Source of the DNA: Gammaproteobacteria bacterium
GTDB taxonomy: Bacteria; Pseudomonadota; Gammaproteobacteria; SZUA-152
Reading direction: 5' to 3'
Assembly: GCA_013152545.1 (NCBI GenBank)
Contig: JAADGF010000099.1
Coordinates: forward strand, 9,906-73,905
Length of the DNA: 64,000 nt
Part shown: positions 1 to 64,000 of the stretch, piece by piece
How the letters are laid out: each line of letters opens with the position of its first letter
Numbering within the stretch: the stretch's first letter is position 1
Translations under genes and position numbers: made by a program
Notes under the pieces: generated by a model
Database searches by the model: none
Told to the model about the DNA's origin: nothing
Seen by the model: only the letters and a program-made list of their open reading frames with translations

Positions 1-941
1 GATAATCCGATGAACACCACTCAAATGCTGCACCAAAGCATCTGAGGGAAAAGGACGGAAACAGCGCAAACGTAACGCGCCCACTGCTTGTCCTTGGTGA
101 CGTAGCTTATCCACTACATCGCGTACCGCCCCCATCAGTGACCCCATCCCCAGTAATACCGTCTGAGCACCCTCAAGGCAATAACCCTGCACCAGACCAC
201 CGCAGCTACGCCCCATCTGACCCCTGAAATCCGCATCAAATGCCTCTATCACCGAAAGGGAATTGTCCATCGCATCATGTTGAGCAATACGGTACTCCTG
301 ATAATTATCCGCTTCGCTGGCACCACCCAATGTCACGGGCTGAGTGGGATCAAGGCTGCGGGCAAAATGAAACGTGGGTAGAAAATTATCCACCATCACC
401 TGCGTCGGCAACACCACCGGCTCAAAGGTATGAGTCAATAAAAACCCGTCCATGCAGACCATCACTGGCAGCTCACACACCTCGGCAACACGGTACGCCT
501 GGATCATACTATCAGCGGCTTCCTGGTTACTCTCTACATAAAGCTGAATCCAGCCGGCATCACGCAACGCCATACTGTCTTGGTGGTCGCTGCAGATGTT
601 GATCGGTGCACCCACCGCCCGGTTGGCGCAGACCATCACCACCGGCAGGCGCAACCCAGCAATGTTGTAGAGCACCTCGGTCATCAGCAGCAAACCCTGT
701 GAAGCGGTGGCGGTAAAAGCCCGTGTTCCGGCGGTAACTGCACCCAGCACGATAGACGCCGCCCCAAATTCGCTCTCGGCATTGATGAACTCCGCCTCCA
801 GTTCACCGTTGGCCACATGCTGCGCCAGCCGTTCGATGATGTGGGTCTGTGGGGTGATGGGATACGCAGCCACCACCTGTGGCCGACACAAGCGTACAGC
901 TTCGGCCATGGCTTGGGAGCCTTCCAGTAGTTTTTTCATTA
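1..941 (-). CDS. 2-oxoacid:ferredoxin oxidoreductase alpha subunit (PorA/VorA-like); C-terminus cut by window edge
   Basis: Own translation of minus strand from ATG at 941 gives MKKLLEGSQAMAEAVRLCRPQVVAAYPITPQTHIIERLAQ...GAASIVLGAVTAGTRAFTATASQGLLLMTEV, typical of the POR/VOR alpha N-terminus. The frame stays open to position 1. RBS-like GGAG lies upstream. It is not in the ORF track because there is no stop codon inside the window. Confidence 0.75.
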
Positions 942-989
942 AACCAACTCCTTTTCTTTTGAAACAAATCTCCCCCTGCTCCCCCTTTG

Positions 990-1559
990 TCAAAGGGGAA
1001 ATTCGTAACCTTCACGTAGGGCTTCAATGTTGACCTTCACCGTCTCTTCGCCTTTGCTGGCAAGATGGATTGTTATCGCTTTCTCTAGTGCAATTAAACT
1101 CACCCATTCTGTACTTGCCGCTAACGCACCAAGCAAAACGGTATTTGGTAGTGGACGACCTATATGGCGTTCACTAATCCCGCTGGCAGGTAGGCAAATC
1201 CAGCGAAAATTATCACCGATATTTGTTGGCTTCTCAACAGCATTCAATACGATAAGTCCACCAGGGTTCAGTCCCTGTAGCAACGGTTCTGAATGCAACA
1301 GACCCACATCCTGAATAACCACCGCATCTGGTGTATACACTTGAGTGTGAGCACGAATCACCGAACTGCTAATCCGCACATAGGCCTCTACGGGTGCACC
1401 ACGTCGTTCGGAACCAAACTTGGGAAACGCCTGGGATTCAAAGCCATCTTCAAATGCAGCCAGTGCCAGCAATGCTGCAGCGGAGACCGTGCCCTGACCA
1501 CCGCGACCGTGTAAGCGGATATCATGTAAATCCGTTTCGTTTTTATTTTTCAGGGTCAT
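990..1559 (-). CDS. 2-oxoacid:ferredoxin oxidoreductase gamma subunit (PorG-like)
   Basis: Track ORF 990..1577. The likely start is the second ATG (MTLKNKNETDLHDIRLHGRGGQG) preceded by GGAG. The GRGGQG motif is typical of POR gamma subunits. Its start overlaps the stop of the upstream permease. Confidence 0.8.
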   Translation of the reverse strand: MTLKNKNETDLHDIRLHGRGGQGTVSAAALLALAAFEDGFESQAFPKFGSERRGAPVEAYVRISSSVIRAHTQVYTPDAVVIQDVGLLHSEPLLQGLNPGGLIVLNAVEKPTNIGDNFRWICLPASGISERHIGRPLPNTVLLGALAASTEWVSLIALEKAITIHLASKGEETVKVNIEALREGYEFPL

Positions 1560-2898
1560 GGTTTGCCATCTCCTCATGACTTATCGATTGACGTAAAAAG
1601 AATCGCTCACCTACAAATACAAACAGAACGCCAACCAGCGCCGCATAGATAACCATCATGTCGGTGGATGCTTTCACCATCAAAAATACGCTAAGCACCA
1701 CAGCATCAAAAACAATGGCCACAATCAGAATTACGGCATTCGCGTTGATTTTTTTTCGAAGGTGGCGATACACGCCCCAATGCACCGCAATATCCATCAA
1801 CAGGTAGAAAATAGCCCCGAGTGATGCGATGCGGCTTAAATCAAAAAACAGGGTGAGGAATATGGCAACCACAATGGTGTAAACCAAGGTATGATTTTGG
1901 ATAGTACCCGGCATACCAAAATGACGGTGTGGTACTAGCTTCATATCAGTCAACATCGCCAACATGCGAGATACCGCAAAGATACTTGCGATAACACCTG
2001 AGGCTGTGGCGACAATTGCTAATACAACAGTAAACCATAGTCCGTAATCACCCAGCGCTGGGCGTGCCGCTTCTGCGAGAGCAAAATCTTTTGCGGTGAT
2101 GATTTCCTGCAAGCTAAGGTTGCCCGCAACAGCCAGAGCAACCAGAAAATAAATCACCACACAGATCACAATTGAAATGATAATGGCACGCCCAACATTG
2201 CGATGTGGGTCAATAATTTCGGAGCCACTATTGGTAATGGTGGTAAATCCCTTATAAGCTAAAATAGCCAGAGCCATTGCAGCGATGAACCCGGTGATGG
2301 ATGTATCTGCCGCACTGGCCGAACTGGCGCTACTTTCAAACGAAAAATTAGCAATCCACAAACCGCCAAGAGCAAACACGACAATGCCACCAATTTTAAT
2401 AAAGGCCATCACCAATGAAAAAAAACCAATCGCGCGATTACCAGAAACATTGAGCAGAAAGGCAAAAACCAGCAGTCCAACTGCCAACGCCAGAACTATC
2501 CAACTGCCGGGGTCAATGTCAAATAGTTGTATGCTGTAAGTACCGAACGTTTTTGCGACCAAGCTCTGGTTAATGACCATCGAAAAATACATCAATAATG
2601 CGCCAGCTGCCGTCATCACCCCTTTCCCATAGGCTTTCTGCAGAAACATCGCGATGCCCCCAGCAGAGGGGTAAGCATTCGATAATTTCACATAAGAATA
2701 TGCGCTAAACGCGGTTACCACTGCCGCAGCAAGAAAAGCAAGCGGGAATAATGAGCCAGCAAGTTCCGCAATCTGTCCTGTCAGTGCAAGTATACCCGCG
2801 CCGATCATTACCCCGGTGCCCATTGAGACAGCACCCACTAATGTTAGGCTGTTTTTTTTATATTGTGATTTTTTATTGTGCTGCGAATGATTTTCCAT
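1543..2898 (-). CDS. APC-family amino acid permease
   Basis: The 450-aa product has 12 predicted TM segments and APC-family features (GxG-rich N-terminal helix GAVSMGTGVMIGAGIL). The start is probably MENHSQ (GAGG RBS) rather than the track start at 2910. Confidence 0.8.
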   Translation of the reverse strand: MENHSQHNKKSQYKKNSLTLVGAVSMGTGVMIGAGILALTGQIAELAGSLFPLAFLAAAVVTAFSAYSYVKLSNAYPSAGGIAMFLQKAYGKGVMTAAGALLMYFSMVINQSLVAKTFGTYSIQLFDIDPGSWIVLALAVGLLVFAFLLNVSGNRAIGFFSLVMAFIKIGGIVVFALGGLWIANFSFESSASSASAADTSITGFIAAMALAILAYKGFTTITNSGSEIIDPHRNVGRAIIISIVICVVIYFLVALAVAGNLSLQEIITAKDFALAEAARPALGDYGLWFTVVLAIVATASGVIASIFAVSRMLAMLTDMKLVPHRHFGMPGTIQNHTLVYTIVVAIFLTLFFDLSRIASLGAIFYLLMDIAVHWGVYRHLRKKINANAVILIVAIVFDAVVLSVFLMVKASTDMMVIYAALVGVLFVFVGERFFLRQSISHEEMANHDPEK

Positions 2899-3339
2899 CG
2901 ATGACCTCATTTAAACAGGTGGCGATATCAGTAAGTTCACGTTGCAAGTAGCCACTGAATCAATCAATTAGTTTTATTTTATTGAACACGACATAGGCTA
3001 TTCCACCCGGCAACGCAAAAACCAAATTTGATAAAATAAGAATCTGCAAGCACCCACGACAAATCCTAGCAAACCGTCGGCGATGATCACGATATCGGCA
3101 ACAGGGTCCCGCTAGATCAAAAACCAGGCAACGCTATCGGTGAAAATAGCGACAAAAAGCAACAACGTTAACGTGCATTGAAAGCAGTGATCACCTTAAC
3201 CCAGCTTTTTCGTATATTGCGCCAACATGGCAACCAACTCCAGATGCCAAAAACTCTCTAAAAACAGTTCCAGGCATTGCAACAGTACCAGCCGATGTCC
3301 ATGACATCTATTAGGCGATCGTTTTTCCTTTTGAGCACA

Positions 3340-4530
3340 TCAAAACGCTACTTCCACTTGTAATGTCACCAAGCTATCATCGTCAGCGCTTGCCGGACCA
3401 CTCACATCCCAGTATTCAACAAACCCGCGAGCATTTTCAGCAAAATAATAGGCGACTTGGAGAGTGATTTCGTCGTAGTCATCCTGACCGTTATTCTTTT
3501 CGTAACGATCCAGACGCAACAGCGGAACAAAAGTTGGACGGCCATCCTCTATAAATGTATAGCGAGCCTCGACATAGGTGGCGTTGTTGTCCTCTTCAGC
3601 CGTTGCTGTGCTGTTGTCATCCGAAGCTTTTAACAGCGCCCCCATCAAGCGAATATTGCCAATATCCGCTTGAGCATCAACACCGGTACGGCTAAAATCA
3701 CGGTCCACAGTACAATTCGTGTTTGTCGCTTTGCAAGTGCCGCTGATCGTCATCAATCCAATCATGATCTCCGGCGTAACATCCATTGCTAAACGGCCGG
3801 TAAGTGCGTCGCTGTCTTCACCTTCCGCATCGCCCTTAACACCGCTAATACCGACGCTGTAGAAGAACTTCTCAGCCGGCCGGCCGTAGAGCGTGATGTT
3901 TTGCCGCGCATCGCGCAATCGACCATCAGCATCCGCTCCGCCAAACCGTTGATTAATCACCGAGGCGCGGTTGCGGGTCAATTTACGGCCATTACTGTAA
4001 ACATCATAGGGGTCACTGCCCGTAATGGCTCCCCAAGAAACTTGCAGATTAACCGCTTCGCTTGGGTGATAACCGAGCGCGGCAGACACCACTTCAACGT
4101 TAAAACCCGCATCATCCTCAGCCTCCAATTCAAACCAGCCTGAAAAATTATTAGCCATTGCCCCGGCAACCATGACTTCCACTTCGTGGAGCGCGCGTAG
4201 TTTTTTGTCGCCACTATCTTTTTTTTCATAGGGTCGCCCCTTAATCATCGCGGTTACCGGCAACGTTTGATCCCAGTTCATAAATCCCGGCGTTTCATCC
4301 CTGGAGAGACGATAACCATTCTCTTTGAACGTGCGTCCCGCAGTGTTCAAAGCAGGCCAGGCACTGTGGCAACTACTGCATTCGGTCTGGTGTTTTCGAG
4401 CAAAGGCAGGAATTGCCTGTGCAGTGCTGATAAACAGTATTCCAACAATCAGCATGGACAGGGATATCAAAACGATGCCTGGCCGTTTTGATACGCTAAC
4501 GGATAGTTTATTGCGGTATACGACTTTCAT
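3340..4530 (-). CDS. Cyc2-like fused monoheme cytochrome c / outer-membrane beta-barrel protein (putative)
   Basis: N-terminal signal sequence, then a single CSSCH heme-binding motif followed by WPALNTAGRTFKENGY. About 350 aa of strand-like alternating sequence ends in the C-terminal ...LQVEVAF (aromatic terminus typical of OM barrels). It lies 11 nt downstream of a cytochrome c gene. Confidence 0.5.
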   Translation of the reverse strand: MKVVYRNKLSVSVSKRPGIVLISLSMLIVGILFISTAQAIPAFARKHQTECSSCHSAWPALNTAGRTFKENGYRLSRDETPGFMNWDQTLPVTAMIKGRPYEKKDSGDKKLRALHEVEVMVAGAMANNFSGWFELEAEDDAGFNVEVVSAALGYHPSEAVNLQVSWGAITGSDPYDVYSNGRKLTRNRASVINQRFGGADADGRLRDARQNITLYGRPAEKFFYSVGISGVKGDAEGEDSDALTGRLAMDVTPEIMIGLMTISGTCKATNTNCTVDRDFSRTGVDAQADIGNIRLMGALLKASDDNSTATAEEDNNATYVEARYTFIEDGRPTFVPLLRLDRYEKNNGQDDYDEITLQVAYYFAENARGFVEYWDVSGPASADDDSLVTLQVEVAF

Positions 4531-4541
4531 CCTTAACTCTC

Positions 4542-4847
4542 CTATTGGTTCGCTAACAAATAATCGACCAGCGCATCGATCTCCGCGCGAGTCAGCTTTC
4601 CTTCATAACCCGGCATAGAGTTTTTACCCTTGATGATGGCTTGACGCAGGGTTTCCTCGCCGTTGCTCATGGTGTTAACCGCCGGCCCTAATTTCTTTTT
4701 ATCAATGGCGTGACATAGAGAACATTTTTGTTTGAAAAGCGATTGTGCATCCGGTATTTCAGCGTCATCCGCAGTAACCCCGGATGGCGCGGTGCTAAAG
4801 AATAGCGCGATGAAGAGTAGCGCATTACGGTTTTTTATCATGCTCAT
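4542..4847 (-). CDS. Class I monoheme cytochrome c (c551/c552-like), periplasmic
   Basis: Signal peptide MSMIKNRNALLFIALFF; CSLCH heme motif; a distal Met in NSMPGY. The start is taken at ATG 4847 (AAGGA RBS). The track ORF extends to 4877. Confidence 0.8.
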   Translation of the reverse strand: MSMIKNRNALLFIALFFSTAPSGVTADDAEIPDAQSLFKQKCSLCHAIDKKKLGPAVNTMSNGEETLRQAIIKGKNSMPGYEGKLTRAEIDALVDYLLANQ

Positions 4848-4912
4848 TTCATTTTTTCCTTTTTTAACCAGATTCAAAATCCTCGCAGCCGAACCGCCTG
4901 ATCAACTCACTT

Positions 4913-5850
4913 GATCGCCAGTTCATAGGCAGCGGAACGCATATCAATCCGCCGTTCCTGCGTCAGACTGCGCACAGCGTCATAGGTAAGGAAGAGCCGA
5001 CTTTCCAAACGACCCAGGACCGTCCCTCAATCCCACGGAAATTGCTGAAGATTTTGCACCCATTCATAATAAGAAGCTAACACACCACCCACATTGGCCA
5101 ACAGATCTGGCACAATAACGATGCCCCGCAGCTGCAACGGTTCATCCGCGCGGTGAATGACCGGCATATTGGCGGCCTCCACAATCAACCCTTGCTCGCC
5201 AGCGTGATGGCGGCATGGGAACCAACATTGCCAAAACCCTGAATCACCACCCGGCTCTGCTCCGGAACGAGTGACATCTCAGCCGCCGCCTTGTGAGCCA
5301 GGAGAGCAACACCGTAGCCTGTCGCCTCAAGCCGCGCCCCAGCTCCATCGGCTTACCAGTGACAATGGTCGTTCTGAAAACCGTGAGTTTTGCTGTGCTC
5401 GTCCAGCATCCACGCCATCACCTGCGGATTAGTGCCAATATCAGGTGCAGGAATGTCATCATGCACGCCAATGATCGGCGCCATCTTCTGGCAGAAACGT
5501 TTGGAAAGCTCTTCCAGGTCATCAACTGTGCCAACGCCCGGACCTCTCCCATATTGACATCCGAGTGAAAGCACAACCTGCCCTTTGAATGGTCCGCAGG
5601 CATGATTGTGTTGCACACGGTAACCCTGGAAGGTGCGCAGAGTATTCCCACCGTTGTAGCGTAAGGTCACTGGCACAGTCACTCGTGTCTCGCGAAACGC
5701 GGAACACGGAAAGCAACAATTTTCCCGTTGCGCATCCTTCAATTTGAGGCGATCAAACGCTCGTTCGAGAAAGTGACACTGAGTTTCCTGGAAAATGCAT
5801 TTCTTATCGGTCACGGCTTCTCCCCTTTCTATCACCACATTCACACACTT
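4913..5850 (-). pseudogene. Decayed NAD(P)-glutamate dehydrogenase (Glu/Leu/Phe/Val dehydrogenase family) pseudogene with frameshifts and internal deletions
   Basis: Frame 1 gives GYRVQHNHACGPFKG...EELSKRFCQKMAPIIGVHDDIPAPDIGTNPQVMAWMLDE (GDH N-domain, but it lacks the GGGKGG segment). Another frame gives [42 protein letters not shown], and a third gives the C-terminal ...RIDMRSAAYELAIK. Total length is about 930 nt against about 1250 expected. Confidence 0.75.
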
Positions 5851-7193
5851 TTTCGTTATTATCTTTTTTGTAAAAATCGTCCCGCCGCAATGGTGTGGCC
5901 AACGACTGATACGCGGGAGCGGTCAACACCTGATAAACGTTGGTGCTGCCCTCATCGAAAAAGTGGGCGCAGCCCGCCATGTAAAGGCGCCATACCCGAT
6001 AGGTGGCTTCGCCCACCATCGCAACCGCCTGTTCGCGATGCATCTCCAGTGCCCGTACCCAATGACGCAGGGTCAAAGTGTAGTGGTGGCGCAATCCTTC
6101 CACGTCGATGATTTCAAAACCGGCCTGCTCCATAGCATTCTCCACATCGCTAATACGCGCCAACTCACCGTCCGGGAAGACATAACGATTCATGAAGCGA
6201 GTGACCGGTGTATCCTGCCAACCGGTATCATTGGTAATACCGTGATTGAGAAACAGCCCACCTGGTTTGAGTATCCGCTTGACGATGCCGAAATAGAGCG
6301 GGAAGTTGGCCACCCCGATATGCTCGAACATGCCCACGCTGACGACCCGATCATAGCGGGGATCGACAGGAAGACTACGATAATCACGCAGTTCAATACG
6401 AACCCGCTCTGCCAGCCCCTCACTGCGTACCCGTTCGATAGCATAACGATATTGCTGCTCACTCAAGGTAATACCGTACACCTGCACACGATAATGGCGA
6501 GCAGCCCAAATGGCCAGGGCACCCCAGCCACAACCGATGTCGAGCAATTGCTGGCCCGGCTCCAAGCACAATTTGCGACAAATGTGATCCAGTTTATCCT
6601 GCTGGGCATTGGCCAATGCTTGGCTGGGATCGCGAAAATAGGCACAGGAATAAACCATCTCGGGGTCCAACCACAGACGGTAAAAATCGTTACTGACATC
6701 GTAGTGGTGGGCAATGCTCTGTTTGGTATTATGGTGCTGCACGGCTTTCCCATCACGAACAGCAGGTGGGGCTGATATCCGGGAACCCGACGTTCGCTGC
6801 CTTGGCAATCGCAATGCCCGCCGCAGCAACCACCACTTGTCCCACCAGGAGAAATGCAGTTGGCGTGCATGCTGCGTCAGGTCAAACAGCGTTTCTATCT
6901 CACCCTCTATACCCAGGTCTCCGGCCAGGTAAGACTCTGCAAAGTGAACCAAATCCCGATGCAACACCAGATGACGCAAATACCAAGGGCTGGCGAAAAA
7001 CCACAATGCAGGGGGCGTCGGCCTCACCGTGAACGCACTCACCGTTCCACAAACGCGCCGCAACCGGTCCATCATAGCCGCTCAGGAGGCGTTCCATAAT
7101 CTCCCGTCCGGCGACGGTCGCTACATCGCCCAAGGTATTATCCCGGCCAATGATTGACGGACGTTGCGCAAATTCTTTAGATTTGATTTTCAT
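5804..7193 (-). CDS. cfa: Cyclopropane-fatty-acyl-phospholipid synthase (Cfa); apparent +/-1 frameshift near 7012-7016 (G5 run), so possibly a pseudogene or a sequencing error
   Basis: The 423-aa ORF aligns to E. coli Cfa from the ...ESYLAGDLG region onwards (DIGCGWG SAM motif, VSVGMFEHIG). The N-terminal approximately 55 aa (MKIKSKEFAQRPSIIGRDN..., GGAG RBS, ATG 7193) are in a different frame (track ORF 6900..7319). The frames switch at a GGGGG homopolymer. Confidence 0.7.
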
Positions 7194-7732
7194 ACCCTTA
7201 CTCCCTACAGCTTTCTCTCTCCATATGCCACCAAAAATCCAACAACCGGATCTTTGAATAAAACATGGCGTCATATTCCCAGAGTCGGAAAAAGTACTCT
7301 CTGTAAAAAACACCAACACACGACGAAGATTAATAGCCTCATAAGTGATGCCCCTCTACTGATTATCACTGAATATTCAACGACAATGAGAATGAAGGAA
7401 CACTCAGATATGCCCATGACATTATTCATCACCTTGTTTTACGGCGAAGCACCACAAAGTTGTAGATTAGCACCCAGATCAGAGCAAAGTACCCGCCATA
7501 GCCGTAGGCCTCAATCAATCCTAGGGAAAAAAATTTCCAACTCAGCCACTCAAAACCCGGCAACAGTTGTTGCCAGATTCCATACATCGCATGTTCGGGC
7601 AATATCACCAAGTGTAAACCCTAGGCGCAACACACAAGTCAACCAGTTATTCTAATCACAAACAGTATCGTAAAATAAATTTTCGCAGGATATCTTCCAT
7701 TAAGATTTTAAGTAAAACGTCAAATTGATCCA

Positions 7733-7761
7733 CCGCAGTAGAAAAAATCTTTCTACTGCGG
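7733..7761. other. Perfect 12-bp-stem inverted repeat (CCGCAGTAGAAA-aaatc-TTTCTACTGCGG)
   Basis: Seen directly in the sequence. No adjacent T-run, so it is not a canonical intrinsic terminator. It sits in a ~1-kb region without convincing ORFs. Confidence 0.5.
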
Positions 7762-8664
7762 TAGATTCTCGGTGTTGTGATCGCATAAGGCCTCTGTCTT
7801 GGTGGCTATTGTGTTTCGCCATCTATACCGACCATCTTTGGCCCTATTTTTTCAATGAATATTTTTATACTTGACTGACTTTATTAGCTTTTTTTGTCGT
7901 TACAAAACACTGCACTCAAAGCATTTTCCAATTGGTTCTGGAATGGCGGAGGCTGCGTGTAAAACCCTAATAAAGCAGCGTTTGTGTCGTTCGGGAATGA
8001 GATGGAAAGATAAAAGATTGAAAGACGATGTTGAAGTTTACGCTCATTAGTATTAACGAAAGAGAAGTGGAAACAATTCTGGGATCGCATCGACCAATAT
8101 GGAACACCTTGGGTTTAGGATGGATACATTATTAGTAAGGCAGCACTCATTGTCAACGGACCCTAGCGGTTTGAGACAATGAAATAATGCCTTCAAAAAT
8201 GCCAACAATGATCCAATGTGGCTGCCAGCCATAATGTTTGCATCATATTGGGATGTAATACGGACTGCCGAGAAAGTCTGTTAATTGCGGATGTGCATGG
8301 GAAACTTGATATCCATTTCCACAGATATGGATCTGTAAAGAAATAAGTTGGACAGATTGCGCCCCGGATATCGTTTCGTCTTCAAGGTTTCCGCCATCCA
8401 TGGCTCACGCCCCTTACCGACTTCCATATAGGCAAAGCGCGGAAATGGGCTCATCCCAAGGGCACTTCTTTCAGGGCGCATACTCGTTGCCTGTAACCTT
8501 TTGCGCAATGCCGAAAACACAAGGATAGACTAGCAAAATGTTCAAATTATTTCTTTACAGAGCTTATTGTGCGCATACTCCTTACGCACTACTACAAATT
8601 GACTTACGTAGAAACTATTTACGATTACCGATTACTTCAAACCGTTTGGGCGATACCTAATTTT

Positions 8665-10512
8665 TTACAAAGCGTCAGTCGTAAGCACATTATTCGTTGC
8701 GATAACAGGCTCAATAAATTCCACAACAAACTGCGCACTACGCACACCACGATATTCATTTACATCCAGCCTATAAGCAACCTTAACGCGCTGTACATTT
8801 TGCGGCCAAGCATCGTCTACAGTGTTAAAAGCGATAGCGTCAACCACGGTCTCTGAACCCGTTACCTTCAGCACTAATTTTAAATGCTTTTCAGCAACAA
8901 TACGTTTTTGAATCACATCAAAATATCCATCAAACAGTGGTGCTGGGAAAGCCTGCCCCCAAGGCCCTGCGGCCTGAATTTGCTGCGCCAGCGGCAAACC
9001 AATATCCTCGGATGAGAGTTCGCCATCACTATGGATAACATGACAAAAATCATCTACGCTTAACTGGCGGCTGACCTCACGTTCGAAGGCTTGCTTAAAT
9101 GCATCAAAATCCTTATGGTAGAGACTTAACCCTGCGGCCATAGCATGCCCTCCGAACTTGGAGAGTATGCCTGGATATGAAGTGGCAACGGCGTCCAAGG
9201 CATCGCGAATGTGAAAACCCGGCACCGACCGCGCTGAACCTTTGATGATCTTATTTTGTGTCTGGCTATCGGCACCCGCATCTGCAAAGGCAATAACAGG
9301 TCTGTGAAATTTATCTTTTACTCGGGAAGCCAAAATACCGACGACACCTTGATGCCAGGATGCATCATAGATGCACAAACCGCTGGGCAATGAAGCGTCA
9401 CCATTAAGCGCCATGACATCTAACGCATCCAGTGCCTGAGTTTTCATGGACTGCTCAATTCGCCTTCTTTCGATGTTAAGCGCATTTAACTCTTCGGCTA
9501 TAATATTGGCTTTTTCGTCATTATCAGTGAGTAGACACACGATCCCCATCGACATATCCTCCAGCCGACCAGCGGCATTTAACCGTGGTCCCAACGCAAA
9601 ACCTAAATCTTCGGCCGTCAATTTATTTGCATCTCTGCCAGACACTTGTATTAACGCTTTTATTCCTGGACAACAGGCACCAGCCCGAATTCTTGCCAGG
9701 CCCTGTGCCACTAAAATACGATTATTATGATCCAATGGCACCACATCTGCCACTGTACCCAGCGCCACCAAGTCCAGTAATTGAGCAAGATTAGGTACCG
9801 GAATTTTTTGTGCTTCAAACCAGCCGCTATGCCGCAGTTGCGCCCGTAATGCTAGCATAACGTAAAAAATTGTTCCGACCCCAGCCAACGCCTTACTGGG
9901 AAATTTATCGTCCGGCTGATTCGGGTTAACAATAGCGGCAGCGGCTGGCAACACATCGCCAGCCAGATGGTGATCGGTTATCACCACCTTAATCCCCAAA
10001 TCATTGGCCGAATTAACACCGTCGATACTGGAAATACCGTTATCAACTGTTATGATAAGTTGCGGGTTATATTGTTTTGCCACGTCAACAATTTCCGATG
10101 TTAAACCATAACCAAATTCAAAGCGGTTAGGGACCAAAAAATTTATTTGCTGCGCGCCCATCATTTCCAAAGCACGCAGAGCAACAGCGGTGCTAGTGGC
10201 TCCGTCGGCATCGAAGTCGCCGATAATTAATATTGAATCTTGTTGCTGAATACTTTGTTGTATTATAGCCACTGCGTCATGTATGGCGGAGAGTGACGAA
10301 TAAGGCAATAAATGTTTTAACGATACCTGCAGCTGCTCCACTGATTTTATGCCTCTTGCTCGATATACTCGGTCGAGCACCGGATGCAGATCAGGTTGCA
10401 ACAAATTTTCGTGGTTAATTTTATTACTGCTGTCGTAACTTGTCGTTATTGTTCTTCTTTTTATTTTTATGGTCACGATTTGATAAATACCTATTATAAT
10501 GTTTGCTGTCAA
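8665..10512 (-). CDS. recJ: Single-stranded-DNA-specific exonuclease RecJ
   Basis: DHH/DHHA1 motifs (IIGDFDADGATSTA, ITVDNGI, VITDHHL, GGHAMAAG) with end-to-end similarity to E. coli RecJ. The first in-frame start is TTG at 10512. GTG at 10473 (giving MTIKIKRR...) is an alternative. Confidence 0.9.
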   Translation of the reverse strand: MTANIIIGIYQIVTIKIKRRTITTSYDSSNKINHENLLQPDLHPVLDRVYRARGIKSVEQLQVSLKHLLPYSSLSAIHDAVAIIQQSIQQQDSILIIGDFDADGATSTAVALRALEMMGAQQINFLVPNRFEFGYGLTSEIVDVAKQYNPQLIITVDNGISSIDGVNSANDLGIKVVITDHHLAGDVLPAAAAIVNPNQPDDKFPSKALAGVGTIFYVMLALRAQLRHSGWFEAQKIPVPNLAQLLDLVALGTVADVVPLDHNNRILVAQGLARIRAGACCPGIKALIQVSGRDANKLTAEDLGFALGPRLNAAGRLEDMSMGIVCLLTDNDEKANIIAEELNALNIERRRIEQSMKTQALDALDVMALNGDASLPSGLCIYDASWHQGVVGILASRVKDKFHRPVIAFADAGADSQTQNKIIKGSARSVPGFHIRDALDAVATSYPGILSKFGGHAMAAGLSLYHKDFDAFKQAFEREVSRQLSVDDFCHVIHSDGELSSEDIGLPLAQQIQAAGPWGQAFPAPLFDGYFDVIQKRIVAEKHLKLVLKVTGSETVVDAIAFNTVDDAWPQNVQRVKVAYRLDVNEYRGVRSAQFVVEFIEPVIATNNVLTTDAL

Positions 10513-10594
10513 TTACCCGGTTTCGACGTCGATGGATACCGCCAGTCATTTACCTTTGATTGACAGGGTAAAATTAAAGTAATATGCAATACAA

Positions 10595-10639
10595 TTGTTA
10601 CAGTAGAATTTGTTACAGTAGAATTTGTTACAGTACAAT
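10595..10639. repeat. 3 x 15-bp tandem direct repeat (TTGTTACAGTAGAAT) in the recJ/moaB divergent intergenic region
   Basis: Two perfect copies plus one copy with a single mismatch, with a partial fourth copy upstream. Seen directly in the sequence. Confidence 0.8.
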
Positions 10640-10716
10640 TGACAATGTGTCGTTGGCAAGACGATTACAAGCAAAAACCGACTGTAAATAATAACTGATT
10701 ATGGCTAAAATAACTT

Positions 10717-11238
10717 ATGACTAACGATAACGAATTTAAACCTGTAAGCATCGCGGTACTAACTATTTCCGATACTCGTACCGAAGCAGATGATACGTCA
10801 GGACACCTTCTGGTTGATCGTCTCACTAACGCTGGCCACGCTCTGGCGGAAAAATGCATTGTACCAGATAATATCTACAAAATTCGCGCGTGCGTATCTC
10901 AATGGATTGTGAGTAAGAACATCGACGCTATTATTACAACAGGTGGAACAGGTGTTACTGGACGTGACAGCACACCCGAAGCGATACAACCGTTACTCGA
11001 CAAATTAATCGAAGGTTTCGGTGAAATGTTTCGCATGTTGTCACATCAAAGCATCGGCACGTCGGCATTGCAGTCCCGTGCTATCGCAGGTGTAGCGAAT
11101 GCCACCTATGTATTTTGCCTGCCAGGCTCATCAAGCGCATGTCAAACCGGCTGGGATCATATCATTCAGGCACAATTGGATTCTACGACGAAACCCTGCA
11201 ATTTGATCATGTTAATGCCCCGCCTGAGGGAGTCTTGA
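10717..11238 (+). CDS. moaB: Molybdenum cofactor biosynthesis protein B (MoaB)
   Basis: ISIAVLTISDTRTEADDTSGH, ITTGGTG and GFGEMFRMLS...GTSALQSRAIAGV closely parallel E. coli MoaB. Confidence 0.85.
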   Translation: MTNDNEFKPVSIAVLTISDTRTEADDTSGHLLVDRLTNAGHALAEKCIVPDNIYKIRACVSQWIVSKNIDAIITTGGTGVTGRDSTPEAIQPLLDKLIEGFGEMFRMLSHQSIGTSALQSRAIAGVANATYVFCLPGSSSACQTGWDHIIQAQLDSTTKPCNLIMLMPRLRES

Positions 11239-11882
11239 ATTTGCAAACAAGCCGTGACACTCGCCTACCGGGAGTAATACTCGCTGCACTTAAGCGACAT
11301 AACAACAACGGTACAGTAATCATCATCACTAAAACATCTCTCGAAAATTAACAATTACATTAAGCTGCTTGATTTATTGTGCATTCTGTAGCCTCACGTT
11401 TCATTTGACCCAGCGCTTCAAACTGTGTCACGATAAAAGCCAGCCAATACTACAAGCTCTAATGGCGCTTGCATCTTAACATCAAAAACCCCCCAAGCAC
11501 AGGGAACACTCGCGTTGGTTTATTTGATATAATGCCAGGAAAGCATGTGCAAGCTCAGGTACAATAAGTAAGTTCGATGGCTGTTGAAATTAAAATTCTT
11601 AGCATTGGTCGCTTGCAAATACATTAATCTTAGTTTATAAACGCCCCATTAGTGAATTTAGTAACAGGTGGTTTCTCGATTAACCCGAGTCTATAATAAT
11701 TCTAATGCACCAGAATGGAAATAATAGTAATGTGTTCACAATTTAAACCAGTGAAAACTGAATTTCGTGCTAGAAATTAACATAAACGCTAGACATTTTT
11801 TTCTAAATAATAAATTTATTTTCCCCACTCCTTTCCCTTATTGGTTGAGAATTACTCAACAATACAAACCTCGGATTCATTC

Positions 11883-12218
11883 ATGTCATTAGGCGCCACG
11901 GTATGCACGTTGCGCAAAGCCCGCGGGTTAACACTAAGCGACATAGAGCAACTAACACGAATAAACAAAGGCGCCCTTTCTCGGTTTGAACGGGATTTGG
12001 AAGGGCTGGGTTCTGAAAATTTCGACCGACTTTGCATCCTGTTTGGCACAACACCAGCGGTACTGTATGCTGTCGCCAAATTCGTCAGCAAACACCCCGA
12101 AATAATTGAGGATGGCACAAAATTACATAAGCTGGTAAGAAGCCTTACTCGTTTGATCGACCGCTATTTGTCTGCCTCTGACCAAACACGGCTTCTTATC
12201 AATAAATTGCTTGACTAA
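11883..12218 (+). CDS. XRE-family helix-turn-helix transcriptional regulator
   Basis: HTH LRKARGLTLSDIEQLTRINKGALSRFE. The ATG at 11883 is preferred over the TTG at 11841 used by the track. Confidence 0.6.
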   Translation: MSLGATVCTLRKARGLTLSDIEQLTRINKGALSRFERDLEGLGSENFDRLCILFGTTPAVLYAVAKFVSKHPEIIEDGTKLHKLVRSLTRLIDRYLSASDQTRLLINKLLD

Positions 12219-12351
12219 CAAACTATGGGCAATATTCATCTTTACATAGAAATTAACGCTACAGATATTGCCGACATAGCTAATAATTTTCGCACCCATC
12301 ATCGCACCCAAAACACCCTAAGACTACGACTACACCAAAGGAGAACACGCA

Positions 12352-13188
12352 GTGGACTTTGAAGAGCTCGTATCTCACCCGGAATTACCGTCAATTCCGG
12401 AAGCCATATTAAAACTCAATGAATTAATTAATAATAACCGACCGATAGAAGAGCTAGCTATTGTCATTCACAATGAACCAAGTTTAACGGCACGCACACT
12501 GGAGCTAGCTAATAGCGCCTGGTATAAACGCCAACGCGAGATTACTACGGTACACGACGCGATTGCGATCATTGGCATAGTGGCACTACATCAACTTATT
12601 TTTGCTTCCTCGGTTATTCGCACCTTTGCCGGCCTTAATAGTGAGTTAGTTGATATGAATAAACATTGGCACCAGTCAGTGCGAACCGCCACGGCTGCAC
12701 AAACGCTTGCACACCAGACCAAAATCAATGACCCAATTGAACTGTTTACGGCCGGATTACTGGTCTATATTGGCCAGCTTGTTCTATACATTGCAACGCC
12801 CGAAAAAACCAGGCAAATACTGACTCTAGCCCAGACCAGGCAACAACCTCAATTTAAAATAGAAAATGAACTCCTGGGATACAATCATAGCCAGGTAACT
12901 ACTGCGCTACTTAAACGCTGGAACGTACCTGCAAACATTTTTTCCGCAATCAGCACGTACACAGACCCGGAGAATGCAGAAGAGAAATACCGTAGTCGTG
13001 CCTGTATACTCAATGTAGCGCACTATATGCAACACGTTCATAACATGGACTTTAACACGACAGATCCAACGGAAAAAGTAAGTGATTTTGCTTTAAAAAA
13101 ACTTCAAATTAACATAATGGATCTTGATAATTACTCGCCAACAGCCGCTTCATTGTACAATGAAGCGGTAACGATGCTGGGGTTGTAA
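12352..13188 (+). CDS. HDOD domain-containing signalling protein (stand-alone)
   Basis: LPSIPEAILKLNELINNN...LAIVIHNEPSLTARTLELANSAWY matches the HDOD N-terminal signature. GTG start with AAGGAG RBS 8 nt upstream. Confidence 0.75.
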   Translation: MDFEELVSHPELPSIPEAILKLNELINNNRPIEELAIVIHNEPSLTARTLELANSAWYKRQREITTVHDAIAIIGIVALHQLIFASSVIRTFAGLNSELVDMNKHWHQSVRTATAAQTLAHQTKINDPIELFTAGLLVYIGQLVLYIATPEKTRQILTLAQTRQQPQFKIENELLGYNHSQVTTALLKRWNVPANIFSAISTYTDPENAEEKYRSRACILNVAHYMQHVHNMDFNTTDPTEKVSDFALKKLQINIMDLDNYSPTAASLYNEAVTMLGL

Positions 13189-13387
13189 ATTCAAGCGATG
13201 AGAAATTCACAATATTTAATGAGATATTAGCATTGCCGTAATCGGTGTTAAAAAAGCCCCCCGACAAACCCTGCACGGGTACGTTCTGGCCTTGTAAAAT
13301 GCTACCGGATAGATAAATGTATGTTTCAAAAATGACGCTGAGTTATTTGCGTAAAAACAAGCATTACTTATAACAGCAGATGGCAGT

Positions 13388-16246
13388 TTAGTCGCCTTCT
13401 TTGTCACCACTGACTGTCTTTTCCGAGTATTTACGCTCTTCCTTTTCATGCTCATCCGCCTTTTTATCTCGTTTTTTTCGATTTCTTTTCTGCAAGTCAG
13501 GAATACCTCGACGATGATAAATCAGTACGACGTTACTGGATCGAGCTTTTTTCGTGAAATAATCAGCCTCATCATCCTTCTTCTTATCGCTATAACGATT
13601 CACTTTGCGCATCATAATTGATTCTGTTGCCAAGCGCTCACCAACAGAAAACCGCACACTCGTACCGTTGGAGTAACTGATTCCCCCCAGCATTACTTTG
13701 TGCCTAAAATATTTAAATGTACCATTGGCTAAGTCGAGTAGCGCAAATTCATGTTTCTGGGTGTATCGGTACACACCTTTTTTCGTTTTTCCTGATTTTT
13801 TAAAACTACTGAAGGGTGTCTCTAAAAGTACAATATCATCCACTACAAAGCGAATATAATCATCCTGCGCAGGCACTCCATCGGCTTCAAACATAGCCTT
13901 AAATAATAATTTATCTTTATCGTCATGTTTATTGTTTAATACCACAACTGCTTTTTGGGTTATAAATTGCAATGTCGGATTCACCACAATGGTTATTTCC
14001 GCTTGTGTTCGAAACGCTGTATCGATAACGGTAACAAGGGCTTTATAAACACCCGGTTTAGTGTACACATGAAACGGACTCGATTGATTTGAGCTTACCC
14101 CATCCCCAAAGTCCCAAATGACATCTAGCGCATCATTGTCGGGATCAACAGCATTTGCAATAAAACTAACCGTTAAAGGCGCAACTCCACTCACGGGGGT
14201 TGCTGTAGGATTCACAATTGGTGGATTATTACTGGCAAGCGCCCTGATCGTCACGGATGCTTTATCGACATTACCCGACGGATCGGTAACGGTTAAAACA
14301 ACGATATACTCACCTGGCTGTTCATAGGTATATTCGGTTAGTGATGTACTACTGGTATCTTGCTCACTCTCCGGGTCGCCAAAATTCCAATGTACCGTTA
14401 AGCCACCCCCTTCAGGGTCAATGCTTCCGGATGCATCAAAATTTACCCGAAGGGGGGTGTTACCTGAAACCACTTGAACACCAATAGCGGCAATAGGGTC
14501 TAAATTTTCAACAACATTAATTAAAACTGCATCCGCAATACTCTCATGTTCCGCATCGCTAACCACCAATGAGACTAAATAGGCACCCGGCAAATCGGGT
14601 ACAAAGCGAGGGGTAGCCATATCACCACCATCCAATACAACACCGCTCCCGGTCGGCGTACTTTCGAATTGCCATTGATATTGAAGTCCGCCTGCCACCC
14701 CATCATTGGCATCCGGGTCAAAGGAATTAGCACCATCCAGTTGCACGGTTTCACCTAAAATAACAGATTGATCAGTACCAGCATCCGCAATGGGTGCTAC
14801 ATTGGCTGTCACCAGCACATGGAGAAAAATATCCCAGAACCCATTGGTATCAGCAGATGTCAAATTGGCAGCGGCGGAACCGAACACAACGTAATGCCCA
14901 TTGGCACTGATGCTCGGTTCAAAACTACTGGCATTCCCCGCTACACCATTATTATTACTCACACTCATTATTTTTGTCTGCTTGTCTGTCCTATCGTGCA
15001 CGAACACATCCCAGGCTGCATTAACGTCATTGGCAACCAAGTTACTCGCTGCCGAATAAAACACCACATAGCGACCATCGAAGGTAATCGCGGAAACCGT
15101 AAAGGTGGAGGCATTTGCTTCGCCACCCAGGCTGCTAACACTCATACGTTCGGTGTGATTGTTTAATAAATTGTACGAAAAAATATCACGCACCGTATTT
15201 GTATCGTCTAACACTAAGTTAGTCGCTTCAGATTGAAATATTGCAACCACGCCATTTCCGCTAATGTCTGGCGAGCCACTGCCTGCGTTGGCTTCCACTC
15301 CCGCACTGGAGACACTGAGCCGACGAGTGGTGTTTTCTTGAAGATCTCGCACAAAAATATCCCTGACGCCATTACTGTCGTTGGCAACCAAGTTGTCAGC
15401 ATCAGAGGAAAATATAACAAAGCGACCATTGTCACTAACAGCAGGTTTATAACTACCGCCATTTGCCTCTTCGTTCAAGTTGCCGACACTAACCCGTTGA
15501 GTTGTATGAGTGACACGGTCATGCAGAAACACGTCCACTGCCTGATTATTATCCCCTGCTACCAACGACATGGCCGTTGATTCAAACACCACGAAGCGAC
15601 CATTACCACTCACATCCGGTAAACGATTATCGCCAACGACTCCCAAACCAGCCGAATCAATGCTAATACGTTGCAGGCTGCTATCAACTGCATTATAGAC
15701 AAATATATCGGAACTGCCGTTTAAGTCATTTTCAACCAGATTAGTTGCCGTAGACGTAAAAACAATGATGCGACCATCATCACTAATGGCCGGTTCCAGG
15801 CTGGCATCATCCGCATCATTTCCATCCACAGACAGACTAAGACGCTGGGTGATACGCGTTTCGCGATCCCGTAAAAAAATATCCCAGGCACTGTTATTGT
15901 CGTTGTCAGTTAACGTTGAAGCAATCGACTCAAATACCACATAACGGCCAGTAACACTGATTGCTGCGCTAATGCTATTTCCATCACCGAACACGCCATC
16001 ACTGCTCACACTTATTTTTTCAGTGGTACCGGCCACATCCAGCAATCTAGGCTTAATATATGAATCAGGAACTTCCGTCGGTTTATCGGTATTTTCGCCA
16101 CCGGGCGCATCAACATCAACACCGTTGCCATCCGGCACGCTGCTATTCTCTGCGATCTCCGTTGGAAATGAATTTTCACAGCCGATCAATACCAATAACA
16201 TGACACATAAAACCAACGCGATAAAACGGCTTCCAGGATAACGCAT
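13388..16246 (-). CDS. Large surface lipoprotein with about 8 PD40/TolB-like beta-propeller repeats, 2-3 PKD domains and an uncharacterised, highly basic C-terminal domain
   Basis: Signal peptide plus lipobox LIGC. Repeats of the form SxDGRfVvFxSxAxNLVxxDxNxxxDIFl; PKD-like PIADAGxDQSV...LDGSxSxDPD segments; C-terminal tail RKKRDKKADEHEKEERKYSEK. Confidence 0.7.
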   Translation of the reverse strand: MRYPGSRFIALVLCVMLLVLIGCENSFPTEIAENSSVPDGNGVDVDAPGGENTDKPTEVPDSYIKPRLLDVAGTTEKISVSSDGVFGDGNSISAAISVTGRYVVFESIASTLTDNDNNSAWDIFLRDRETRITQRLSLSVDGNDADDASLEPAISDDGRIIVFTSTATNLVENDLNGSSDIFVYNAVDSSLQRISIDSAGLGVVGDNRLPDVSGNGRFVVFESTAMSLVAGDNNQAVDVFLHDRVTHTTQRVSVGNLNEEANGGSYKPAVSDNGRFVIFSSDADNLVANDSNGVRDIFVRDLQENTTRRLSVSSAGVEANAGSGSPDISGNGVVAIFQSEATNLVLDDTNTVRDIFSYNLLNNHTERMSVSSLGGEANASTFTVSAITFDGRYVVFYSAASNLVANDVNAAWDVFVHDRTDKQTKIMSVSNNNGVAGNASSFEPSISANGHYVVFGSAAANLTSADTNGFWDIFLHVLVTANVAPIADAGTDQSVILGETVQLDGANSFDPDANDGVAGGLQYQWQFESTPTGSGVVLDGGDMATPRFVPDLPGAYLVSLVVSDAEHESIADAVLINVVENLDPIAAIGVQVVSGNTPLRVNFDASGSIDPEGGGLTVHWNFGDPESEQDTSSTSLTEYTYEQPGEYIVVLTVTDPSGNVDKASVTIRALASNNPPIVNPTATPVSGVAPLTVSFIANAVDPDNDALDVIWDFGDGVSSNQSSPFHVYTKPGVYKALVTVIDTAFRTQAEITIVVNPTLQFITQKAVVVLNNKHDDKDKLLFKAMFEADGVPAQDDYIRFVVDDIVLLETPFSSFKKSGKTKKGVYRYTQKHEFALLDLANGTFKYFRHKVMLGGISYSNGTSVRFSVGERLATESIMMRKVNRYSDKKKDDEADYFTKKARSSNVVLIYHRRGIPDLQKRNRKKRDKKADEHEKEERKYSEKTVSGDKEGD

Positions 16247-16340
16247 AGAGGCTCTCTTATAGTTTGTTACTTTTAACTTGCTTAATGCCGTAATTTATAC
16301 ACCTTCAGAAATTAAGGGTTTCGTCGTTTTTACAGACTCG

Positions 16341-16368
16341 ATTTAACGGCATTATTTAACGGCATTAA
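16341..16368. repeat. 2 x 13-bp tandem repeat (ATTTAACGGCATT) in a divergent promoter region
   Basis: Seen directly in the sequence. Confidence 0.6.
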
Positions 16369-16774
16369 TATTTTTGACAGTAATCAAACAAACCGGACAC
16401 GCACTTCGCTTCAAGCCTAGCGACGTTGGGTATATCATCGGGAGAAGTTACAAACAAGGCTGCTATTCATCAACAACCCTTCAATTAATTCCATCAACGT
16501 TAATCAGAAAGAAACACCACCAACAGAACCGAATCGTTAGTCAGCGTAACTGATTCTTGTAGGAGATACCAGCACCAAACGACCAAAGAAACGGCGCAGC
16601 ATCCCAGATAATATTTGCTCAATCGTTAATGTCATGATTTATTATATAATAAACTAACAATTATAGTAGCTGATGAATTAAACCTTTAGGCAAACTGGAC
16701 GTCAAACAGCTGTACACCAAATTTCGTTTAGTACACCTCCTAAAAATATTTACATAATTTATTAATCGCCAGTG

Positions 16775-17689
16775 ATGCGCAAGACCCAATTAGCACTCCT
16801 TATTCTATTCAGTGTTTTACTGAATGCGTGTTCTAGCAAGTTGATTTATAATTACCTTGACTGGATTATTGAATGGCATATCGCTGACTACATAACACTC
16901 GATGAGGATCAGGAAACACTATTAAGCGACGTATTGGAAAAAGGATTAAGCTGGCATAAATCATCACAATTACCATTGTATGTCCTGTCATTAGAGCAAC
17001 TTAAAAAAGATGTCGAATCCCAACAACTGGCGCGACAGGAATTAGTCAATTATGTCCGTACTTATAGCCGTTTTTGGGACAATATCCGAGCGTACGCTAC
17101 GCCTGAAATTATACACTTTTTAAATACCTTAACACTCGAACAAATAGACGAGCTAGCAGCAAACCTGGAACAGCAAAACAGCAAACTTGAACAAAAATAT
17201 GTCCACAAATCCGTCGACACTTTAAATGCAGAACGCAGTGAACACATGATTGAGCAACTGGAACGCTGGATTGACGACTTAAGCCCTGAACAACAACGCA
17301 CTGTAAAGCAATGGAGCCAAAAACTGAAACCGATTTCAAAACAATGGATTGTCAATCGACGAATCTGGCAACAAAAAGTTGCAGCACAATTGTATGTGAC
17401 AAAAGGCATTAATAACAAAGGAATCAACGAAACCTCCATCACCAAGCGGGGGGACGACCCTCTTCGGAAGAAGCAAATGAAGAAACTAACGGATAAACAA
17501 TTAACCGAGTTAATCATCAATAATCGTCAATTCTGGACCCTGGAGTATAGCAACCGCTTTAATCATAATCTCAACGCAACCCTGGATTTATTGTTATCCC
17601 TGGAAAAACAACTTACTCGGCAACAACGTGATTACTTCCTAAGTAAGTTAAGCACGCTAAGCAATCAATTCCGCGATACTCAACAATAA
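16775..17689 (+). CDS. Putative lipoprotein (DUF6279-like), hypothetical
   Basis: Signal peptide ending LLNAC-SS. The N-terminus KLIYNYLDWIIEWHIADYITLDEDQ resembles DUF6279 lipoproteins, but the family assignment is from memory only. Confidence 0.45.
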   Translation: MRKTQLALLILFSVLLNACSSKLIYNYLDWIIEWHIADYITLDEDQETLLSDVLEKGLSWHKSSQLPLYVLSLEQLKKDVESQQLARQELVNYVRTYSRFWDNIRAYATPEIIHFLNTLTLEQIDELAANLEQQNSKLEQKYVHKSVDTLNAERSEHMIEQLERWIDDLSPEQQRTVKQWSQKLKPISKQWIVNRRIWQQKVAAQLYVTKGINNKGINETSITKRGDDPLRKKQMKKLTDKQLTELIINNRQFWTLEYSNRFNHNLNATLDLLLSLEKQLTRQQRDYFLSKLSTLSNQFRDTQQ

Positions 17690-18015
17690 AACAATGGCTA
17701 ATAAAGCAGTGACCAGTAAACGTATAAAGCCGACCTAACGTTTAAATGTATCGTCACTGCGCAGAATAAGAATACGTTGTACCCGTTCAACAATAAAAAA
17801 CAAAATACTCAATTTTTCCTTGTTCTCGCACAAATCAAAGGCAATCTGAGCAGTTACTGTACATTAAAAACCAGGCGGAATAGTTACAAAATAATTAACA
17901 ACAAACACTTTGGCGCAATTATTGGATAAATAAAAAGCGATTTAAGGCGTTACATTATCGAAAAACCATTTTGGTGTCGCTATAATAGTCATTTAAAGTA
18001 ATGTGAGACTCTACA

Positions 18016-18318
18016 ATGAGAAACGACTATCGTATTTGTGCCCGATCAGTACTCGGCATCATACTTTTCGCTAGCTGCTTTGCGAGTATTGCTGATACCT
18101 TGGTAATTCCTAATATATCCACTCAACCGATAAATGCTCCGACTGGCGTGTTACGACCCGTACGTTCAATGACAATGGAACAAGTGAAAATGAAGTTTGG
18201 ACAACCTCGAAACATCATTTCAGCAATAGGAAATCCGCCTATCACTCGCTGGGTTTATGATGAATTTGTAGTCCATTTTGAACATACTTATGTGATTCAT
18301 TCTGTTGTCACGAAATAA
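18016..18318 (+). CDS. Small secreted hypothetical protein
   Basis: Signal peptide SVLGIILFASCFASIA. No recognised domain. Confidence 0.4.
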   Translation: MRNDYRICARSVLGIILFASCFASIADTLVIPNISTQPINAPTGVLRPVRSMTMEQVKMKFGQPRNIISAIGNPPITRWVYDEFVVHFEHTYVIHSVVTK

Positions 18319-18734
18319 CACCGCTTACATTCCCACACACCAACCATGCACCATTAGTCATGCACCATTGGTATTTGATATTTATTTTATTGTTTTTCAA
18401 TAGGTTGCAATATCACCAACGCAGAACAACCGAAAATAATAGCAAGCCCATACAGCCCTAAATATTGTTAACGTATCTTTCCTACCCCAGTAGCCATTAG
18501 GGCCGCAAATCAGCACTAGACACACATGCACAACCATATGAATTTATTAAAAAAATCACAAATATCGATACACTATCCCTACAAAAGACGAAGAATTGAA
18601 GCCAATGTTGATTATTGTAAATGCCGCTTGTGGTACTTGCGGGACAATGACACAATATCAAGTCGCCCGCTTACCAACCAACACTTACTATTTTAAACAT
18701 AAATACTTATCTATATAGCCATTGGATGTACTGA

Positions 18735-19265
18735 ATGAAATTTTGCAGCAACTGTGGAGCCAACGTGCAACTTCGCATTCCTGACGGCGACAACCTGCCC
18801 CGTTATATATGTGACAACTGCAGTATCATACACTATCAAAATCCCAAAATTGTTACCGGTTGCATCCCGGAGTGGAAAAATAAAATACTGCTTTGTAAAA
18901 GAGCAATTGAACCTAAGTACGGTTTATGGACCTTGCCAGCAGGATTTATGGAAAACAACGAAACCACTTCCGAGGCAGCCTTACGCGAAACGCAGGAGGA
19001 AGCCAATGCTAATGTGGAAATACTGGGTCCATATGCTTTATTTAGTCTTCCTTATATTAGCCAAGTCTATCTCATCTTCAGAGCAAGGATGTTAAACGGC
19101 CAATTTGAACCGGGCATTGAAAGCCTGGAAGTGGCTTTGTATAAAGAAGAAGAGATACCTTGGAAGGAACTCGCATTCCCTGTTATAGAGGAAACACTAC
19201 GCCGCTATTTTAAAGATAAACATCAAGGTATATTTGGTATGCACGTCGGCGATATTCCGGTATAA
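18735..19265 (+). CDS. NUDIX hydrolase with N-terminal zinc-ribbon
   Basis: CSNCG...CDNC zinc ribbon. Nudix box GFMENNETTSEAALRETQEEANA. Confidence 0.75.
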   Translation: MKFCSNCGANVQLRIPDGDNLPRYICDNCSIIHYQNPKIVTGCIPEWKNKILLCKRAIEPKYGLWTLPAGFMENNETTSEAALRETQEEANANVEILGPYALFSLPYISQVYLIFRARMLNGQFEPGIESLEVALYKEEEIPWKELAFPVIEETLRRYFKDKHQGIFGMHVGDIPV

Positions 19266-19442
19266 ACAATAAAGATGGTTACCTCAACTTATATCCTCAA
19301 TAATGTTATTGCCTCAGCAGTATAGACTAAAATATTTGCCTATTTTATGCGTTAATATACTCCTCCTCTCCATAGCAATGATAAAACCATCATGCCCACA
19401 AAAAAATATACCCCATTTAACGTTAAGGAACGTGCATGCTCC

Positions 19443-20402
19443 CTAATGCATTCTAATATTATCAATAAGCCCCGGTGTAAAAAAATTCTCAAACTTATCA
19501 TAAACCAGTTTTGTCGCAGCGACAAACTTTCTCATATCGCTATCAGGAAGTTCAACAATTTCGATCCCATCTTCCTTCGCCTTGTTTTTTGCCTGCTCAC
19601 TATCACGAATAGACTCTGCTCGCTCTTTTCTAGCCGCTTCCACAGACGCCGATTTTATCACTTGCCTTAATTCAGAACTCAGAGATGCCCAAAACTTTTT
19701 CTGCACAATCATCGACGTAAGAAATAAGCTATGTTTTGTATCATTCATTGCTGTTGAGAATGTATTATGTTGCAGTGGATATACCCTTGGCCACGCGCTC
19801 TCACCTCCCATAAAAAAACCATTAGCAACGCCATCGTTAATTTTTTCCAAATCACATGGCACAGGAATAGCGCCGACTGCACGGAAAGTCTCCATTGCAA
19901 AAGGGTTTTTATTTGAACGAATAAAGGTATCCTTAAAATCCTCAATGGAACGAATCGCCTTATTACCGGGTATCATGCGGAAACCACCAGAATACGTAAA
20001 CGCCAAACCATGCACATTTGAATTATCAGCCAACCCCAATCCATCAAGCAACTGCTCTCCAATTTCACCTTCCAGCACATCTTTCGCATGTTCGTGATTA
20101 CGAAAGATAAATGGCATATCCAAGACATGCATATCAGAATTGTACTTTTCCGCCAGCCAAGTCGTGTAGACTTGGCTCATTTCTATTTTTCCGGCATCCA
20201 GCAACGACAATAGATCATGCTTACTGACCAAGACACCATTATTATAGCGTTCAGAATATTCAGTAAGCGTCATTATTTCCACTTCAATCTTTTGCGTTGT
20301 TGTTTTCAAGTTAACAGAAGTGGCAAAGGATTTGGCCGCACGATAAAACAAGCTTAATGGCTCGTGAGCAACAACCCAACGAATGTGAACTGTTTTCTTC
20401 AT
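19443..20402 (-). CDS. DctP-family (TRAP-transporter solute-binding-protein-like) protein with no signal peptide and no DctQM partner genes
   Basis: VLDMPFIFRNHEHAKDVLEGEIGEQLL, IRSIEDFKD..IR and METFRAVGAIPVP are typical DctP blocks. The N-terminus MKKTVHIRWVVAHEP is not a signal peptide. An in-frame stop lies immediately upstream. GGAG RBS. Confidence 0.6.
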   Translation of the reverse strand: MKKTVHIRWVVAHEPLSLFYRAAKSFATSVNLKTTTQKIEVEIMTLTEYSERYNNGVLVSKHDLLSLLDAGKIEMSQVYTTWLAEKYNSDMHVLDMPFIFRNHEHAKDVLEGEIGEQLLDGLGLADNSNVHGLAFTYSGGFRMIPGNKAIRSIEDFKDTFIRSNKNPFAMETFRAVGAIPVPCDLEKINDGVANGFFMGGESAWPRVYPLQHNTFSTAMNDTKHSLFLTSMIVQKKFWASLSSELRQVIKSASVEAARKERAESIRDSEQAKNKAKEDGIEIVELPDSDMRKFVAATKLVYDKFENFFTPGLIDNIRMH

Positions 20403-20457
20403 TTGCATCTCCGTTGATGTACAATTTATCTAAAACATTTTTTGAACAACTAATATT

Positions 20458-20507
20458 TTAGAATAACGATATTCTGGAATAACAATGTTTTGGAATAACA
20501 ATGTTTC
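20458..20507. repeat. 3 x 16-17-bp tandem direct repeats (TGGAATAACAATGTTT) 55-105 bp upstream of the DctP-like gene
   Basis: Seen directly; this could be operator or iteron-like sites. Confidence 0.7.
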
Positions 20508-21187
20508 GCAGGTGAATATAGCGGTAACGTTTTTAGGCTTTATTGCTCATCACCCTATTTCAATTTTATGACAGCCTACCCTACATAGCGACGTTTAAGT
20601 TTCTTGCAACTACCCAACTCACCTAAATACCGCAGGTATGTTTCATTTCCATCCCGACCAACACATTACCCTTTCTCGTCTCCGCCACCACTCTACAATT
20701 CGCTGGCGGGAAAATTGAGCAAATTAACAAAACAGGCAAATATTTGTATTAGTAATATGATCTTATCAATAAGAACCAGGACGGACACCTGAATCATCGT
20801 CACAGCATGCAATACAATTGTGATGTAAAACATTAAAATCAGTACCGTGCTATACAGCAGGATTTTATCGCTTTTTAGCATCCTGTCATTTTTACAGACT
20901 AACACTGATAACAAGGTATTCCACTTAACGCACGATACTCGTCTTGCGTTAACATATTATTACAATGTCAGTTGCAATTTAATTATTACCACATACTTAA
21001 TTAGACTCATTACAATTTGATATTTATTACAACCCAGCACTGTTTCTTAACAAACCAAATATTACTGCTCACCAAGCACGTTGCGTCCAATAAAAAAGTT
21101 CAAAATAGCTTTTTTGATGAGTTTAATGTTATTTATAACAGTAGACAACATGATCTTAGTCATGTTTTGGTGCAAAAATCACAAGGA

Positions 21188-21197
21188 GGGGGGGGGG
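21188..21197. repeat. G10 homopolymeric tract
   Basis: ggaGGGGGGGGGGaga counted directly. It lies in an intergenic or doubtful-ORF region. Confidence 0.7.
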
Positions 21198-21353
21198 AGA
21201 TAAGACTTTTTAAAATCAAAGCAATAAACCCCTTCGATAACGTTGATAAGCACTTACTAGTCTTGGCACGTATAATAACGCAACGAGGATTGCATTCTTA
21301 CGTTAATACTTGGGGGCCATTTTTACCTTGTTGATCGCCTTACATGTCGCTTG

Positions 21354-21440
21354 TATACCCATAGCGTTTGGGGTTTAGGTGTAAAATGTGCGTCATATTC
21401 ATTTCATCGCGAGGCAAAACGAGACATCTCATAGGAATAA
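21354..21440. repeat. Partial copy (left half) of MITE family 1
   Basis: TATACCCATAGCGTTTGGGGTTTAGGTGTAAAATGTGCGTCATATTCATTTCAT... matches the left arm of the copies at 25085, 42665 and 44488. Confidence 0.6.
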
Positions 21441-21459
21441 TGCAAGCAAAACACAAGCG

Positions 21460-22191
21460 TTAATCTACCATTGCGATGAGAACCATCGTTTCTGTTAATT
21501 CAATCAAAGCACCAATGGTATCACCGGTTGCTCCATCAATGCGTTTTACCATAAGATGACGAATTACGATAAAACTGGCAATAAGCACAAAAATAACACC
21601 CCATGCAGCGTTGCCAAGTAACAGAAAAACCGTTAGCAAACTAATAATAATAGATAACATTGAAGCACCAACCGGCACATGTGCGGCTATTTGACACCCC
21701 AAACCACCTTTTCTTACATAAGGTGTTGTCATTAATAACAATGGTACAGTGGCGCGGGATAATAACGGTGGAACAAGCAGATAAAGAAGATGACCAGACT
21801 GCAATATAGCGACTAAGGCGGAAAATTTCAGTATTAGCGTCAACGTAAGGATAACGACCGCCGCAGGCCCACATCGCGGGTCTTTCATTATTTGCAGCGT
21901 TTTGCCCTTATCATTGAAACCACCCGCCCACGCATCTGCGCTATCGGCAAGACCATCTAGGTGCATTCCCCCGGTAAGCAAAACCCAAATTGCCAACAGC
22001 ACTGCCGCATGCAACATTTCTTGTTCGCCTGGCAATAGCCAGGCGAACAAGAACATTACAGAACCGATCATCAACCCCACAATGGGGTAAAATACAACAG
22101 AGTTAGCAACGGAGCGTTCAGAAGGTCTTTCTGGTAAAGAAATGGGAATACGAGTAAGAAATTGCAGCGCAATCAGAAAAGGCTGCATCAT
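21460..22191 (-). CDS. cobS: Adenosylcobinamide-GDP ribazoletransferase (cobalamin synthase CobS)
   Basis: Polytopic membrane protein with the CobS N-terminus MQPFLIALQFLTRIPI and the DGLADSADA motif. Confidence 0.85.
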   Translation of the reverse strand: MMQPFLIALQFLTRIPISLPERPSERSVANSVVFYPIVGLMIGSVMFLFAWLLPGEQEMLHAAVLLAIWVLLTGGMHLDGLADSADAWAGGFNDKGKTLQIMKDPRCGPAAVVILTLTLILKFSALVAILQSGHLLYLLVPPLLSRATVPLLLMTTPYVRKGGLGCQIAAHVPVGASMLSIIISLLTVFLLLGNAAWGVIFVLIASFIVIRHLMVKRIDGATGDTIGALIELTETMVLIAMVD

Positions 22192-22784
22192 ACCGCTTTA
22201 AATAGTTTACCATTACAACAGTTAATCGTTACTTTTTGAGTCTCTAAGTTGACAATGTGCAATGACGCATAGGGAACCGCCAGTTTTAGCAAGTTTTCAA
22301 CAGGTCGTTGCAATAGATGGCTAAGAATGATGCGAATGACTCCCCCGTGGGTAACTACTAATACATTTTTTTCTGCGCTGCTCGACGCGATCCGCTGCCA
22401 CGCAGACAAAACACGTGACTGGAAACAGGCAAGTGATTCACCGCCAGGTGGGGTATTTGTTAATGGTGCCCGCCAAAACAAAGAAAGCGCATCAGGATCT
22501 TTCGCATAAATATCGGCACTGGTCTGCCCCTCCCATTCACCAAAACAAATTTCCCGTAACGCGGTGTCAACATCCATTGCGAGCGCATGTTTTTTGGCAT
22601 AATGCCGAGCAAATTCAGTACACCGGGCCTTAGGAGATGTAATTACTTTGCACCATTGACTATCTGTAGCCATCGTTTGCCACATTTGCTCAGTACCGAT
22701 TTGGCTCAACACGGTGTCCATACTACCACGAAAACACTCAACGCCATTCACTTGCCCATGGCGCAACAAACCGACACGACTCAT
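22188..22784 (-). CDS. cobC: Alpha-ribazole phosphatase (CobC, histidine phosphatase family)
   Basis: LLRHGQ RHG motif; histidine phosphatase fold; position between cobT and cobS; 4-nt overlaps. Confidence 0.75.
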   Translation of the reverse strand: MSRVGLLRHGQVNGVECFRGSMDTVLSQIGTEQMWQTMATDSQWCKVITSPKARCTEFARHYAKKHALAMDVDTALREICFGEWEGQTSADIYAKDPDALSLFWRAPLTNTPPGGESLACFQSRVLSAWQRIASSSAEKNVLVVTHGGVIRIILSHLLQRPVENLLKLAVPYASLHIVNLETQKVTINCCNGKLFKAV

Positions 22785-23842
22785 TCTTTTGGCCCCGAAA
22801 CCGCCGCCTCTCCGAAAGTGGCCATACCATTATGTAAATGACAAGCAAGACGAATAAGCGGAACGGCGGTCGCAGCACCGCTCCCTTCACCGAGACGCAT
22901 AGCTAACGCCAACAGTGGTTGCACACCCATGGCATTGAGTACGATTTGATGCCCCGGTTCTACCGATGCATGTGAGAAAATAAACCAATCAAGAACATCC
23001 ACACACAGATTACTGGCGCAAAGTGCTGCAACCGATGTAATGTAACCATCAATCAGCACTGGCAATCCCGCTTTGGCACAGCTTATATAGCTCCCCGTGA
23101 GTGCCGCAATTTCATAGCCGCCGACACAACGCAATGCATCCAATGGTGAACGAATATTAGCGATATGTAAATCCAGCGCCTGTTGGATTATCTTGCTTTT
23201 ATGCAAAATGCCTGCGGAATCTAGCCCGGTTCCGGGACCCGCCAAGGACTCAGCTGGCAACCCCAAAAGCGCACACGCTAGCGCCGAGGCTGACGTGGTA
23301 TTGCCGATGCCCATTTCGCCAGCCACGAATAACTGAGCACCACCCTGTAACGCCCTCTGCACGGCCTGTCGTCCGGCTTGCAGTGAACGCCCAAGTTGCT
23401 GCTCGTCCATAGCAGCCTGTTGTGTAAAATTAGCCGTACCAGCACCAATACGTAAATTGAAAACCTGCGGTAAAGGCTCCAGATCAGTCACCGTTCCCAG
23501 GTTAATGATTTCCAAAGACGCCGCTAGCGCCTTGGCCAGAACATTAATGGCGGCCCCACCTCGTGCAAAATTACGTATCATTTCGACAGTTACCGCCTGA
23601 GGAAAAGCGGATACAGCTTCTGCCGCCACACCGTGGTCTGCCGCAAATATACTAATGTGTATTTTGTCTGCCGTCGGCTCTTCAGTGCCTTGCATAGCAG
23701 CAAGATGAACCGCAATTTCTTCGAGCCGCCCAAGAGACCCAGGTGGTTTAGTCAGTTTTTGTTGTCGCTCAATAGCCGCTTGTCGTGCAACTTCATTCAA
23801 AGGAGCAACAGATACCTGTAACCATTCACTAAGACTGTGCAC
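22781..23842 (-). CDS. cobT: Nicotinate-nucleotide--dimethylbenzimidazole phosphoribosyltransferase (CobT)
   Basis: CobT hallmarks PGSLGRLEE and GEMGIGNTTSASAL. Confidence 0.85.
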   Translation of the reverse strand: MHSLSEWLQVSVAPLNEVARQAAIERQQKLTKPPGSLGRLEEIAVHLAAMQGTEEPTADKIHISIFAADHGVAAEAVSAFPQAVTVEMIRNFARGGAAINVLAKALAASLEIINLGTVTDLEPLPQVFNLRIGAGTANFTQQAAMDEQQLGRSLQAGRQAVQRALQGGAQLFVAGEMGIGNTTSASALACALLGLPAESLAGPGTGLDSAGILHKSKIIQQALDLHIANIRSPLDALRCVGGYEIAALTGSYISCAKAGLPVLIDGYITSVAALCASNLCVDVLDWFIFSHASVEPGHQIVLNAMGVQPLLALAMRLGEGSGAATAVPLIRLACHLHNGMATFGEAAVSGPKE

Positions 23843-24189
23843 AACAATCTTCCCTTAACATGTAACTTATTATGAAGCTTATGTGATTTATAAAACTTAA
23901 TATTGCTGTAATAATTATTGTTGCAATAACCCTGTAACAGCTCAACATCATTTATGGAACCTAACAAGTAACGACTGAGGCTGCCTTATAATTCTATTGA
24001 AAATACACCTGCTTGAAAACATAAAAAATCGAGGCGAATTAAACGCTAAATCAAGCCTTTAATCAAGTGATTTTTTATTCTCTAATCGCTTGTGGAAATT
24101 TTCAATACCCGAGGCATTTAGGGTTTTGGCATCCTTACACGCTCAAATCATTCCAGGGCGACGGAAAAAGTTAGGAACGTGCATATTCC

Positions 24190-25062
24190 TTATAACTGCT
24201 TCACCGTATACCCTGATTTTTTTAACAATGCAATAATACCCTGTTCACCCACCATGTGTCCTGCGCCAATCACAACAAAATAGTTGTTTTTTGTATTCAA
24301 ATATTGCTTGATTTTTTTCACCATTTTAATATTCCGATCAGTAAATAACGCCTTAAAAAGTGGCTTAAACAAAGGGTTATCGTTTAGTGGCTCTTCCAGT
24401 ACGAGCTTATGCATTTTTGTCACATTGCCGGTTTTCCAAGCATCAATCAGTGTCGCCATAACACTTTCCGCCTCAGATAGCGATGTTAATGAATAACGTA
24501 AAAACAGGTCATCGTCAGTAATATTCAATAATAAATTTAATTGTTCTACACCACTTTCCAACTGTAAAATTGCTTTATTGTTGGCTTGCGCTTTATTTAT
24601 AAAATACCGGTCAATCCCACGCTCGGCTGAAAAACCCAATTGTGTCATTCGCGTAATAGTCAGTGTCAGTGCCGCCATCGTAGGCCGCATTTTAGCAATG
24701 GAAAAATATGCAAGCGAATATTTTTTTAGAAAAGCCTGAAGCAATGATCGCGTTTTTTTGTCCAAATTATCGTAGAGCGTCTCATCTCCTGAGTACACTC
24801 CTTTTGTTAGTAATATTTTTTGTATTTTAACTTGATTAGATTTTAATTCATTGACTTCCACCACCAACGTGTCTGCGATTTCAAATGCTTGTTCAATTGA
24901 AGAATTCAGAGGGTACATTGAGGCTTTAGCCATATGGATAGAGCCATATAAATAAATCACTGCCTTGCTATTTTTTACTTCCCACAAAAATGACTTCGCT
25001 TGCACTGAAATGCAACCAACAGTGAACAGCAGAATCGTAATACACGATATCAGTGACTTCAT
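24190..25062 (-). CDS. TraB/GumN family protein (secreted)
   Basis: Signal peptide; LWEVKN...VIYLYGSIH; C-terminal VVIGAGHMVGEQGIIALLKKSGYTV. Confidence 0.7.
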   Translation of the reverse strand: MKSLISCITILLFTVGCISVQAKSFLWEVKNSKAVIYLYGSIHMAKASMYPLNSSIEQAFEIADTLVVEVNELKSNQVKIQKILLTKGVYSGDETLYDNLDKKTRSLLQAFLKKYSLAYFSIAKMRPTMAALTLTITRMTQLGFSAERGIDRYFINKAQANNKAILQLESGVEQLNLLLNITDDDLFLRYSLTSLSEAESVMATLIDAWKTGNVTKMHKLVLEEPLNDNPLFKPLFKALFTDRNIKMVKKIKQYLNTKNNYFVVIGAGHMVGEQGIIALLKKSGYTVKQL

Positions 25063-25084
25063 GGTGCTATTATTCTTCCAAGTA

Positions 25085-25246
25085 ATATATCCATAGCGCT
25101 TGAGATTTAGGTGTTAAGTGTGCGTCCTTATTCATTTCATGGCAAGGCGAAATGACGAGTAATAGCGGGCTACTGCGAAGAGTTTCAACGCCTCCATGGA
25201 ATGAAGAGGGCGTGCAATGACACCTAAACCTTAATCGCCACGGACA
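25085..25246. mobile_element. MITE family 1, full copy (~160 bp) with terminal inverted repeats
   Basis: Left arm ATATATCCATAGCGCTTGAGATTTAGGTG; right arm CACCTAAACCTTAATCGCCACGGA, which is its inverse; internal similarity to the other copies. Confidence 0.7.
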
Positions 25247-25692
25247 TAATACTGTCATTACTTTAGCTTTAAACGGCTAGCTTTGGATTGCTTAAAAACA
25301 TGCTCGTAATCTCTCCTATATATCTTATAGGTATCACGAAAGTTCTGACACGAGAGTTTGAAAAGAATGCTGGGGTTTTATAGCAACATTTCTCCGTTAA
25401 CGCCAGAGGAAATCTCTCTCCTGGCCCCGCCAGGGCAATGTTTAATGACATAGAATTTGACGATAACCAATTGACAACAATAAAGAAAAACCACTTACTT
25501 GTGTTTTTTTGAAAAACAAGACAGTGTCGTACATTCACTCATTGCAAGTATGGAGTAGAAATCGAAGATAACTCATAAAGACAAAGCTAAACCATCAGGA
25601 AAATTATATCGAGCCATTCCTTATTCACCACAGAGCACTGACAATAAAGTATGTGGCGTAGTTATTCTGCCACCTCTGATTAGGCTAACAAA

Positions 25693-27792
25693 TCAATGGA
25701 CAGGCATCCGCCATGGTTTATTTTGTTTGTAAGTTTCAAGCCGCATTTGGAAAACTTTTAACCGTTCCGCCTGATCCGATGGCCTTAATTGTTTAATCGC
25801 TTTTAATTGTACTTTGATCGCTTTTTCAAACACGCCAATCTCAGCGTACCCTGCTGCTAGGGTATCCAGTAAACCAACTTCATTTTCACTGCTTTGCAAC
25901 AGTTTTTCAACAATGTGAATCGCTCTATTTCCATCACGAAGCTCCTTAATGGGAACAGTGGCCAAGCTCCAAGCTAAATTATTAAGTGCTTCTTTATAGC
26001 CCTGGTCAGACGCAATGGAAAACCACTTAATGGCCTGCTGGTAGTCCCGTTTTACACCTCGTCCCGTGGTATACAAATACCCAAGATTATCCGCAGATGG
26101 TGCATAACCATGATCAGCTGCTCTCTTGTACCATGTGGCGGCCAAGCTTTCATCACTGACAACGCCAGTGCCGTTTTCATACATCTGACCGAGATAATGT
26201 TGTGCCGCTGCCACTCCTTGCTCAGCCGATCTGCCAAGCCATTTTAATGCTTCCGCAATACTGAGATTAACGCCCTCACCAGTTTGATACAACAACCCCA
26301 AATAATATTGACTATAGGCATGATTGTTTTGTGCTGCACGTTGTAACCAATAACTGGCTTTTTCAATATCTTCTCTGATTTGTTGGTTAGCAATATACAT
26401 ACGGGCTACTTTATACTGTGATTCGGTATGGTTTAGTTGTGCTGCCTGTTCGAAGAAATGGAATGCCAATTGTGCATCTTCAGGTACGCCACGCCCCCCT
26501 TCATAAAGTTGGCCTAATATATAAAGAGCTGTTTTGTCACCAGAGTTTGCGGCACGGATCACCCACTGGGCGCCCAATGCCTCATTCTTTTTTACGCCGC
26601 TTCCATTCAGGTACAATATACCTAAACTGTACTGTGCCAAAGAAAAATTACGCTCGGCTGCTAATTGATACCAAGTGGCAGCGGCCGAATAATTTTGAGG
26701 CACACCGCGACCGAATTCATACATTAAGCCTAAAGCAGCTTGCGCGTCGGCAAGTCCTTGATTTGCCGCTAAGCGATACCAATCAAATGCTTTAGAATCA
26801 TCTGCCTTTACGCCACGGCCCGTCGCATAACTTTCGCCCAAATTATACTGGCCAATTGCATCACCTTGACGAGCGGCTTTTTCATACCAGCTTAGTGCTG
26901 TTTGCAAATTTTCCTCCACACCATAACCCCGCGCATACATAACACCAAGATTGGATTGCGCTGGAGCATAGTGATTCGCTGCTGCCCGGTTATACCAGGC
27001 GAGCGATTCTGAAAAATCTCTTTCTACAATTTTACCTTTTTGATAAATAACACCTAAGCTGTATTGAGCTTGTGGAAAATTTTGTTTTGCTGCCTGTTGA
27101 AACCAATATATCGACAGCTCGCTGTTTTGTTCTATAGCACCACCATTAAGATAATATTCTGCCACAATTGTTTGTGCTGCGGGGAATCCAGATGAAGCTG
27201 CTTTCAGAAACCAACTGAAAGCTTCTTTTTCATCCAAAGGAACACCGCGCCCATTCGCATATTTAATACCCATTTGAAATTGGGCATTGGGTAAACCTTG
27301 ATTCGCTGCCTTTTTCGTCCAATAAGCGGACTCTTCCTGGTCTTGCGGCAAGGCGATACCAGTGGAATAAATGATACCCAGATTATTCTGCGCCTCCGCA
27401 TAATCGTATTTTGCCGCTTGCCGATACCAACGAATAGCTTTGATAATGTCTTTATCGACTCCCTGTCCCATCTCATACATGTGTGCAATATTAAACTGGG
27501 CTATCACGTTACCATTGCTTGCTAACGGTAACCATAGCTTATAGGCAGTCTCATAGTCGCTAATATCATAGGCTTCCAACGCCCCATTGTAGATCGCAAT
27601 GTCATGGTCATAAAAAGGCAGCGTTCTCAGCTTTGGTGATTCACCCGTTTGCGAAACAGGTGGCACCGTGGATTGTGAAATAAAGTTATTTTGCTGTGGG
27701 ATATTCGAAGCACAACCTAAACTAACAACAACAGGAATGACGGCTACCCACTTTGAAACACTTCGTATTTTAGCAATATGAGTAAAAAGCAT
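25693..27792 (-). CDS. Sel1-repeat (TPR-like) protein, secreted/possible lipoprotein, about 17 Sel1 repeats
   Basis: Repeated AQxNLGxMYxxGxGVxxDxxxAxxWYxKAAxQG units. N-terminal hydrophobic segment ending VVSLGCAS. Confidence 0.75.
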   Translation of the reverse strand: MLFTHIAKIRSVSKWVAVIPVVVSLGCASNIPQQNNFISQSTVPPVSQTGESPKLRTLPFYDHDIAIYNGALEAYDISDYETAYKLWLPLASNGNVIAQFNIAHMYEMGQGVDKDIIKAIRWYRQAAKYDYAEAQNNLGIIYSTGIALPQDQEESAYWTKKAANQGLPNAQFQMGIKYANGRGVPLDEKEAFSWFLKAASSGFPAAQTIVAEYYLNGGAIEQNSELSIYWFQQAAKQNFPQAQYSLGVIYQKGKIVERDFSESLAWYNRAAANHYAPAQSNLGVMYARGYGVEENLQTALSWYEKAARQGDAIGQYNLGESYATGRGVKADDSKAFDWYRLAANQGLADAQAALGLMYEFGRGVPQNYSAAATWYQLAAERNFSLAQYSLGILYLNGSGVKKNEALGAQWVIRAANSGDKTALYILGQLYEGGRGVPEDAQLAFHFFEQAAQLNHTESQYKVARMYIANQQIREDIEKASYWLQRAAQNNHAYSQYYLGLLYQTGEGVNLSIAEALKWLGRSAEQGVAAAQHYLGQMYENGTGVVSDESLAATWYKRAADHGYAPSADNLGYLYTTGRGVKRDYQQAIKWFSIASDQGYKEALNNLAWSLATVPIKELRDGNRAIHIVEKLLQSSENEVGLLDTLAAGYAEIGVFEKAIKVQLKAIKQLRPSDQAERLKVFQMRLETYKQNKPWRMPVH

Positions 27793-28311
27793 AGTTACAA
27801 CCAAAACAGTAATAGTAAATGACGATGTATTTTTAAATGTAGAATTTTACTGTATCACAAAAAGCTGACTAATAAATAGCTAGTTCAATAACTTTATTAA
27901 ACTCATAAGTTATTGTTTTTTGTAGCAGATATATAAGTTCGCGACATAAAATTTGTTTTTTATACTATTTTGTGGAGTTTACTATTGCAGAACGAATGTA
28001 CTTCGTTTTATCCTAGGGTAATGGCGTAATAGAGTCTGCCATTCGCCTTCCGTTTTTTATGTCATTTCAAATAAACCCTAGTACTTTAATTACGCCGTAA
28101 AAATCACGCGATTTCTGGCACACAATGAAACCAAGGTAGGGGGTGCAACTGACCCAACAACGTAACATCGTTTATTACCCAATGGTTTTTAACATGTAAC
28201 ATTTAGCGCTAACAAGACACTGATAACTGACAACTTGTTTCGCGCCTCAAGCATTGGGCATTACGCCGTGCTTTAAACCCAGTTAATAGAACTCATTAAA
28301 GGATGTTACTT

Positions 28312-29457
28312 ATGTCAAGATTTTGGTCATCAAATCACTGGCATTACCAAGCACTGAGAATAACCCTGATATCAGCTACTGCGTATTTTCTAATGTTTCA
28401 TGCAGTTGGGTTTAGCGATAACGCACAATATGAATGGCCCAAAACAGATTTTTCACGTTCACTGGTGGATTTGCAGGAAATTATATCCGGCGGCCCCCCC
28501 AAGGATGGTATCCCTGCGATTGACAAACCAACATTTATCACTGCAAATCAGGCGGGGAAGTGGTTGGATGACCGTGAGCCTGTCATTGTTGTCGAATTGG
28601 CAGGAAAAACCCGTGCCTACCCACTACAGATATTAATGTATCATGAAATCGTTAATGACGACCTGGCTGGCATTCCTATCAGTGTCACATTTTGCCCACT
28701 CTGTAACGCATCGATTGTGTTTGAGCGCCGTGTTAACGGTAATACATTGGATTTTGGTACCACTGGACGGTTACGAAAAAGTGATATGGTGATGTATGAC
28801 CGACAAACAGAAAGCTGGTGGCAACAGTTTACAGGTACTGCTATTGTTGGCAAATATACGGGCACTGAATTAAAGCAACTCCCCTCCAGCATTGTCGCCT
28901 TCAGTGATTTCCGGCAAAACTATCCCTTGGGAAAAATACTCTCACGCGACACCGGATACTCCCGACCTTACGGCAATAATCCGTATCGAGGCTATGATGA
29001 CATTAACGACCGTCCTTTTTTATTCAGTGATAAACTGGACCCACGCCTCCCACCCATGGAACGAGTCATCGGGATAATGGTCGGAAATAAGAGCAAAATT
29101 TACCCTTACGCCATTATTGAATCAAAATCAATTATTAACGATCATTTTCAGGAAATTCCCCTTGTCATATTCAGTACACCTGGCATGCTGTCGGTACTTG
29201 ATGACGAGATCATCAAAAATTCTAAAACAATTCCATCAGCAAAAGCCTATCGCCGTGAACTTAATGGAAAAATATTAACGTTTCGAATCACTGGCAACAC
29301 CAAAATCATTGACAATCAAACCCAGTCTGTCTGGAATATTTTTGGGCAAGCCGTGGCAGGAAAACTAAAAGGTGAGCGACTGACATCAATTGATAGTGGC
29401 GTACATTTCGCCTTTGCCTGGCTTGCTTTCAGACCAAACACTGAAGTTTACGATTAA
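28312..29457 (+). CDS. DUF3179 domain protein (membrane-anchored or secreted)
   Basis: SGGPPKDGIPAIDKPTF is the motif I associate with DUF3179. ATG 28312 with AAGGA RBS. Confidence 0.55.
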   Translation: MSRFWSSNHWHYQALRITLISATAYFLMFHAVGFSDNAQYEWPKTDFSRSLVDLQEIISGGPPKDGIPAIDKPTFITANQAGKWLDDREPVIVVELAGKTRAYPLQILMYHEIVNDDLAGIPISVTFCPLCNASIVFERRVNGNTLDFGTTGRLRKSDMVMYDRQTESWWQQFTGTAIVGKYTGTELKQLPSSIVAFSDFRQNYPLGKILSRDTGYSRPYGNNPYRGYDDINDRPFLFSDKLDPRLPPMERVIGIMVGNKSKIYPYAIIESKSIINDHFQEIPLVIFSTPGMLSVLDDEIIKNSKTIPSAKAYRRELNGKILTFRITGNTKIIDNQTQSVWNIFGQAVAGKLKGERLTSIDSGVHFAFAWLAFRPNTEVYD

Positions 29458-29640
29458 CACGAAGGAATTATAGTTTTAGGTTTTAAGTATATTTACCCCG
29501 TTAAATGTCCAACGGAGCATTTACTTCATACCCATTTCGCCGCTAAATAATCTGCACGACCCTACAAGACTCTGGGTTGCGTAATAACCTGTTACATAAC
29601 ACGTGAGTTATATAACAATAAAAACTTGAACCGGGTCGGC

Positions 29641-29671
29641 GTGAAGTACGGTTTACATAACCGTACTTCAC
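29641..29671. terminator. 11-bp-stem hairpin (GTGAAGTACGG-tttacataa-CCGTACTTCAC) between convergent genes; possible bidirectional terminator
   Basis: Perfect inverted repeat. On the minus strand a T-run follows only after about 17 nt, so it is not canonical. Confidence 0.3.
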
Positions 29672-29710
29672 TGGATAAACACGACCCAACTAACCAGGTA
29701 AGAAGCGGCA

Positions 29711-31174
29711 TTAAGTCCGCTCGTTAATCGCAGTCTGCACTTTCTTGGCATAATCAGGATCAGCCTTAGAGAACTGTTCAAGCATATCAGCCTGCACCGA
29801 CGCAGTTGCCTGCGCCAAGCCATCCGCAATATTGCTGGTCAACTGCTGTTTTTGCTCATCACTCATCAGTCGAAACAAATTGCCAGCTTGAGTATAGTGA
29901 TCCTCAGCCGAGGTATCGTGGGCTTTTACCCATGCCTCCCCCAACAGCGGTAACGGCGGTGCCGCCAATTCCGGGGCTGGAACAGGTGAACCCTGGTCAG
30001 CTCGGTCGTTAGGATAAAAATTAACACTGCTATCCTGGTTAATATCACCCCCCTGCATAGGACACATTCCAGCCATTGCGCCATCACGCTGGTAATGATG
30101 CACTGGGCATTTAGCAGCATTCACTGGTAATTGGCTAGCGTTGGCACCAATGCGATAGCGATGAGCATCCTGATAAGCAAGCAATCGCGCTTGCAGCATT
30201 TTATCCGGAGATGCGCCAATACCTGGCACCAGATTACTTGGCGCAAACGCCGCCTGTTCAGTTTCCGCAAAGTAATTTTCAACATTACGATTCAATTCAA
30301 GTTGACCAATCTCAAATACCGGAAAATCACTCTGCGGCCAAATTTTGGTTAAGTCAAAGGGGTTGGTTTCAGCATCCTGTGCTTGCGTCTGCGTCATAAT
30401 CTGTAACTTCACCGTCCAGCTTGGATACTCGCCCCGGTCGATGGCCTCAACCAAGTCCTGCTGTGCCCCATGAGGTGGTAATTTTGCTGCCTCTGCGTTA
30501 CTCAAACATTGAATCCCCTGGTTGCTTTTAATATGCCATTTCACCCAGAATCGTTCTCCTTGGGCGTTCCAAAAACTCAAGGCATGAGAACCAAAGCCGT
30601 GCATATGACGATACGAAGACGGTATGCCCCTATCCGACATTAATATGGTCATTTGGTGTAAGGATTGAGGATGATTTGCCCAAAATTCAAACATTCGTGC
30701 AGGATCGGGAAGATTCGTTTTCGGGTTTTTTTTCTGCGAATGAATGAAATCCGGAAACTTGCTGGGGTCACTGAGGAAAAATACCGGGGTGTTATTACCG
30801 ACCAGATCAAAATTACCCTGTTCAGTATAAAATTTAATGGCGAATCCACGCGGGTCCCTGGCATAATCGCTGGAGTCCTGCCCACCACCGACGGTGGAAA
30901 ATCGAACAAATACAGCGGTTTTTTGACCCTCTTGTTGCAAAAATTGCGCAATTGTATGGTCTTTTAAGCTTTTACTGAGTGTAAACGTGCCGTAGGCACC
31001 TGTTCCCCGTGCGTGTACCACCCGCTCCGGTATTCGCTCACGATTAAAATGTGCCAGCTTCTCAAACACTTGATGATTATCAAACGTCAATGGCCCACGC
31101 TCCCCAGCACTAATGCTATTGTTATCATCAACAATAGGGGCGCCAGCCGAAGTGGTCAGTATCTTCTTGCTCAT
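29711..31174 (-). CDS. Monofunctional heme catalase (small-subunit, clade 3)
   Basis: RERIPERVVHARGTGAYGTF, the FDRERIPERVVHA region and overall catalase core; 487 aa. Confidence 0.9.
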   Translation of the reverse strand: MSKKILTTSAGAPIVDDNNSISAGERGPLTFDNHQVFEKLAHFNRERIPERVVHARGTGAYGTFTLSKSLKDHTIAQFLQQEGQKTAVFVRFSTVGGGQDSSDYARDPRGFAIKFYTEQGNFDLVGNNTPVFFLSDPSKFPDFIHSQKKNPKTNLPDPARMFEFWANHPQSLHQMTILMSDRGIPSSYRHMHGFGSHALSFWNAQGERFWVKWHIKSNQGIQCLSNAEAAKLPPHGAQQDLVEAIDRGEYPSWTVKLQIMTQTQAQDAETNPFDLTKIWPQSDFPVFEIGQLELNRNVENYFAETEQAAFAPSNLVPGIGASPDKMLQARLLAYQDAHRYRIGANASQLPVNAAKCPVHHYQRDGAMAGMCPMQGGDINQDSSVNFYPNDRADQGSPVPAPELAAPPLPLLGEAWVKAHDTSAEDHYTQAGNLFRLMSDEQKQQLTSNIADGLAQATASVQADMLEQFSKADPDYAKKVQTAINERT

Positions 31175-31505
31175 GGGGTTTCACTCCTCTTGTAAGTAAA
31201 CACCGACAGAATATTTGTGCAACGCTATCACCAACATTGCTCTGCCAGTTTATACTTATAAGATAGGAGCAATTAATGAATTAATATAATTAATTATAAC
31301 TAAAAACTTAATAGTAATTTTCTATCAATACAATTACCTTGCCGGCATCGTTAACCTTGAACACATCAGTTGAACCGTAATGAAGACAACTAAAAAGCTA
31401 AAAATAAACGATTTTTTTCAGATATTTCACATATGTTCGAAAAAATTCCGTATTAATAGTAGTGCATTTAGCATTCGTGGTAGCTTCAACTGCTGTATTT
31501 GAATT

Positions 31506-32528
31506 ATGGCAACAAACCCGAATACCATTAAGAAGAACATGGCTTCAAAAAGATTGACCACCGACGCAAAACTTGATGCACTCCGAACACTGATTGACCG
31601 TGGACGCAACGTCAATAGCGACAATAAAGAACTCATCTCAGCGCTGAACAAAGCACTTAATGATAAAAGTAATTTTTTAGCCGCAAAAGCCGCTGACTGG
31701 ATTGCTGAATACCTGCTTTACGATATGGTCTCTGCTCTTTGCAGCGCATATAACCGATTTTTACAAAAACCATTAAAAACTGATAAAACCTGTGCCGCTA
31801 AAAGAGCAATATCACGGGCGTTGTATACATTGGACTATGATGAAAAAAACTTTTATTATCTCGGTTTACGCTATCGACAAATGGAACCGGTGTATGGTGG
31901 TCGAGTGGACACCGCTGTGGAACTACGCTGTACTTGCGCGCTGGGACTCGTGGCTTCCGGAGACTCACGCGTAATGCTTGATATTATAGACTTATTACAC
32001 GATGACGAACATCAAGCCAGAATAGGCGCGATAAAGGCTATTGCTCTGGCTCAACCTTTTCATGCAGAATTACTCCTGCGTAATAAGATTCTACAAGGTG
32101 ATCCAGAACCGGAAGTAATAAACGCTGGTTTTATTGCACTGGTGCAAGTCGCTGCCGAGGACTCCCTTGAGTTTTTAACACGTTTTCTCGATTTCGCCAT
32201 ACCGAGTATGGGCGAAGCAGCTGCGTTAGCCTTGGGGGAAAGTCGACTTGATGATGCGCTGGCACTGCTGACCACGGCCAGTGAAAAATTCTCACCCCAC
32301 CACACTTTTCAAGTGGTGCTTTATCGCGCCATTGCGTTACAACGAAACGAAAAAGCCTATAATTACCTACTTAGTATTATTCAACAACAAGATACAAAAC
32401 CGGCCTGCGAAGCCATTAGCGCCTTATCCATTTTTAATTATAACAACGAGTTGAAAAACAAAATACAGGCGATTGTCAAACAAAAATCTTCTAAAAAATT
32501 AGCAGCCTATTTTAAAAAATACTGGTGA
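31506..32528 (+). CDS. Hypothetical alpha-helical (HEAT/PBS-lyase-like repeat) protein
   Basis: Repetitive helical pairs with D/E-rich loops. No catalytic motif recognised. Confidence 0.4.
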   Translation: MATNPNTIKKNMASKRLTTDAKLDALRTLIDRGRNVNSDNKELISALNKALNDKSNFLAAKAADWIAEYLLYDMVSALCSAYNRFLQKPLKTDKTCAAKRAISRALYTLDYDEKNFYYLGLRYRQMEPVYGGRVDTAVELRCTCALGLVASGDSRVMLDIIDLLHDDEHQARIGAIKAIALAQPFHAELLLRNKILQGDPEPEVINAGFIALVQVAAEDSLEFLTRFLDFAIPSMGEAAALALGESRLDDALALLTTASEKFSPHHTFQVVLYRAIALQRNEKAYNYLLSIIQQQDTKPACEAISALSIFNYNNELKNKIQAIVKQKSSKKLAAYFKKYW

Positions 32529-32627
32529 CACACTTAAAAACCCAAGACAACAACTCCATGGCTGGGAAAGTAGAACCTGAGTCTAGAACAGAAACCAAAA
32601 GCGGCAAAATCCTAAAAATTAATTATT

Positions 32628-32645
32628 AGGAATGTGTACATTCCT
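32628..32645. other. Near-perfect 18-bp palindrome AGGAATGTGTACATTCCT
   Basis: 8-bp arms flank a GT centre, located between convergent genes. Candidate dimeric-regulator site or hairpin. Confidence 0.4.
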
Positions 32646-32763
32646 TAACAGGCGATGCAAAAACAATATAAATTGATGAAATTATAACCACTCCGCTTAC
32701 TTTTCAAATGCTTTAAAAACAAATTAAAGGTAAGCAAAGTGGTTACACATCTCAAGGCTTAAA

Positions 32764-33168
32764 TCACAACGAGCCTTCTGATAGCCTTTTATCCACTTGC
32801 ACTTCTGCTCTTAACCAATCATGCAGTGGATCACCATTCATAAAATGGCGTTTTTCAGCACTTAAATATGCCTCTATTTGAATCATTTCCAAACGTTTTT
32901 GGTCTGTCACAAATGCTCCCTGTATTTTTTTATTTTTACCAAAACTATTGTCATCACCATTGACTGCCTGGGCTAATGACTGGCTGGAAAGTTCCGTTAT
33001 ATTGCTCGTGTTGCTTTCTCTTTTAGTCGTAGCGACCCTTGTAATGCCTATTGAGGCTGCTTTGGATGTTTTTTTCTTGATTGCCGCCTTGTTTTTGACG
33101 GCTGTTTTCTTTTGCACTGTCACTTTGTTGTACACTCCAGTTAAATGATAGATATATACCCTACACAA
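32764..33168 (-). CDS. DUF2934 domain protein with lysine-rich (histone H1-like) N-terminal region
   Basis: C-terminal EMIQIEAYLSAEKRHFMNGDPLHDWLRAEVQV matches the DUF2934 pattern (RAYxxWExxG...DWxxAE). The N-terminus is K/A/T-rich. True start uncertain. Confidence 0.5.
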   Translation of the reverse strand: MCRVYIYHLTGVYNKVTVQKKTAVKNKAAIKKKTSKAASIGITRVATTKRESNTSNITELSSQSLAQAVNGDDNSFGKNKKIQGAFVTDQKRLEMIQIEAYLSAEKRHFMNGDPLHDWLRAEVQVDKRLSEGSL

Positions 33169-33410
33169 AGCAAAAATTAAGCCAGCATAATTCCGTCATT
33201 TATTATGAAGAGAAACACCTCAACTCCAGTTGACAAATAGTGCTACGTTCAGGTATGAAAATAACCAATATTTGGAATTGTTGCACTGAGGCGGATCATT
33301 ACAATACTGGTGATACAAGCAAACCAGTTAAAGCCAATGACTGATGCTTAGCAATAAACTCACTTTATCAACAGGCCAGCCAACGCCAGCGAGACAAAAT
33401 CAACGGAATA

Positions 33411-33442
33411 ATATACCCATAGCGTTTGAGATTTAGGTATAT
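33411..33442. repeat. Solo/minimal copy of MITE family 1 (the two terminal repeats abutting)
   Basis: ATATACCCATAGCGTTTGAGATTTAGGTATAT, 5 bp downstream of the HDOD gene stop. Confidence 0.65.
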
Positions 33443-33448
33443 ACTCCT

Positions 33449-34306
33449 TCACGACTCATATTCATCAATGATGTCCGCCTCCAACTCTCCGTAATCCAGC
33501 TCACTTGTACTGAAATGGAAAAAGATTTGATCTTTGAACTGATCCCAATGACTGGATTGTTCTCCACGATGATAGATACTAAGAACATTCCCAGCAATCA
33601 AAAAAATACCATAAAGGTCTTTCAATGAATCATCAGTCGCGCTGTCGTTGAGAAAACCCGCTTCATGATGACGTAGGATGAGATCACAAATTCGTTTTGG
33701 TAAATTCCAGGACGTAGCGACAAAGTAACCGACAACCGCGTGATTCGTAGCGTAGTGCCGATCTTCTATCGCGGTCAATGCCAAACCAGGCGAAGCATCA
33801 CTCTCTATGAGTATCTGTCCATAATCGTTAAATCGCATCGCCATCATGGCAATGCCGCAATCATGAAACAAACCAAACGAATAAACATCTTCAGCAGGGC
33901 AGTCACGTTTCAGTTGCAGTTGGTTAAGTGTCGTCACCATCATCCGTGCAGTGGCAACGGCTGAATCCCAAAACGGTTCCAGAGGAATGGAGGCCTCACC
34001 TGCCAGGACATGGCGCATTTCGTGGAATGTCACCAGTGTGATAATGTTTTGTAGCCCAAGCAGCATCACACTCTGCTGGATATCAGTAACGGTTCGACCA
34101 AGACCAAACACTGGAGAATTAATTGCTTTGAGGACATTGGCCGACAACCCAACATCACTGGCAATAATTTCTGCAATACGATTTAAATCAGGGGCTTCAT
34201 GCTGCTGCTCATCATGGATCTGACACAACAGTTCGGGTTTTGCCGGGATCTGTAACCCGGCCACCACCTGCTTCGCTTTTTCATTATTAATATCAAACAC
34301 TTGCAA
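33449..34306 (-). CDS. HDOD domain-containing protein (second stand-alone copy)
   Basis: IPAKPELLCQIHDEQQHEAPDLNRIAEIIASDVGLSANVLKAINSPVFGL. Confidence 0.75.
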   Translation of the reverse strand: MQVFDINNEKAKQVVAGLQIPAKPELLCQIHDEQQHEAPDLNRIAEIIASDVGLSANVLKAINSPVFGLGRTVTDIQQSVMLLGLQNIITLVTFHEMRHVLAGEASIPLEPFWDSAVATARMMVTTLNQLQLKRDCPAEDVYSFGLFHDCGIAMMAMRFNDYGQILIESDASPGLALTAIEDRHYATNHAVVGYFVATSWNLPKRICDLILRHHEAGFLNDSATDDSLKDLYGIFLIAGNVLSIYHRGEQSSHWDQFKDQIFFHFSTSELDYGELEADIIDEYES

Positions 34307-34549
34307 TACCCAATGAGTGTGTCATCGACAATCTCCAATTTATGCGGGTGACAGTTTAGTATAATCGATTGTCATGCGGCTAGATTCGCGGGAGGATACA
34401 CTCATTAAAAACGGCAACTGCGGGTATTTCTTTAGCGCTAGAAAATGCTCGAATTTTATTAACGAACGTATCAAGGTGCATTTGTAAAATAAAAAAAACG
34501 CGTACAAAAATCAACAAAAAATATTCTAAAGATCAGGTCATTGGGTTAA

Positions 34550-35173
34550 TTAACCCCCTTTCGACTCCAGGTCATAACGTTGTTTATGCTCTCTTGCAAT
34601 GCCCAGTAATTCTTCCCATACTTTAGACATTGATTCATGCATGTAATCGTTTTTAGCCAAGTTATTTAACTCATCTTTAAAGGTATCCATGCGTAGTACC
34701 CCATCAGGTACACCTTTCGGAAAGCTACTTTCCGCACCAAACAGTACACGGGCTTCAATATCTGCTTCTTTTACCAGTTGATTGACCTGCTGCCCGATCA
34801 AACGAACACGGTACAAAGGGTTTTTAAACTTATTCGACTTGTTATCCACCACTTGCGCCCATTGCTCGATTTGATCGGCACCAAAAATATACCCCTTGAG
34901 GTGTTGAACGTCCATGGCAATGATTTTGCCACGCAATAAAATAAGATAGTCCACAAATAAATAGCCATAAATACCATCGGATATCACAATATCGCGAGAG
35001 TATGCTTCACTTTGCTCTTTGATTATTTTTTCGATACGCCGATCATCAGCAGTGTTTTTTATATAGCGCACTAACCACACAACCAACGTTACCAAAACAA
35101 TAGCAGCTATTAACCCTAGCGTTAGCCAGATAATCTGATTTTCTGATAGTTTTATGAAATCTTTGGGTAACAT
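34550..35173 (-). CDS. Membrane-anchored NERD (nuclease-related) domain protein
   Basis: N-terminal TM helix, then YLFVDYLILLRGKIIAMDVQHLKGYIFGADQIEQW, which resembles the NERD core. Confidence 0.5.
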   Translation of the reverse strand: MLPKDFIKLSENQIIWLTLGLIAAIVLVTLVVWLVRYIKNTADDRRIEKIIKEQSEAYSRDIVISDGIYGYLFVDYLILLRGKIIAMDVQHLKGYIFGADQIEQWAQVVDNKSNKFKNPLYRVRLIGQQVNQLVKEADIEARVLFGAESSFPKGVPDGVLRMDTFKDELNNLAKNDYMHESMSKVWEELLGIAREHKQRYDLESKGG

Positions 35174-35466
35174 AACTCAAATTTTACCGAATTTTTACCG
35201 AAGAGTGGAGCTAATTGTTAAGTAATTGTATAACTATCACCCACTTAATTCCATTAACATATTGATTATCTTAATTTTTAGCTGAAATTTTACCATACAA
35301 ATAGCATACCCTTGCCCTTCGCTTCTGTCGATACCTTCCTGAATTCCTCGACAGTGCATTAAGCAAGAAAAAAGGATTGGCATACATTTCTAATTTGTCT
35401 AAGCTTGTCATTTTTCGAACTTGCCAGGGAGTTCCGTTGATCGCATTAATGACATTAAGCCGGTAC

Positions 35467-35500
35467 TACTATACCCGTGACGTTTGAATGAAGGACCTTG
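35467..35500. repeat. Degenerate fragment related to the MITE family 1 terminal repeat
   Basis: TATACCCGTGACGTTTGAATGAAGG, compare TATACCCGTGGCGTTTAGGATTTAGG at 45401. Confidence 0.3.
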
Positions 35501-35652
35501 GGATTGTTGTGCCGTTAAAGTACACCAATATAACGTACCTCGCGGATTTTAGTCAAAGTTAAGTCGCGCCCGGCTCATCGTTCGCGGCTCTGTTGACTCG
35601 TATCAACTCTGTTGCCCCCACTGTTATTGATGTTTAAGAAGCGTGCACATTC

Positions 35653-38600
35653 TTAAGCGACAGCGCCACCTTTATCGTCAGAAACTGATTGTTCCATTAT
35701 TTCCGACACTTCGATGTGTGCCACACGTAAAGCAGACAATTGTGTATCAATATTATTAATGTTTTTTGACTTTATGTTTGACTCAATTTTTTCCGCAATA
35801 TCACCTAAATACAATGCACCAAATTGCCTGCAAGATGACTTGAGTGAATGCATCGCTCTTTCGATAGCCTCAATGTTTTGATTTTCATAAGCTTCCTCAG
35901 CAATGTTAATATTATTATTTGCTGTACGATATTGTTGAGATATAACAGCTTGAAATTTAGCACCAAACAATGATTTCAATGTATTGAAAATGGCGATATC
36001 TAATACCGGTAATGCTTCATTGTTGTTACTGGTATTGTTGCTGACATTTTTACTAGCATTGTTGCTGTGATCGTTATTGTTATTATTGTCGTTGCCAAAG
36101 TCATTGTTTCCGTATCGACGCTGATCTGAACCCACAGGTGCATCGGCCGATTTTCGTGGCAACGCTTTCCGTGGCAACCATGCCGCCAACACTTTCTCTA
36201 ATGCTTCCTGACTCACTGGTTTTGAAATATAGTCGTCCATACCCGCTGCCAAACATTTTTCTTTATCACCTTGCATTGCATTTGCAGTAAAGGCGATAAT
36301 TGGAACTCGATCAACATTGTGGTTTTCAAGTTCGTATTTTCGTATTGCGAGTGTTGCTTCAAAACCATCCATTTCCGGCATTTGACAATCCATAAAGACC
36401 AAATCAAACGGTCGTTTTTTTACCATTATCAAGGCTTCCAAGCCATTACCGGCAGGCGTGATATTGCAACCATATCCTTCCAGATATTCTGTCGCTACTC
36501 GTTGGTTAACCGGATTATCTTCTGTCAATAAAATTTGTGCGTTAGTAAACAAAATGCTTTCACGTATGCTTGCATTAGTTTCTCGTAAGGTGTGGCGTGA
36601 GACCAATGGAATTTTATGGCCTTGTTGTTTTGCGCTCCAAATAAGCGAAAGCACATGAGGAGCCTCGGTCGGGCGAGTAGGTTTAGTAAGATAACCATCA
36701 AAACCCAGTTGCGTTAACCGTTGGCTATCACCTTTACGTGGCGATGATGTAATCAGCAGTAACACACCGTCTTTTAACAACCCTCGTTGGTTAATCTCAG
36801 CTGCCAACATTTCACCATCCATTTCCGGCATATGAGAATCTGTGATGACAATATCAAAAGGCACCTGATCTGAAATAGCCTGAGTCAGCATTTTAATTGC
36901 TTGCGTTGCAGATGCAGCAGTCTCTGTACGTAATGACAGGTGAGATAACTGTTCAGTCAATATTGTTCTCGCCACATCCAGGTCATCTACAAGCAAAGTT
37001 CTCAAACCATTAAGATGATCAAAATTTTCAACTTGAGCAGGCAAGATAACGCCCAAATTTGCAAGCTTTAACTGCATGGTAAAACTAAAAATTGAACCTT
37101 TTCCTTTAACACTTTCCACACTGATTTCACCCTGCATTAATTCACAAAGTTGTTTGGAAATCGCCAAGCCCAAACCAGTGCCACCATACTTTCGGGTAGT
37201 CGAACCATCTTCTTGATCAAATTTATTAAATATTCTATCCAGTGTTTCTTTGGCAATGCCAATACCAGAGTCTTCAACTTTTACCAACAAGGTTACATGC
37301 TCACTGCTAACATCCTGTGATTCAATGGTGAGCAAAACACTGCCTTGTGCAGTAAATTTAATAGCATTGCTCAGAAGATTTAACAGGATCTGACGAATCC
37401 GTCCCGGATCCCCCATAAAGAAACAAGGCGTAGCAGGTTTATAACGCAACAGTATCTCAACACATTTGTCCCTGCACTTAATCGCCATCATTTCTGCAAC
37501 GTCTTCACTTAACGCTTGCAAGTTAAATAACACGCTTTCCAGCTTCAGTTTGCCTGCTTCAATCTTAGAGAAGTCGAGTATATCGTTAATGATGGTCAAC
37601 AAAGCATCGGCAGACTTCATACTGGTTTCTGCGTACTCACGTTGTACAGGACTAAGATCAGTATCAAGTAATAGCCCCGTCATACCGATTACGCCATTCA
37701 TCGGCGTACGAATTTCATGACTCATGTTGGCCAGAAAATCGGACTTTAGTCGCGTTGCTTCTTCAGCCGCCTCTTTTGCCTCTACAAGGGCTGCTTCAGC
37801 TTGTTTTTGCTTGGTAATATCACGAAAACTCCACACCGTACCGACTGCTTTTCCTGCTACCATCATCGGTCGGGACAAACGCTCATAAACCCGGCCATCA
37901 ATCAATTCCAATGTATCAAAAACTTCAGTCTCAGCATTGGCATGCCAATTTTCGAGCACATCGATAAATTGTTGTGGGTCCACTAACTGCCCCATGATAT
38001 GGGCAACCATCGCTTTTTCATCACCGCGCTTCATCATATCATCAGGAATACTCCACAATTCTGTAAAACGGCTGTTGGTTTGTATCGTTTTACCCTGTAC
38101 ATTGGTAACAAGAATACCATTGTCGGTAGACTCCAGGGTCGCTTCCAGTTGCGTCATTGCTTGTTGGGTTGTAAGCTCAGCAAGTTTGCGCTCACTGATA
38201 TCAGTCCGAATGGCAATATAATTTTTGGGTTTCCCATCATCCCCCATAAAGGGTACGATGGTCGTATCCACCCAGTAGAGATGCCCGTCTTTGGCTTTGT
38301 TGCAAATTTCGTCGTGCCAGACATGTCCTGCAGCAATGCGGCGATACATCTGGCGAAAAAAATCCCTGTCATGGCATCCTGAATTAAGCAGGCGATGATT
38401 TTCCCCCATCAATTTTTCACGGCTATAACCACTGATTTCACAAAATTTATCATTGCAAAAAGTGATATTACCCTCCACATCGGTAATAGCAACAATAGCG
38501 TGTTGATCCAAGGCAAATTTTTGCTCGGCTAAATCGGCAAGTGCTTGTTGTGCTTTTTTACTGGATTGTTCCAGAGCCTGCTCATGCCTTTGCGACATTC

Positions 38601-39825
38601 TCAGCATATGGTTAAAGGCTTCCGCCAATTGCCCAATTTCATTGGTGGCAATGACATCAACCCACTGTCCCCTTTCGCCTGCAGCAACTGCCATACTGGC
38701 ATCAACGAGGCTTGCAATAGGCTTGGTAATACGCCGTGCCTGAAAAATGGCTAACAGCACCACAATAATAATTGTGAAGCAGACTAACACCAACGTCACT
38801 TTAGCTAAATCGGTGACTTCAGTCAGCGCCTCATCTTCATTGATTTCACTGATCAATACCCACTTAACGCCCGACAATTGTAGCGTATGATGAATACCAA
38901 TCACTTGATTTCCATTAGGCCCCCGGTAGAAGAAAGCCGCCTGCTCCTGATCGTTAGATGCTTTGTCGTGACTACCATGTTTGGTATACCAATGCCAGTA
39001 CTGTTCCGTATCGATTTCACGGTTCAATACATCATCTTGCCTGTCATTAATTGCGGTACGCAGCCTACCGTCATTGCCCACTAAATAATGGATTAATGAA
39101 CTGCTGGTATTTATCCCTTGATTTAATGATTTAGGAATACGGTCAAAGCGAATCTGGATGGCAAAAACACCCAACTTTCCGCCGAACTCATCCAATAACG
39201 GCGCCGTGAGAAACCCGGTTATCATATTACCAGAAGGCGCATAACGTTCCAGGTCGGAAAACATTGACTGCCCCGTTGCCAGAGTTACTTTAACACTCTG
39301 TGCAAACCGTGTATTCGCATAAGGACCATCTAGCAAGTTAGTCCCCAAATCAGACTCACGGGCAACGCTGAACAAAATATTGCCGTCGTTGTCGATCAGA
39401 ATCAAATCATAGGTGTAATCATAGCGACGACTCAGATTGATAAGATCATTTTGAGTACCATCAACTAACGATGCCCAGGTGTAACTCTTCACAAATGTGT
39501 CCAGCGTTTTATTACTGGACTGCCAGGCTCGCTGCAATGACATTAGGAAACGAGCATTATTCTGCGACTCAGCCTGCCTACTAAGATCCATAAAGCGATA
39601 ATGGAAAAAAGTATTGATGAATTGCACATTCAAGGATGCAGATTGCTGCAATTTATCTTCCGCTGACTGAGTGAGGCTGGCCGTACCCGTTTGATAACTT
39701 ACCCAGGATACAATCATCAACGGCAATAACGATAACAATAAAAACCACAACACCAGATGACGACGGAGGGACGCGTATTTTTTCGCGACAGGAGCATCAC
39801 CGTTTGCGGCTATATCTACTTTCAT
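35653..39825 (-). CDS. Hybrid sensor histidine kinase/response regulator: periplasmic double-Cache-like domain, TM, HAMP, 2 PAS, HisKA/HATPase, 2 REC, Asn-rich linker, C-terminal Hpt
   Basis: H-box [14 protein letters not shown] and G2 box [12 protein letters not shown]. Two receiver domains (DDLDVAR...DSHMPEMDG and EDNPVNQ...DCQMPEMDG). Hpt [12 protein letters not shown]. Low-complexity [30 protein letters not shown]. Confidence 0.85.
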
Positions 39826-39849
39826 AGCATGAGTGCTATATCACTTGCG

Positions 39850-40986
39850 CTATTCACGACCAAAGCGTGTATCTGAAAAGTTATCGATATCCACTGGCCG
39901 TTTCAGAATACCACCTTCCACCGCCAAGTCCATGATTTGCTTTAACCCCGCTTTATCGACATCCAAATATTGATAATTAATCACGCGTAGTTCTGGGCTA
40001 AGACTGGCAATAATGGCCTCATAAGTATGCGCTGGTATATGTTTACGCACGATCCTGACGATGGCATCCAGCTTTTCACCACCTGCGCTTCTAGCTTGTT
40101 CAATATCCTCGCCAGCCTTATGAATGTAAGCCATCACTTCCTTAACTGCATCAAACTTACCGGCGATAGCTTTATCGGTCGCCAGTGCAATGCATTCTAC
40201 GTGGCCATGCTGCCAAGGCATAACATCTTTGGAATACCAGGCCACATGACCAAAACCACTCGTCTCCACCACATCGGCCCAGGGTAACGATTGCTCAAAA
40301 GCAGCAGGTAACGCACGATTGCTTTTACTTTTAAGAAAGGCTGGGGATTTAGGCGGAGGCACACCAATCACCAATACCTCGGCATCGGCGTTGGGCGTGA
40401 GACTCAACCGCAAACCTTGTTCTTTAAGATAGCGATATAACACGACAGTATGAGTGGCCAATAAATGGGGCATGCCAATTTCGGTTGAACGACTGTTTTG
40501 TTGATAAATTTTTTTCAATGCAACAGCTACTTTAGCGTCAGGTTTGCGGCCTTTTCGCCCCGGTGGTAACTTTACCTCTTTGTTTAACAAATCGTTAATG
40601 GCCAGAGCATTACCGTCTCGGTGCATCAACCCCACCCAACGAAAATGGGGTTTTTCATTAAACATATCCATGGCCAAGGGGCTCATTACATAGGCCATAT
40701 CAACGTCACCAGACTGAAAATAGGCTCTTAATAAATCCCAGTTCTTCATCTGTTCAATCTGAAAATCAGCTTGTTTCATTTTATGACGGTACTTTTCATA
40801 AGCGACCAAGGCAGCATAATGATCAGCTAGGGGAATATAAAGCGCTTTAATGGTTTGTTTGCCAGACCTCGCGAGAATTGCCGCATCGCTATAACCCCAA
40901 AAAAAAGTCAATAACAGCACCAGTATCAGCCAAGGTAACGGACGAAACGGTTTTATTCCTACAATAACATCGGTTTGTTTTTTCAT
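39850..40986 (-). CDS. Membrane-anchored periplasmic solute-binding-protein-like protein (NMT1/TauA/PhnD-like type 2 PBP fold), probable ligand-binding partner of the downstream hybrid kinase
   Basis: N-terminal TM or signal anchor PLPWLILVLLLTFFWGY; PBP-like length and composition; 24 nt upstream of the kinase start; no ABC permease or ATPase nearby. Confidence 0.55.
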   Translation of the reverse strand: MKKQTDVIVGIKPFRPLPWLILVLLLTFFWGYSDAAILARSGKQTIKALYIPLADHYAALVAYEKYRHKMKQADFQIEQMKNWDLLRAYFQSGDVDMAYVMSPLAMDMFNEKPHFRWVGLMHRDGNALAINDLLNKEVKLPPGRKGRKPDAKVAVALKKIYQQNSRSTEIGMPHLLATHTVVLYRYLKEQGLRLSLTPNADAEVLVIGVPPPKSPAFLKSKSNRALPAAFEQSLPWADVVETSGFGHVAWYSKDVMPWQHGHVECIALATDKAIAGKFDAVKEVMAYIHKAGEDIEQARSAGGEKLDAIVRIVRKHIPAHTYEAIIASLSPELRVINYQYLDVDKAGLKQIMDLAVEGGILKRPVDIDNFSDTRFGRE

Positions 40987-41752
40987 ATTTCGGCTATCTG
41001 CAGGAATCCATTATAGGTCTTGGGTACACAGCGATAATTGTTAATCTACACTGATAATGTTATAAATTTTTTTACTTTCATGGTGTTAAATACCATTTGT
41101 ATTTTAAGTTTAGGTGCTGATTACATACCTTTTCCGTTCCATGTACTGCGTTAAACCGTATTTTTGCGCATCACAAGCGACTGACAACGCCACAGGACTG
41201 AAAAAGCAACCCCCTCCCCCTGCATTAACATCGGTGCCGAATTGCTTTACTTAAGTTAAATCCATATATCAATTGATATCGACGACAAACACCTAATACA
41301 CTATAAATACAAGATTTTTTCGAATATTTTCAATCTTCCGAAAGAACCTGTTGTTAGTAGATGGAGGCGAAGAAAAAGATAGGATGCGGAACGAGTAACG
41401 CAGATTCAAGTATTTCAACAATGTGGGATATCGACACCCCGCCAGTAATGGAAAGTAGCTTTGCTCGGCAACGGCATAGCTCGTCGTATCAAAGGCAAGC
41501 CATGCAATTTCGCACCACTTGTCGATAATTTTAGCTAAATATGTAGCCTCTTTTGACGACAATATGATGTAATAACACAGTCACGTTGTACCATGTGCTC
41601 TGCAAAGTAGCCTATATGCTAAAAAATACGATGTAACCTATTGTTATTTAAACACTATCAGACTAAATTTATTTTCATCGGCATTAATTGCTTATTATAC
41701 AAGCACGTCATTGGCAGTTGAGCAGCAAAATTAGTTAAGGTTTCAGCTTGTA

Positions 41753-42676
41753 ATGGAAAACCAAACCCCGCTTTTTTTTGTTATAGCAGCGATAATCGTA
41801 TTGTGGCTATTGGGCAAAATTCTCGCAAAGGCGTCAGCATCGCTGGCGGAATCTACGCCCCCTTCCCGCAAAGCCGAACCAAAAGGAAATGAAATCGCCC
41901 CGGGCTTACATGTCATCGGACTCAGCGATACACTCATGCAGGAAATGCATGAAATTATCGAGCAACAAAACACGATAAAATTGGCTTATTTTTTTACAAA
42001 ACGTTGTCCGGAATTCCCAGAACTCGACAATTATTTCTCTGAATTAAGGTCACAATATTTTGTATTGCTGGGCAAACCGTCCAACGAGGCATCCGAAACC
42101 GAAAAGATCGATGCCATGAAAAAATTAGACTTCCAAAACACACCGCAATATCTTGACATCAATGTTGTTACCCAAACTGAATTAAAATACCTGATTGAAG
42201 ATACCGTAAAAACATTTCGGGTTATCACTGATGAGCTAATTTGCAAATTCGGTGGTGAAAATTTCTTCGACAATTTCCGGGCCTACACCCAACTCGGTGA
42301 AGAAAAACCAATAACGTTGCATATCCCACCAGATCACCAGCACCGAAAGAAACTTGAATCACTGGTCGAAACCGGCATTGCCATCAGAGGCAGAAAAATT
42401 CCTTTAAAAGACCGTCTTGGAGTCCTTAAATTCAGTCAGTTGCGCCGCATTGCAACCGAGTTAAAAATAGACACCCCGTTTAAACAAAAATCGGAAGCCA
42501 CCGAAGCATTGGCAGCAATGCCAGGGTCCGCTGTCCATTTGGCAATGATCCATGACATTAGCGATATTTTTTACTTAAAACCAGAAACCTATAATGCACA
42601 AGCAGTAGAAGACGAATGGGCTTTTTTTAACGCTTACGCCAGACTACTGACGGAAGCGTTAAAAATATACCCATAG
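41753..42676 (+). CDS. Hypothetical membrane-anchored protein; 3' end and stop codon lie inside a MITE
   Basis: N-terminal TM LFFVIAAIIVLWLLGKIL. No recognised domains. The last codons ...LKIYP-TAG are encoded by the MITE left terminal repeat. Confidence 0.5.
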   Translation: MENQTPLFFVIAAIIVLWLLGKILAKASASLAESTPPSRKAEPKGNEIAPGLHVIGLSDTLMQEMHEIIEQQNTIKLAYFFTKRCPEFPELDNYFSELRSQYFVLLGKPSNEASETEKIDAMKKLDFQNTPQYLDINVVTQTELKYLIEDTVKTFRVITDELICKFGGENFFDNFRAYTQLGEEKPITLHIPPDHQHRKKLESLVETGIAIRGRKIPLKDRLGVLKFSQLRRIATELKIDTPFKQKSEATEALAAMPGSAVHLAMIHDISDIFYLKPETYNAQAVEDEWAFFNAYARLLTEALKIYP

Positions 42677-42852
42677 CATTTGAGGTTTCGATGTAAAGTG
42701 TGCGTCCTATTTTATTCATAGCAGCAAAGGTAGGCGCTTTTAGGCAAGGCGAAATGACGCGTAATAGTCGTTCTATTGCAAGGAATTTCAACGCCGCGAT
42801 GAATGAAATAGGGTGTGCAATTTACCCGAAATATTAAACGCTTTGGGTATAG
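42665..42852. mobile_element. MITE family 1, full copy (~188 bp)
   Basis: ATATACCCATAGCATTTGAGGTTT...CGCTTTGGGTATA terminal inverted repeats. The interior is shared with the copies at 25085 and 44488. Confidence 0.75.
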
Positions 42853-42939
42853 ATACGTAAAGACGCGAAAACAGCTATTAATCGCTTTCGGGGCATTTCA
42901 TCAAGATCATACCCGTTTGTTTCACCTGTTACCGCTTAA

Positions 42940-43209
42940 TTAAAGTTCACGATCGTGGTTGTTTTTAAATGAGTAACCGCATTTAGTCAGCACAGGCTTT
43001 ATCTGAGACTCGGTCCTGGGGAATTTTCGACAGTTTGGTGGCCTAAATTTATATGCCGAACAATAACTTTCACCATCAAGCTTAACCTTGAGAAACATAC
43101 ATTTAAAGGGTAACTTACAACATTCACCACAATTGTTACAGCTGCCGGTTCTATGCTTTTCCACTGGTAAAATAGAAGTAACAATTCTCGCTAGTTTTTC
43201 AATCATCAT
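42940..43209 (-). CDS. YkgJ-family cysteine-cluster (putative zinc/iron-chelating) protein
   Basis: CNNCGECCK...C...C...PPNC pattern, typical of PF03692. Confidence 0.6.
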   Translation of the reverse strand: MMIEKLARIVTSILPVEKHRTGSCNNCGECCKLPFKCMFLKVKLDGESYCSAYKFRPPNCRKFPRTESQIKPVLTKCGYSFKNNHDREL

Positions 43210-43947
43210 TAAAGTACTCGGGCTATTCCAGTTTCAATAGCAACATTAGTTATGCATTGCAACTAAAACCGATGTTCTATTCTATGCATACTACTGTTAT
43301 GCACACTTAGAACATGTACGCAATAACTCCCACATTTTGCATCTCGGCTTCTGTTCCAGACTCGCCCCTACCTCCCTCATCCTTGACTTGGACTCGTCAT
43401 CTTCAGCCCGTCTTCGCCTGCGGCGCCTACGAACTAAACCTGAGTGCCAAATAAAAAAGTGATTACACGCACGTTCTTATTTCATTAAAAAAGTAAGGTT
43501 ACAATCTGTTAATAATACCTAAGCATTATATTATCAGTTGAAAATAAATGCTTTGCAAACATTTAACATCCTTAATTAGTGTTGGGTTTTACACATAGAA
43601 ATTTAGGAAAAATACACCATGTCTAAACGAATAACGCAAAAACCACTGTAAAGAAATAACCTATGGGTTAAACCTACGCTCAACGGAAATTAAGCAGTGA
43701 ACAACATGGTGAGGCTTTAAACCTTTTCAAGATAAAAAACTATATTCTTAGCTATTTTAACGCACCTTAATACAGACAAAATATAACAACAATAATTTTA
43801 TATTACTCAATAGTATTTCGTGAAATCCTAAACCATCGCGGTTATTATACGAAACATAAAATAACGTAATAAACTGCAAGGTTATCATTTCCGAGCCCTG
43901 CATATTTCAGACACTCGTATCAAAATCCGTATCAAGAGAGTATTACA

Positions 43948-44499
43948 GTGACAAAAAACAACAACCAACAATTGCTGCATGAATCGCATACCAACAGCAA
44001 TCTTAAATTCCCCCTATGTTTGCTTCTGGATGATTTTGAAAACCCATTAAATGTCGGAAGTATATTTCGCATTAGTGATGCACTAGGAGTAACAGAACTT
44101 TATTTATGCGGCAGCACACCAGTCCCACCTAATAAAAAAATCACCAAAACATCCCGGTCAACTGAAAAGTCAATGACCTACCATTATGTCAAAAGTGCGG
44201 AACAAACCCTAACTCAACTAAAAGCAGATCATTACACCATAATTGCACTCGAAATCACCACACAAAGTCTGGACCTTGTTACCCTAAAGTATTCAAATTA
44301 TGAAAAAATTTGTCTCATTGCTGGATCAGAGAAACAAGGAATAAAACCGTCGTTGCTAAGGCTCTCAAATAACAGTATTCACATTCCAATGCTAGGTATT
44401 AATTCATCAATGAACGTAGCTACGGCATGTGCAATCGCTGTTTTCGAAATAACAAGAGGCTATAAAAAAAAGAATATAAATGCTAACGATACCCGCTGA
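43948..44499 (+). CDS. SpoU/TrmH-family RNA 2'-O-methyltransferase; stop codon supplied by a MITE
   Basis: SpoU motifs LDDFENPLNVGSIFRISDALGV, IAGSEKQGI and IPMLGINSSMNVATACAIAVFE. The TGA stop lies within the MITE left repeat GATACCCGCTGAG. Confidence 0.75.
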   Translation: MTKNNNQQLLHESHTNSNLKFPLCLLLDDFENPLNVGSIFRISDALGVTELYLCGSTPVPPNKKITKTSRSTEKSMTYHYVKSAEQTLTQLKADHYTIIALEITTQSLDLVTLKYSNYEKICLIAGSEKQGIKPSLLRLSNNSIHIPMLGINSSMNVATACAIAVFEITRGYKKKNINANDTR

Positions 44500-44690
44500 G
44501 ATTTAAGTGCTCAGTGTACGTCATATTCCTTTCATGGTATCACCAAAAGTAGGCGCTTTTAGGCGAAAGTAGCTTCTTTAAGCAAAGCGAAATGACGAAT
44601 GAGCCACTCTCTATTGTGAGGAATTTTAACACCGCCATGGAATAAAGAGAGCGTACAATGAATGCCGAAACCTTAAATGCTATGGGTATA
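44488..44690. mobile_element. MITE family 1, full copy (~203 bp)
   Basis: GATACCCGCTGAGATTTAAGTG...CCTTAAATGCTATGGGTATA inverted termini. Confidence 0.75.
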
Positions 44691-44900
44691 GTGTCGTGTA
44701 TTGAATAGAACGAAGATTCAGTTTATTGCTACGCACTTGTTGCCAAGCCTCCTTGTCGAAGCACAGCAATGCCATGATATCGGATTTGGAAAGCACCTGC
44801 GGGAAAAACCATCTGTGTGTTGTGCGCTTTCTCGGTCTAGGCTCACTATACCTTCGAACACGCGTCTAACAGGGAAATGATAACGCTCCGTCCTATTCCA

Positions 44901-45356
44901 TTATTGACATTTTCCAGTACATTTAATAACGAGTTGAGCACAGCTGACGTTTTCGAAATCATCACTGATCGCAGGTACACTCGCATACCCACTATGCACC
45001 ATCCAAGCGTTATTACATTGTTTGTGGGAACTGACATAAGACGGTTGTGAAATCCAGGAAACATTGGTGCACGCAGGCTGCCCCACACCAAACCGAGCAG
45101 CGATCTCATATGTCCCGCACATTAACCATCCATGCTTCACCTCTGCCTCAAGCCCCATATCGCCATTTTGGCGCAACCATATACTGGCATTATCAAATTT
45201 AAATTCCAGCTTTTGAGGCAAACCACCTGAGCCCCAGTTTATAGTATTACTTGGAATGGCACTGTAGCGTTTCATAACAACCTTTTCATTAGCTGAATCC
45301 GCCAAAACAACGGTGGATACAAATATAATAAATAATAGCAATACGATATATTTCAC
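44901..45356 (-). CDS. Small secreted Cys-containing hypothetical protein
   Basis: GTG start (AGGGAG RBS 10 nt upstream) gives MKYIVLLLFIIFVSTVVLA-DSANE. The track start at 45440 is a TTG inside the solo MITE. Confidence 0.45.
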   Translation of the reverse strand: MKYIVLLLFIIFVSTVVLADSANEKVVMKRYSAIPSNTINWGSGGLPQKLEFKFDNASIWLRQNGDMGLEAEVKHGWLMCGTYEIAARFGVGQPACTNVSWISQPSYVSSHKQCNNAWMVHSGYASVPAISDDFENVSCAQLVIKCTGKCQ

Positions 45357-45397
45357 TTTCAATTTTCTCCCTGCAATGCTTATTAACCCTTTGTAAC

Positions 45398-45431
45398 ATA
45401 TATACCCGTGGCGTTTAGGATTTAGGTATAT
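45398..45431. repeat. Solo/minimal copy of MITE family 1
   Basis: ATATATACCCGTGGCGTTTAGGATTTAGGTATAT. Confidence 0.6.
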
Positions 45432-45567
45432 TTTCAACACTTTCGTTCAAAATAACGCACAGTCCCCTCATTAGCTTTTTACACATTACGTGTGACGATC
45501 AGAAACTAATATGTTACAGTTTTTGTGACGACATGCATTACATCACATGCTTTCATTAATTGTGTTA

Positions 45568-45993
45568 TCAATGTGTACCTTTTACTGAACAACGAAGATT
45601 CCTGAGCCTATATTCCAAATCACCCAGACTATTTTCTAAAACCATACGATCATTGCTGATTTCTATTATTTGATCTTCCACAATCAACCCAGGCGGGTAC
45701 CAATCATGGTTTGTACTATCCTGAACCACGATAATAAGAAACCTGTTCTGTACACGCCAGCGTGCTTTTACCAGGACGTTAGGGGTTACACATTTTGATG
45801 TCTGAAACCCAACATATTCCAAACGGCCATTGCCACGATAATTTGAAATCCCGGGCAATGCGTTTTTGTCACTGGCTTCAGCCACCCAGGTACCAATGAG
45901 CGATGCAGCGATTATCTTGTCATCAACGGGCAATTTCTCTGTAACACTAGTGCATGCCAGCAAACCAAATATGATAACGCTTGCTAATAACAT
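45568..45993 (-). CDS. Probable lipoprotein, hypothetical
   Basis: MLLASVIIFGLLAC-TS signal peptide and lipobox. Start uncertain (track 46080). Confidence 0.45.
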   Translation of the reverse strand: MLLASVIIFGLLACTSVTEKLPVDDKIIAASLIGTWVAEASDKNALPGISNYRGNGRLEYVGFQTSKCVTPNVLVKARWRVQNRFLIIVVQDSTNHDWYPPGLIVEDQIIEISNDRMVLENSLGDLEYRLRNLRCSVKGTH

Positions 45994-46113
45994 TCGTACA
46001 GCAAACACCCTGTGATGATCCCAACAAGACCTACTGGTATAAGCTGTATTAATTAAACGATGAGTCATTGATGTTATCAATATCGCAATAAATTTATTAT
46101 TTTTAGCACTACA

Positions 46114-47703
46114 CTATTTAAATAATGCTGGCGGCTTTCTGTGTAAGGTCGATTGCTCATACGAATATGCAAACTGAAATAAACGAGACTCCGAAAAGGG
46201 TTTACCAAGAATTTGCAAGCCCACTGGCAACCCCTCTTTGGTAAACCCCATCGGTACTGTTATCGCGGGTTGACCACTATGGGGTGCGATTATCGGGCTA
46301 TTATTACCGTGTGGCGAGTCCAGATCACCCACTTTTCGGGGTGGGTTATTCCAGGTAGGATAGACCACAGCATCAACCTGATGCTGCACCATCGCGGCAA
46401 CAACTGCATTAAGCAGCGCAACACGCCGCGGATCTCCCTCAACATCAACACAGGGGGGTTTTTGTCTCTCTGGCGCAACATTAACAGACATTGCCCATTT
46501 CATTCCTGACTCGCTGGACTCATGATAACGTTTTGACACCATGATGTCTTGCAATTTTATTGTCGATACATTGGTAGTCAATGACAAAAAATAGTTGTTT
46601 ATATCGTAGCGAAAGCGGCTGCAAAACCCCGTTGCTCTCGTAAGTTGTTGTAGATTTGGTACGATAAAAGGATCGACAATCTGCGCCCCTAGTTTTTTAA
46701 TATCAGCAATCGCTTGCTGCATTATTTCCACAACTTCCGGATCAGCAGTCGGCGTATTGATGAGGCTTCGCAACACTCCGATTCGCACCCCCTTTAAACC
46801 ATTGGATTTCAAATATTCGGTATAGTCGTAGGGAAGTCGGCCTTTGCTTGCAATCGTCACTGGGTCCGCTGGATCATAACCGGAGATAACATTAAAAATA
46901 CGAGCAGCATCCTCAACAGTTCTTGTCATTGGCCCAGCTATGTCGCGGTTCAGCAGTAACGGGATAATACCATCACGACTGGTAACACCGATTGTTGATC
47001 GTATTCCAACAAGGGCGGTATGGGATGCTGGTCCTCTGATTGAGTTTCCTGTATCAGTACCCATACCCACCAGCCCCAGATTCGCAGCGACCGCAGCGGC
47101 AGTACCACCACTAGAACCTGCCGGTACTCGCGTCAAGTCATAAGGATTTAACGTTTCACCTGAGGTAGAGCTAACAGTAAAATATGGACTGAATGCCCAT
47201 TCGGCCATATTCGATTTTGCCAGAATGATGGCGCCCGCTTGCCGAAGCTTTTTAACCATATAAGCGTCATCAGGCGGTAATGATTCTTTAAGCACAATAG
47301 AGCCACCAGTGGTAGGCATATCAGCAGTATCATAATTATCTTTCAGTATTACCGGCACACAGTGTAACGCCCTTAATTGTTGCGTAGACCGAAACTCTTC
47401 GTCCAGGACTGTTGCGCGTTGCTGCGCATTGGGATTAATCAACACAATCGCATTTAGCTTTGTCGTTTGGTCATATTGGTGTATCCGGCCAATATAAGCC
47501 TCAACCAATTGTTGACAATTTAAGTCTCCTGCCTGGAAAGCCTGATGCACACGGCCAATGGTCGTTTCCGTTATTTGAAATGGGAGTGTTTTTAGTGTTT
47601 GAGAACCGTGTTGCACACAGCCCACAATAAACGCTAATAGCAGTCCCATCCCTACCCTTACCACAAGCAGCCACTGCTTATCCCACCTAATCAACTTTCT
47701 CAC
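46114..47703 (-). CDS. Amidase-signature family amidase, exported (probable lipoprotein)
   Basis: GGSSGGTAAAVAANL...GTDTGNSIRGPAS amidase signature. N-terminal LLLAFIVGC lipobox. Confidence 0.8.
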   Translation of the reverse strand: MRKLIRWDKQWLLVVRVGMGLLLAFIVGCVQHGSQTLKTLPFQITETTIGRVHQAFQAGDLNCQQLVEAYIGRIHQYDQTTKLNAIVLINPNAQQRATVLDEEFRSTQQLRALHCVPVILKDNYDTADMPTTGGSIVLKESLPPDDAYMVKKLRQAGAIILAKSNMAEWAFSPYFTVSSTSGETLNPYDLTRVPAGSSGGTAAAVAANLGLVGMGTDTGNSIRGPASHTALVGIRSTIGVTSRDGIIPLLLNRDIAGPMTRTVEDAARIFNVISGYDPADPVTIASKGRLPYDYTEYLKSNGLKGVRIGVLRSLINTPTADPEVVEIMQQAIADIKKLGAQIVDPFIVPNLQQLTRATGFCSRFRYDINNYFLSLTTNVSTIKLQDIMVSKRYHESSESGMKWAMSVNVAPERQKPPCVDVEGDPRRVALLNAVVAAMVQHQVDAVVYPTWNNPPRKVGDLDSPHGNNSPIIAPHSGQPAITVPMGFTKEGLPVGLQILGKPFSESRLFQFAYSYEQSTLHRKPPALFK

Positions 47704-47815
47704 CTCCGAATATAAATATTATATATTTATTTATTGATGCTTGGTTGTCATGCCCGTTGCGCCTAAAACCAGCGCTATCGTTCAGCAGCAATGAAATTCA
47801 AACGCCATCAACCTG

Positions 47816-48649
47816 CTAGCTTGTTTTTGTTTCCATCTTTTTTACCTTTTGGTACAAACGCTCTAATTCTTGGGAGGACAGATTCTCTATGCACGCACTT
47901 TGTTCATCGATAAGCATCTCTACTGCCTGAAAACGCCGGGTAAATTTGTTGTTTGCTTTTCGAATTGCAGTTTCAGGATCAACATTGGCATGCCTCGCCA
48001 AATTGGTAACGGCGAAAAACAAGTCTCCAATTTCATCTTCAATGCGTTCCATATTCTGGTTTTCGTTCACTTCCTGTCTAACTTCGTCTAATTCCTCAAG
48101 CACCTTATCGAACACAGGTTCAATCGATGGCCAGTCGAAACCTACACTTGCAGCTCGTTTTTGTAGTTTCACCGCTCTGATCAATGCGGGCAATGCCACC
48201 GCCACACCATCTAATGCACTATGGTTTATGTTAGCTTGGCTTATATCAGATGCTAAATTGATTTGATTGTGTTTTTGTAAACGTTCAATTGCTTTGAGTT
48301 TTTCCCAGGCTTGCGTCTGTGTTTCTGTATTATCTATTTTATTATCGCCAAACACATGCGGATGACGACGCTCCAGTTTGTCAGCGATACCGATTACCAC
48401 ATCGTCGAACTGAAAAAACCCTTGTTCAGCTGCTAATTGAGCATGAAACACAACTTGGAACAGCAGATCACCTAACTCACTTTGCAAGTCCGGCATATCA
48501 TCACGAAGAATAGCGTCTAAAACTTCGTAGGCTTCTTCAACAGTATATGGCGCTATAGTTGCAAAGGATTGTTGCAAATCCCAAGGGCAACCCGTCGAGG
48601 GATCACGTAAGTGTTTCATAATTCGAAGTAATTTCTCGATACTGCTCAA
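47816..48649 (-). CDS. mazG: Nucleoside triphosphate pyrophosphohydrolase MazG
   Basis: RLRDPSTGCPWD, KLERRHPHVF and EEIGDLLF are colinear with E. coli MazG. Confidence 0.85.
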   Translation of the reverse strand: MSSIEKLLRIMKHLRDPSTGCPWDLQQSFATIAPYTVEEAYEVLDAILRDDMPDLQSELGDLLFQVVFHAQLAAEQGFFQFDDVVIGIADKLERRHPHVFGDNKIDNTETQTQAWEKLKAIERLQKHNQINLASDISQANINHSALDGVAVALPALIRAVKLQKRAASVGFDWPSIEPVFDKVLEELDEVRQEVNENQNMERIEDEIGDLFFAVTNLARHANVDPETAIRKANNKFTRRFQAVEMLIDEQSACIENLSSQELERLYQKVKKMETKTS

Positions 48650-48817
48650 ATAACACCCCCTAAGTATTTGAAGTTAAAACGATAACGTGGGAATATTGCG
48701 ATATTATATTCTCTTATTTATTTAGCGGCTAACAAACAGCTTAAGTATTGTGAGTAAATTCACGGTGTTATTTTTCTAGGTAATGGAGTATATTGCAATG
48801 AGTATCGGAGAAGTAAT

Positions 48818-49381
48818 ATGTTTATAAATTTTCATCTAGCCAGATCCCTGGTAACGATAGCAGCACTTTTTTTTATTGTTTCAGTTAGTTATGCCGAAAA
48901 TTTAGACTCGCTCTCAGAGGGTCAGTCGTTTTTCAATCAAGGTAATTACACGAAAGCATTACAGATATGGCAGAACTTAGCCGAAGAAGGCCAGCCCGAA
49001 GCTCAAGTATTTGTTGGCCTTTCGTACGCAAATGGCTGGGGTGTAAAGAAAAACATCGATGAAGCCTCTAACTGGTATATGCGAGCAGCGGAAAACAACA
49101 GTCCCTCTGGGCAGTTTTTACTCGGTTTACACTATGTCACCACTGGCATAAATCAATATGATGTTAGAGTTGGCATTAAGTGGCTAAAACGTGCCGCTGA
49201 TAATGGCGATAAAGGAGCCATTAAATTTTTGCAAAAAGCCAAAAAACGCCGTTGGTTTAGTGAACTGAAAAACGACCAGAAAATTGACCAATACCAATTG
49301 GAACGCGAAGGTAAAAGCGTTTTGGAAGCTATTTCCATTACCAGTAATTCAGTGCCAAAACTTCCCGCGCCAAGCCTATAG
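48818..49381 (+). CDS. Small secreted Sel1-repeat protein
   Basis: Signal peptide; 3-4 Sel1 repeats (AQVFVGLSYANGWGVKKNIDEASNWYMRAAENN). Confidence 0.65.
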   Translation: MFINFHLARSLVTIAALFFIVSVSYAENLDSLSEGQSFFNQGNYTKALQIWQNLAEEGQPEAQVFVGLSYANGWGVKKNIDEASNWYMRAAENNSPSGQFLLGLHYVTTGINQYDVRVGIKWLKRAADNGDKGAIKFLQKAKKRRWFSELKNDQKIDQYQLEREGKSVLEAISITSNSVPKLPAPSL

Positions 49382-49400
49382 CGTCAAGTCAAAAAAACAC

Positions 49401-50618
49401 TTAACGGTCGGGGGCGTAGCCAGCCAACTCAACGTGGCCATAGCCCGTAATAATGCTTCCCGTTGACTTTTGCTTACCAGATACCTTTACAGCCCCTCTC
49501 CAGGCTTGTGAGGATAGATTTAATTCCTGATCGGCAATCATCGACGTAACCTGCAACACCAGTGATTCTGAAGGAATGCTAATCTTCCAGGCAGACGGAT
49601 ACGCAATATTGGAATGCGGGCTGTTCCAGTGGCGAATAACCCTTATTTCCACCTGATCGGGTGATAATGTCTGTGATTCACCATTCGCAGCAACAATGCT
49701 GCCAATACTGTACTCACCGATACTGTTATCGCCCTGCCGTGATGCATAAAACATAATTTCCCGTTTATCGGATAATTGCAATCGAAACCAATCCCGACTG
49801 GGCTGCCCTTCGTCCAATTGAGTAGTGGACCATTCACGATCAAACCAACTATCGCCAGCCACTGAATATGTTTTCGTGCCTACACCCACTATCCCAACCG
49901 TAGAGATACGTGTAATAGAATAATAATAAGCCGCATTCCCCGGCATTTTACCTTTTTGCCATAGACCAGCGTTCCCCTGTAATACTACGGGTTTTTCATT
50001 CTGTAACACTAAATCGATACTAAATGTCTTGTCCTTAGCAAACAATCGTAGTGGAAATATTTCATCACCCACGGATTCGACCCCCCAATCGGCCAACCAA
50101 ACCCTCAAGTTAATGGAATCATTATCCTGCTGCTCCTTAAAATAAACACCGGCTCCCGCCAACCCCATCGCATCACGACTAATCCGTTCACTGTAATAAA
50201 ACGTCTCGTTTGCAATATCCGTTAATGTAAAATGAGCAATATATGAATGATCACTACGCCAGTCTGACGTGTTTTCAGCTATCTGAAAACTGGCCGCCGA
50301 TGCAGCTTTACCCTCTGTTTGCGCGCTTAATGCAACACGGAAAATCGTTAACTCGTAACCAAAACGTTGGCCTGTCGTGGTATCCACATTACCGCTGAAA
50401 TGCCACCATTCATGCCGGAACCCAGGGTGGGCAGCATAATCCTCTGGAAAAGAAAACTTATGCGGACGATAAGCCTGCTGGAAATTCCAGATTGCTCCTG
50501 CACCGAACACCTGAGTAAAAAAAGGAACTTTCTGATTCTTATTTTGCTTAAATGGATCACAGCCCGCTAAAATAATCACTAGCACCAACCCCCCTGCCAA
50601 TCCATTAACACACTTCAT
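49401..50618 (-). CDS. AttH-like lipoprotein (CrtC/hydroxyneurosporene-synthase-like plus lipocalin-like domains)
   Basis: Lipobox ILAGC. HEWWHFSGNV and GYELTIFRV resemble the AttH/CrtC family. It is the third gene of the ABC ATPase/FtsX permease cluster, as in attFGH. Confidence 0.5.
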   Translation of the reverse strand: MKCVNGLAGGLVLVIILAGCDPFKQNKNQKVPFFTQVFGAGAIWNFQQAYRPHKFSFPEDYAAHPGFRHEWWHFSGNVDTTTGQRFGYELTIFRVALSAQTEGKAASAASFQIAENTSDWRSDHSYIAHFTLTDIANETFYYSERISRDAMGLAGAGVYFKEQQDNDSINLRVWLADWGVESVGDEIFPLRLFAKDKTFSIDLVLQNEKPVVLQGNAGLWQKGKMPGNAAYYYSITRISTVGIVGVGTKTYSVAGDSWFDREWSTTQLDEGQPSRDWFRLQLSDKREIMFYASRQGDNSIGEYSIGSIVAANGESQTLSPDQVEIRVIRHWNSPHSNIAYPSAWKISIPSESLVLQVTSMIADQELNLSSQAWRGAVKVSGKQKSTGSIITGYGHVELAGYAPDR

Positions 50619-50620
50619 CT

Positions 50621-53212
50621 TTATTCCTCACGCAATGCAGCAGATGGATTGCTTCGGGACATCTTAATTGCGGGTATAACACCCGCAATTAAGGCTGCTG
50701 TAATTGCCAGCAATAAAGACTGAAAAAGCAACATGGGGTCCAATATAATATCCATGGACCAACCAAATGAACGACGATTGATAACGAAAATAAGCACTAA
50801 AGCCAATATAATGCCAAGTGGCATTGCCAACAATCCGGCGATCATCCCGATCAACCCTGTCTCCCCACTAATGACCAGCCAAACTTCCTGTGGCGTTAAA
50901 CCAAGCGCTCGATACAGTGCAATTTCAGCCTTACGTTCAAACTGTAGCGCCATCAACGCACTCACAATTCCAACAAAAGCGACAAATATTGCCAATAGAC
51001 GCAAAACCTCGGTAACAACAAATGCTCGGTCAAACACACTAATCGAAGCATCCCGAATTGAACTTTGTGAATGAATTAATAAACTCTGCTCATCATCTGC
51101 TACCTTGCTTATTGCTTTATAGTCAGCCACAACCGCTTTTAACACATCGACAAATAGTTCATTATTAGTACCGGCAACGGTATGAATTCCTAACGATGTA
51201 ATACTATTATCATCCCAATAACGCTTGTAGGCATCTCGATTTATAGTAACAACACCCTGTTCCGAACCATAATCCACATAAATACCGACAATTTTAAAAC
51301 TCTTCAGCCCTTTATCCGTTGGCAATACCAACATATTCCCAACTTTTAAACCATGCCTGTAAGCATAAGGCTCCGACAACAACAAGCCATCCTCTTCAAA
51401 AAATGCCCGTTTTGCATTAGCATAATCACCATCACCTCGCAAATCAAATTTGGAGAAAAATATTTCTGGAATATCAACGACGTTTAATTCTGTCATACCC
51501 TTTGGGGCTTGCAGCTGTAAGTTATGCACAATACTGATGGCTTTTACTTCCGGTAACTGTTTAAAACGTACAACCCATTTCGGTGCCAGCTTCGCCGGAA
51601 ACTGACTTGACCCAACACCCGGTGCGGTAATAAAAATATCCGCCCTTAAAGTGTTATCAAGCCAACCCGCCACCGAACCACGAAAGCTGTCAATCATGAT
51701 AGCAACACCAATCGTTGTTGCTATCGCAACTGCCAAAGATGCAATGGCAATGCTTGTTCTACTTAAGGAAGCGGTCACGCCACGCGCAGCAATATTACCT
51801 AGTGTACCTAATATTTTATGGTGAATCGGTACAAAAGCATTAACCAATACTAAGGTCAGTTTTGGGACAAACAATGTAAACCCCAACATAATTGCAAATA
51901 CACCGACAAAGCTTATGACCAACAACTCCGTAGGAATGAAAAGTGTTAATACTCCCACAAAAATAAAAAATACACCCAACCAGCCAAACCAACGAAAGGA
52001 TTTACGGTATTTTTCCTCAATGGTGGAACGTGTAAGCGAGGTTCGCGGTGTTGATTTAGTTGCCTCATATGCCGGTAATAATACCGCACCCGCTGTGGCC
52101 AACACACCGAGCAAAAACCCTTTACCGATCGATGTATATGTAATTGTCAACACTTGTACATTTAACACAAAATACAAGTCGTTAATTGTCCGCGTAACCA
52201 AACCTAACAGGCCATCGGCCAGCAAAATACCAAAATAAATACCTAGCCAAGTGGCGCCAATACCGATCAGCAATGATTCATTGAAAATAGACCAAAATAT
52301 TTCACCCCGTGTTACACCGATCGCTCGTAACGTACCAATCACCTGTCGCCGTAGCACCACTGAGAACGTCATCGTGTTGTAGATTAAAAACATCCCAACG
52401 ATCAAAGCTAAAAAACTTAATGCCGTTAAATTAGCCTCGAATGCCTTGGTCATTTGCGACAATGCATGACTTCGGTTTTTTGCTGAGACAATATCCAAAT
52501 TATCAGGTAAAAACGCTTTGATTTCTTCCAAACGCCGCATTCCTGCCGGTGAATCATCAATAATCAAATCCACATGCGTCAGAAAATCATGCATTTCCAA
52601 TACTTCTTGCGCAGTGGCAATATCAACAAATATCATCGAACCAACTGCCTGCTGAGTATTTATATCGCTATCGTTTATTAATGCAATAATGTGAAACGTT
52701 CGTTGTTTCGCTCCAACGATAAAGAGTAATTCTTCACCTAACCTTAGATTCAAGCGATCTGCGGTGGATTTCGCAATAACCGCGGCGTTGGGTTCGTTTA
52801 ACAGTTGAGTGATATCCATCGAATTGATGGTATTAAACAAGTGATCCCGAAATTGCTTTTCCGCAAAAATATCTGACCCTATTAATTGAAAAACGGAATC
52901 CTGTTGGTTAATCACTTTACTGCTTATTAACGTTGCATACCCTTCTACAACGGGTGCAATTTCATAGATACCTAAGTCTTTTCGTAGTTTTATATAGAGA
53001 TCTTCGGGAACACCATTCGGACCGCCAATTATTTGGTGAGTTGCCTTACCGGTAATGGCATTTATTGAGACTTCAATCGCTTTGTGTACACTGGTATTAC
53101 ATAGGTCAATAGCAACAACCATTGCAACACCGAGAGTAATACCGACAAATGAGAGAAATATTTGCCAGGGATGATGTAAATAATGCCTCCATGTGATTTT
53201 CCATAATATCAC
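50621..53212 (-). CDS. ABC transporter permease, double FtsX-domain (YbbP/AttG-like)
   Basis: 863 aa; two 4-TM FtsX-like modules separated by large periplasmic loops; 4-nt overlap with the upstream ATPase gene. Confidence 0.8.
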   Translation of the reverse strand: MILWKITWRHYLHHPWQIFLSFVGITLGVAMVVAIDLCNTSVHKAIEVSINAITGKATHQIIGGPNGVPEDLYIKLRKDLGIYEIAPVVEGYATLISSKVINQQDSVFQLIGSDIFAEKQFRDHLFNTINSMDITQLLNEPNAAVIAKSTADRLNLRLGEELLFIVGAKQRTFHIIALINDSDINTQQAVGSMIFVDIATAQEVLEMHDFLTHVDLIIDDSPAGMRRLEEIKAFLPDNLDIVSAKNRSHALSQMTKAFEANLTALSFLALIVGMFLIYNTMTFSVVLRRQVIGTLRAIGVTRGEIFWSIFNESLLIGIGATWLGIYFGILLADGLLGLVTRTINDLYFVLNVQVLTITYTSIGKGFLLGVLATAGAVLLPAYEATKSTPRTSLTRSTIEEKYRKSFRWFGWLGVFFIFVGVLTLFIPTELLVISFVGVFAIMLGFTLFVPKLTLVLVNAFVPIHHKILGTLGNIAARGVTASLSRTSIAIASLAVAIATTIGVAIMIDSFRGSVAGWLDNTLRADIFITAPGVGSSQFPAKLAPKWVVRFKQLPEVKAISIVHNLQLQAPKGMTELNVVDIPEIFFSKFDLRGDGDYANAKRAFFEEDGLLLSEPYAYRHGLKVGNMLVLPTDKGLKSFKIVGIYVDYGSEQGVVTINRDAYKRYWDDNSITSLGIHTVAGTNNELFVDVLKAVVADYKAISKVADDEQSLLIHSQSSIRDASISVFDRAFVVTEVLRLLAIFVAFVGIVSALMALQFERKAEIALYRALGLTPQEVWLVISGETGLIGMIAGLLAMPLGIILALVLIFVINRRSFGWSMDIILDPMLLFQSLLLAITAALIAGVIPAIKMSRSNPSAALREE

Positions 53213-53913
53213 CCTGCTCTACCCCGGGCTTGCTGTTCAATCAGCTGACCTTTACGAAACACAAATATACGATCTGCCAATTGGGCCACTTCCTGGCTGT
53301 GAGTAACTAACACCAAGGTCTTACCTTCCTTTCTCACCAGGGTGGTCATTAAATTTAGTACTTGTTTACTGGTATCGGAATCCAGATTGCCAGTGGGTTC
53401 GTCGGCCAACAACAACAATGGCTTGTGTATTAAAGCCCGCAATATTGCTACACGCTGCTGCTCACCACCTGAAAGTTTATCGGGAAAGCTAGTGATTCGG
53501 TCAGATAAACGCACCGCACTTAGCAATTTAGAGACGTGCTCGTGATGGTTTTTTTTAAGTTTACCGGTGAGTTCCAAAGGTAACAGCACATTTTCTAGCA
53601 CTGTCAGCGTGGGAATTAAATTGAACAGTTGAAAAATAAAACCAATATGTTGGCGACGAAATAGCGTACGCTCCTGCTCAGAGAGATTCGTCAGATCAGT
53701 ACTGTTAATCACGACTTGACCGGAATCAGGCTGATCAATTCCACTCAAGATATTTAATAATGTTGATTTTCCAGACCCGCTCCGACCAAATAAAACCACA
53801 AATTCGCCTGCATGAATCTCTAAATTCACATCTTTAAACACCAACCTCTCTTGGTCACCTTCCGTGTAATATTTGCTAATGTTTTTTAGTATTATATGAG
53901 CGGAAGTCGCCAT
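53209..53913 (-). CDS. ABC transporter ATP-binding protein (YbbA/LolD/AttF-like)
   Basis: Walker [10 protein letters not shown]; signature [15 protein letters not shown]; Walker [13 protein letters not shown]. Confidence 0.9.
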
Positions 53914-53989
53914 TGATTTACACCATTATTATTAATAGGATCGAAATTAGTGCAAAAAAATCATCTATTGCTTAGCGATACCATTGACC

Positions 53990-54112
53990 CCAAATTAATC
54001 ACCTGAACCGTCGCGAGAGCGCCAACAGTCGGCACAGAAGCACTGCCCACATGCTCCAAACCGGTTAAATTCCGTGCCATGGCGTGCGCAGTGGGTTCAA
54101 CACTTGTATTAG
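53990..54112. repeat. Intergenic repeat family 2, copy 1 (~120 bp)
   Basis: TTAATCACCTGAACCGTCGCGAGAGCGCCAACAG...CGTGCCATGGCGTGCGCAGTGGGTTCAAC aligns with 57258..57368. Confidence 0.6.
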
Positions 54113-54630
54113 GTTGATTATCGTACGCTTACAACAATTCTTGACAGTAATAATGTTACCGGCGTGTTCAGTGGACAAAAAACATCACCCACAAAAACAC
54201 TTATGCGTTAACCCTAAAACCATCAGCTAGCCGGTATGTAAAGTGCATTTTTCACGATAAAAACGTGCTCCACCGGCCGTAACATACTGACTCACTGATA
54301 TTACGCACTCGTAATAATGAATCAATGACTTGCAGCTTTTACGTGACGCCACAACCCGCATTCTGGCTGAGACCTGCGCAACATCAGTTACTCATTGAGT
54401 AAGACGGGTAAAAACACCCTAATTACAATTGTTTCAGACGTTTAGTGAAACTTATTTTAAGCGTTCAACTGATGAATTGAGGTTGAAAAAACGCAAAAAC
54501 GGATCCACGCAAACAAACCGCATACGTTTGTCACGGCCTGAAACGCTAACAGTAATATGTGCTGGGTTTAATTTACTTCTTGCATTGGCGTTGCAGCATC
54601 CCTGACTTGCAGCTTATCGTTACCTTGACG

Positions 54631-54978
54631 TTAATCCATTTTTTCGAGATTAAATACTGATGCAACTACTTTACCAGCAACGTCAACGATCGCGTTATCG
54701 GAACGATGCAAGCTTAAGCCACTTTTGTTGAGACTCAATGTTGCTTGAGAGACTTTCAACCGTTCAGAATATTCGAACGATGCAACATATTGCATAGCAC
54801 GCAAGTCTCCATCCCTTGCCGCTATTTTCATTAATGCCTGACCACGTATCAGATTTCCATTATTCAAGGCTATCCTTGCCTCGCTATACGTGCAAGCAGC
54901 AGATACATCAAAGACTGAGATCAACAACAACACAGCCGATATAAAAACAGTCCAGTTTAATGTGATTGACTTAGTCAT
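54631..54978 (-). CDS. Small secreted hypothetical protein
   Basis: Signal peptide WTVFISAVLLLISVFDVSAA. No recognised domain. Confidence 0.4.
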   Translation of the reverse strand: MTKSITLNWTVFISAVLLLISVFDVSAACTYSEARIALNNGNLIRGQALMKIAARDGDLRAMQYVASFEYSERLKVSQATLSLNKSGLSLHRSDNAIVDVAGKVVASVFNLEKMD

Positions 54979-55372
54979 AGTGGTTACAATGCCAGAGTGA
55001 TTACAATTATAATTACAACAGTTTACAGTATACGGCGGCGATCATGCTTACAATTATCAATTGCGGCAACCCATAATACTTGCCCGCGCTATTCGTTATA
55101 AAAGCACAAATAAAATTCTAGCAAGATAACGTACAAAAGTGTTACCACATTTGTGAACATACGATCTAGTGTATATTCTAATAGCGACAAATACAGGATT
55201 AAATACATTGACTCCGTCTTGTGCCTGTAGCACTAGTTATGTCACTAGTCAGCTTTTATGTCAATGACCTAACAAAATACCAGCTAATATACTACATTGA
55301 CTTAATTGTTTATCAGTTTGATTTTTATCAAATTTTTTTAAAAATATTAATACATTTCAGGTCAACTTACTT

Positions 55373-55951
55373 ATGATTAAACTCGTGTTAGCTTCAACAT
55401 CACCCTTCCGGCAAACCCTTCTGCGCAAGCTGGAACTCCCCTTCGAGACGCAAGCTCCAAACATTGACGAGACACCATTGTCGGACGAAAGCCCAAATGA
55501 ACTCGTCGCTCGTCTCTCAAAAGCAAAAGCCAATATCGTTTCGAAGCAATACAATGATGCCCTTATCATCGGTTCCGATCAAGTCGCTATACTCGCAGGC
55601 CAAATAATCGGAAAACCGCTCAACCATGACAATGCAGTTTCTCAACTGCAACAGACCTCTGGTAAACGCGTGGATTTTGTAACCGGCCTTTGCCTGCTCA
55701 ATAGCCGTACAGGTCAAACTCAAATCACCTGTGTACCTTTTTCAGTCTATTTTCGTAATTTATCGAAAACACAAATAGAACGCTACCTTAAAAAAGACAA
55801 GCCCTATAATTGTGCCGGTAGTTTTAAATCAGAAGGTTTCGGTATCAGTTTATTTGAAAAATTATCGGGCGACGACCCCAATGCGCTTATCGGACTTCCA
55901 CTTATCGAACTAATACGAATGTTACACCATGAAGGCGTTGACGTTCCTTAG
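55373..55951 (+). CDS. yceF: Maf-like nucleotide pyrophosphatase YceF (7-methyl-GTP pyrophosphatase)
   Basis: LVLASTSPFRQ..L..L.LPFE, IDETP and CAGSFKSEGFGISLFE are near-colinear with E. coli YceF. Confidence 0.85.
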   Translation: MIKLVLASTSPFRQTLLRKLELPFETQAPNIDETPLSDESPNELVARLSKAKANIVSKQYNDALIIGSDQVAILAGQIIGKPLNHDNAVSQLQQTSGKRVDFVTGLCLLNSRTGQTQITCVPFSVYFRNLSKTQIERYLKKDKPYNCAGSFKSEGFGISLFEKLSGDDPNALIGLPLIELIRMLHHEGVDVP

Positions 55952-55997
55952 GTGCAGGGGCTACTGACAGGCAAATACAAAATAATGCATATTGATA

Positions 55998-56852
55998 TTA
56001 ACCAGGCTCAATAGTCTGTAATGAATCTAAACCATTAATACACCTTGGTTTAGCTTGCTTAAATAACGTAAAAAAATTCTGAGTCGTTTGTCGCACAACG
56101 TCCTCAGTTTCAACACCACGCAATTCAGCAATACAGTCAGCCACATACCGTACATAAGCAGGCTGATTCTGTTTACCACGGTGAGGGACAGGCGCCAAAT
56201 AAGGTGAATCAGTTTCAACCAATATTCGGTCATGAGGCATACGCTTAACGACTTCTTTGAGTGCTTGAGCTGATTTAAAGGTCACGATACCCGAAAAAGA
56301 AATATAAAAATTTAAATCCATAGCCCGTTTGGCAATCTCCCAATTTTCGACAAAACAATGCATCACTCCACCGACCTCGTCAGCACCTTGTTCTTCTAAC
56401 AGCGTTAAGCAATCCTCTGTGGACTCCCGGTTATGGATAATAAGCGGTTTACCACATTGCTTTGCCGCACTAATATGTTGCCGAAATCGTTCCCGCTGCC
56501 AGTCTAAATCACCCTCGTTGCGAAAATAATCTAATCCGGTTTCGCCGATGGCGACAATATTTGGGTCTTGTGCAAGCTTCACCAACTCATCGGCATCAGG
56601 CTCATACCCACCCTGAACATTCGGATGGACGCCAACGGATGCAGATACAAAGTCATATTGTTGCGCAATAGTCAGTACCTTGGGGAAATTCTCCATATCA
56701 ATCGACACACATAACATGTGCCCGACCCCCTGCTGCTGTGCGACGGCAAGAGCACCCTGTAACCCATCCTCCCAAGCATCCGGAGTAAGGCAGTCAAGAT
56801 GGCAATGTGAATCTACCAGGTAAAGACCAAGAGGTTCAAGTATCCTATTCAC
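55998..56852 (-). CDS. TatD-family metal-dependent hydrolase/DNase
   Basis: VDSHCHLD start motif; GETGLDY; ETDSPYL. Confidence 0.85.
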   Translation of the reverse strand: MNRILEPLGLYLVDSHCHLDCLTPDAWEDGLQGALAVAQQQGVGHMLCVSIDMENFPKVLTIAQQYDFVSASVGVHPNVQGGYEPDADELVKLAQDPNIVAIGETGLDYFRNEGDLDWQRERFRQHISAAKQCGKPLIIHNRESTEDCLTLLEEQGADEVGGVMHCFVENWEIAKRAMDLNFYISFSGIVTFKSAQALKEVVKRMPHDRILVETDSPYLAPVPHRGKQNQPAYVRYVADCIAELRGVETEDVVRQTTQNFFTLFKQAKPRCINGLDSLQTIEPG

Positions 56853-56873
56853 GTTTCGTTCTCTCCACTTTCC

Positions 56874-57227
56874 CTAATAATGTTGAATTGTTTTAAATAG
56901 CTTCCTACACACAGAATCAAGCTCTTTTTGCCACAACTCATTGTCGTGATATACCAGTGGCCCTTCAAATTGATCAATATAGTGCAACAAAATATCAACG
57001 CCTGTTTGTGTTTCAGAGAAAGTATCATTTTCGTAACCGTATACTTCACCAATAATGTAACTACCTAAGGCATAACATGCATTTTTCTGACGGTTAAATG
57101 TCTTCTTTGATACACCACTATCGGCTAAGTCCGATAAATATAATTCAAATACAGGTGTGATCTTTTTTGAAAGATGTATACCATCTTTGCTTATTTGCCA
57201 ATTCTTACCCCAGTCGTGTGTGTACAT
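56874..57227 (-). CDS. Hypothetical protein
   Basis: 117-aa ORF; no domain recognised. Codon usage looks consistent with its neighbours. Confidence 0.35.
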   Translation of the reverse strand: MYTHDWGKNWQISKDGIHLSKKITPVFELYLSDLADSGVSKKTFNRQKNACYALGSYIIGEVYGYENDTFSETQTGVDILLHYIDQFEGPLVYHDNELWQKELDSVCRKLFKTIQHY

Positions 57228-57257
57228 ACTTTAATACTCTGAGCAATAATCCTAACT

Positions 57258-57368
57258 TAATCAGTTGAATCGTAGCGAGAGCGCTGAAGGTAACAGACTT
57301 TTAGACGCTGTGCTATGGCGTTCGCAGTAGACTCAACTGAATCCTTGAACCATTTCGCTACGAATACT
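57258..57368. repeat. Intergenic repeat family 2, copy 2
   Basis: TTAATCAGTTGAATCGTAGCGAGAGCGCTGAAGG...GCTGTGCTATGGCGTTCGCAGTAGACTCAAC. Confidence 0.6.
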
Positions 57369-57391
57369 TGAGTCATTCAGGCTAGCAATTC

Positions 57392-58468
57392 TCATCGGTT
57401 ACGCTTTAACTTTTTTACGGCCTGCTCTGGTGTAAGTTCTGCCGCTTGGATAAGCGCATCCAGGGAGTGTTGGCGCAGATTGAGCTTACCACTATTGTTT
57501 TCCCAGCTATTCACCGTGGGCGGACTCACACCAAGCAAGCTTGAAAACTGAGGTACGGTCATCCCAAATCGCTTCCGTAACCTGGCAACGGCCGTTGCTG
57601 TGGCCATAAATGCTTTTTTGGTTTTCTTTGCTACGGTTTTCTTTTTAATTGCTTTCTTAACCACCTTTTTAACTTTCTTGTTAATTGCTGTTTTTTTAAT
57701 TATATTTGCAGCTGTATTTTTACCAGTGACACTTTTTTTACGACGGGGTTTAACGGACTCTTCCATGTCCACGCCGAACACGTCAGAAAGATCGGAGGCG
57801 GCCAACCGACGCCGTCTGCCTTTTCCGGATACAGCTGACTGTATATCCAGTTCTGTGGTAATCAACGCTTCATGATCAACATTGCGCAGCAGAAAAAGCA
57901 GTTCGGGCTGGTCATCCAATCTGGCACCGACGCCATACAGGACAGCGGCAAGATGTTTGCACATTCCGGCCCAGTCCGGGCAATCACAGGCGAGCTTTAT
58001 CTCTTTGGGCGTGGGAAACAGGCCGCTATGTTGATCCGTCACTATCGTCATGACGTTATCAGAAAAACGTCCCTGCAATAACTCCAGCATGGAACCGATC
58101 TGGCCGGCACACTGTTTACGTACGTTTTTCCATTTGTTTGCTGAGAGAGGGCTGATCGTAATATTGATATTGTAGAGTTCGGAGCCACTGACGATGGCTG
58201 CTATTTTGCCCGTCGAGATTGCAAGATGACACACAGAGCCGTTACGTACATAGGTTCGACCCCTTGGCAAACGGTTGGCATAATCACTGAATTTTTCCAG
58301 ATGATCACACCAGGCTTTACCCCAGAAGGTTTTGACGATCTTAAGCCCCTGAATCTCAATCGGTTCAGTTTTCATTCCCTGTTTGCTGAGTTTCTTCATC
58401 TCTTTGGCTGCCTTAGCACGCCGTTGTGCTACCGGCACATAAGGCGCCCATTCACCATAATAAGCCAT
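57392..58468 (-). CDS. SWIM zinc-finger protein with C-terminal lysine-rich linker and HTH (XRE-like) domain
   Basis: SWIM CDCPDWAGMCKHLAAVLYGV. K-rich KKTAINKKVKKVVKKAIKKKTVAKKTKK. HTH LRKRFGMTVPQFSSLLGVSPPTVNSWE. 11 nt downstream of the SNF2 gene. Confidence 0.8.
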   Translation of the reverse strand: MAYYGEWAPYVPVAQRRAKAAKEMKKLSKQGMKTEPIEIQGLKIVKTFWGKAWCDHLEKFSDYANRLPRGRTYVRNGSVCHLAISTGKIAAIVSGSELYNINITISPLSANKWKNVRKQCAGQIGSMLELLQGRFSDNVMTIVTDQHSGLFPTPKEIKLACDCPDWAGMCKHLAAVLYGVGARLDDQPELLFLLRNVDHEALITTELDIQSAVSGKGRRRRLAASDLSDVFGVDMEESVKPRRKKSVTGKNTAANIIKKTAINKKVKKVVKKAIKKKTVAKKTKKAFMATATAVARLRKRFGMTVPQFSSLLGVSPPTVNSWENNSGKLNLRQHSLDALIQAAELTPEQAVKKLKRNR

Positions 58469-58479
58469 ATTATCTCCCT

Positions 58480-61167
58480 TTATCCAACGTGAGTTTTCTC
58501 AATATCCAATGAAACCAGATTAAGTAATGCCTCGTTATCCATCTCTGTCAGCAGTGTCTCGGCACCACCAGTCAATACGTCGTTGGCGAGATCCGTTTTC
58601 TCATTGATCAAGGCGTCTATCTTCTCTTCCACCGTTCCCCGGCAAACGAATTTATGCACCAGCACGTTTCTTTTTTGGCCAATTCGAAACGCGCGGTCCG
58701 TGGCCTGATTTTCCACCGCCGGGTTCCACCAACGATCAAAATGGATCACGTGTGATGCCTGAGTCAAGTTAAGCCCGGTTCCCCCTGCCTTGAGGGACAA
58801 AATAAAGAAGGGCGGCCCCTCTTCATCCTGAAAACGCTCAACCCGTTTTTGTCGCTGTTTAATCGGGGTGCCACCATGTAATACCAAGCCCGGCTGGCCA
58901 AACTGCTGCGCCAAAAAAGCAGCCAACGGCGCAGTCATTTCACGGAATTGGGTAAATACCAATAATTTTTCCTGACGTGAAGCAATCTCTTCACAAAGCT
59001 CCGCCAGACGCTGAAATTTACCACTGTGCTGCGGTTTATATTCATCATCCCCCAGCAATTGCGAAGGGTGATTGCAGATCTGTTTAAAACGCAGCAGGTA
59101 AGAGAGTACCAGCCCCCGCCGCTTCATGCCATCCTGATTTTCAATGGATTTTGCCAGCTCTGCCACTGCCTGCTGGTATTGCGCCGCCTGGACTTTGCTC
59201 AGACCACAGTATGCGGACACCTCGGTCTTTTCCGGCAAGTCGTTAATGATTGAAGCATCGGTTTTAAGACGTCGCAGAATATAGGGGCCGACCAGATTAC
59301 GCAGCGGTGCATATTGATCACTCTCGCGCTCAGCGAGTGATTTCACAAACCCTTTGAAGCGCTTGGCGGACCCCAGCAGACCGGGGTTTAGGAAATCAAA
59401 CAGGGACCAGAGATCCGACAATCGGTTCTCCACCGGCGTTCCGGTCAGTGCAATACGAGCATCGGCATTAAGCAATTTTACCACTTTGCTCTGCCCGGCA
59501 ACCGGGTTTTTGATTGCCTGAGCCTCATCCAGCACCAACAGTTGCCACTTTTTCTGCTGAAGCCAGTCTTGTCGCATCAGGGTACCATAGGTGGTCAACA
59601 CCACATCAATGTTCTTCAAGGCATCACTGACATTCGCCATGGCGTCCATGGTTTTTTTGCTCTGCTGAGAGCTGTGCAAAAACAGGCAACGCAGGGAGGG
59701 CGCAAAACGCTCAAGCTCCGTTTTCCAGTTAGCGAGCAAAGAGGCAGGAAGCACCAGCAGAGAAGGTTTGTTACTACGCTTGTTTTTTAATCCTAGCAGT
59801 AGTGCAATAATCTGCATGGTTTTCCCCAACCCCATGTCATCCGCCAGACAAGCGCCTAGGCCTAACTGGGACAGCATGTATAACCAATTCACCCCCGCCT
59901 GTTGGTAGGGCCGGAGGTCTGCTTTAAGCGCCGTACCGGGATCAATAGCCTGTGCTTGAGCCGGTGCGCGTAACGCTTCTAACTGTGCCGCCAGCCATTG
60001 ACCTGGCTGAACAAAAGACCACGCCTTGCTCTCTTCCGGAATGTCGTTACCCAAATCAACCGGTGCGCCAGCCAGCAACCGCATCCCTTCGGAAAAAGTG
60101 AGCCCGCCATTTGCCGTCTCCGATTCCACCTTTTTCCAATGGGCCAGGGCTTCATTCAGCTTCTCCTGGTCCACCTCAACCCATTGCCCTTTAATAAAAG
60201 CGAGCCCCTCATTCGCCACCATGAGTTGCTTTAATTCGGCCTTACTGAGTGGCGTCTCACCGAGGGCAATATGCAATTTGAAATCCAGCAATGAATCGGC
60301 ATTGAAGTTCTTTTGATGGCGCTCGCCAATGGTAATGCCGATACGCGGCCTGCTGCGTTTTTTCCACCAGTCCGGCAGCCGCACGACCACGCCGCAGTGT
60401 TCGTACAGCGGGGTGTCCTTAAGAAACGCATAGGCCTCCCCTGGTGTCCAGACCAGGGGGTGATAGAGATCACCGGTATCAACCAGGTCTTTGATCACGG
60501 CGCTGGATTCAGCAGCGAGTTGTACCGGTGAAAGCAGGCGGATCAGGGCCTTTTTGTTTTTTGCACCCGCATATTCCTGTAAGGCGCGGCTAAGGGGTTG
60601 ATGACGGCTACGGCTCTGTACTGAAAGTTCGGGAGCATAGGTCGCCATAAAAGCAAACGGGTACTCGGAATCATTTTTATTTTCCGCCAGATGAAAACAA
60701 ACACGACCCACTTGATGCCATTGCGGTGCTCGCTTGGTTAACAGTGCATCAAGCCCGCCAACAAGCCGTATTTGCTCACAAACCCAGTCATCCAGTAAGG
60801 CGCGGATATCCCGCAGCACTGGCGCGGTGAGATACTCAGCGCCACGCATGGGTGGCGCACTCACCAGTAGCTGTGTGGTTTGTGTCGGGGTAAGTGGCTC
60901 GACGGGATCAGGCTGTTGCGGATCTGCCGGTGCCAACTGACAACGTTCACTCAGATACTGGCAGCTAAGGTCGCGCCAATATCGCAACGACGCGGTGAGA
61001 TCCGTGCTGTCTTTCCGGGCCGCCAGGGTAAACAAACCTTCACCGGTACTGCGCGCAAATGCCCTACTGACCATGACCATGTGAGTCTCTTTGTCGTTAC
61101 TGCCATCCGCTAATGGCAAGCAATGCAAATGCCCTGAGGGCAGCAGGCCGAGGTCAAAAGCTCTCAT
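58480..61167 (-). CDS. SNF2-family helicase with N-terminal SNF2-helicase-associated (SNF2_assoc) domain
   Basis: Motif I DDMGLGKT; DEAQ box LVLDEAQAIKN; helicase-C and motif VI DRAFRIGQ. N-terminal FIKGQWVEVD region. Preferred start is ATG 61167 (MRAFDLG, AAGGGA RBS); it overlaps the upstream stop by 14 nt. The track start is 61209. Confidence 0.85.
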   Translation of the reverse strand: MRAFDLGLLPSGHLHCLPLADGSNDKETHMVMVSRAFARSTGEGLFTLAARKDSTDLTASLRYWRDLSCQYLSERCQLAPADPQQPDPVEPLTPTQTTQLLVSAPPMRGAEYLTAPVLRDIRALLDDWVCEQIRLVGGLDALLTKRAPQWHQVGRVCFHLAENKNDSEYPFAFMATYAPELSVQSRSRHQPLSRALQEYAGAKNKKALIRLLSPVQLAAESSAVIKDLVDTGDLYHPLVWTPGEAYAFLKDTPLYEHCGVVVRLPDWWKKRSRPRIGITIGERHQKNFNADSLLDFKLHIALGETPLSKAELKQLMVANEGLAFIKGQWVEVDQEKLNEALAHWKKVESETANGGLTFSEGMRLLAGAPVDLGNDIPEESKAWSFVQPGQWLAAQLEALRAPAQAQAIDPGTALKADLRPYQQAGVNWLYMLSQLGLGACLADDMGLGKTMQIIALLLGLKNKRSNKPSLLVLPASLLANWKTELERFAPSLRCLFLHSSQQSKKTMDAMANVSDALKNIDVVLTTYGTLMRQDWLQQKKWQLLVLDEAQAIKNPVAGQSKVVKLLNADARIALTGTPVENRLSDLWSLFDFLNPGLLGSAKRFKGFVKSLAERESDQYAPLRNLVGPYILRRLKTDASIINDLPEKTEVSAYCGLSKVQAAQYQQAVAELAKSIENQDGMKRRGLVLSYLLRFKQICNHPSQLLGDDEYKPQHSGKFQRLAELCEEIASRQEKLLVFTQFREMTAPLAAFLAQQFGQPGLVLHGGTPIKQRQKRVERFQDEEGPPFFILSLKAGGTGLNLTQASHVIHFDRWWNPAVENQATDRAFRIGQKRNVLVHKFVCRGTVEEKIDALINEKTDLANDVLTGGAETLLTEMDNEALLNLVSLDIEKTHVG

Positions 61168-63997
61168 CCCAATGTCCCTTTTCGTTGTAAGCTTTGATCT
61201 GATCTGCAAATCGCGCTATCGCCTGTTGAGACCTCGCATTAAAATCATAACCGTGCCAGTAAGGGTTTTGCACCACATCCAAATGCACGTGTGCGATCAT
61301 ATCGAACGAAAGCAACTCATAAATATTGCGCCACTCCCCTTCCAGCCGCAAGCTCAATCCCGGATTGATAATGTAGTGACCATGCTTTACTCGCAGAAAC
61401 AGTTTACGGTTATACTTGTCATCGCGACTAACCTCATTCTTTGATAATATACTGGAGATATAAGCACGCTTTTTCCGTCTCGCCGGCAACAGGTGTTCAG
61501 GAAAATGCGCTAACACTTCTGCAAAATCGCTGCTTTGAAAAGCCCCCCGTGTACGGGCAATTTTGCTCCCAAGCCGGGTATAGAACATCGCTATCATCAG
61601 GTTAAGCATCAGGAATTCCATTAAGCGTTTATCGATCTTAATCAATCGCTCATCCACCTGAATATCAACACAATCAGGTTCCAGCAGACGATAAACGGCG
61701 GGCAACTTTCTGTCACTGTATTTCGGGTCATCCAGCGCCTGTTCCAACGCAATCAGGAAGGCGCTAAACCCGGCATTATTAATCAATTCGGTATTGGCTC
61801 CTCGCGCTATTAACTCCCTGACCAATGTTTCATTACCCAGGCGGCTAGCGATCATTAACGGTGTCTGGTTGAAAAGATTGCGAAAATCGACACCGTACTG
61901 ATCTGTTTGCCGCAGCACGGCACCAGGGTGTTTCAACTCATAGGCCATATAGTATTTTTTGTTCAACAGCCGCAGCCCTTTATTAGGGGTTCTGGCGGGG
62001 GCAAATTCGGATTTAATCAGTGCATTCAAACGGGGTTGATCCCGATAGGCCAGTGCATATTCGAACAGGGTAATTTTTGCTTTTTTGTTATTCTCCTCAA
62101 TCGCCTTGTGCTGGAGCTGCTCCAGAGTCTCACCCCGTAATACCTCCCAGGGCACGGGTTTTTGCTTCAAAATCTGATCACGGATGTGCTCTGCCTGTTC
62201 CTGTTTACCCTGCATTTCCAGTCGTTGCGCTTCGACACGCCACTCTTCCAGGCTGGAGTCCTGTTTGTCCAGTTGCAGCCCCTCTTTAGAGGGCCGCAGG
62301 TCGAGCAGATCAAACAACCGCTGTTTGGTTGAGCGTTCGATAAGATAGATATTGCGCACTGCACGGGTAATCGCCACATAAAGGGCATTGATATGGAATT
62401 TATAGATCTCCAGGGACTTGTCGCTCTTATTTTTTACCCTGGCGTAATTCAGCCCTCGCTGTAGGTCCTCATGCTCCACGCCACGGGTAATTTCCCGAAA
62501 ACGTTGCTCTTCTTGCGAGATGAAATTGTAGAGCACAATATTTTCATACTCCAACCCCTTGGCCTCCTGCACCGAGAAAACCAGCGGCGTGCCGAAACAA
62601 GCCCTGGCTGCTGTCTTGTCTTCCGGGTGCATAACAATAACGGCAAAACGGGTTGAGTGGCGGGTCTTACTGTCGAGTTCACGCTTGACCCCCTCCTCGT
62701 CCGGTAGCAATACCACCTCCCCGGTATTGTGAGCATTACTCTCCACCAGATAGTTGCTCTCCTTATCAATCGAGCCGAAACGGGCGCTCTTGATCTTCAA
62801 CACCCGGTTGGATACCTCGGTCACCTGAGGGGAGTTGCGGTAGTTAGTATTGAGAATACGGATCAGATCAGTTTGCGGCGCTGCGTCCTCCCGTCGGTAG
62901 AAAAAGCTCTTGATTTTTGACCAGGAGAAAAAATTAGGATGCACAATCTGGTTCGAATCACCACAGAGAATAAAACCGGTGGGATCACGCAGTGACCTCA
63001 AAATAAGCTGCATCTGGATATTCGTCAAGTCCTGCACCTCATCCACAACAATGAAGTCATATCGTGGCTCAATTTTAGCGAGATATTCATGACTCAATAT
63101 ATTAGCATCGTAATAGCCTTGCTCATTCATGGTCTCCAGGTATTTGACAAACAGATCATAGGCCCGCTGCCGTTCCTCATGGGAGAAAATAGATTGTTTT
63201 ATTCCCAGGTTAAGGTAATCCTGCCGTGCGAGATAAGCGCAATCAATTGCCGGGCCCGTAATCACGCCTTTAAACTCTTCAAACAGCTGATGCGCATCCT
63301 TAAGGCCGCTTGCGGTACGGTGGCGGGTAAACCAGGCGGAGAATTCCTTGAAGTGCATCTCCCGCCCGGCAGGTACCTGAATACTTTCCAAAAACTCCTG
63401 AAAGGAGAGAAAGTCAATCTGTTGATCTTCGTTACTATAATCAGCGGCGAAATAAAGCCCCCTTGAATTATGCACCAGGTAGGGGGAACGGGTAACATAC
63501 AGTATATCGCCCATGGCCTCTTTCATTTTTTCCAGCGTCAATGCTGTTTTACCGCTACCGGCTGAGCCGATAATAATCAAAGGTGGCTGGTAGCGGTAAA
63601 CATCACGTTGCACTTCGTCAAAAGAGATAACCTTATCCAGCAGATTGAAGCTGGAATGTTGACGATTGAGGTAAATCAAAGGCTCTGGCTTCACTTCATC
63701 CAGAGATGTCAGAGTGGGCATCTTGGTCTCATCCACCGTAGCACCACGATTGAGAAAACGGGATTTTTCGTAGGCATGCTGCTCTATGCACTCCAGCACC
63801 AGGGCATAGACCTCCCCCTGGTAGCGCCGAATCGTAAACAACAAACGATTGCTGCGATCCAAGCGCGCACGATAAAGGTTATCCCCCACTTTCTTGACCT
63901 CGGCCGAACGGAAATCGTCAGCCTCCAGGTAAGATCTCATTTTCTTGATTCCGGGTATTTTGGCCGGATCAATTTCATTATAAAACAAAACTTTCAT
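61154..63997 (-). CDS. SF1B (Upf1/DNA2-like, AAA_11/AAA_12-type) helicase with RelE/ParE-like N-terminal domain, ankyrin repeats and uncharacterised C-terminal domain
   Basis: Walker A GSAGSGKT, motif II VVDEVQD, GDSNQ, VFSVQEAKGLEYENIVL and VAITRAVRNIYLI. N-terminus KKVGDNLYRARLDRSNRLLFTIRRYQGEVYALVLE. Ankyrin TPLMIASRLGNETLVRELIARGAN. The ATG sits 3 nt from the window end. Confidence 0.8.
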   Translation of the reverse strand: MKVLFYNEIDPAKIPGIKKMRSYLEADDFRSAEVKKVGDNLYRARLDRSNRLLFTIRRYQGEVYALVLECIEQHAYEKSRFLNRGATVDETKMPTLTSLDEVKPEPLIYLNRQHSSFNLLDKVISFDEVQRDVYRYQPPLIIIGSAGSGKTALTLEKMKEAMGDILYVTRSPYLVHNSRGLYFAADYSNEDQQIDFLSFQEFLESIQVPAGREMHFKEFSAWFTRHRTASGLKDAHQLFEEFKGVITGPAIDCAYLARQDYLNLGIKQSIFSHEERQRAYDLFVKYLETMNEQGYYDANILSHEYLAKIEPRYDFIVVDEVQDLTNIQMQLILRSLRDPTGFILCGDSNQIVHPNFFSWSKIKSFFYRREDAAPQTDLIRILNTNYRNSPQVTEVSNRVLKIKSARFGSIDKESNYLVESNAHNTGEVVLLPDEEGVKRELDSKTRHSTRFAVIVMHPEDKTAARACFGTPLVFSVQEAKGLEYENIVLYNFISQEEQRFREITRGVEHEDLQRGLNYARVKNKSDKSLEIYKFHINALYVAITRAVRNIYLIERSTKQRLFDLLDLRPSKEGLQLDKQDSSLEEWRVEAQRLEMQGKQEQAEHIRDQILKQKPVPWEVLRGETLEQLQHKAIEENNKKAKITLFEYALAYRDQPRLNALIKSEFAPARTPNKGLRLLNKKYYMAYELKHPGAVLRQTDQYGVDFRNLFNQTPLMIASRLGNETLVRELIARGANTELINNAGFSAFLIALEQALDDPKYSDRKLPAVYRLLEPDCVDIQVDERLIKIDKRLMEFLMLNLMIAMFYTRLGSKIARTRGAFQSSDFAEVLAHFPEHLLPARRKKRAYISSILSKNEVSRDDKYNRKLFLRVKHGHYIINPGLSLRLEGEWRNIYELLSFDMIAHVHLDVVQNPYWHGYDFNARSQQAIARFADQIKAYNEKGHWDESF

Positions 63998-64000
63998 ACG

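Follow-up and report, generated by a model that had tools for sequence, protein, structure and literature searches.

An intact gene pair in an eroded gammaproteobacterial locus encodes a monohaem cytochrome c and a Cyc2-like fused cytochrome-porin

The window, i.e. the whole stretch of 64,000 nucleotides analysed here, carries on its minus strand two adjacent genes, one for a cytochrome c and one for a fused cytochrome-porin, which are surrounded by the remains of other genes. The features of this region are given below, where L followed by a number denotes a related locus.

2992..3285, minus strand: remnants of two genes found downstream of the porin gene in relatives (comparison with the loci of relatives)
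2992-3183, minus strand: remnant of an Aq_1264_TM membrane monohaem cytochrome gene, last ~64 codons, with an in-frame stop (intact gene of relatives)
3199-3285, minus strand: remnant of a UbiE-type methyltransferase gene, ~29 codons (intact gene of relatives)
3340..4530, minus strand: fused monohaem cytochrome-porin gene, very probably of the Cyc2 family, 396 amino acids, stop codon counted in (list of open reading frames)
3343..4257, minus strand: predicted 16-strand β-barrel porin domain, residues 92-396 (DSSP strands of the AlphaFold2 model and Foldseek)
4258..4413, minus strand: minimal cytochrome domain, residues 40-91 (match to the Cyc2 consensus, PMC8406198, and invariant residues)
4366-4380, minus strand: CSSCH, residues 51-55 of the 396-residue protein (sequence)
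4414..4530, minus strand: predicted signal peptide, residues 1-39, cleaved after AQA (sequence read by eye)
4531..4541, minus strand: intergenic spacer of 11 nt from the cytochrome c gene to the porin gene (sequence)
4542..4847, minus strand: periplasmic monohaem class I cytochrome c gene, 101 amino acids from the ATG at 4847 (Pfam Cytochrome_CBB3)
4710-4724, minus strand: CSLCH of the partner cytochrome c (sequence)
4877..5808, minus strand: glutamate dehydrogenase pseudogene (tblastn with the intact L001 and L083 orthologues)

The 396-residue protein begins with MKVVYRNKLSVSVSKRPGIVLISLSMLIVGILFISTAQA before and continues with IPAFARKHQTECSSCH after the predicted cleavage. Read by eye, the predicted signal peptide consists of a positive n-region, a hydrophobic core and the AQA cleavage site; the AlphaFold2 model places a low-confidence helix at residues 17-32 within it. 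The cytochrome domain reads AIPAFARKH-QTE-CSSCH-SAW-PAL, with pLDDT values of 71-86 across residues 41-80, and the C-terminus is ...LQVEVAF. A preliminary description of this DNA had presented an exported protein of 396 residues with a single CSSCH near the mature N-terminus, ending in VAF, and this agrees with our reading, in which CSSCH starts at residue 12 of the predicted mature protein.

In the case of the partner cytochrome c, the longest open reading frame is 4542..4877, from a TTG at 4877, and the ATG at 4847 is the more likely start. The protein matches Pfam Cytochrome_CBB3 (E 1.8e-14) and shows an axial-Met region, ...NSMPGY. Its nearest solved structures are c6, c-552 and c-553, and the mature form of about 77 residues with one haem motif is likewise c6/c552-like. 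The gene ends with a TAG stop at 4542-4544, exactly 11 nt upstream of the porin gene as had been described beforehand. A GGAGAG ribosome-binding site overlaps this stop, suggesting translational coupling of the pair. Because the glutamate dehydrogenase pseudogene stops some 30 nt short of the cytochrome c start, the pair was probably transcribed with or through it; neither a sigma-70-like promoter on the coding strand nor an intrinsic terminator was seen near the pair. In L001-L006, L009 and L010, the porin gene is immediately preceded by a homologous cytochrome c gene.

The locus is eroded around the intact pair, and the genes on both sides have decayed. In the glutamate dehydrogenase pseudogene, frameshifts distribute the reading over three frames, two stops interrupt it in frame, some 76 codons are deleted, and the GGAKGG region is gone; orthologues are intact in four related contigs. 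The UbiE-type methyltransferase and Aq_1264_TM cytochrome genes are both intact in L001, L003, L005, L008 and L083. A transposase fragment is also found among the eroded surroundings. The gene order CFA synthase, glutamate dehydrogenase, cytochrome c, Cyc2-like gene and, further on, POR is common to the window, L001 and L083, and this ancestral order rules out a recent insertion or a foreign locus. The glutamate dehydrogenase decay had thus been recognized correctly in the preliminary description, and its idea of a remodelled locus was, if anything, understated. Both genes of the pair are intact and under strong purifying selection, while their neighbours decayed: dN/dS was 0.05-0.08 for the porin gene (against L001, L002 and L004) and 0.13-0.27 for the partner cytochrome c gene. 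There were no Rfam matches anywhere in the window, and Pfam scans of 30 other window proteins revealed no markers of autotrophy, sulfur oxidation or respiration.

To assign the 396-residue protein, the published Cyc2 criteria (Keffer et al. 2021 / FeGenie) were used, including a length of at least 365 residues. The Cyc2 signature consists of AXPXFAR[Q/K][T/Y], followed by CXXCH and PXL, the upstream motif being given as unique to Cyc2 (PMC8406198). The window protein combines the signal peptide seen by eye with a single N-terminal CXXCH. The AXPXFAR[Q/K] core is present as A39-I-P41-A-F43-A-R45-K46, and its spacing to CXXCH equals that of the canonical Caballeronia sequence ALPAFARQT-GLA-CVACH. 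PXL is found in H55-S-A-W-P59-A-L61, with P in fourth position after CXXCH. Additionally, the 396 residues exceed the minimal length and are predicted by AlphaFold2 to form a 16-strand OprO/OprP-like barrel. The sole deviation from the motif is its last position, which is H47 in the window protein versus the published T or Y. Among the 120 best homologues, the residue after K at this position is tyrosine in 45, histidine in 23 and threonine in 14, and the strict published pattern is passed by only 56 of 119 close homologues. Since this position varies within an otherwise uniform clade, H47 looks like a limit of the pattern and does not look like non-membership.

The haem motif is conserved among the orthologues, as the preliminary reading presupposed. 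Of the 120 best homologues, 119 are full-length, and each of these contains exactly one CXXCH (and 117 of them a C-terminal F); in an alignment of 35 sequences A39, P41, F43, R45, C51, C54, H55, P59 and L61 are invariant. CXXCH is therefore not a chance match, and the idea of an ordinary porin that happens to contain CXXCH was rejected, as the motif is invariant and sits inside a conserved domain of some 50 residues. The single haem motif and the confidently predicted 16-strand barrel likewise led us to reject a periplasmic multi-domain cytochrome.

Indirect evidence of homology to recognised Cyc2-type sequences was also obtained. Using hhalign, the family alignment matched a Cyc2-like protein of Caballeronia sp. 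SBC1 (Burkholderiales) with a probability of 97.8% and E 9.4e-13 over 258 columns. This protein carries the canonical ALPAFARQT...CVACH...PEL, and its gene has a HiPIP gene and one for a dihaem c-type cytochrome as flanking neighbours, a layout like that of the Bradyrhizobium Cyc2 cluster (He et al., PMC5566968). Pfam, NCBIfam and PDB sequence searches gave no match above threshold for the 396-residue protein, and the family is not covered by any Pfam or NCBIfam model. Between Cyc2 clusters, full-length identities of just 15-23% have been published. Of the three clusters, we would expect the protein in the divergent Cyt572/Tenderia cluster. Altogether we have little doubt that the protein belongs to the Cyc2 family, and it is then a further member of a family that has already been described.

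The structural prediction points in the same direction. The AlphaFold2 model of the whole protein (pLDDT 84, pTM 0.80) shows 16 strands, which bears out both the Cyc2 architecture and the β-barrel foreseen in the preliminary description. Foldseek returned 238 PDB matches at E<=1e-3, and nearly all of the best 50 of these 238 were 16-strand porins, including OprP (2o4v, E 1.8e-10), the reported template for Cyc2 (PMC8406198). Matches to OmpT, OmpC, Omp32 and OprP ranged from E 1e-10 to 1e-12. In the case of OprP/OprO, OmpF, OmpC and Omp32, the 16 strands and a long L3-like loop (39 residues, 169-207, in the window protein) are shared at Foldseek TM values of 0.5-0.6; the identity is only 10-16%, however, and it is the window protein that has an N-terminal haem domain. 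The barrel ends with a C-terminal F, and C266 and C273 likely form a loop disulfide. The barrel strands show amphipathic alternation, and conserved charges line the lumen, where a mixture of acidic residues and arginines contrasts with the phosphate-selective arginine ladder of OprP. Within the haem domain, no conserved Met or second His was found that could serve as sixth ligand. H115, conserved at 97%, is lipid-facing on strand 2 according to the strand alternation, and no claim is made for it as a distal haem ligand.

The protein scored 19.4 bits against Porin_4, below the cutoff of 27, and precomputed Porin_O_P or Porin_4 matches are present in its homologues. Given the sub-threshold score and the haem-binding N-terminal domain, it was not placed in the general or phosphate-selective porin families (Porin_4, Porin_O_P). 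One could still suppose a diffusion porin of the ordinary kind, or a relic in decay, with no redox role in this organism: CXXCH would be irrelevant, or the pair would be in the process of being lost. The weak Porin_4 match, the flanking pseudogenes and remnants, and the lack of promoter-like or terminator-like sites near the pair would fit this. We consider it very improbable, as CXXCH and its flanking motif are invariant across the family, ordinary porins have no such haem domain, and both reading frames are intact under strong purifying selection. Moreover, adjacent cytochrome genes are strongly enriched at related loci: a same-strand open reading frame with CXXCH was found within 400 nt in 31 of the 52 related loci with both flanks, compared to a background of 11 in 887 open reading frames farther from the Cyc2-like gene.

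Several types of partner cytochrome could be identified in the family, namely monohaem, dihaem c4-like, trihaem and NapC/NirT, the tetrahaem NapC/NirT partner occurring alongside a dihaem cytochrome. As the periplasmic partner differs between subclades, the family has the appearance of a modular front end that serves various electron chains.

The closest relatives of the window protein come from uncultured Gammaproteobacteria and Nitrospirota. Among the nearest is one at 81% identity from a MAG labelled Ca. Tenderia sp., and other near relatives are from MAGs labelled Chromatiales, Woeseiaceae, Ectothiorhodospiraceae, Emcibacter and Thermodesulfovibrionales. The heterotrophic lifestyle assumed in the preliminary description found no support, the nearest relatives including the Ca. 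Tenderia sp. and Chromatiales-labelled MAGs. Judging from how related MAGs are labelled for isolate and habitat, the source of the window looks marine or hydrothermal. Zetaproteobacteria and Gallionellaceae were absent from the 80 related loci, which had been collected by a scan with clade-specific peptide patterns. Homologues are also present in Thermodesulfovibrionales and Desulfatiglandales MAGs. Both groups are taken to be anaerobes, and O2-linked iron oxidation therefore cannot be the universal role of the family.

These lineages overlap with those of the Cyc2 homologues reported from Ca. Tenderia electrophaga (Tel_03480) and from hydrothermal-chimney Gammaproteobacteria and Nitrospirae (PMC5371394, PMC6850669). 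The groups of the nearest relatives are largely those with expressed Cyc2 homologues in Meier et al. (PMC6850669). Tel_03480 itself was not among the 120 best matches, all at least 45% identical, and the Ca. Tenderia electrophaga genome was not among the 80 loci; orthology of the window protein to Tel_03480 is thus unproven.

The most likely role of the pair is an outer-membrane conduit for Fe(II) oxidation or electron uptake that would feed the co-transcribed cytochrome c. The two genes would form a module carrying electrons across the outer membrane. Firstly, the 396-residue protein would be exported by its signal peptide and bind one c-type haem on the CSSCH of the cytochrome domain of about 50 residues, which would be tethered to a 16-strand barrel with conserved acidic and arginine residues in its lumen. 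Secondly, in analogy to Cyc2 of Acidithiobacillus and of Mariprofundus PV-1, the pore would admit a soluble reductant, most likely Fe2+, from which the haem at the periplasmic mouth would take up an electron. The next carrier would be the co-translated monohaem cytochrome c, a soluble protein, which would hand the electron on to inner-membrane acceptors, for instance a cbb3-type oxidase. For this mechanism as a whole, from reductant entry to inner-membrane acceptor, we put the chances slightly above even.

Observations on related organisms are available for comparison. In situ expression of Cyc2 homologues is reported for hydrothermal Gammaproteobacteria and Nitrospirae (PMC6850669), and the cyc2 homologue of Ca. 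Tenderia electrophaga responds to cathode potential (PMC5371394). The function of divergent Cyc2 clusters is regarded as uncertain (Keffer et al., PMC8406198), and a survey of the Tenderiales assigns Cyc2 an auxiliary role at most in that order. Also counting against the conduit, the membrane cytochrome gene that could have provided a downstream partner is only a remnant in the window, and the recurring neighbours in the nearest subclade are heavy-metal homeostasis genes, not respiratory genes.

Comparison with characterised systems shows both shared and distinct features. Like the Cyc2 PV-1 of Mariprofundus ferrooxydans (Cluster 1, PMC8406198), the window protein has a signal peptide, a single CXXCH, AXPXFAR[Q/K]x and PXL, and a 16-strand OprO/OprP-like barrel to which a small cytochrome domain is fused, with about 400 residues and a predicted outer-membrane location. 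It differs in belonging to a separate clade, in the histidine at the last motif residue and in its monohaem cytochrome c partner. In the case of Acidithiobacillus ferrooxidans Cyc2, too, a fused monohaem cytochrome-porin is encoded beside a periplasmic c-type cytochrome, the presumed electron recipient. The rus operon of that species is cyc2-cyc1-cup-coxBACD-rus, whereas the window is without rusticyanin, cup or cox genes, its cytochrome gene lies upstream of the porin gene, and its cytochrome is a c6/c552-like monohaem protein instead of the dihaem c4 Cyc1. The apparently marine or hydrothermal source also differs from an acidophile setting. The preliminary description had compared the neighbouring gene to cyc1; an adjoining c-type cytochrome gene is indeed present, but its product and the dihaem c4 Cyc1 are not orthologous, so that the comparison with cyc2-cyc1 holds only as an analogy.

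MtrAB, MtoAB and PioAB follow a similar logic, in that a β-barrel and c-type haem carry electrons across the outer membrane. These systems, which can reach solids, combine a 26-strand barrel with a decahaem cytochrome as a second protein, whereas in the window protein one polypeptide provides both the 16 strands and the single haem. With 16 predicted strands, a fused haem motif and a partner with a single haem motif, it does not belong to them.

The proposed conduit could possibly also work in the opposite direction, so that electrons of the periplasmic cytochrome pool would reach an extracellular soluble acceptor, or flow either way according to conditions. The homologues in the presumably anaerobic Thermodesulfovibrionales and Desulfatiglandales would agree with this. 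Some family members adjoin NapC/NirT quinol-dehydrogenase-type cytochromes, and such cytochromes work in both directions. In addition, Cyc2 homologues of organisms that do not oxidise iron may serve other extracellular electron transfer (He et al., PMC5566968). However, every characterised member (A. ferrooxidans Cyc2, Cyt572 and Cyc2 PV-1) oxidises Fe(II), and following the argument in PMC8406198, solid acceptors are out of reach for a single haem in a narrow pore. Outward or bidirectional flow is in our view quite improbable.

A different kind of neighbourhood became visible around the relatives. At least one heavy-metal homeostasis marker was found within 5 kb in 26 of the 80 loci, and at least two markers in 17; these loci, most of which show an identity of at least 46% to the window protein, come from four phyla or classes. 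In L083 the same-strand order is MerR, P1B ATPase (YHS + HMBD), ICMT-like, YHS, DUF5676, glutamate dehydrogenase, cytochrome c and Cyc2-like gene. A Thermodesulfovibrionales locus shows DUF302, P1B ATPase, cytochrome c, Cyc2-like gene, SHOCT and YHS, and a gammaproteobacterial locus shows RND pump, cytochrome c, MerR, SHOCT, cytochrome c, YncE-like, Cyc2-like gene, DUF302 and CopD. No association of Cyc2 homologues with heavy-metal homeostasis islands was found described in the literature, and the frequent position of the relatives in such islands is, as far as we found, unreported.

The pair could accordingly be read as part of a copper or heavy-metal homeostasis island and not as an energy-conserving conduit. 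Toxic Cu(I) or Fe(II) would be oxidised at the outer membrane and the electrons dumped into the periplasmic cytochrome pool, a role comparable to the one played by CueO and PcoA, which are multicopper oxidases of the periplasm. Apart from the neighbourhoods just described, the many conserved acidic residues on the lumen side of the barrel would suit a cation. On the other hand, the association is one of neighbourhood only, partly reflecting shared ancestry or co-transfer, and the counts stand without a proper genomic background. The island has been lost from the window and yet the pair was kept intact, copper is not a known substrate of any Cyc2 homologue, and distant family members adjoin respiratory-type cytochromes (c4-like and NapC/NirT). 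We judge such a metal-stress module unlikely, although with an appreciable chance. A broader form of the idea makes the subclade of the window protein the outer-membrane redox arm of copper-type homeostasis islands and not primarily a respiratory iron oxidase. Here the haem-porin and the cytochrome c may oxidise surface Cu(I) or Fe(II) under MerR-type control, and the haem-porin may move between phyla together with P1B ATPase, YHS, SHOCT and DUF302 genes. We would give this about the same modest chance as the metal-stress module, while Fe(II) oxidation or electron uptake remains our preferred reading of the pair.

Cyc2 is the main metagenome marker for microbial iron oxidation and electron uptake, and it is acknowledged that the function of its divergent clusters still awaits verification. 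As the published pattern rejects the window protein and about half of its close relatives, censuses based on it probably undercount this clade. The repeated location of the nearest subclade in heavy-metal homeostasis islands offers an alternative to the ‘iron oxidase’ label that can be tested. A homologue with 43% identity is carried by the cultured Colwellia sp. 75C3, which could serve for experiments.

The Cyc2-like protein and its small partner cytochrome c are encoded side by side on the minus strand, as follows (window coordinates).

3340..4530, (-) strand, Cyc2-like gene, ORF of 396 residues
4366-4380, CSSCH, sole haem motif of the 396-residue protein, residues 51-55
4390-4416, (-) strand, AIPAFARKH motif, residues 39-47
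4542..4877, (-) strand, upstream of the Cyc2-like gene, ORF of the cytochrome c gene, CSLCH present

The N-terminus of the 396-residue protein (MKVVYRNKLSVSVSKRPGIVLISLSMLIVGILFISTAQA before and IPAFARKHQTECSSCH... after the cleavage point) reads as a putative signal peptide with cleavage site AQA. CSSCH stands twelve residues into the predicted mature chain, which ends in ...LQVEVAF. In the case of the cytochrome c, the more likely start is the ATG at 4847, with AAGGA ahead of it and a product of 101 aa. This product matches Pfam Cytochrome_CBB3 (E 1.8e-14) and Cytochrom_C, no NCBIfam model scored above its cutoff, and its closest solved structures are the soluble carriers c6, c-552 and c-553. 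Its TAG stop is followed, after exactly 11 nt, by the Cyc2-like gene, and a GGAGAG ribosome-binding site overlaps this stop, a layout that, judged from sequence, is typical of translational coupling. The sequence details of the preliminary description (396-aa ORF, CSSCH, ...VAF end, 11-nt gap to the cytochrome c gene) thus all hold.

The 396-residue protein matched nothing above threshold in Pfam (Porin_4 reached 19 bits, cutoff 27), and had neither a match in NCBIfam nor a sequence relative in the PDB. A word-indexed search gave 365 matching clusters at E<=1e-3, and a 35-member profile, run against 1.84 billion proteins, recovered 4,093 representatives at E<=1e-3, of which 1,403 reached E<=1e-10. 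In the 35-sequence alignment C51, C54, H55, A39, P41, F43, R45, P59 and L61 are invariant. Exactly one CXXCH is found in all 119 full-length proteins among the best 120 homologues, and 117 of the 119 end in F. Published Cyc2 proteins are defined by AXPXFAR[Q/K][T/Y], described as unique to Cyc2, upstream of a single CXXCH, by PXL with its P four residues past CXXCH, and by a 16-strand OprO/OprP-like porin (Keffer et al. 2021, PMC8406198). The corresponding sequence in the window protein is AIPAFARKH-QTE-CSSCH-SAW-PAL, the sole deviation being H instead of T/Y at the last position of the first motif. Within the clade this position varies, the residue after K being Y in 45, H in 23 and T in 14 of the best 120 homologues. 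Because of this variation, the strict published pattern (PXFAR[Q/K][T/Y]) passes only 56 of the 119 close full-length relatives and rejects 63, and the window protein, having K-H, is itself rejected. Censuses resting on this pattern probably undercount the clade.

In an AlphaFold2 model built from the alignment (mean pLDDT 84, pTM 0.80), residues 92-395 form 16 beta-strands; ahead of these come a small helical domain (pLDDT 71-86 over residues 41-80) and a flexible linker. Foldseek gave 238 matches to the PDB at E<=1e-3, and among the matches listed (top 50 of 238) nearly all are 16-strand porins, including OprP (2o4v) at E 1.8e-10. Hydrophobic and polar faces of the predicted strands alternate as expected of a barrel. 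Strands 5 and 6 are joined by a conserved 39-residue loop resembling the porin L3 constriction loop, and the lumen-facing side carries 10 acidic residues and 7 arginines, each at least 90% conserved. C266 and C273 (86-89% conserved) sit in one and the same loop and probably form a disulfide. Alignment conservation gave no conserved sixth-ligand candidate in the haem domain.

A link to recognised Cyc2 proteins was provided by tblastn searches of plasmids, in which the haem domain was recovered in Ralstonia, Caballeronia, Paraburkholderia and Methylocystis replicons; Ralstonia and Burkholderia are among the genera rich in Cyc2 homologues (Keffer et al., PMC8406198). The Caballeronia sp. SBC1 gene, whose product contains ...ALPAFARQTGLACVACHVSFPEL... 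and a C-terminal F, is flanked by a HiPIP gene and a dihaem c-type cytochrome gene, the same arrangement as in the Bradyrhizobium Cyc2 cluster (He et al., PMC5566968). When our family alignment was compared with this Caballeronia protein by hhalign, 258 columns, extending far into the barrel, were aligned at 97.8% probability and E 9.4e-13. The 396-residue protein is very probably a member of the Cyc2 family. Its earlier reading as a Cyc2-like fused cytochrome-porin is supported by the motif, the single CXXCH, which proved invariant across orthologues, the 16-strand model with its porin matches and the hhalign link.

As for the annotation of the Caballeronia gene (plasmid pSBC1_3, locus L081, 2782-4284), the RefSeq 'cytochrome C' CDS begins at locus position 3076, just past CXXCH. 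The annotated product is without the signal peptide and haem motif, both present in the longer ORF, and the RefSeq start is probably wrong.

The identical protein is recorded as NOZ54144.1 (locus tag GXP08_13615) in a 'Gammaproteobacteria bacterium' MAG. A relative is encoded in 90 stretches, of which 80 were kept (one genome per GTDB species; loci L001-L080). The closest relatives (68-82% identity) come from MAGs that carry the labels Gammaproteobacteria, Chromatiaceae or Chromatiales, and Candidatus Tenderia sp.; those at 40-52% identity belong to Acidiferrobacterales, Ectothiorhodospiraceae, Woeseiaceae, Thiotrichales, Emcibacter, Nitrospirota/Thermodesulfovibrionales and Desulfatiglandales. 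Cyc2 homologues have been noted before in lineages carrying this protein, and the carriers largely overlap those of Meier et al. 2019 (PMC6850669), whose homologues from inactive sulfide chimneys, some of them detected in the metaproteome, cluster with that of Ca. Tenderia electrophaga. Expression of the latter (Tel_03480) was higher at the less favourable cathode potential (PMC5371394). In a later survey no more than four Tenderiales genomes had Cyc2, which was considered to play an auxiliary part. Neither our best 120 hits nor the 80 loci include the Ca. T. electrophaga protein; in the identity table of Keffer et al. it stands beside that of Leptospirillum ferrodiazotrophum and is 17-21% identical to other Cyc2 proteins. 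The preliminary description had spoken of heterotrophic carriers; this label is unsupported because none of 30 other window proteins scanned against Pfam was a lifestyle marker.

One isolate among the 80 loci is Colwellia sp. 75C3, a cultured marine gammaproteobacterium with a homologue at 43% identity and a possible experimental handle. Its gene (L045, 5989-7134, NZ_PJAU01000060.1) encodes the variant motif AVTSFAKKY...CSSCH...PQL. No cytochrome gene adjoins it, and a 326-aa ORF lies upstream on the opposite strand.

Only in the closest clade (L001-L006, L009, L010) does a homologue of the window's cytochrome c gene stand immediately 5' of the porin gene. More distant members have other partners: next to the Cyc2-like gene, on the same strand, 13 loci of an Acidiferrobacterales and Woeseiaceae subclade carry a trihaem cytochrome gene and 11 loci a dihaem c4-like gene; a NapC/NirT tetrahaem gene is near it in 6 loci, 5 of these with a dihaem gene too. 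A same-strand CXXCH ORF within 400 nt was found in 31 of the 52 loci having both flanks, against a background of 11/887 ORFs more than 1.5 kb away, and of the contextual evidence this adjacency speaks most strongly for a role in electron transfer. The pattern of partners and adjacency suggests that the periplasmic acceptor is interchangeable between subclades, and this swapping of partner cytochromes is a reusable point.

The subclade with the dihaem c4-like gene downstream of the Cyc2-like gene, on the same strand, has 40-47% identity to the window protein (L040, L048, L053, L054, L061, L079, L043, L051, L052, L055, L064). The NapC/NirT tetrahaem gene is downstream in L040, L048, L053, L054, L061 and L079. 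Together, Cyc2-like, dihaem and NapC/NirT proteins would give a complete route from outer membrane through periplasm to quinone pool.

The gene order of the window locus is ancestral. In the close relative L083 (porin 81%, permease 91% identical to the window's) the same-strand genes run MerR, hypothetical, P1B ATPase (YHS + HMBD), ICMT-like, YHS, DUF5676, glutamate dehydrogenase (GDH), cytochrome c, Cyc2-like, UbiE-type methyltransferase, Aq_1264_TM, amino-acid permease and POR gamma/alpha/beta. The window has retained the permease, POR gamma and POR alpha (base 1); both the Cyc2-like gene and the cytochrome c gene are intact, and, like L001, the window has a CFA synthase gene. Other features are degraded:

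2992-3183, (-) strand, Aq_1264_TM remnant, last ~64 codons, in-frame stop
3199-3285, (-) strand, UbiE-type methyltransferase remnant, ~29 codons
4877-5808, (-) strand, GDH pseudogene, three frames (frameshifts), two in-frame stops, ~76 codons deleted, GGAKGG region lost
7435-7608, DUF5676, partial
7871-8050, (+) strand, ISKra4-family transposase C-terminal fragment (NCBIfam E 2.5e-13, model positions 367-406 of 422)

Relative to L083, ~1.4 kb is deleted at the 2992-3285 remnants, whose genes both lie 3' of the Cyc2-like gene in relatives. GDH was compared with intact orthologues of 415-435 aa (L001, L002, L008, L010, L083); its frameshifts, two stops and ~76-codon deletion bear out the decay described earlier, and the suspicion of a remodelled locus agrees with the erosion on both sides of the pair. 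The MerR, P1B ATPase, ICMT-like and YHS genes are absent across all 64 kb of the window. In relatives this block sits where the window has a stretch of low coding density (7100-8660). In comparisons with L001, L002 and L004 the porin gene has a dN/dS of 0.05-0.08 and the cytochrome gene one of 0.13-0.27, rough values with dS near saturation. Given low dN/dS next to decayed neighbours, the pair has therefore been kept while its surroundings eroded, a likewise reusable point. No promoter or terminator consensus was found near the pair; because the GDH pseudogene ends only ~30 nt ahead of the cytochrome c start, transcription probably begins further upstream.

Genes of heavy-metal homeostasis recur as neighbours among those family members, about half of them, that are nearest to the window protein, the markers being MerR, P1B CPx ATPase with YHS and HMBD domains, SHOCT, DUF302, CopD and RND pump. 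By phmmer, 26 of the 80 loci have at least one, and 17 at least two, of P1B ATPase, MerR, YHS, SHOCT, DUF302 and CopD within 5 kb. P1B (CPx) ATPases lie within 4 kb in 10 loci, including Thermodesulfovibrionales, Nitrospirota and an alphaproteobacterium. Annotated examples of heavy-metal neighbourhoods are L083 2325-7379, L085 (Thermodesulfovibrionales) 1-7914 and L086 (gammaproteobacterial) 1-10243. The association spans Gammaproteobacteria, Alphaproteobacteria, Nitrospirota and Desulfobacterota. It is one of uncorrected neighbourhood counts, partly due to shared ancestry or co-transfer, and a role of the Cyc2-like subclade in heavy-metal homeostasis is a rival explanation that we consider unlikely. 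A literature search found no paper linking Cyc2 homologues to heavy-metal islands, and the metal-island context is a further reusable point.

For the observed architecture, conservation and context of the pair, the Cyc2 model is the best-supported one. A dissolved reductant, most likely Fe2+, would enter the pore of the Cyc2-like protein and reduce its single haem, from which the co-translated periplasmic cytochrome c would take the electron for delivery to inner-membrane complexes. The attachment of the haem, the location of the protein, the substrate, the direction of flow and the acceptor are what we infer here. Among the 80 loci, homologues are present in MAGs of Thermodesulfovibrionales and Desulfatiglandales, lineages taken to be anaerobes. 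These homologues, the absence of a conserved sixth ligand and the caution of Keffer et al. (PMC8406198) about divergent clusters weigh against a simple 'iron oxidase' label.

A separate observation concerns Aq_1264_TM (PF27139), a protein of about 255 aa for which four TM helices are predicted, with a single CXXCH in the loop that follows TM1; it may be an inner-membrane cytochrome. Identity is 65-87% among the best 120 of 791 hits, and some sources mislabel the protein as 'elongation factor-1 alpha'. Elsewhere in the MAG of the window (prefix GXP08), on a different contig, the gene is intact (GXP08_02400); in related loci, intact genes are found at these positions.

L001 8073-8840, intact Aq_1264_TM gene
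L003 8037-8819, intact Aq_1264_TM gene
L083 11159-11935, intact Aq_1264_TM gene

Follow-up and report, generated by a model that had tools for sequence, protein, structure and literature searches.

Repeats in a gammaproteobacterial contig are very probably decayed copies of a MITE family paired with an IS630-family insertion sequence

The repeats interspersed in the DNA analyzed here, a 64,000-nt stretch of contig JAADGF010000099.1 from a Gammaproteobacteria bacterium (the window), are very probably decayed copies of a non-coding MITE that is paired with an insertion sequence (IS) of the IS630 family. The family is previously undescribed, and its kind is well known and ordinary. An earlier note on this DNA had proposed a family of MITE-like elements that end in inverted repeats, with no transposase gene in the window, and this proposal is supported by a cognate IS, by duplication of a TA target and by more than 100 copies.

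Results

The window copies were verified by direct reading of the sequence, with a repeat finder and by profile searches, which together confirmed 8 loci of one interspersed family, all within 21.3-45.4 kb (Table 1). Three are full copies, two are halves and two are solo ends, and the eighth is a weak fragment. A search of the remaining 40 kb of the window with the profile of the terminal arm gave 0 family loci. With at most one mismatch, the 12-mer TATACCCATAGC occurs 6 times in the window against an expectation of 0.26, a count that none of 100 shuffled sequences reached. The internal blocks reported as common to the full copies are real and were recovered as repeat-finder families D5-D7. 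The half copy at 24105-24169 was absent from the list in the earlier note and is newly found here. Judged by sequence on its own, the fragment at 35470-35487 is a marginal member of the family. Two loci that had been taken for minimal copies with both terminal repeats proved to be something else, each consisting of one 27-nt end followed by ATA; the junction AGGT/ATA of the first of these, at 33412-33441, is also present in loci L024 and L040.

Table 1. Loci of the repeat family in the window. Identity is to the 28-nt end of the IS.
Position	Strand	Feature	Search result	Identity to IS end	Neighboring genes
21354..21426	+	Truncated copy: left end and left part of inner stem, profile positions 2-73	nhmmer E=3.8e-16	26/28	ORF 21017-21334 (+); cobS 21460-22191 (-)
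24105..24169	-	Partial copy, right half only, profile positions 104-162	nhmmer E=1.8e-5; arm profile E=0.042	18/28	Directly downstream of TraB/GumN-family gene 24190-25062 (-)
25086..25248	+	Full copy, 163 nt including flanking TA on both sides	nhmmer E=1.3e-42	21/28 (right end, worn)	TraB/GumN-family gene and ORF 25269-25538, both (-)
33412..33441	+	Solo end: 27 nt of terminal repeat, then ATA	arm profile E=1.3e-9	27/28	
35470..35487	+	Degenerate end fragment TATACCCGTGACGTTTGA	arm profile E=0.031	16/28	
42666..42851	+	Full copy, 186 nt, 23-nt insert CAGCAAAGGTAGGCGCTTTTAGG in left inner stem	nhmmer E=2e-40		ORF 41753-42676
44482..44690	+	Full copy, 209 nt, tandemly duplicated insert, degenerate left end	nhmmer E=9.8e-33		SpoU-type methylase gene 43948-44499
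45401..45430	+	Solo end TATACCCGTGGCGTTTAGGATTTAGGTA, then TA	arm profile E=7.8e-7	23/28	

The copies had been described as sitting mostly at gene boundaries, and indeed each of the 8 loci is either located between ORFs or reaches into one by no more than its first or last codons. The ORF upstream of the 186-nt copy takes its last three codons and its TAG stop from the first bases of that copy. The TGA stop of the SpoU-type methylase gene falls within the worn left end of the 209-nt copy, and the methylase is 183 aa long, compared with 174-176 aa in its closest homologues. No tRNAs were found in the window by tRNA scan, and the window copies showed neither terminator-like sites nor an enrichment of promoter-like sites.

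A full copy is a long imperfect hairpin between 28-nt terminal inverted repeats, TATACCCATAGCGTTTGRGATTTAGGT and its complement, giving an element of about 160 nt that reads TACCC...GGGTA. Every full copy folded as a single long hairpin, and the outer helix was 94% paired across 27 copies. For the copy at 25086-25248 the predicted energy was -73.1 kcal/mol on the plus strand and -61.3 on the minus strand, and for that at 42666-42851 the values were -72.6 and -57.3 kcal/mol, respectively. Lengths were uniform, with 67 of 79 metagenome copies measuring 160-169 nt, and the one ATG-led frame that was read across the three window copies was shifted by small indels between them; by these measures the element is small and non-coding. 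A small peptide encoded by the ATG-led frame of the central module was considered and rejected, as the frame was not kept between copies and was absent in Pseudoalteromonas. Variant ends, TATACTCG...CGAGTATA, were seen in L019 and L172, and in MAG MT5bin.1 the same ends enclosed a different interior. An apparent nested insertion in L030 was unrelated sequence without a duplication.

Target-site duplication, which the earlier note had left to be looked for, was found by comparing a filled with an empty site. The filled site (L127) reads ...ACTATC-TA-[TACCC...GGGTA]-TA-GACAC... and the empty site (L039) reads ...ACTATT-TA-GATAC..., with flanks that are ~93% identical; in this one contig pair the two differ by exactly the element plus one TA. 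Flanking TA dinucleotides were present on both sides of 90 of 102 copies. The next base outward was A or C on the left in 91% and T or G on the right in 90%, and the two sides were uncorrelated, suggesting that these bases belong to the target and not to the element. The flanking bases thus point to (A/C)-TA-(T/G) as the target. One copy was flanked by AA...AA, a direct repeat. All members of the IS630-Tc1-mariner group recognize and duplicate TA (PMC8533490), and bacterial MITEs typically have terminal inverted repeats, terminal TA, target-site duplications and long stem-loop transcripts (PMC2229807).

That the window lacks a transposase gene was confirmed by a Pfam scan of all ORFs of at least 150 aa, less a few of the shorter of these that overlap longer ORFs on the opposite strand, and of some smaller ones in 21-47 kb. 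A cognate IS, which the earlier note had suggested searching for, is present in related genomes and metagenomes: it belongs to the IS630 family and has the same 28-nt ends. In two loci with different flanks, L102 and L065, the exact end TATACCCATAGCGTTTGAGATTTAGGTG adjoins the 3' end of a transposase gene, and this gene has its stop codon within the end. An IS630 probe protein was used only to locate these two loci, and the transposase is identified by its domains and homologues. The transposase has DDE_3 (2.8e-36) and HTH_33 (4.1e-12) domains, 35 residues separate its second D from its E as counted in the translation, and its homologues, of ~344 aa, are annotated as IS630 family transposases. 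Complete, TA-flanked copies of the IS were found at L171 (349-1482) and L172 (10-1149), with both ends matching the arm profile at E values of 1e-8 to 1e-4. In all, ISs of 1134-1140 bp (~1.13 kb) with matching ends were identified in L102, L065, L170, L171 and L172 and none in the window, and L171 comes from the same MAG (JAKISS..., D96SM.bin.23) as the MITE locus L016.

The ends in the window are identical to the IS end at 16-27 of 28 positions. Only these ~28-nt ends are common to IS and MITE, and the MITE interior is unrelated to the IS, indicating that the MITE did not arise simply by internal deletion of this IS. A parent IS was also sought as inward-facing pairs of ends 0.4-6 kb apart, and only pairs of complete MITEs were recovered.

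We searched 596 Gb of sequence for an exact 23-nt end pattern, for which ~0.5 chance matches were expected by calculation. The pattern occurred at 39 loci in 15 species genomes of uncultured marine Gammaproteobacteria, and in more than 120 metagenome contigs among the matches listed, which is a lower bound; viral contigs gave 0 matches. Profile searches identified 29 full copies in the window and 43 loci taken together, and 79 more in 120 metagenome loci. The collection comprised 104 unique full copies, mostly of 160-169 nt, together with many partial copies in different contexts; the counts span related genomes and metagenomes, and for the source genome they cover the window. Only 1 of the 104 lies inside a long ORF, almost all being intergenic. 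Rather than being few in number and syntenic in relatives, as an ancient intergenic motif would be, the copies number more than 100 and occupy non-homologous sites in many species. A literature search with the end sequence returned only unrelated PCR primers.

Copies from different species were 80-89% identical, and the copy at 25086-25248 matched full-length copies of other species at 80-85%. Coding DNA in common with the window was 66-78% identical, and the one homologous gene common to two MITE-bearing MAG loci was 72% identical; by these identities, copies are conserved between species above the coding-DNA background. In a search for synteny through the SpoU-type gene, the closest relatives were only 68-70% identical and not syntenic with the window. 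L040 and L041 have the region in common with the window, with intergenic DNA so diverged that no clean empty site could be made out. The present family spans at least 15 species-level genomes, in contrast to most bacterial MITE clusters, which are confined to one genus (PMC11602168 for the contrast).

Within the window, the copies are mutually 64-83% identical and the longest exact run in common is 17 nt. They are too diverged to bear out the suggestion that the region is recombinogenic, and they are old insertions with worn ends that may no longer be mobile. At one orthologous site, related contigs had a full copy in one case and a 32-nt solo end in others, demonstrating that solo ends can arise by deletion. 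The solo ends at 33412-33441 and 45401-45430 are single ends and not two-ended minimal elements, and are interpreted as remnants of deletion.

The two arms of the hairpin have changed together. Both sides differed in 18 of 35 pairs, compared with 7.4 ± 1.9 in shuffles (0 of 500 reached the observed value), and 94.5% of cells were paired. In 27 of 29 copies the model strand gave the more stable fold (mean -78.8 kcal/mol, against -63.0 for its complement). Non-Watson-Crick pairs of the inner stem were G·T 108 times and A·C 19 times, and four consensus pairs were G·T, a bias missing from the outer ends (56 versus 50). Together with the position of several window copies at gene 3' ends, these features would suit a structured RNA or single-stranded DNA element under selection for its hairpin, as proposed for ERIC of enterobacteria, that would act in mRNA stability or processing and would not be, or not only be, mobile. 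We regard this as distinctly unlikely. Orientation was random relative to neighboring genes (14 sense and 14 antisense to co-directional neighbors, with 9 convergent and 10 divergent pairs), Rfam gave 0 matches in the window at the gathering score, and at E<=1 the one match overlapping a copy among the three loci searched was to a plant microRNA hairpin model, far below its threshold. The lack of terminator-like or enriched promoter-like sites at the window copies also argues against it, the co-variation could in part be inheritance within subfamilies, and mobility, TA duplication and the cognate IS were observed directly. Structured RNA fails as the sole explanation; as an extra layer on a MITE it may apply. 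It is conceivable, if rather doubtful, that the hairpin interior is a functional single-stranded module (RNA or a one-strand DNA hairpin) carried and exchanged by MITEs, a reading drawn from the compensatory stem changes, from G·T being ~6 times as frequent as A·C on one fixed strand and from the central ~54-nt part, which is shared with a Pseudoalteromonas MITE of entirely different ends, while MAG MT5bin.1 conversely has the same ends around another interior. A small RNA would be one possibility, should the model strand be transcribed from inside the element; it might, for example, dampen the transposase or be a substrate of a double-strand RNase.

Two further origins share features with the element. 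Strand-asymmetric tolerance of G·T would suit the single-stranded intermediate of a REP/REPIN-type repeat, moved by a RAYT (an IS200/IS605-like tyrosine transposase) that acts on single-stranded hairpins, and the hairpin shape and frequent solo "singlet" ends fit as well. Such an origin is nevertheless extremely improbable, for each unit is one A+T-rich hairpin of 160 nt, with ends of 28 nt, and not a doublet of short G+C-rich palindromes, and the 28-nt end is A+T-rich and by eye has no obvious self-complementarity. The ten ORFs adjoining solo ends were housekeeping or toxin-antitoxin genes with no transposases; a RAYT (Y1 transposase) was found neither among them nor among the scanned window ORFs. 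The ends are an exact match to those of an IS630-type IS, and insertion duplicates a TA target; HUH/Y1 elements are not known to make such a duplication. Descent from the enterobacterial ERIC/IRU family, with ours as a marine-diverged member, is very unlikely in spite of some resemblance: an E. coli ERIC copy ends TATACTC...GAGTATA, the same 7 nt as the variant ends in L019 and L172, and each is an imperfect palindrome that ends in TA and has variants with internal insertions (PMC2229807). Blastn of the consensus against 5,426 E. coli genomes gave 0 matches at a cutoff as loose as E=10, its global alignment to an ERIC copy was no better than shuffles (z=1.3), and the profile gave 0 matches at the ERIC locus.

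Discussion

Our preferred explanation is an IS630-type MITE. Its ~28-bp terminal inverted repeats would be the putative binding sites of a DDE transposase of the IS630/Tc1/mariner type, supplied from elsewhere by the 1.13-kb IS with the same ends. We infer that this transposase moves the MITE and does so by cut-and-paste: it would excise the element and paste it into TA, preferably (A/C)TA(T/G), leaving TA duplicated on both sides. The source genome presumably has, or once had, such an IS. The MITE interior, a long imperfect hairpin, does not come from the IS. The window copies would be old intergenic insertions in an ordinary chromosomal region that later decayed by point mutation, small insertions and internal deletions into halves and solo ends, with two of them now supplying the last codons and stop codon of upstream genes. 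The strand-specific G·T bias of the inner stem is not accounted for by plain double-stranded cut-and-paste.

Nezha of cyanobacteria is a MITE paired with an IS630-family element and is grouped with RUP of Streptococcus pneumoniae as the closest known system. RUP, which is mobilized by IS630-Spn1, is likewise small and non-coding, has terminal inverted repeats that match an IS630-family IS with the transposase acting in trans, and inserts at TA, with TA at both ends and many dispersed intergenic copies (PMC2229807 for RUP). The present family has no sequence relationship to RUP or Nezha and differs from them in its hosts, uncultured marine Gammaproteobacteria, in its longer ends (28 nt) and in its ~100-nt near-perfect hairpin interior unrelated to the IS.

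ERIC/IRU/RU-1 of enterobacteria is also an imperfect palindrome, of 127 nt compared with 160 nt here. Both families have terminal TATAC(C/T)C...G(G/A)GTATA, lie in intergenic DNA, occur as internal insertion/deletion variants and are able to provide genes with C-terminal and stop codons (PMC2229807; PMC2759123). Similarity is undetectable past the 7 terminal nucleotides, and the effect of ERIC on mRNA is orientation-dependent while the present family has no orientation bias. A matching IS, moreover, was found for the present family; a review of such repeats proposes a transposase only for RUP and describes their transposase-driven movement as being without experimental support (PMC2229807). 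Correia/NEMIS elements of Neisseria resemble the present family in their ~25-nt inverted ends starting TATA and duplication of a TA target, in forming long hairpins when transcribed and in having size classes distinguished by an internal segment (PMC2229807; PMC10969869). Their sequence is unrelated. They also contain promoter and IHF motifs and are RNase III substrates, and nothing of this kind was detected here.

An undescribed MITE of Pseudoalteromonas/Catenovulum chromids has a central ~54-nt hairpin module in common with the present family (profile positions 56-109, 82-84% identity, blastn E=7e-5 against 7.3 Gb). It is a ~205-nt palindromic multi-copy repeat found in up to 18 places per chromid, with a filled/empty site at TA (C-TA[...]TA-G versus ...CATAG...), and its ends (TAACCTGARTTCTGG...) are completely different from ours. 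No IS with those ends was found in a 50-kb stretch, nor a close transposase homologue in Pseudoalteromonas.

For annotation, a single MITE family, with its partner IS named, can now be assigned to the eight window repeats and to hundreds in related MAGs. It accounts for the many contigs of these organisms that end at its sequence and for the element-derived C-termini of two window genes. Neither the strand-asymmetric inner stem nor the module shared with the Pseudoalteromonas MITE changes the overall picture of an ordinary mobile element. The family adds a clean IS630-MITE pair from uncultured marine Gammaproteobacteria, and, unusually for bacterial MITEs, it is spread across many species (PMC11602168).

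Repeat copies in the window

The window contains 6 occurrences of the 12-mer TATACCCATAGC with at most one mismatch, where 0.26 would be expected, and none of 100 shuffled sequences reached 6. This count agrees with sequence reading, a repeat finder and profile searches, which together established eight loci and confirm the repeat family claimed in the earlier note. All eight fell within 21.3-45.4 kb (21354-45430), and the profile search found no copy in the remaining 40 kb. The packing could be due to local hopping, to chance, or to intergenic spacers that are more numerous or longer in these 24 kb. The context is ordinary chromosomal DNA, with cobalamin genes, a catalase, a hybrid histidine kinase, a SpoU-type methylase, an amidase, RecJ, an ABC exporter and helicases. 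As had been claimed, no transposase gene was found among the window ORFs scanned.

Coordinates of MITE copies in the window and of related elements elsewhere
Feature	Location	Coordinates	Remarks
Full MITE copy	window	25086-25248	right end badly worn
Full MITE copy	window	42666-42851	
Full MITE copy	window	44482-44690	left end badly worn
Left half of MITE	window	21354-21426	
Right half of MITE	window	24105-24169	minus strand; absent from the earlier note's list
~30-nt MITE forms	window	33412-33441 and 45401-45430	
Weak MITE fragment	window	35470-35487	
Complete partner IS	L171	349-1482	1134 bp
Complete partner IS	L172	10-1149	1140 bp
Partner IS	L170		cut by contig end
Pseudoalteromonas repeat	L044	2905-3110	Pseudoalteromonas sp. 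Bsw20308 chromid NZ_CP013139.1; also L047-L049

Pairwise identity among the window copies was 64-83%, and their ends matched that of the partner insertion sequence (IS), a ~1.13-kb IS630-family element, at 16-27 of 28 positions. Together with the two badly worn ends, these values mark the window copies as old. RecA-dependent recombination has a length threshold of homology for which the longest exact run that the copies have in common, 17 nt, is too short. The copies would therefore be poor substrates for homologous recombination, and the description of the region as recombinogenic is not supported.

Structure of the full copy

Every full copy folds as a single long imperfect hairpin. The 28-nt inverted repeat TATACCCATAGCGTTTGRGATTTAGGT forms its outer part, followed inward by the inner stem and the apical module ...GGCGAAATGACGCGTAATAGTCRTTCTATTGCAAGGAATTTCAACGCC... 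A 23-nt insert is present in two window copies and is duplicated in one of them. Across 27 copies, taken both from the window and from elsewhere, pairing was kept in 94.5% of cells over 35 predicted pairs, and 18 of the 35 pairs had changed on both sides, compared with 7.4 ± 1.9 in shuffles (0/500 reached 18). In slid controls pairing collapsed to 29-42%.

In several copies, short extra hairpin-like inserts lie at differing interior points (L009 6778-6967, L025 3158-3339; window 42719-42745 and 44538-44580), for example GTACTCACAGGGATGTGAGGTATTAG and TGCCCTCTGGGGCACACG; the insert (A)AAGGTAGGCGCTTTTAGGC recurs across several genomes.

Departures from Watson-Crick pairing in the inner stem were mostly G·T (108, versus 19 A·C), and four consensus pairs are themselves G·T. 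In 27 of 29 copies the model strand, in the orientation fixed for the profile, accordingly gave a better fold than the complementary strand. At the outer ends G·T and A·C numbered 56 and 50. The inner-stem bias points to constraint on one single strand; subfamily founder effects may contribute. Even so, orientation relative to neighbouring genes was random, with 14 copies in sense, 14 in antisense, 9 between convergent and 10 between divergent genes, and no promoter or terminator signal stood out.

The central ~54 nt also occur in a ~205-nt multi-copy palindromic repeat of Pseudoalteromonas and Catenovulum chromids, apparently undescribed before, whose ends (TAACCTGARTTCTGG) are unrelated to those of the MITE. 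Records held 1-18 matching places, some of them only partial. It too has a filled and an empty site at TA, occupied in strains Bsw20308 and HL-AS1 and empty in HL-AS2; no IS matching its ends was found in a 50-kb stretch searched. Conversely, MT5bin.1 carries the MITE ends around a different interior. From these two cases, modules seem to have been exchanged between MITE families. A function of the MITE interior is possible.

Spread among marine Gammaproteobacteria

By our own arithmetic, an exact 23-nt end pattern would be expected by chance ~0.5 times in 596 Gb, both strands included. We found it in 15 species-representative MAGs (39 loci), each from an uncultured marine gammaproteobacterium, and in at least 120 metagenome contigs, with no match in viral contigs. 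Among the MAG and metagenome loci listed, profile searches gave 104 unique full copies and many halves and solo ends; full-copy lengths peaked sharply at 160-169 nt, and only one of the 104 lay within a long ORF. Many of the metagenome contigs among the matches listed stop ~100 nt or less from a copy, as expected of a repeat that breaks assemblies.

Against the window copy at 25086, copies from other species showed 80-89% identity, while the few homologous coding stretches in common with the window were 66-78% identical, and one gene common to two MITE-bearing MAG loci was 72% identical. Different MAGs have central-region subfamilies in common, and single MAGs contain several. The earlier note had considered an ancient intergenic motif, syntenic in relatives and about as numerous as in the window; the more than 100 copies, at non-homologous sites in many species, speak against it.

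Insertion site and mobility

A filled and an empty site were identified in flanks ~93% identical. Metagenome locus L127 reads ...ACTATC-TA-[TACCC...GGGTA]-TA-GACAC... and L039, in MAG S013_42, reads ...ACTATT-TA-GATAC..., which puts the element proper at 160 nt and shows a duplicated TA, answering the earlier note's question about target-site duplications. TA lay on both flanks of 90 of 102 copies. One base further out, A or C stood on the left in 91% and T or G stood on the right in 90%, indicating a preferred target (A/C)TA(T/G); because left and right bases were uncorrelated, they belong to the target sequence and not to the element. One copy is flanked by AA on both sides, a direct and not an inverted repeat.

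At an orthologous site, a full copy in L097 corresponds to its first 32 nt alone in L099 and L103, with the breakpoint at a short direct repeat. Deletion within a full copy can thus leave a solo end behind. The two ~30-nt window forms, previously taken to comprise both terminal repeats, are single ends, with a junction AGGT|ATA that recurs in L024 and L040; they are best read as deletion remnants too.

The partner insertion sequence

A cognate IS with matching terminal repeats, which the earlier note had proposed to seek, was found outside the window. A tblastn search with an IS630 transposase probe, used only as a pointer, led to L102 and L065. These two loci, with differing flanks, carry the exact end TATACCCATAGCGTTTGAGATTTAGGTG, at which an ORF of the opposite strand terminates; its TAA stop lies within the IS end. 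The protein has DDE_3 (2.8e-36) and HTH_33 domains, and homologues of ~344 aa bear the name IS630 family transposase. In the complete partner-IS copies (see table) both ends matched the arm profile (E 1e-8 to 1e-4) and were flanked by TA. L171 lies in MAG D96SM.bin.23, also home of MITE locus L016; the variant end TATACTCGTAGCG of L172 is nearly identical to TATACTCGTGGCG on MITE copies of L019. IS and MITE are alike in the ends only.

In L170 (1-2230; JGI 3300005096, Ga0072503_114618) the IS adjoins a Cas3-type helicase/nuclease gene with Cas3_HD, DEAD and Cas3-like C-terminal domains, probably by coincidence. L019, from MAG SZUA-152, has three MITE copies; at 3013-3148 (minus strand) it also matches the model RF00029, the catalytic domain of group II introns, at 35.8 bits, just short of the gathering score of 40.

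Neighbouring genes

The last three codons and stop of ORF 41753-42676 come from the MITE copy at 42666. The copy at 44482 contains, in its worn end, the stop of the SpoU-type gene, whose protein is 7-9 aa longer than the closest homologues.

Block 42940-43266 (minus strand) has counterparts in two distant relatives (L041 6803-7123, L040 6890-7359); at 78-80% DNA identity to the window it is better conserved than the flanking genes. It looked non-coding at first and codes for a small Cys-rich protein (...HRTGSCNNCGECCKLPFKC...CSAYKFRPPNCRKFPRTESQI...) with no Pfam match at E<=0.001. A MITE copy lies within 100-430 nt of it in the window and L040, not in L041. The largest families of direct repeats reported by the repeat finder (D1, D3; period ~174 nt) lie inside 13388-16246 (minus strand), the gene of a 952-aa PKD-domain protein; they reflect its tandem domains and are unrelated to the MITE.

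Relation to known families

Identity with ERIC was rejected: blastn, profile and alignment comparisons gave no similarity, and only 7 terminal nt, TATAC(T/C)C, agree between the MITE and a copy of ERIC from E. coli. The hairpin fold of the unit and the ten ORFs adjoining solo ends led us to reject REP/REPIN as well. No Rfam family was matched, and a literature search for the end sequence returned no paper with it in a MITE context.

In the IS630-Tc1-mariner group, TA is both the sequence recognised and the one duplicated (PMC8533490). There are precedents for a MITE paired with an IS630 element, such as RUP, likewise a small element, with IS630-Spn1 (PMC2229807). The present MITE has ends identical to those of an IS630-type element, duplicates TA and is polymorphic for insertion. 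The IS transposase would bind the 28-bp ends via its helix-turn-helix domain and would move the MITE by cut-and-paste into TA. In every respect that could be tested, the element works like a bacterial MITE dependent on an IS630-family transposase. The family is a fresh member of the IS630-dependent MITEs, a kind already described, and its value is modest, lying mainly in annotation and in offering a clean IS630-MITE pair in uncultured marine bacteria.
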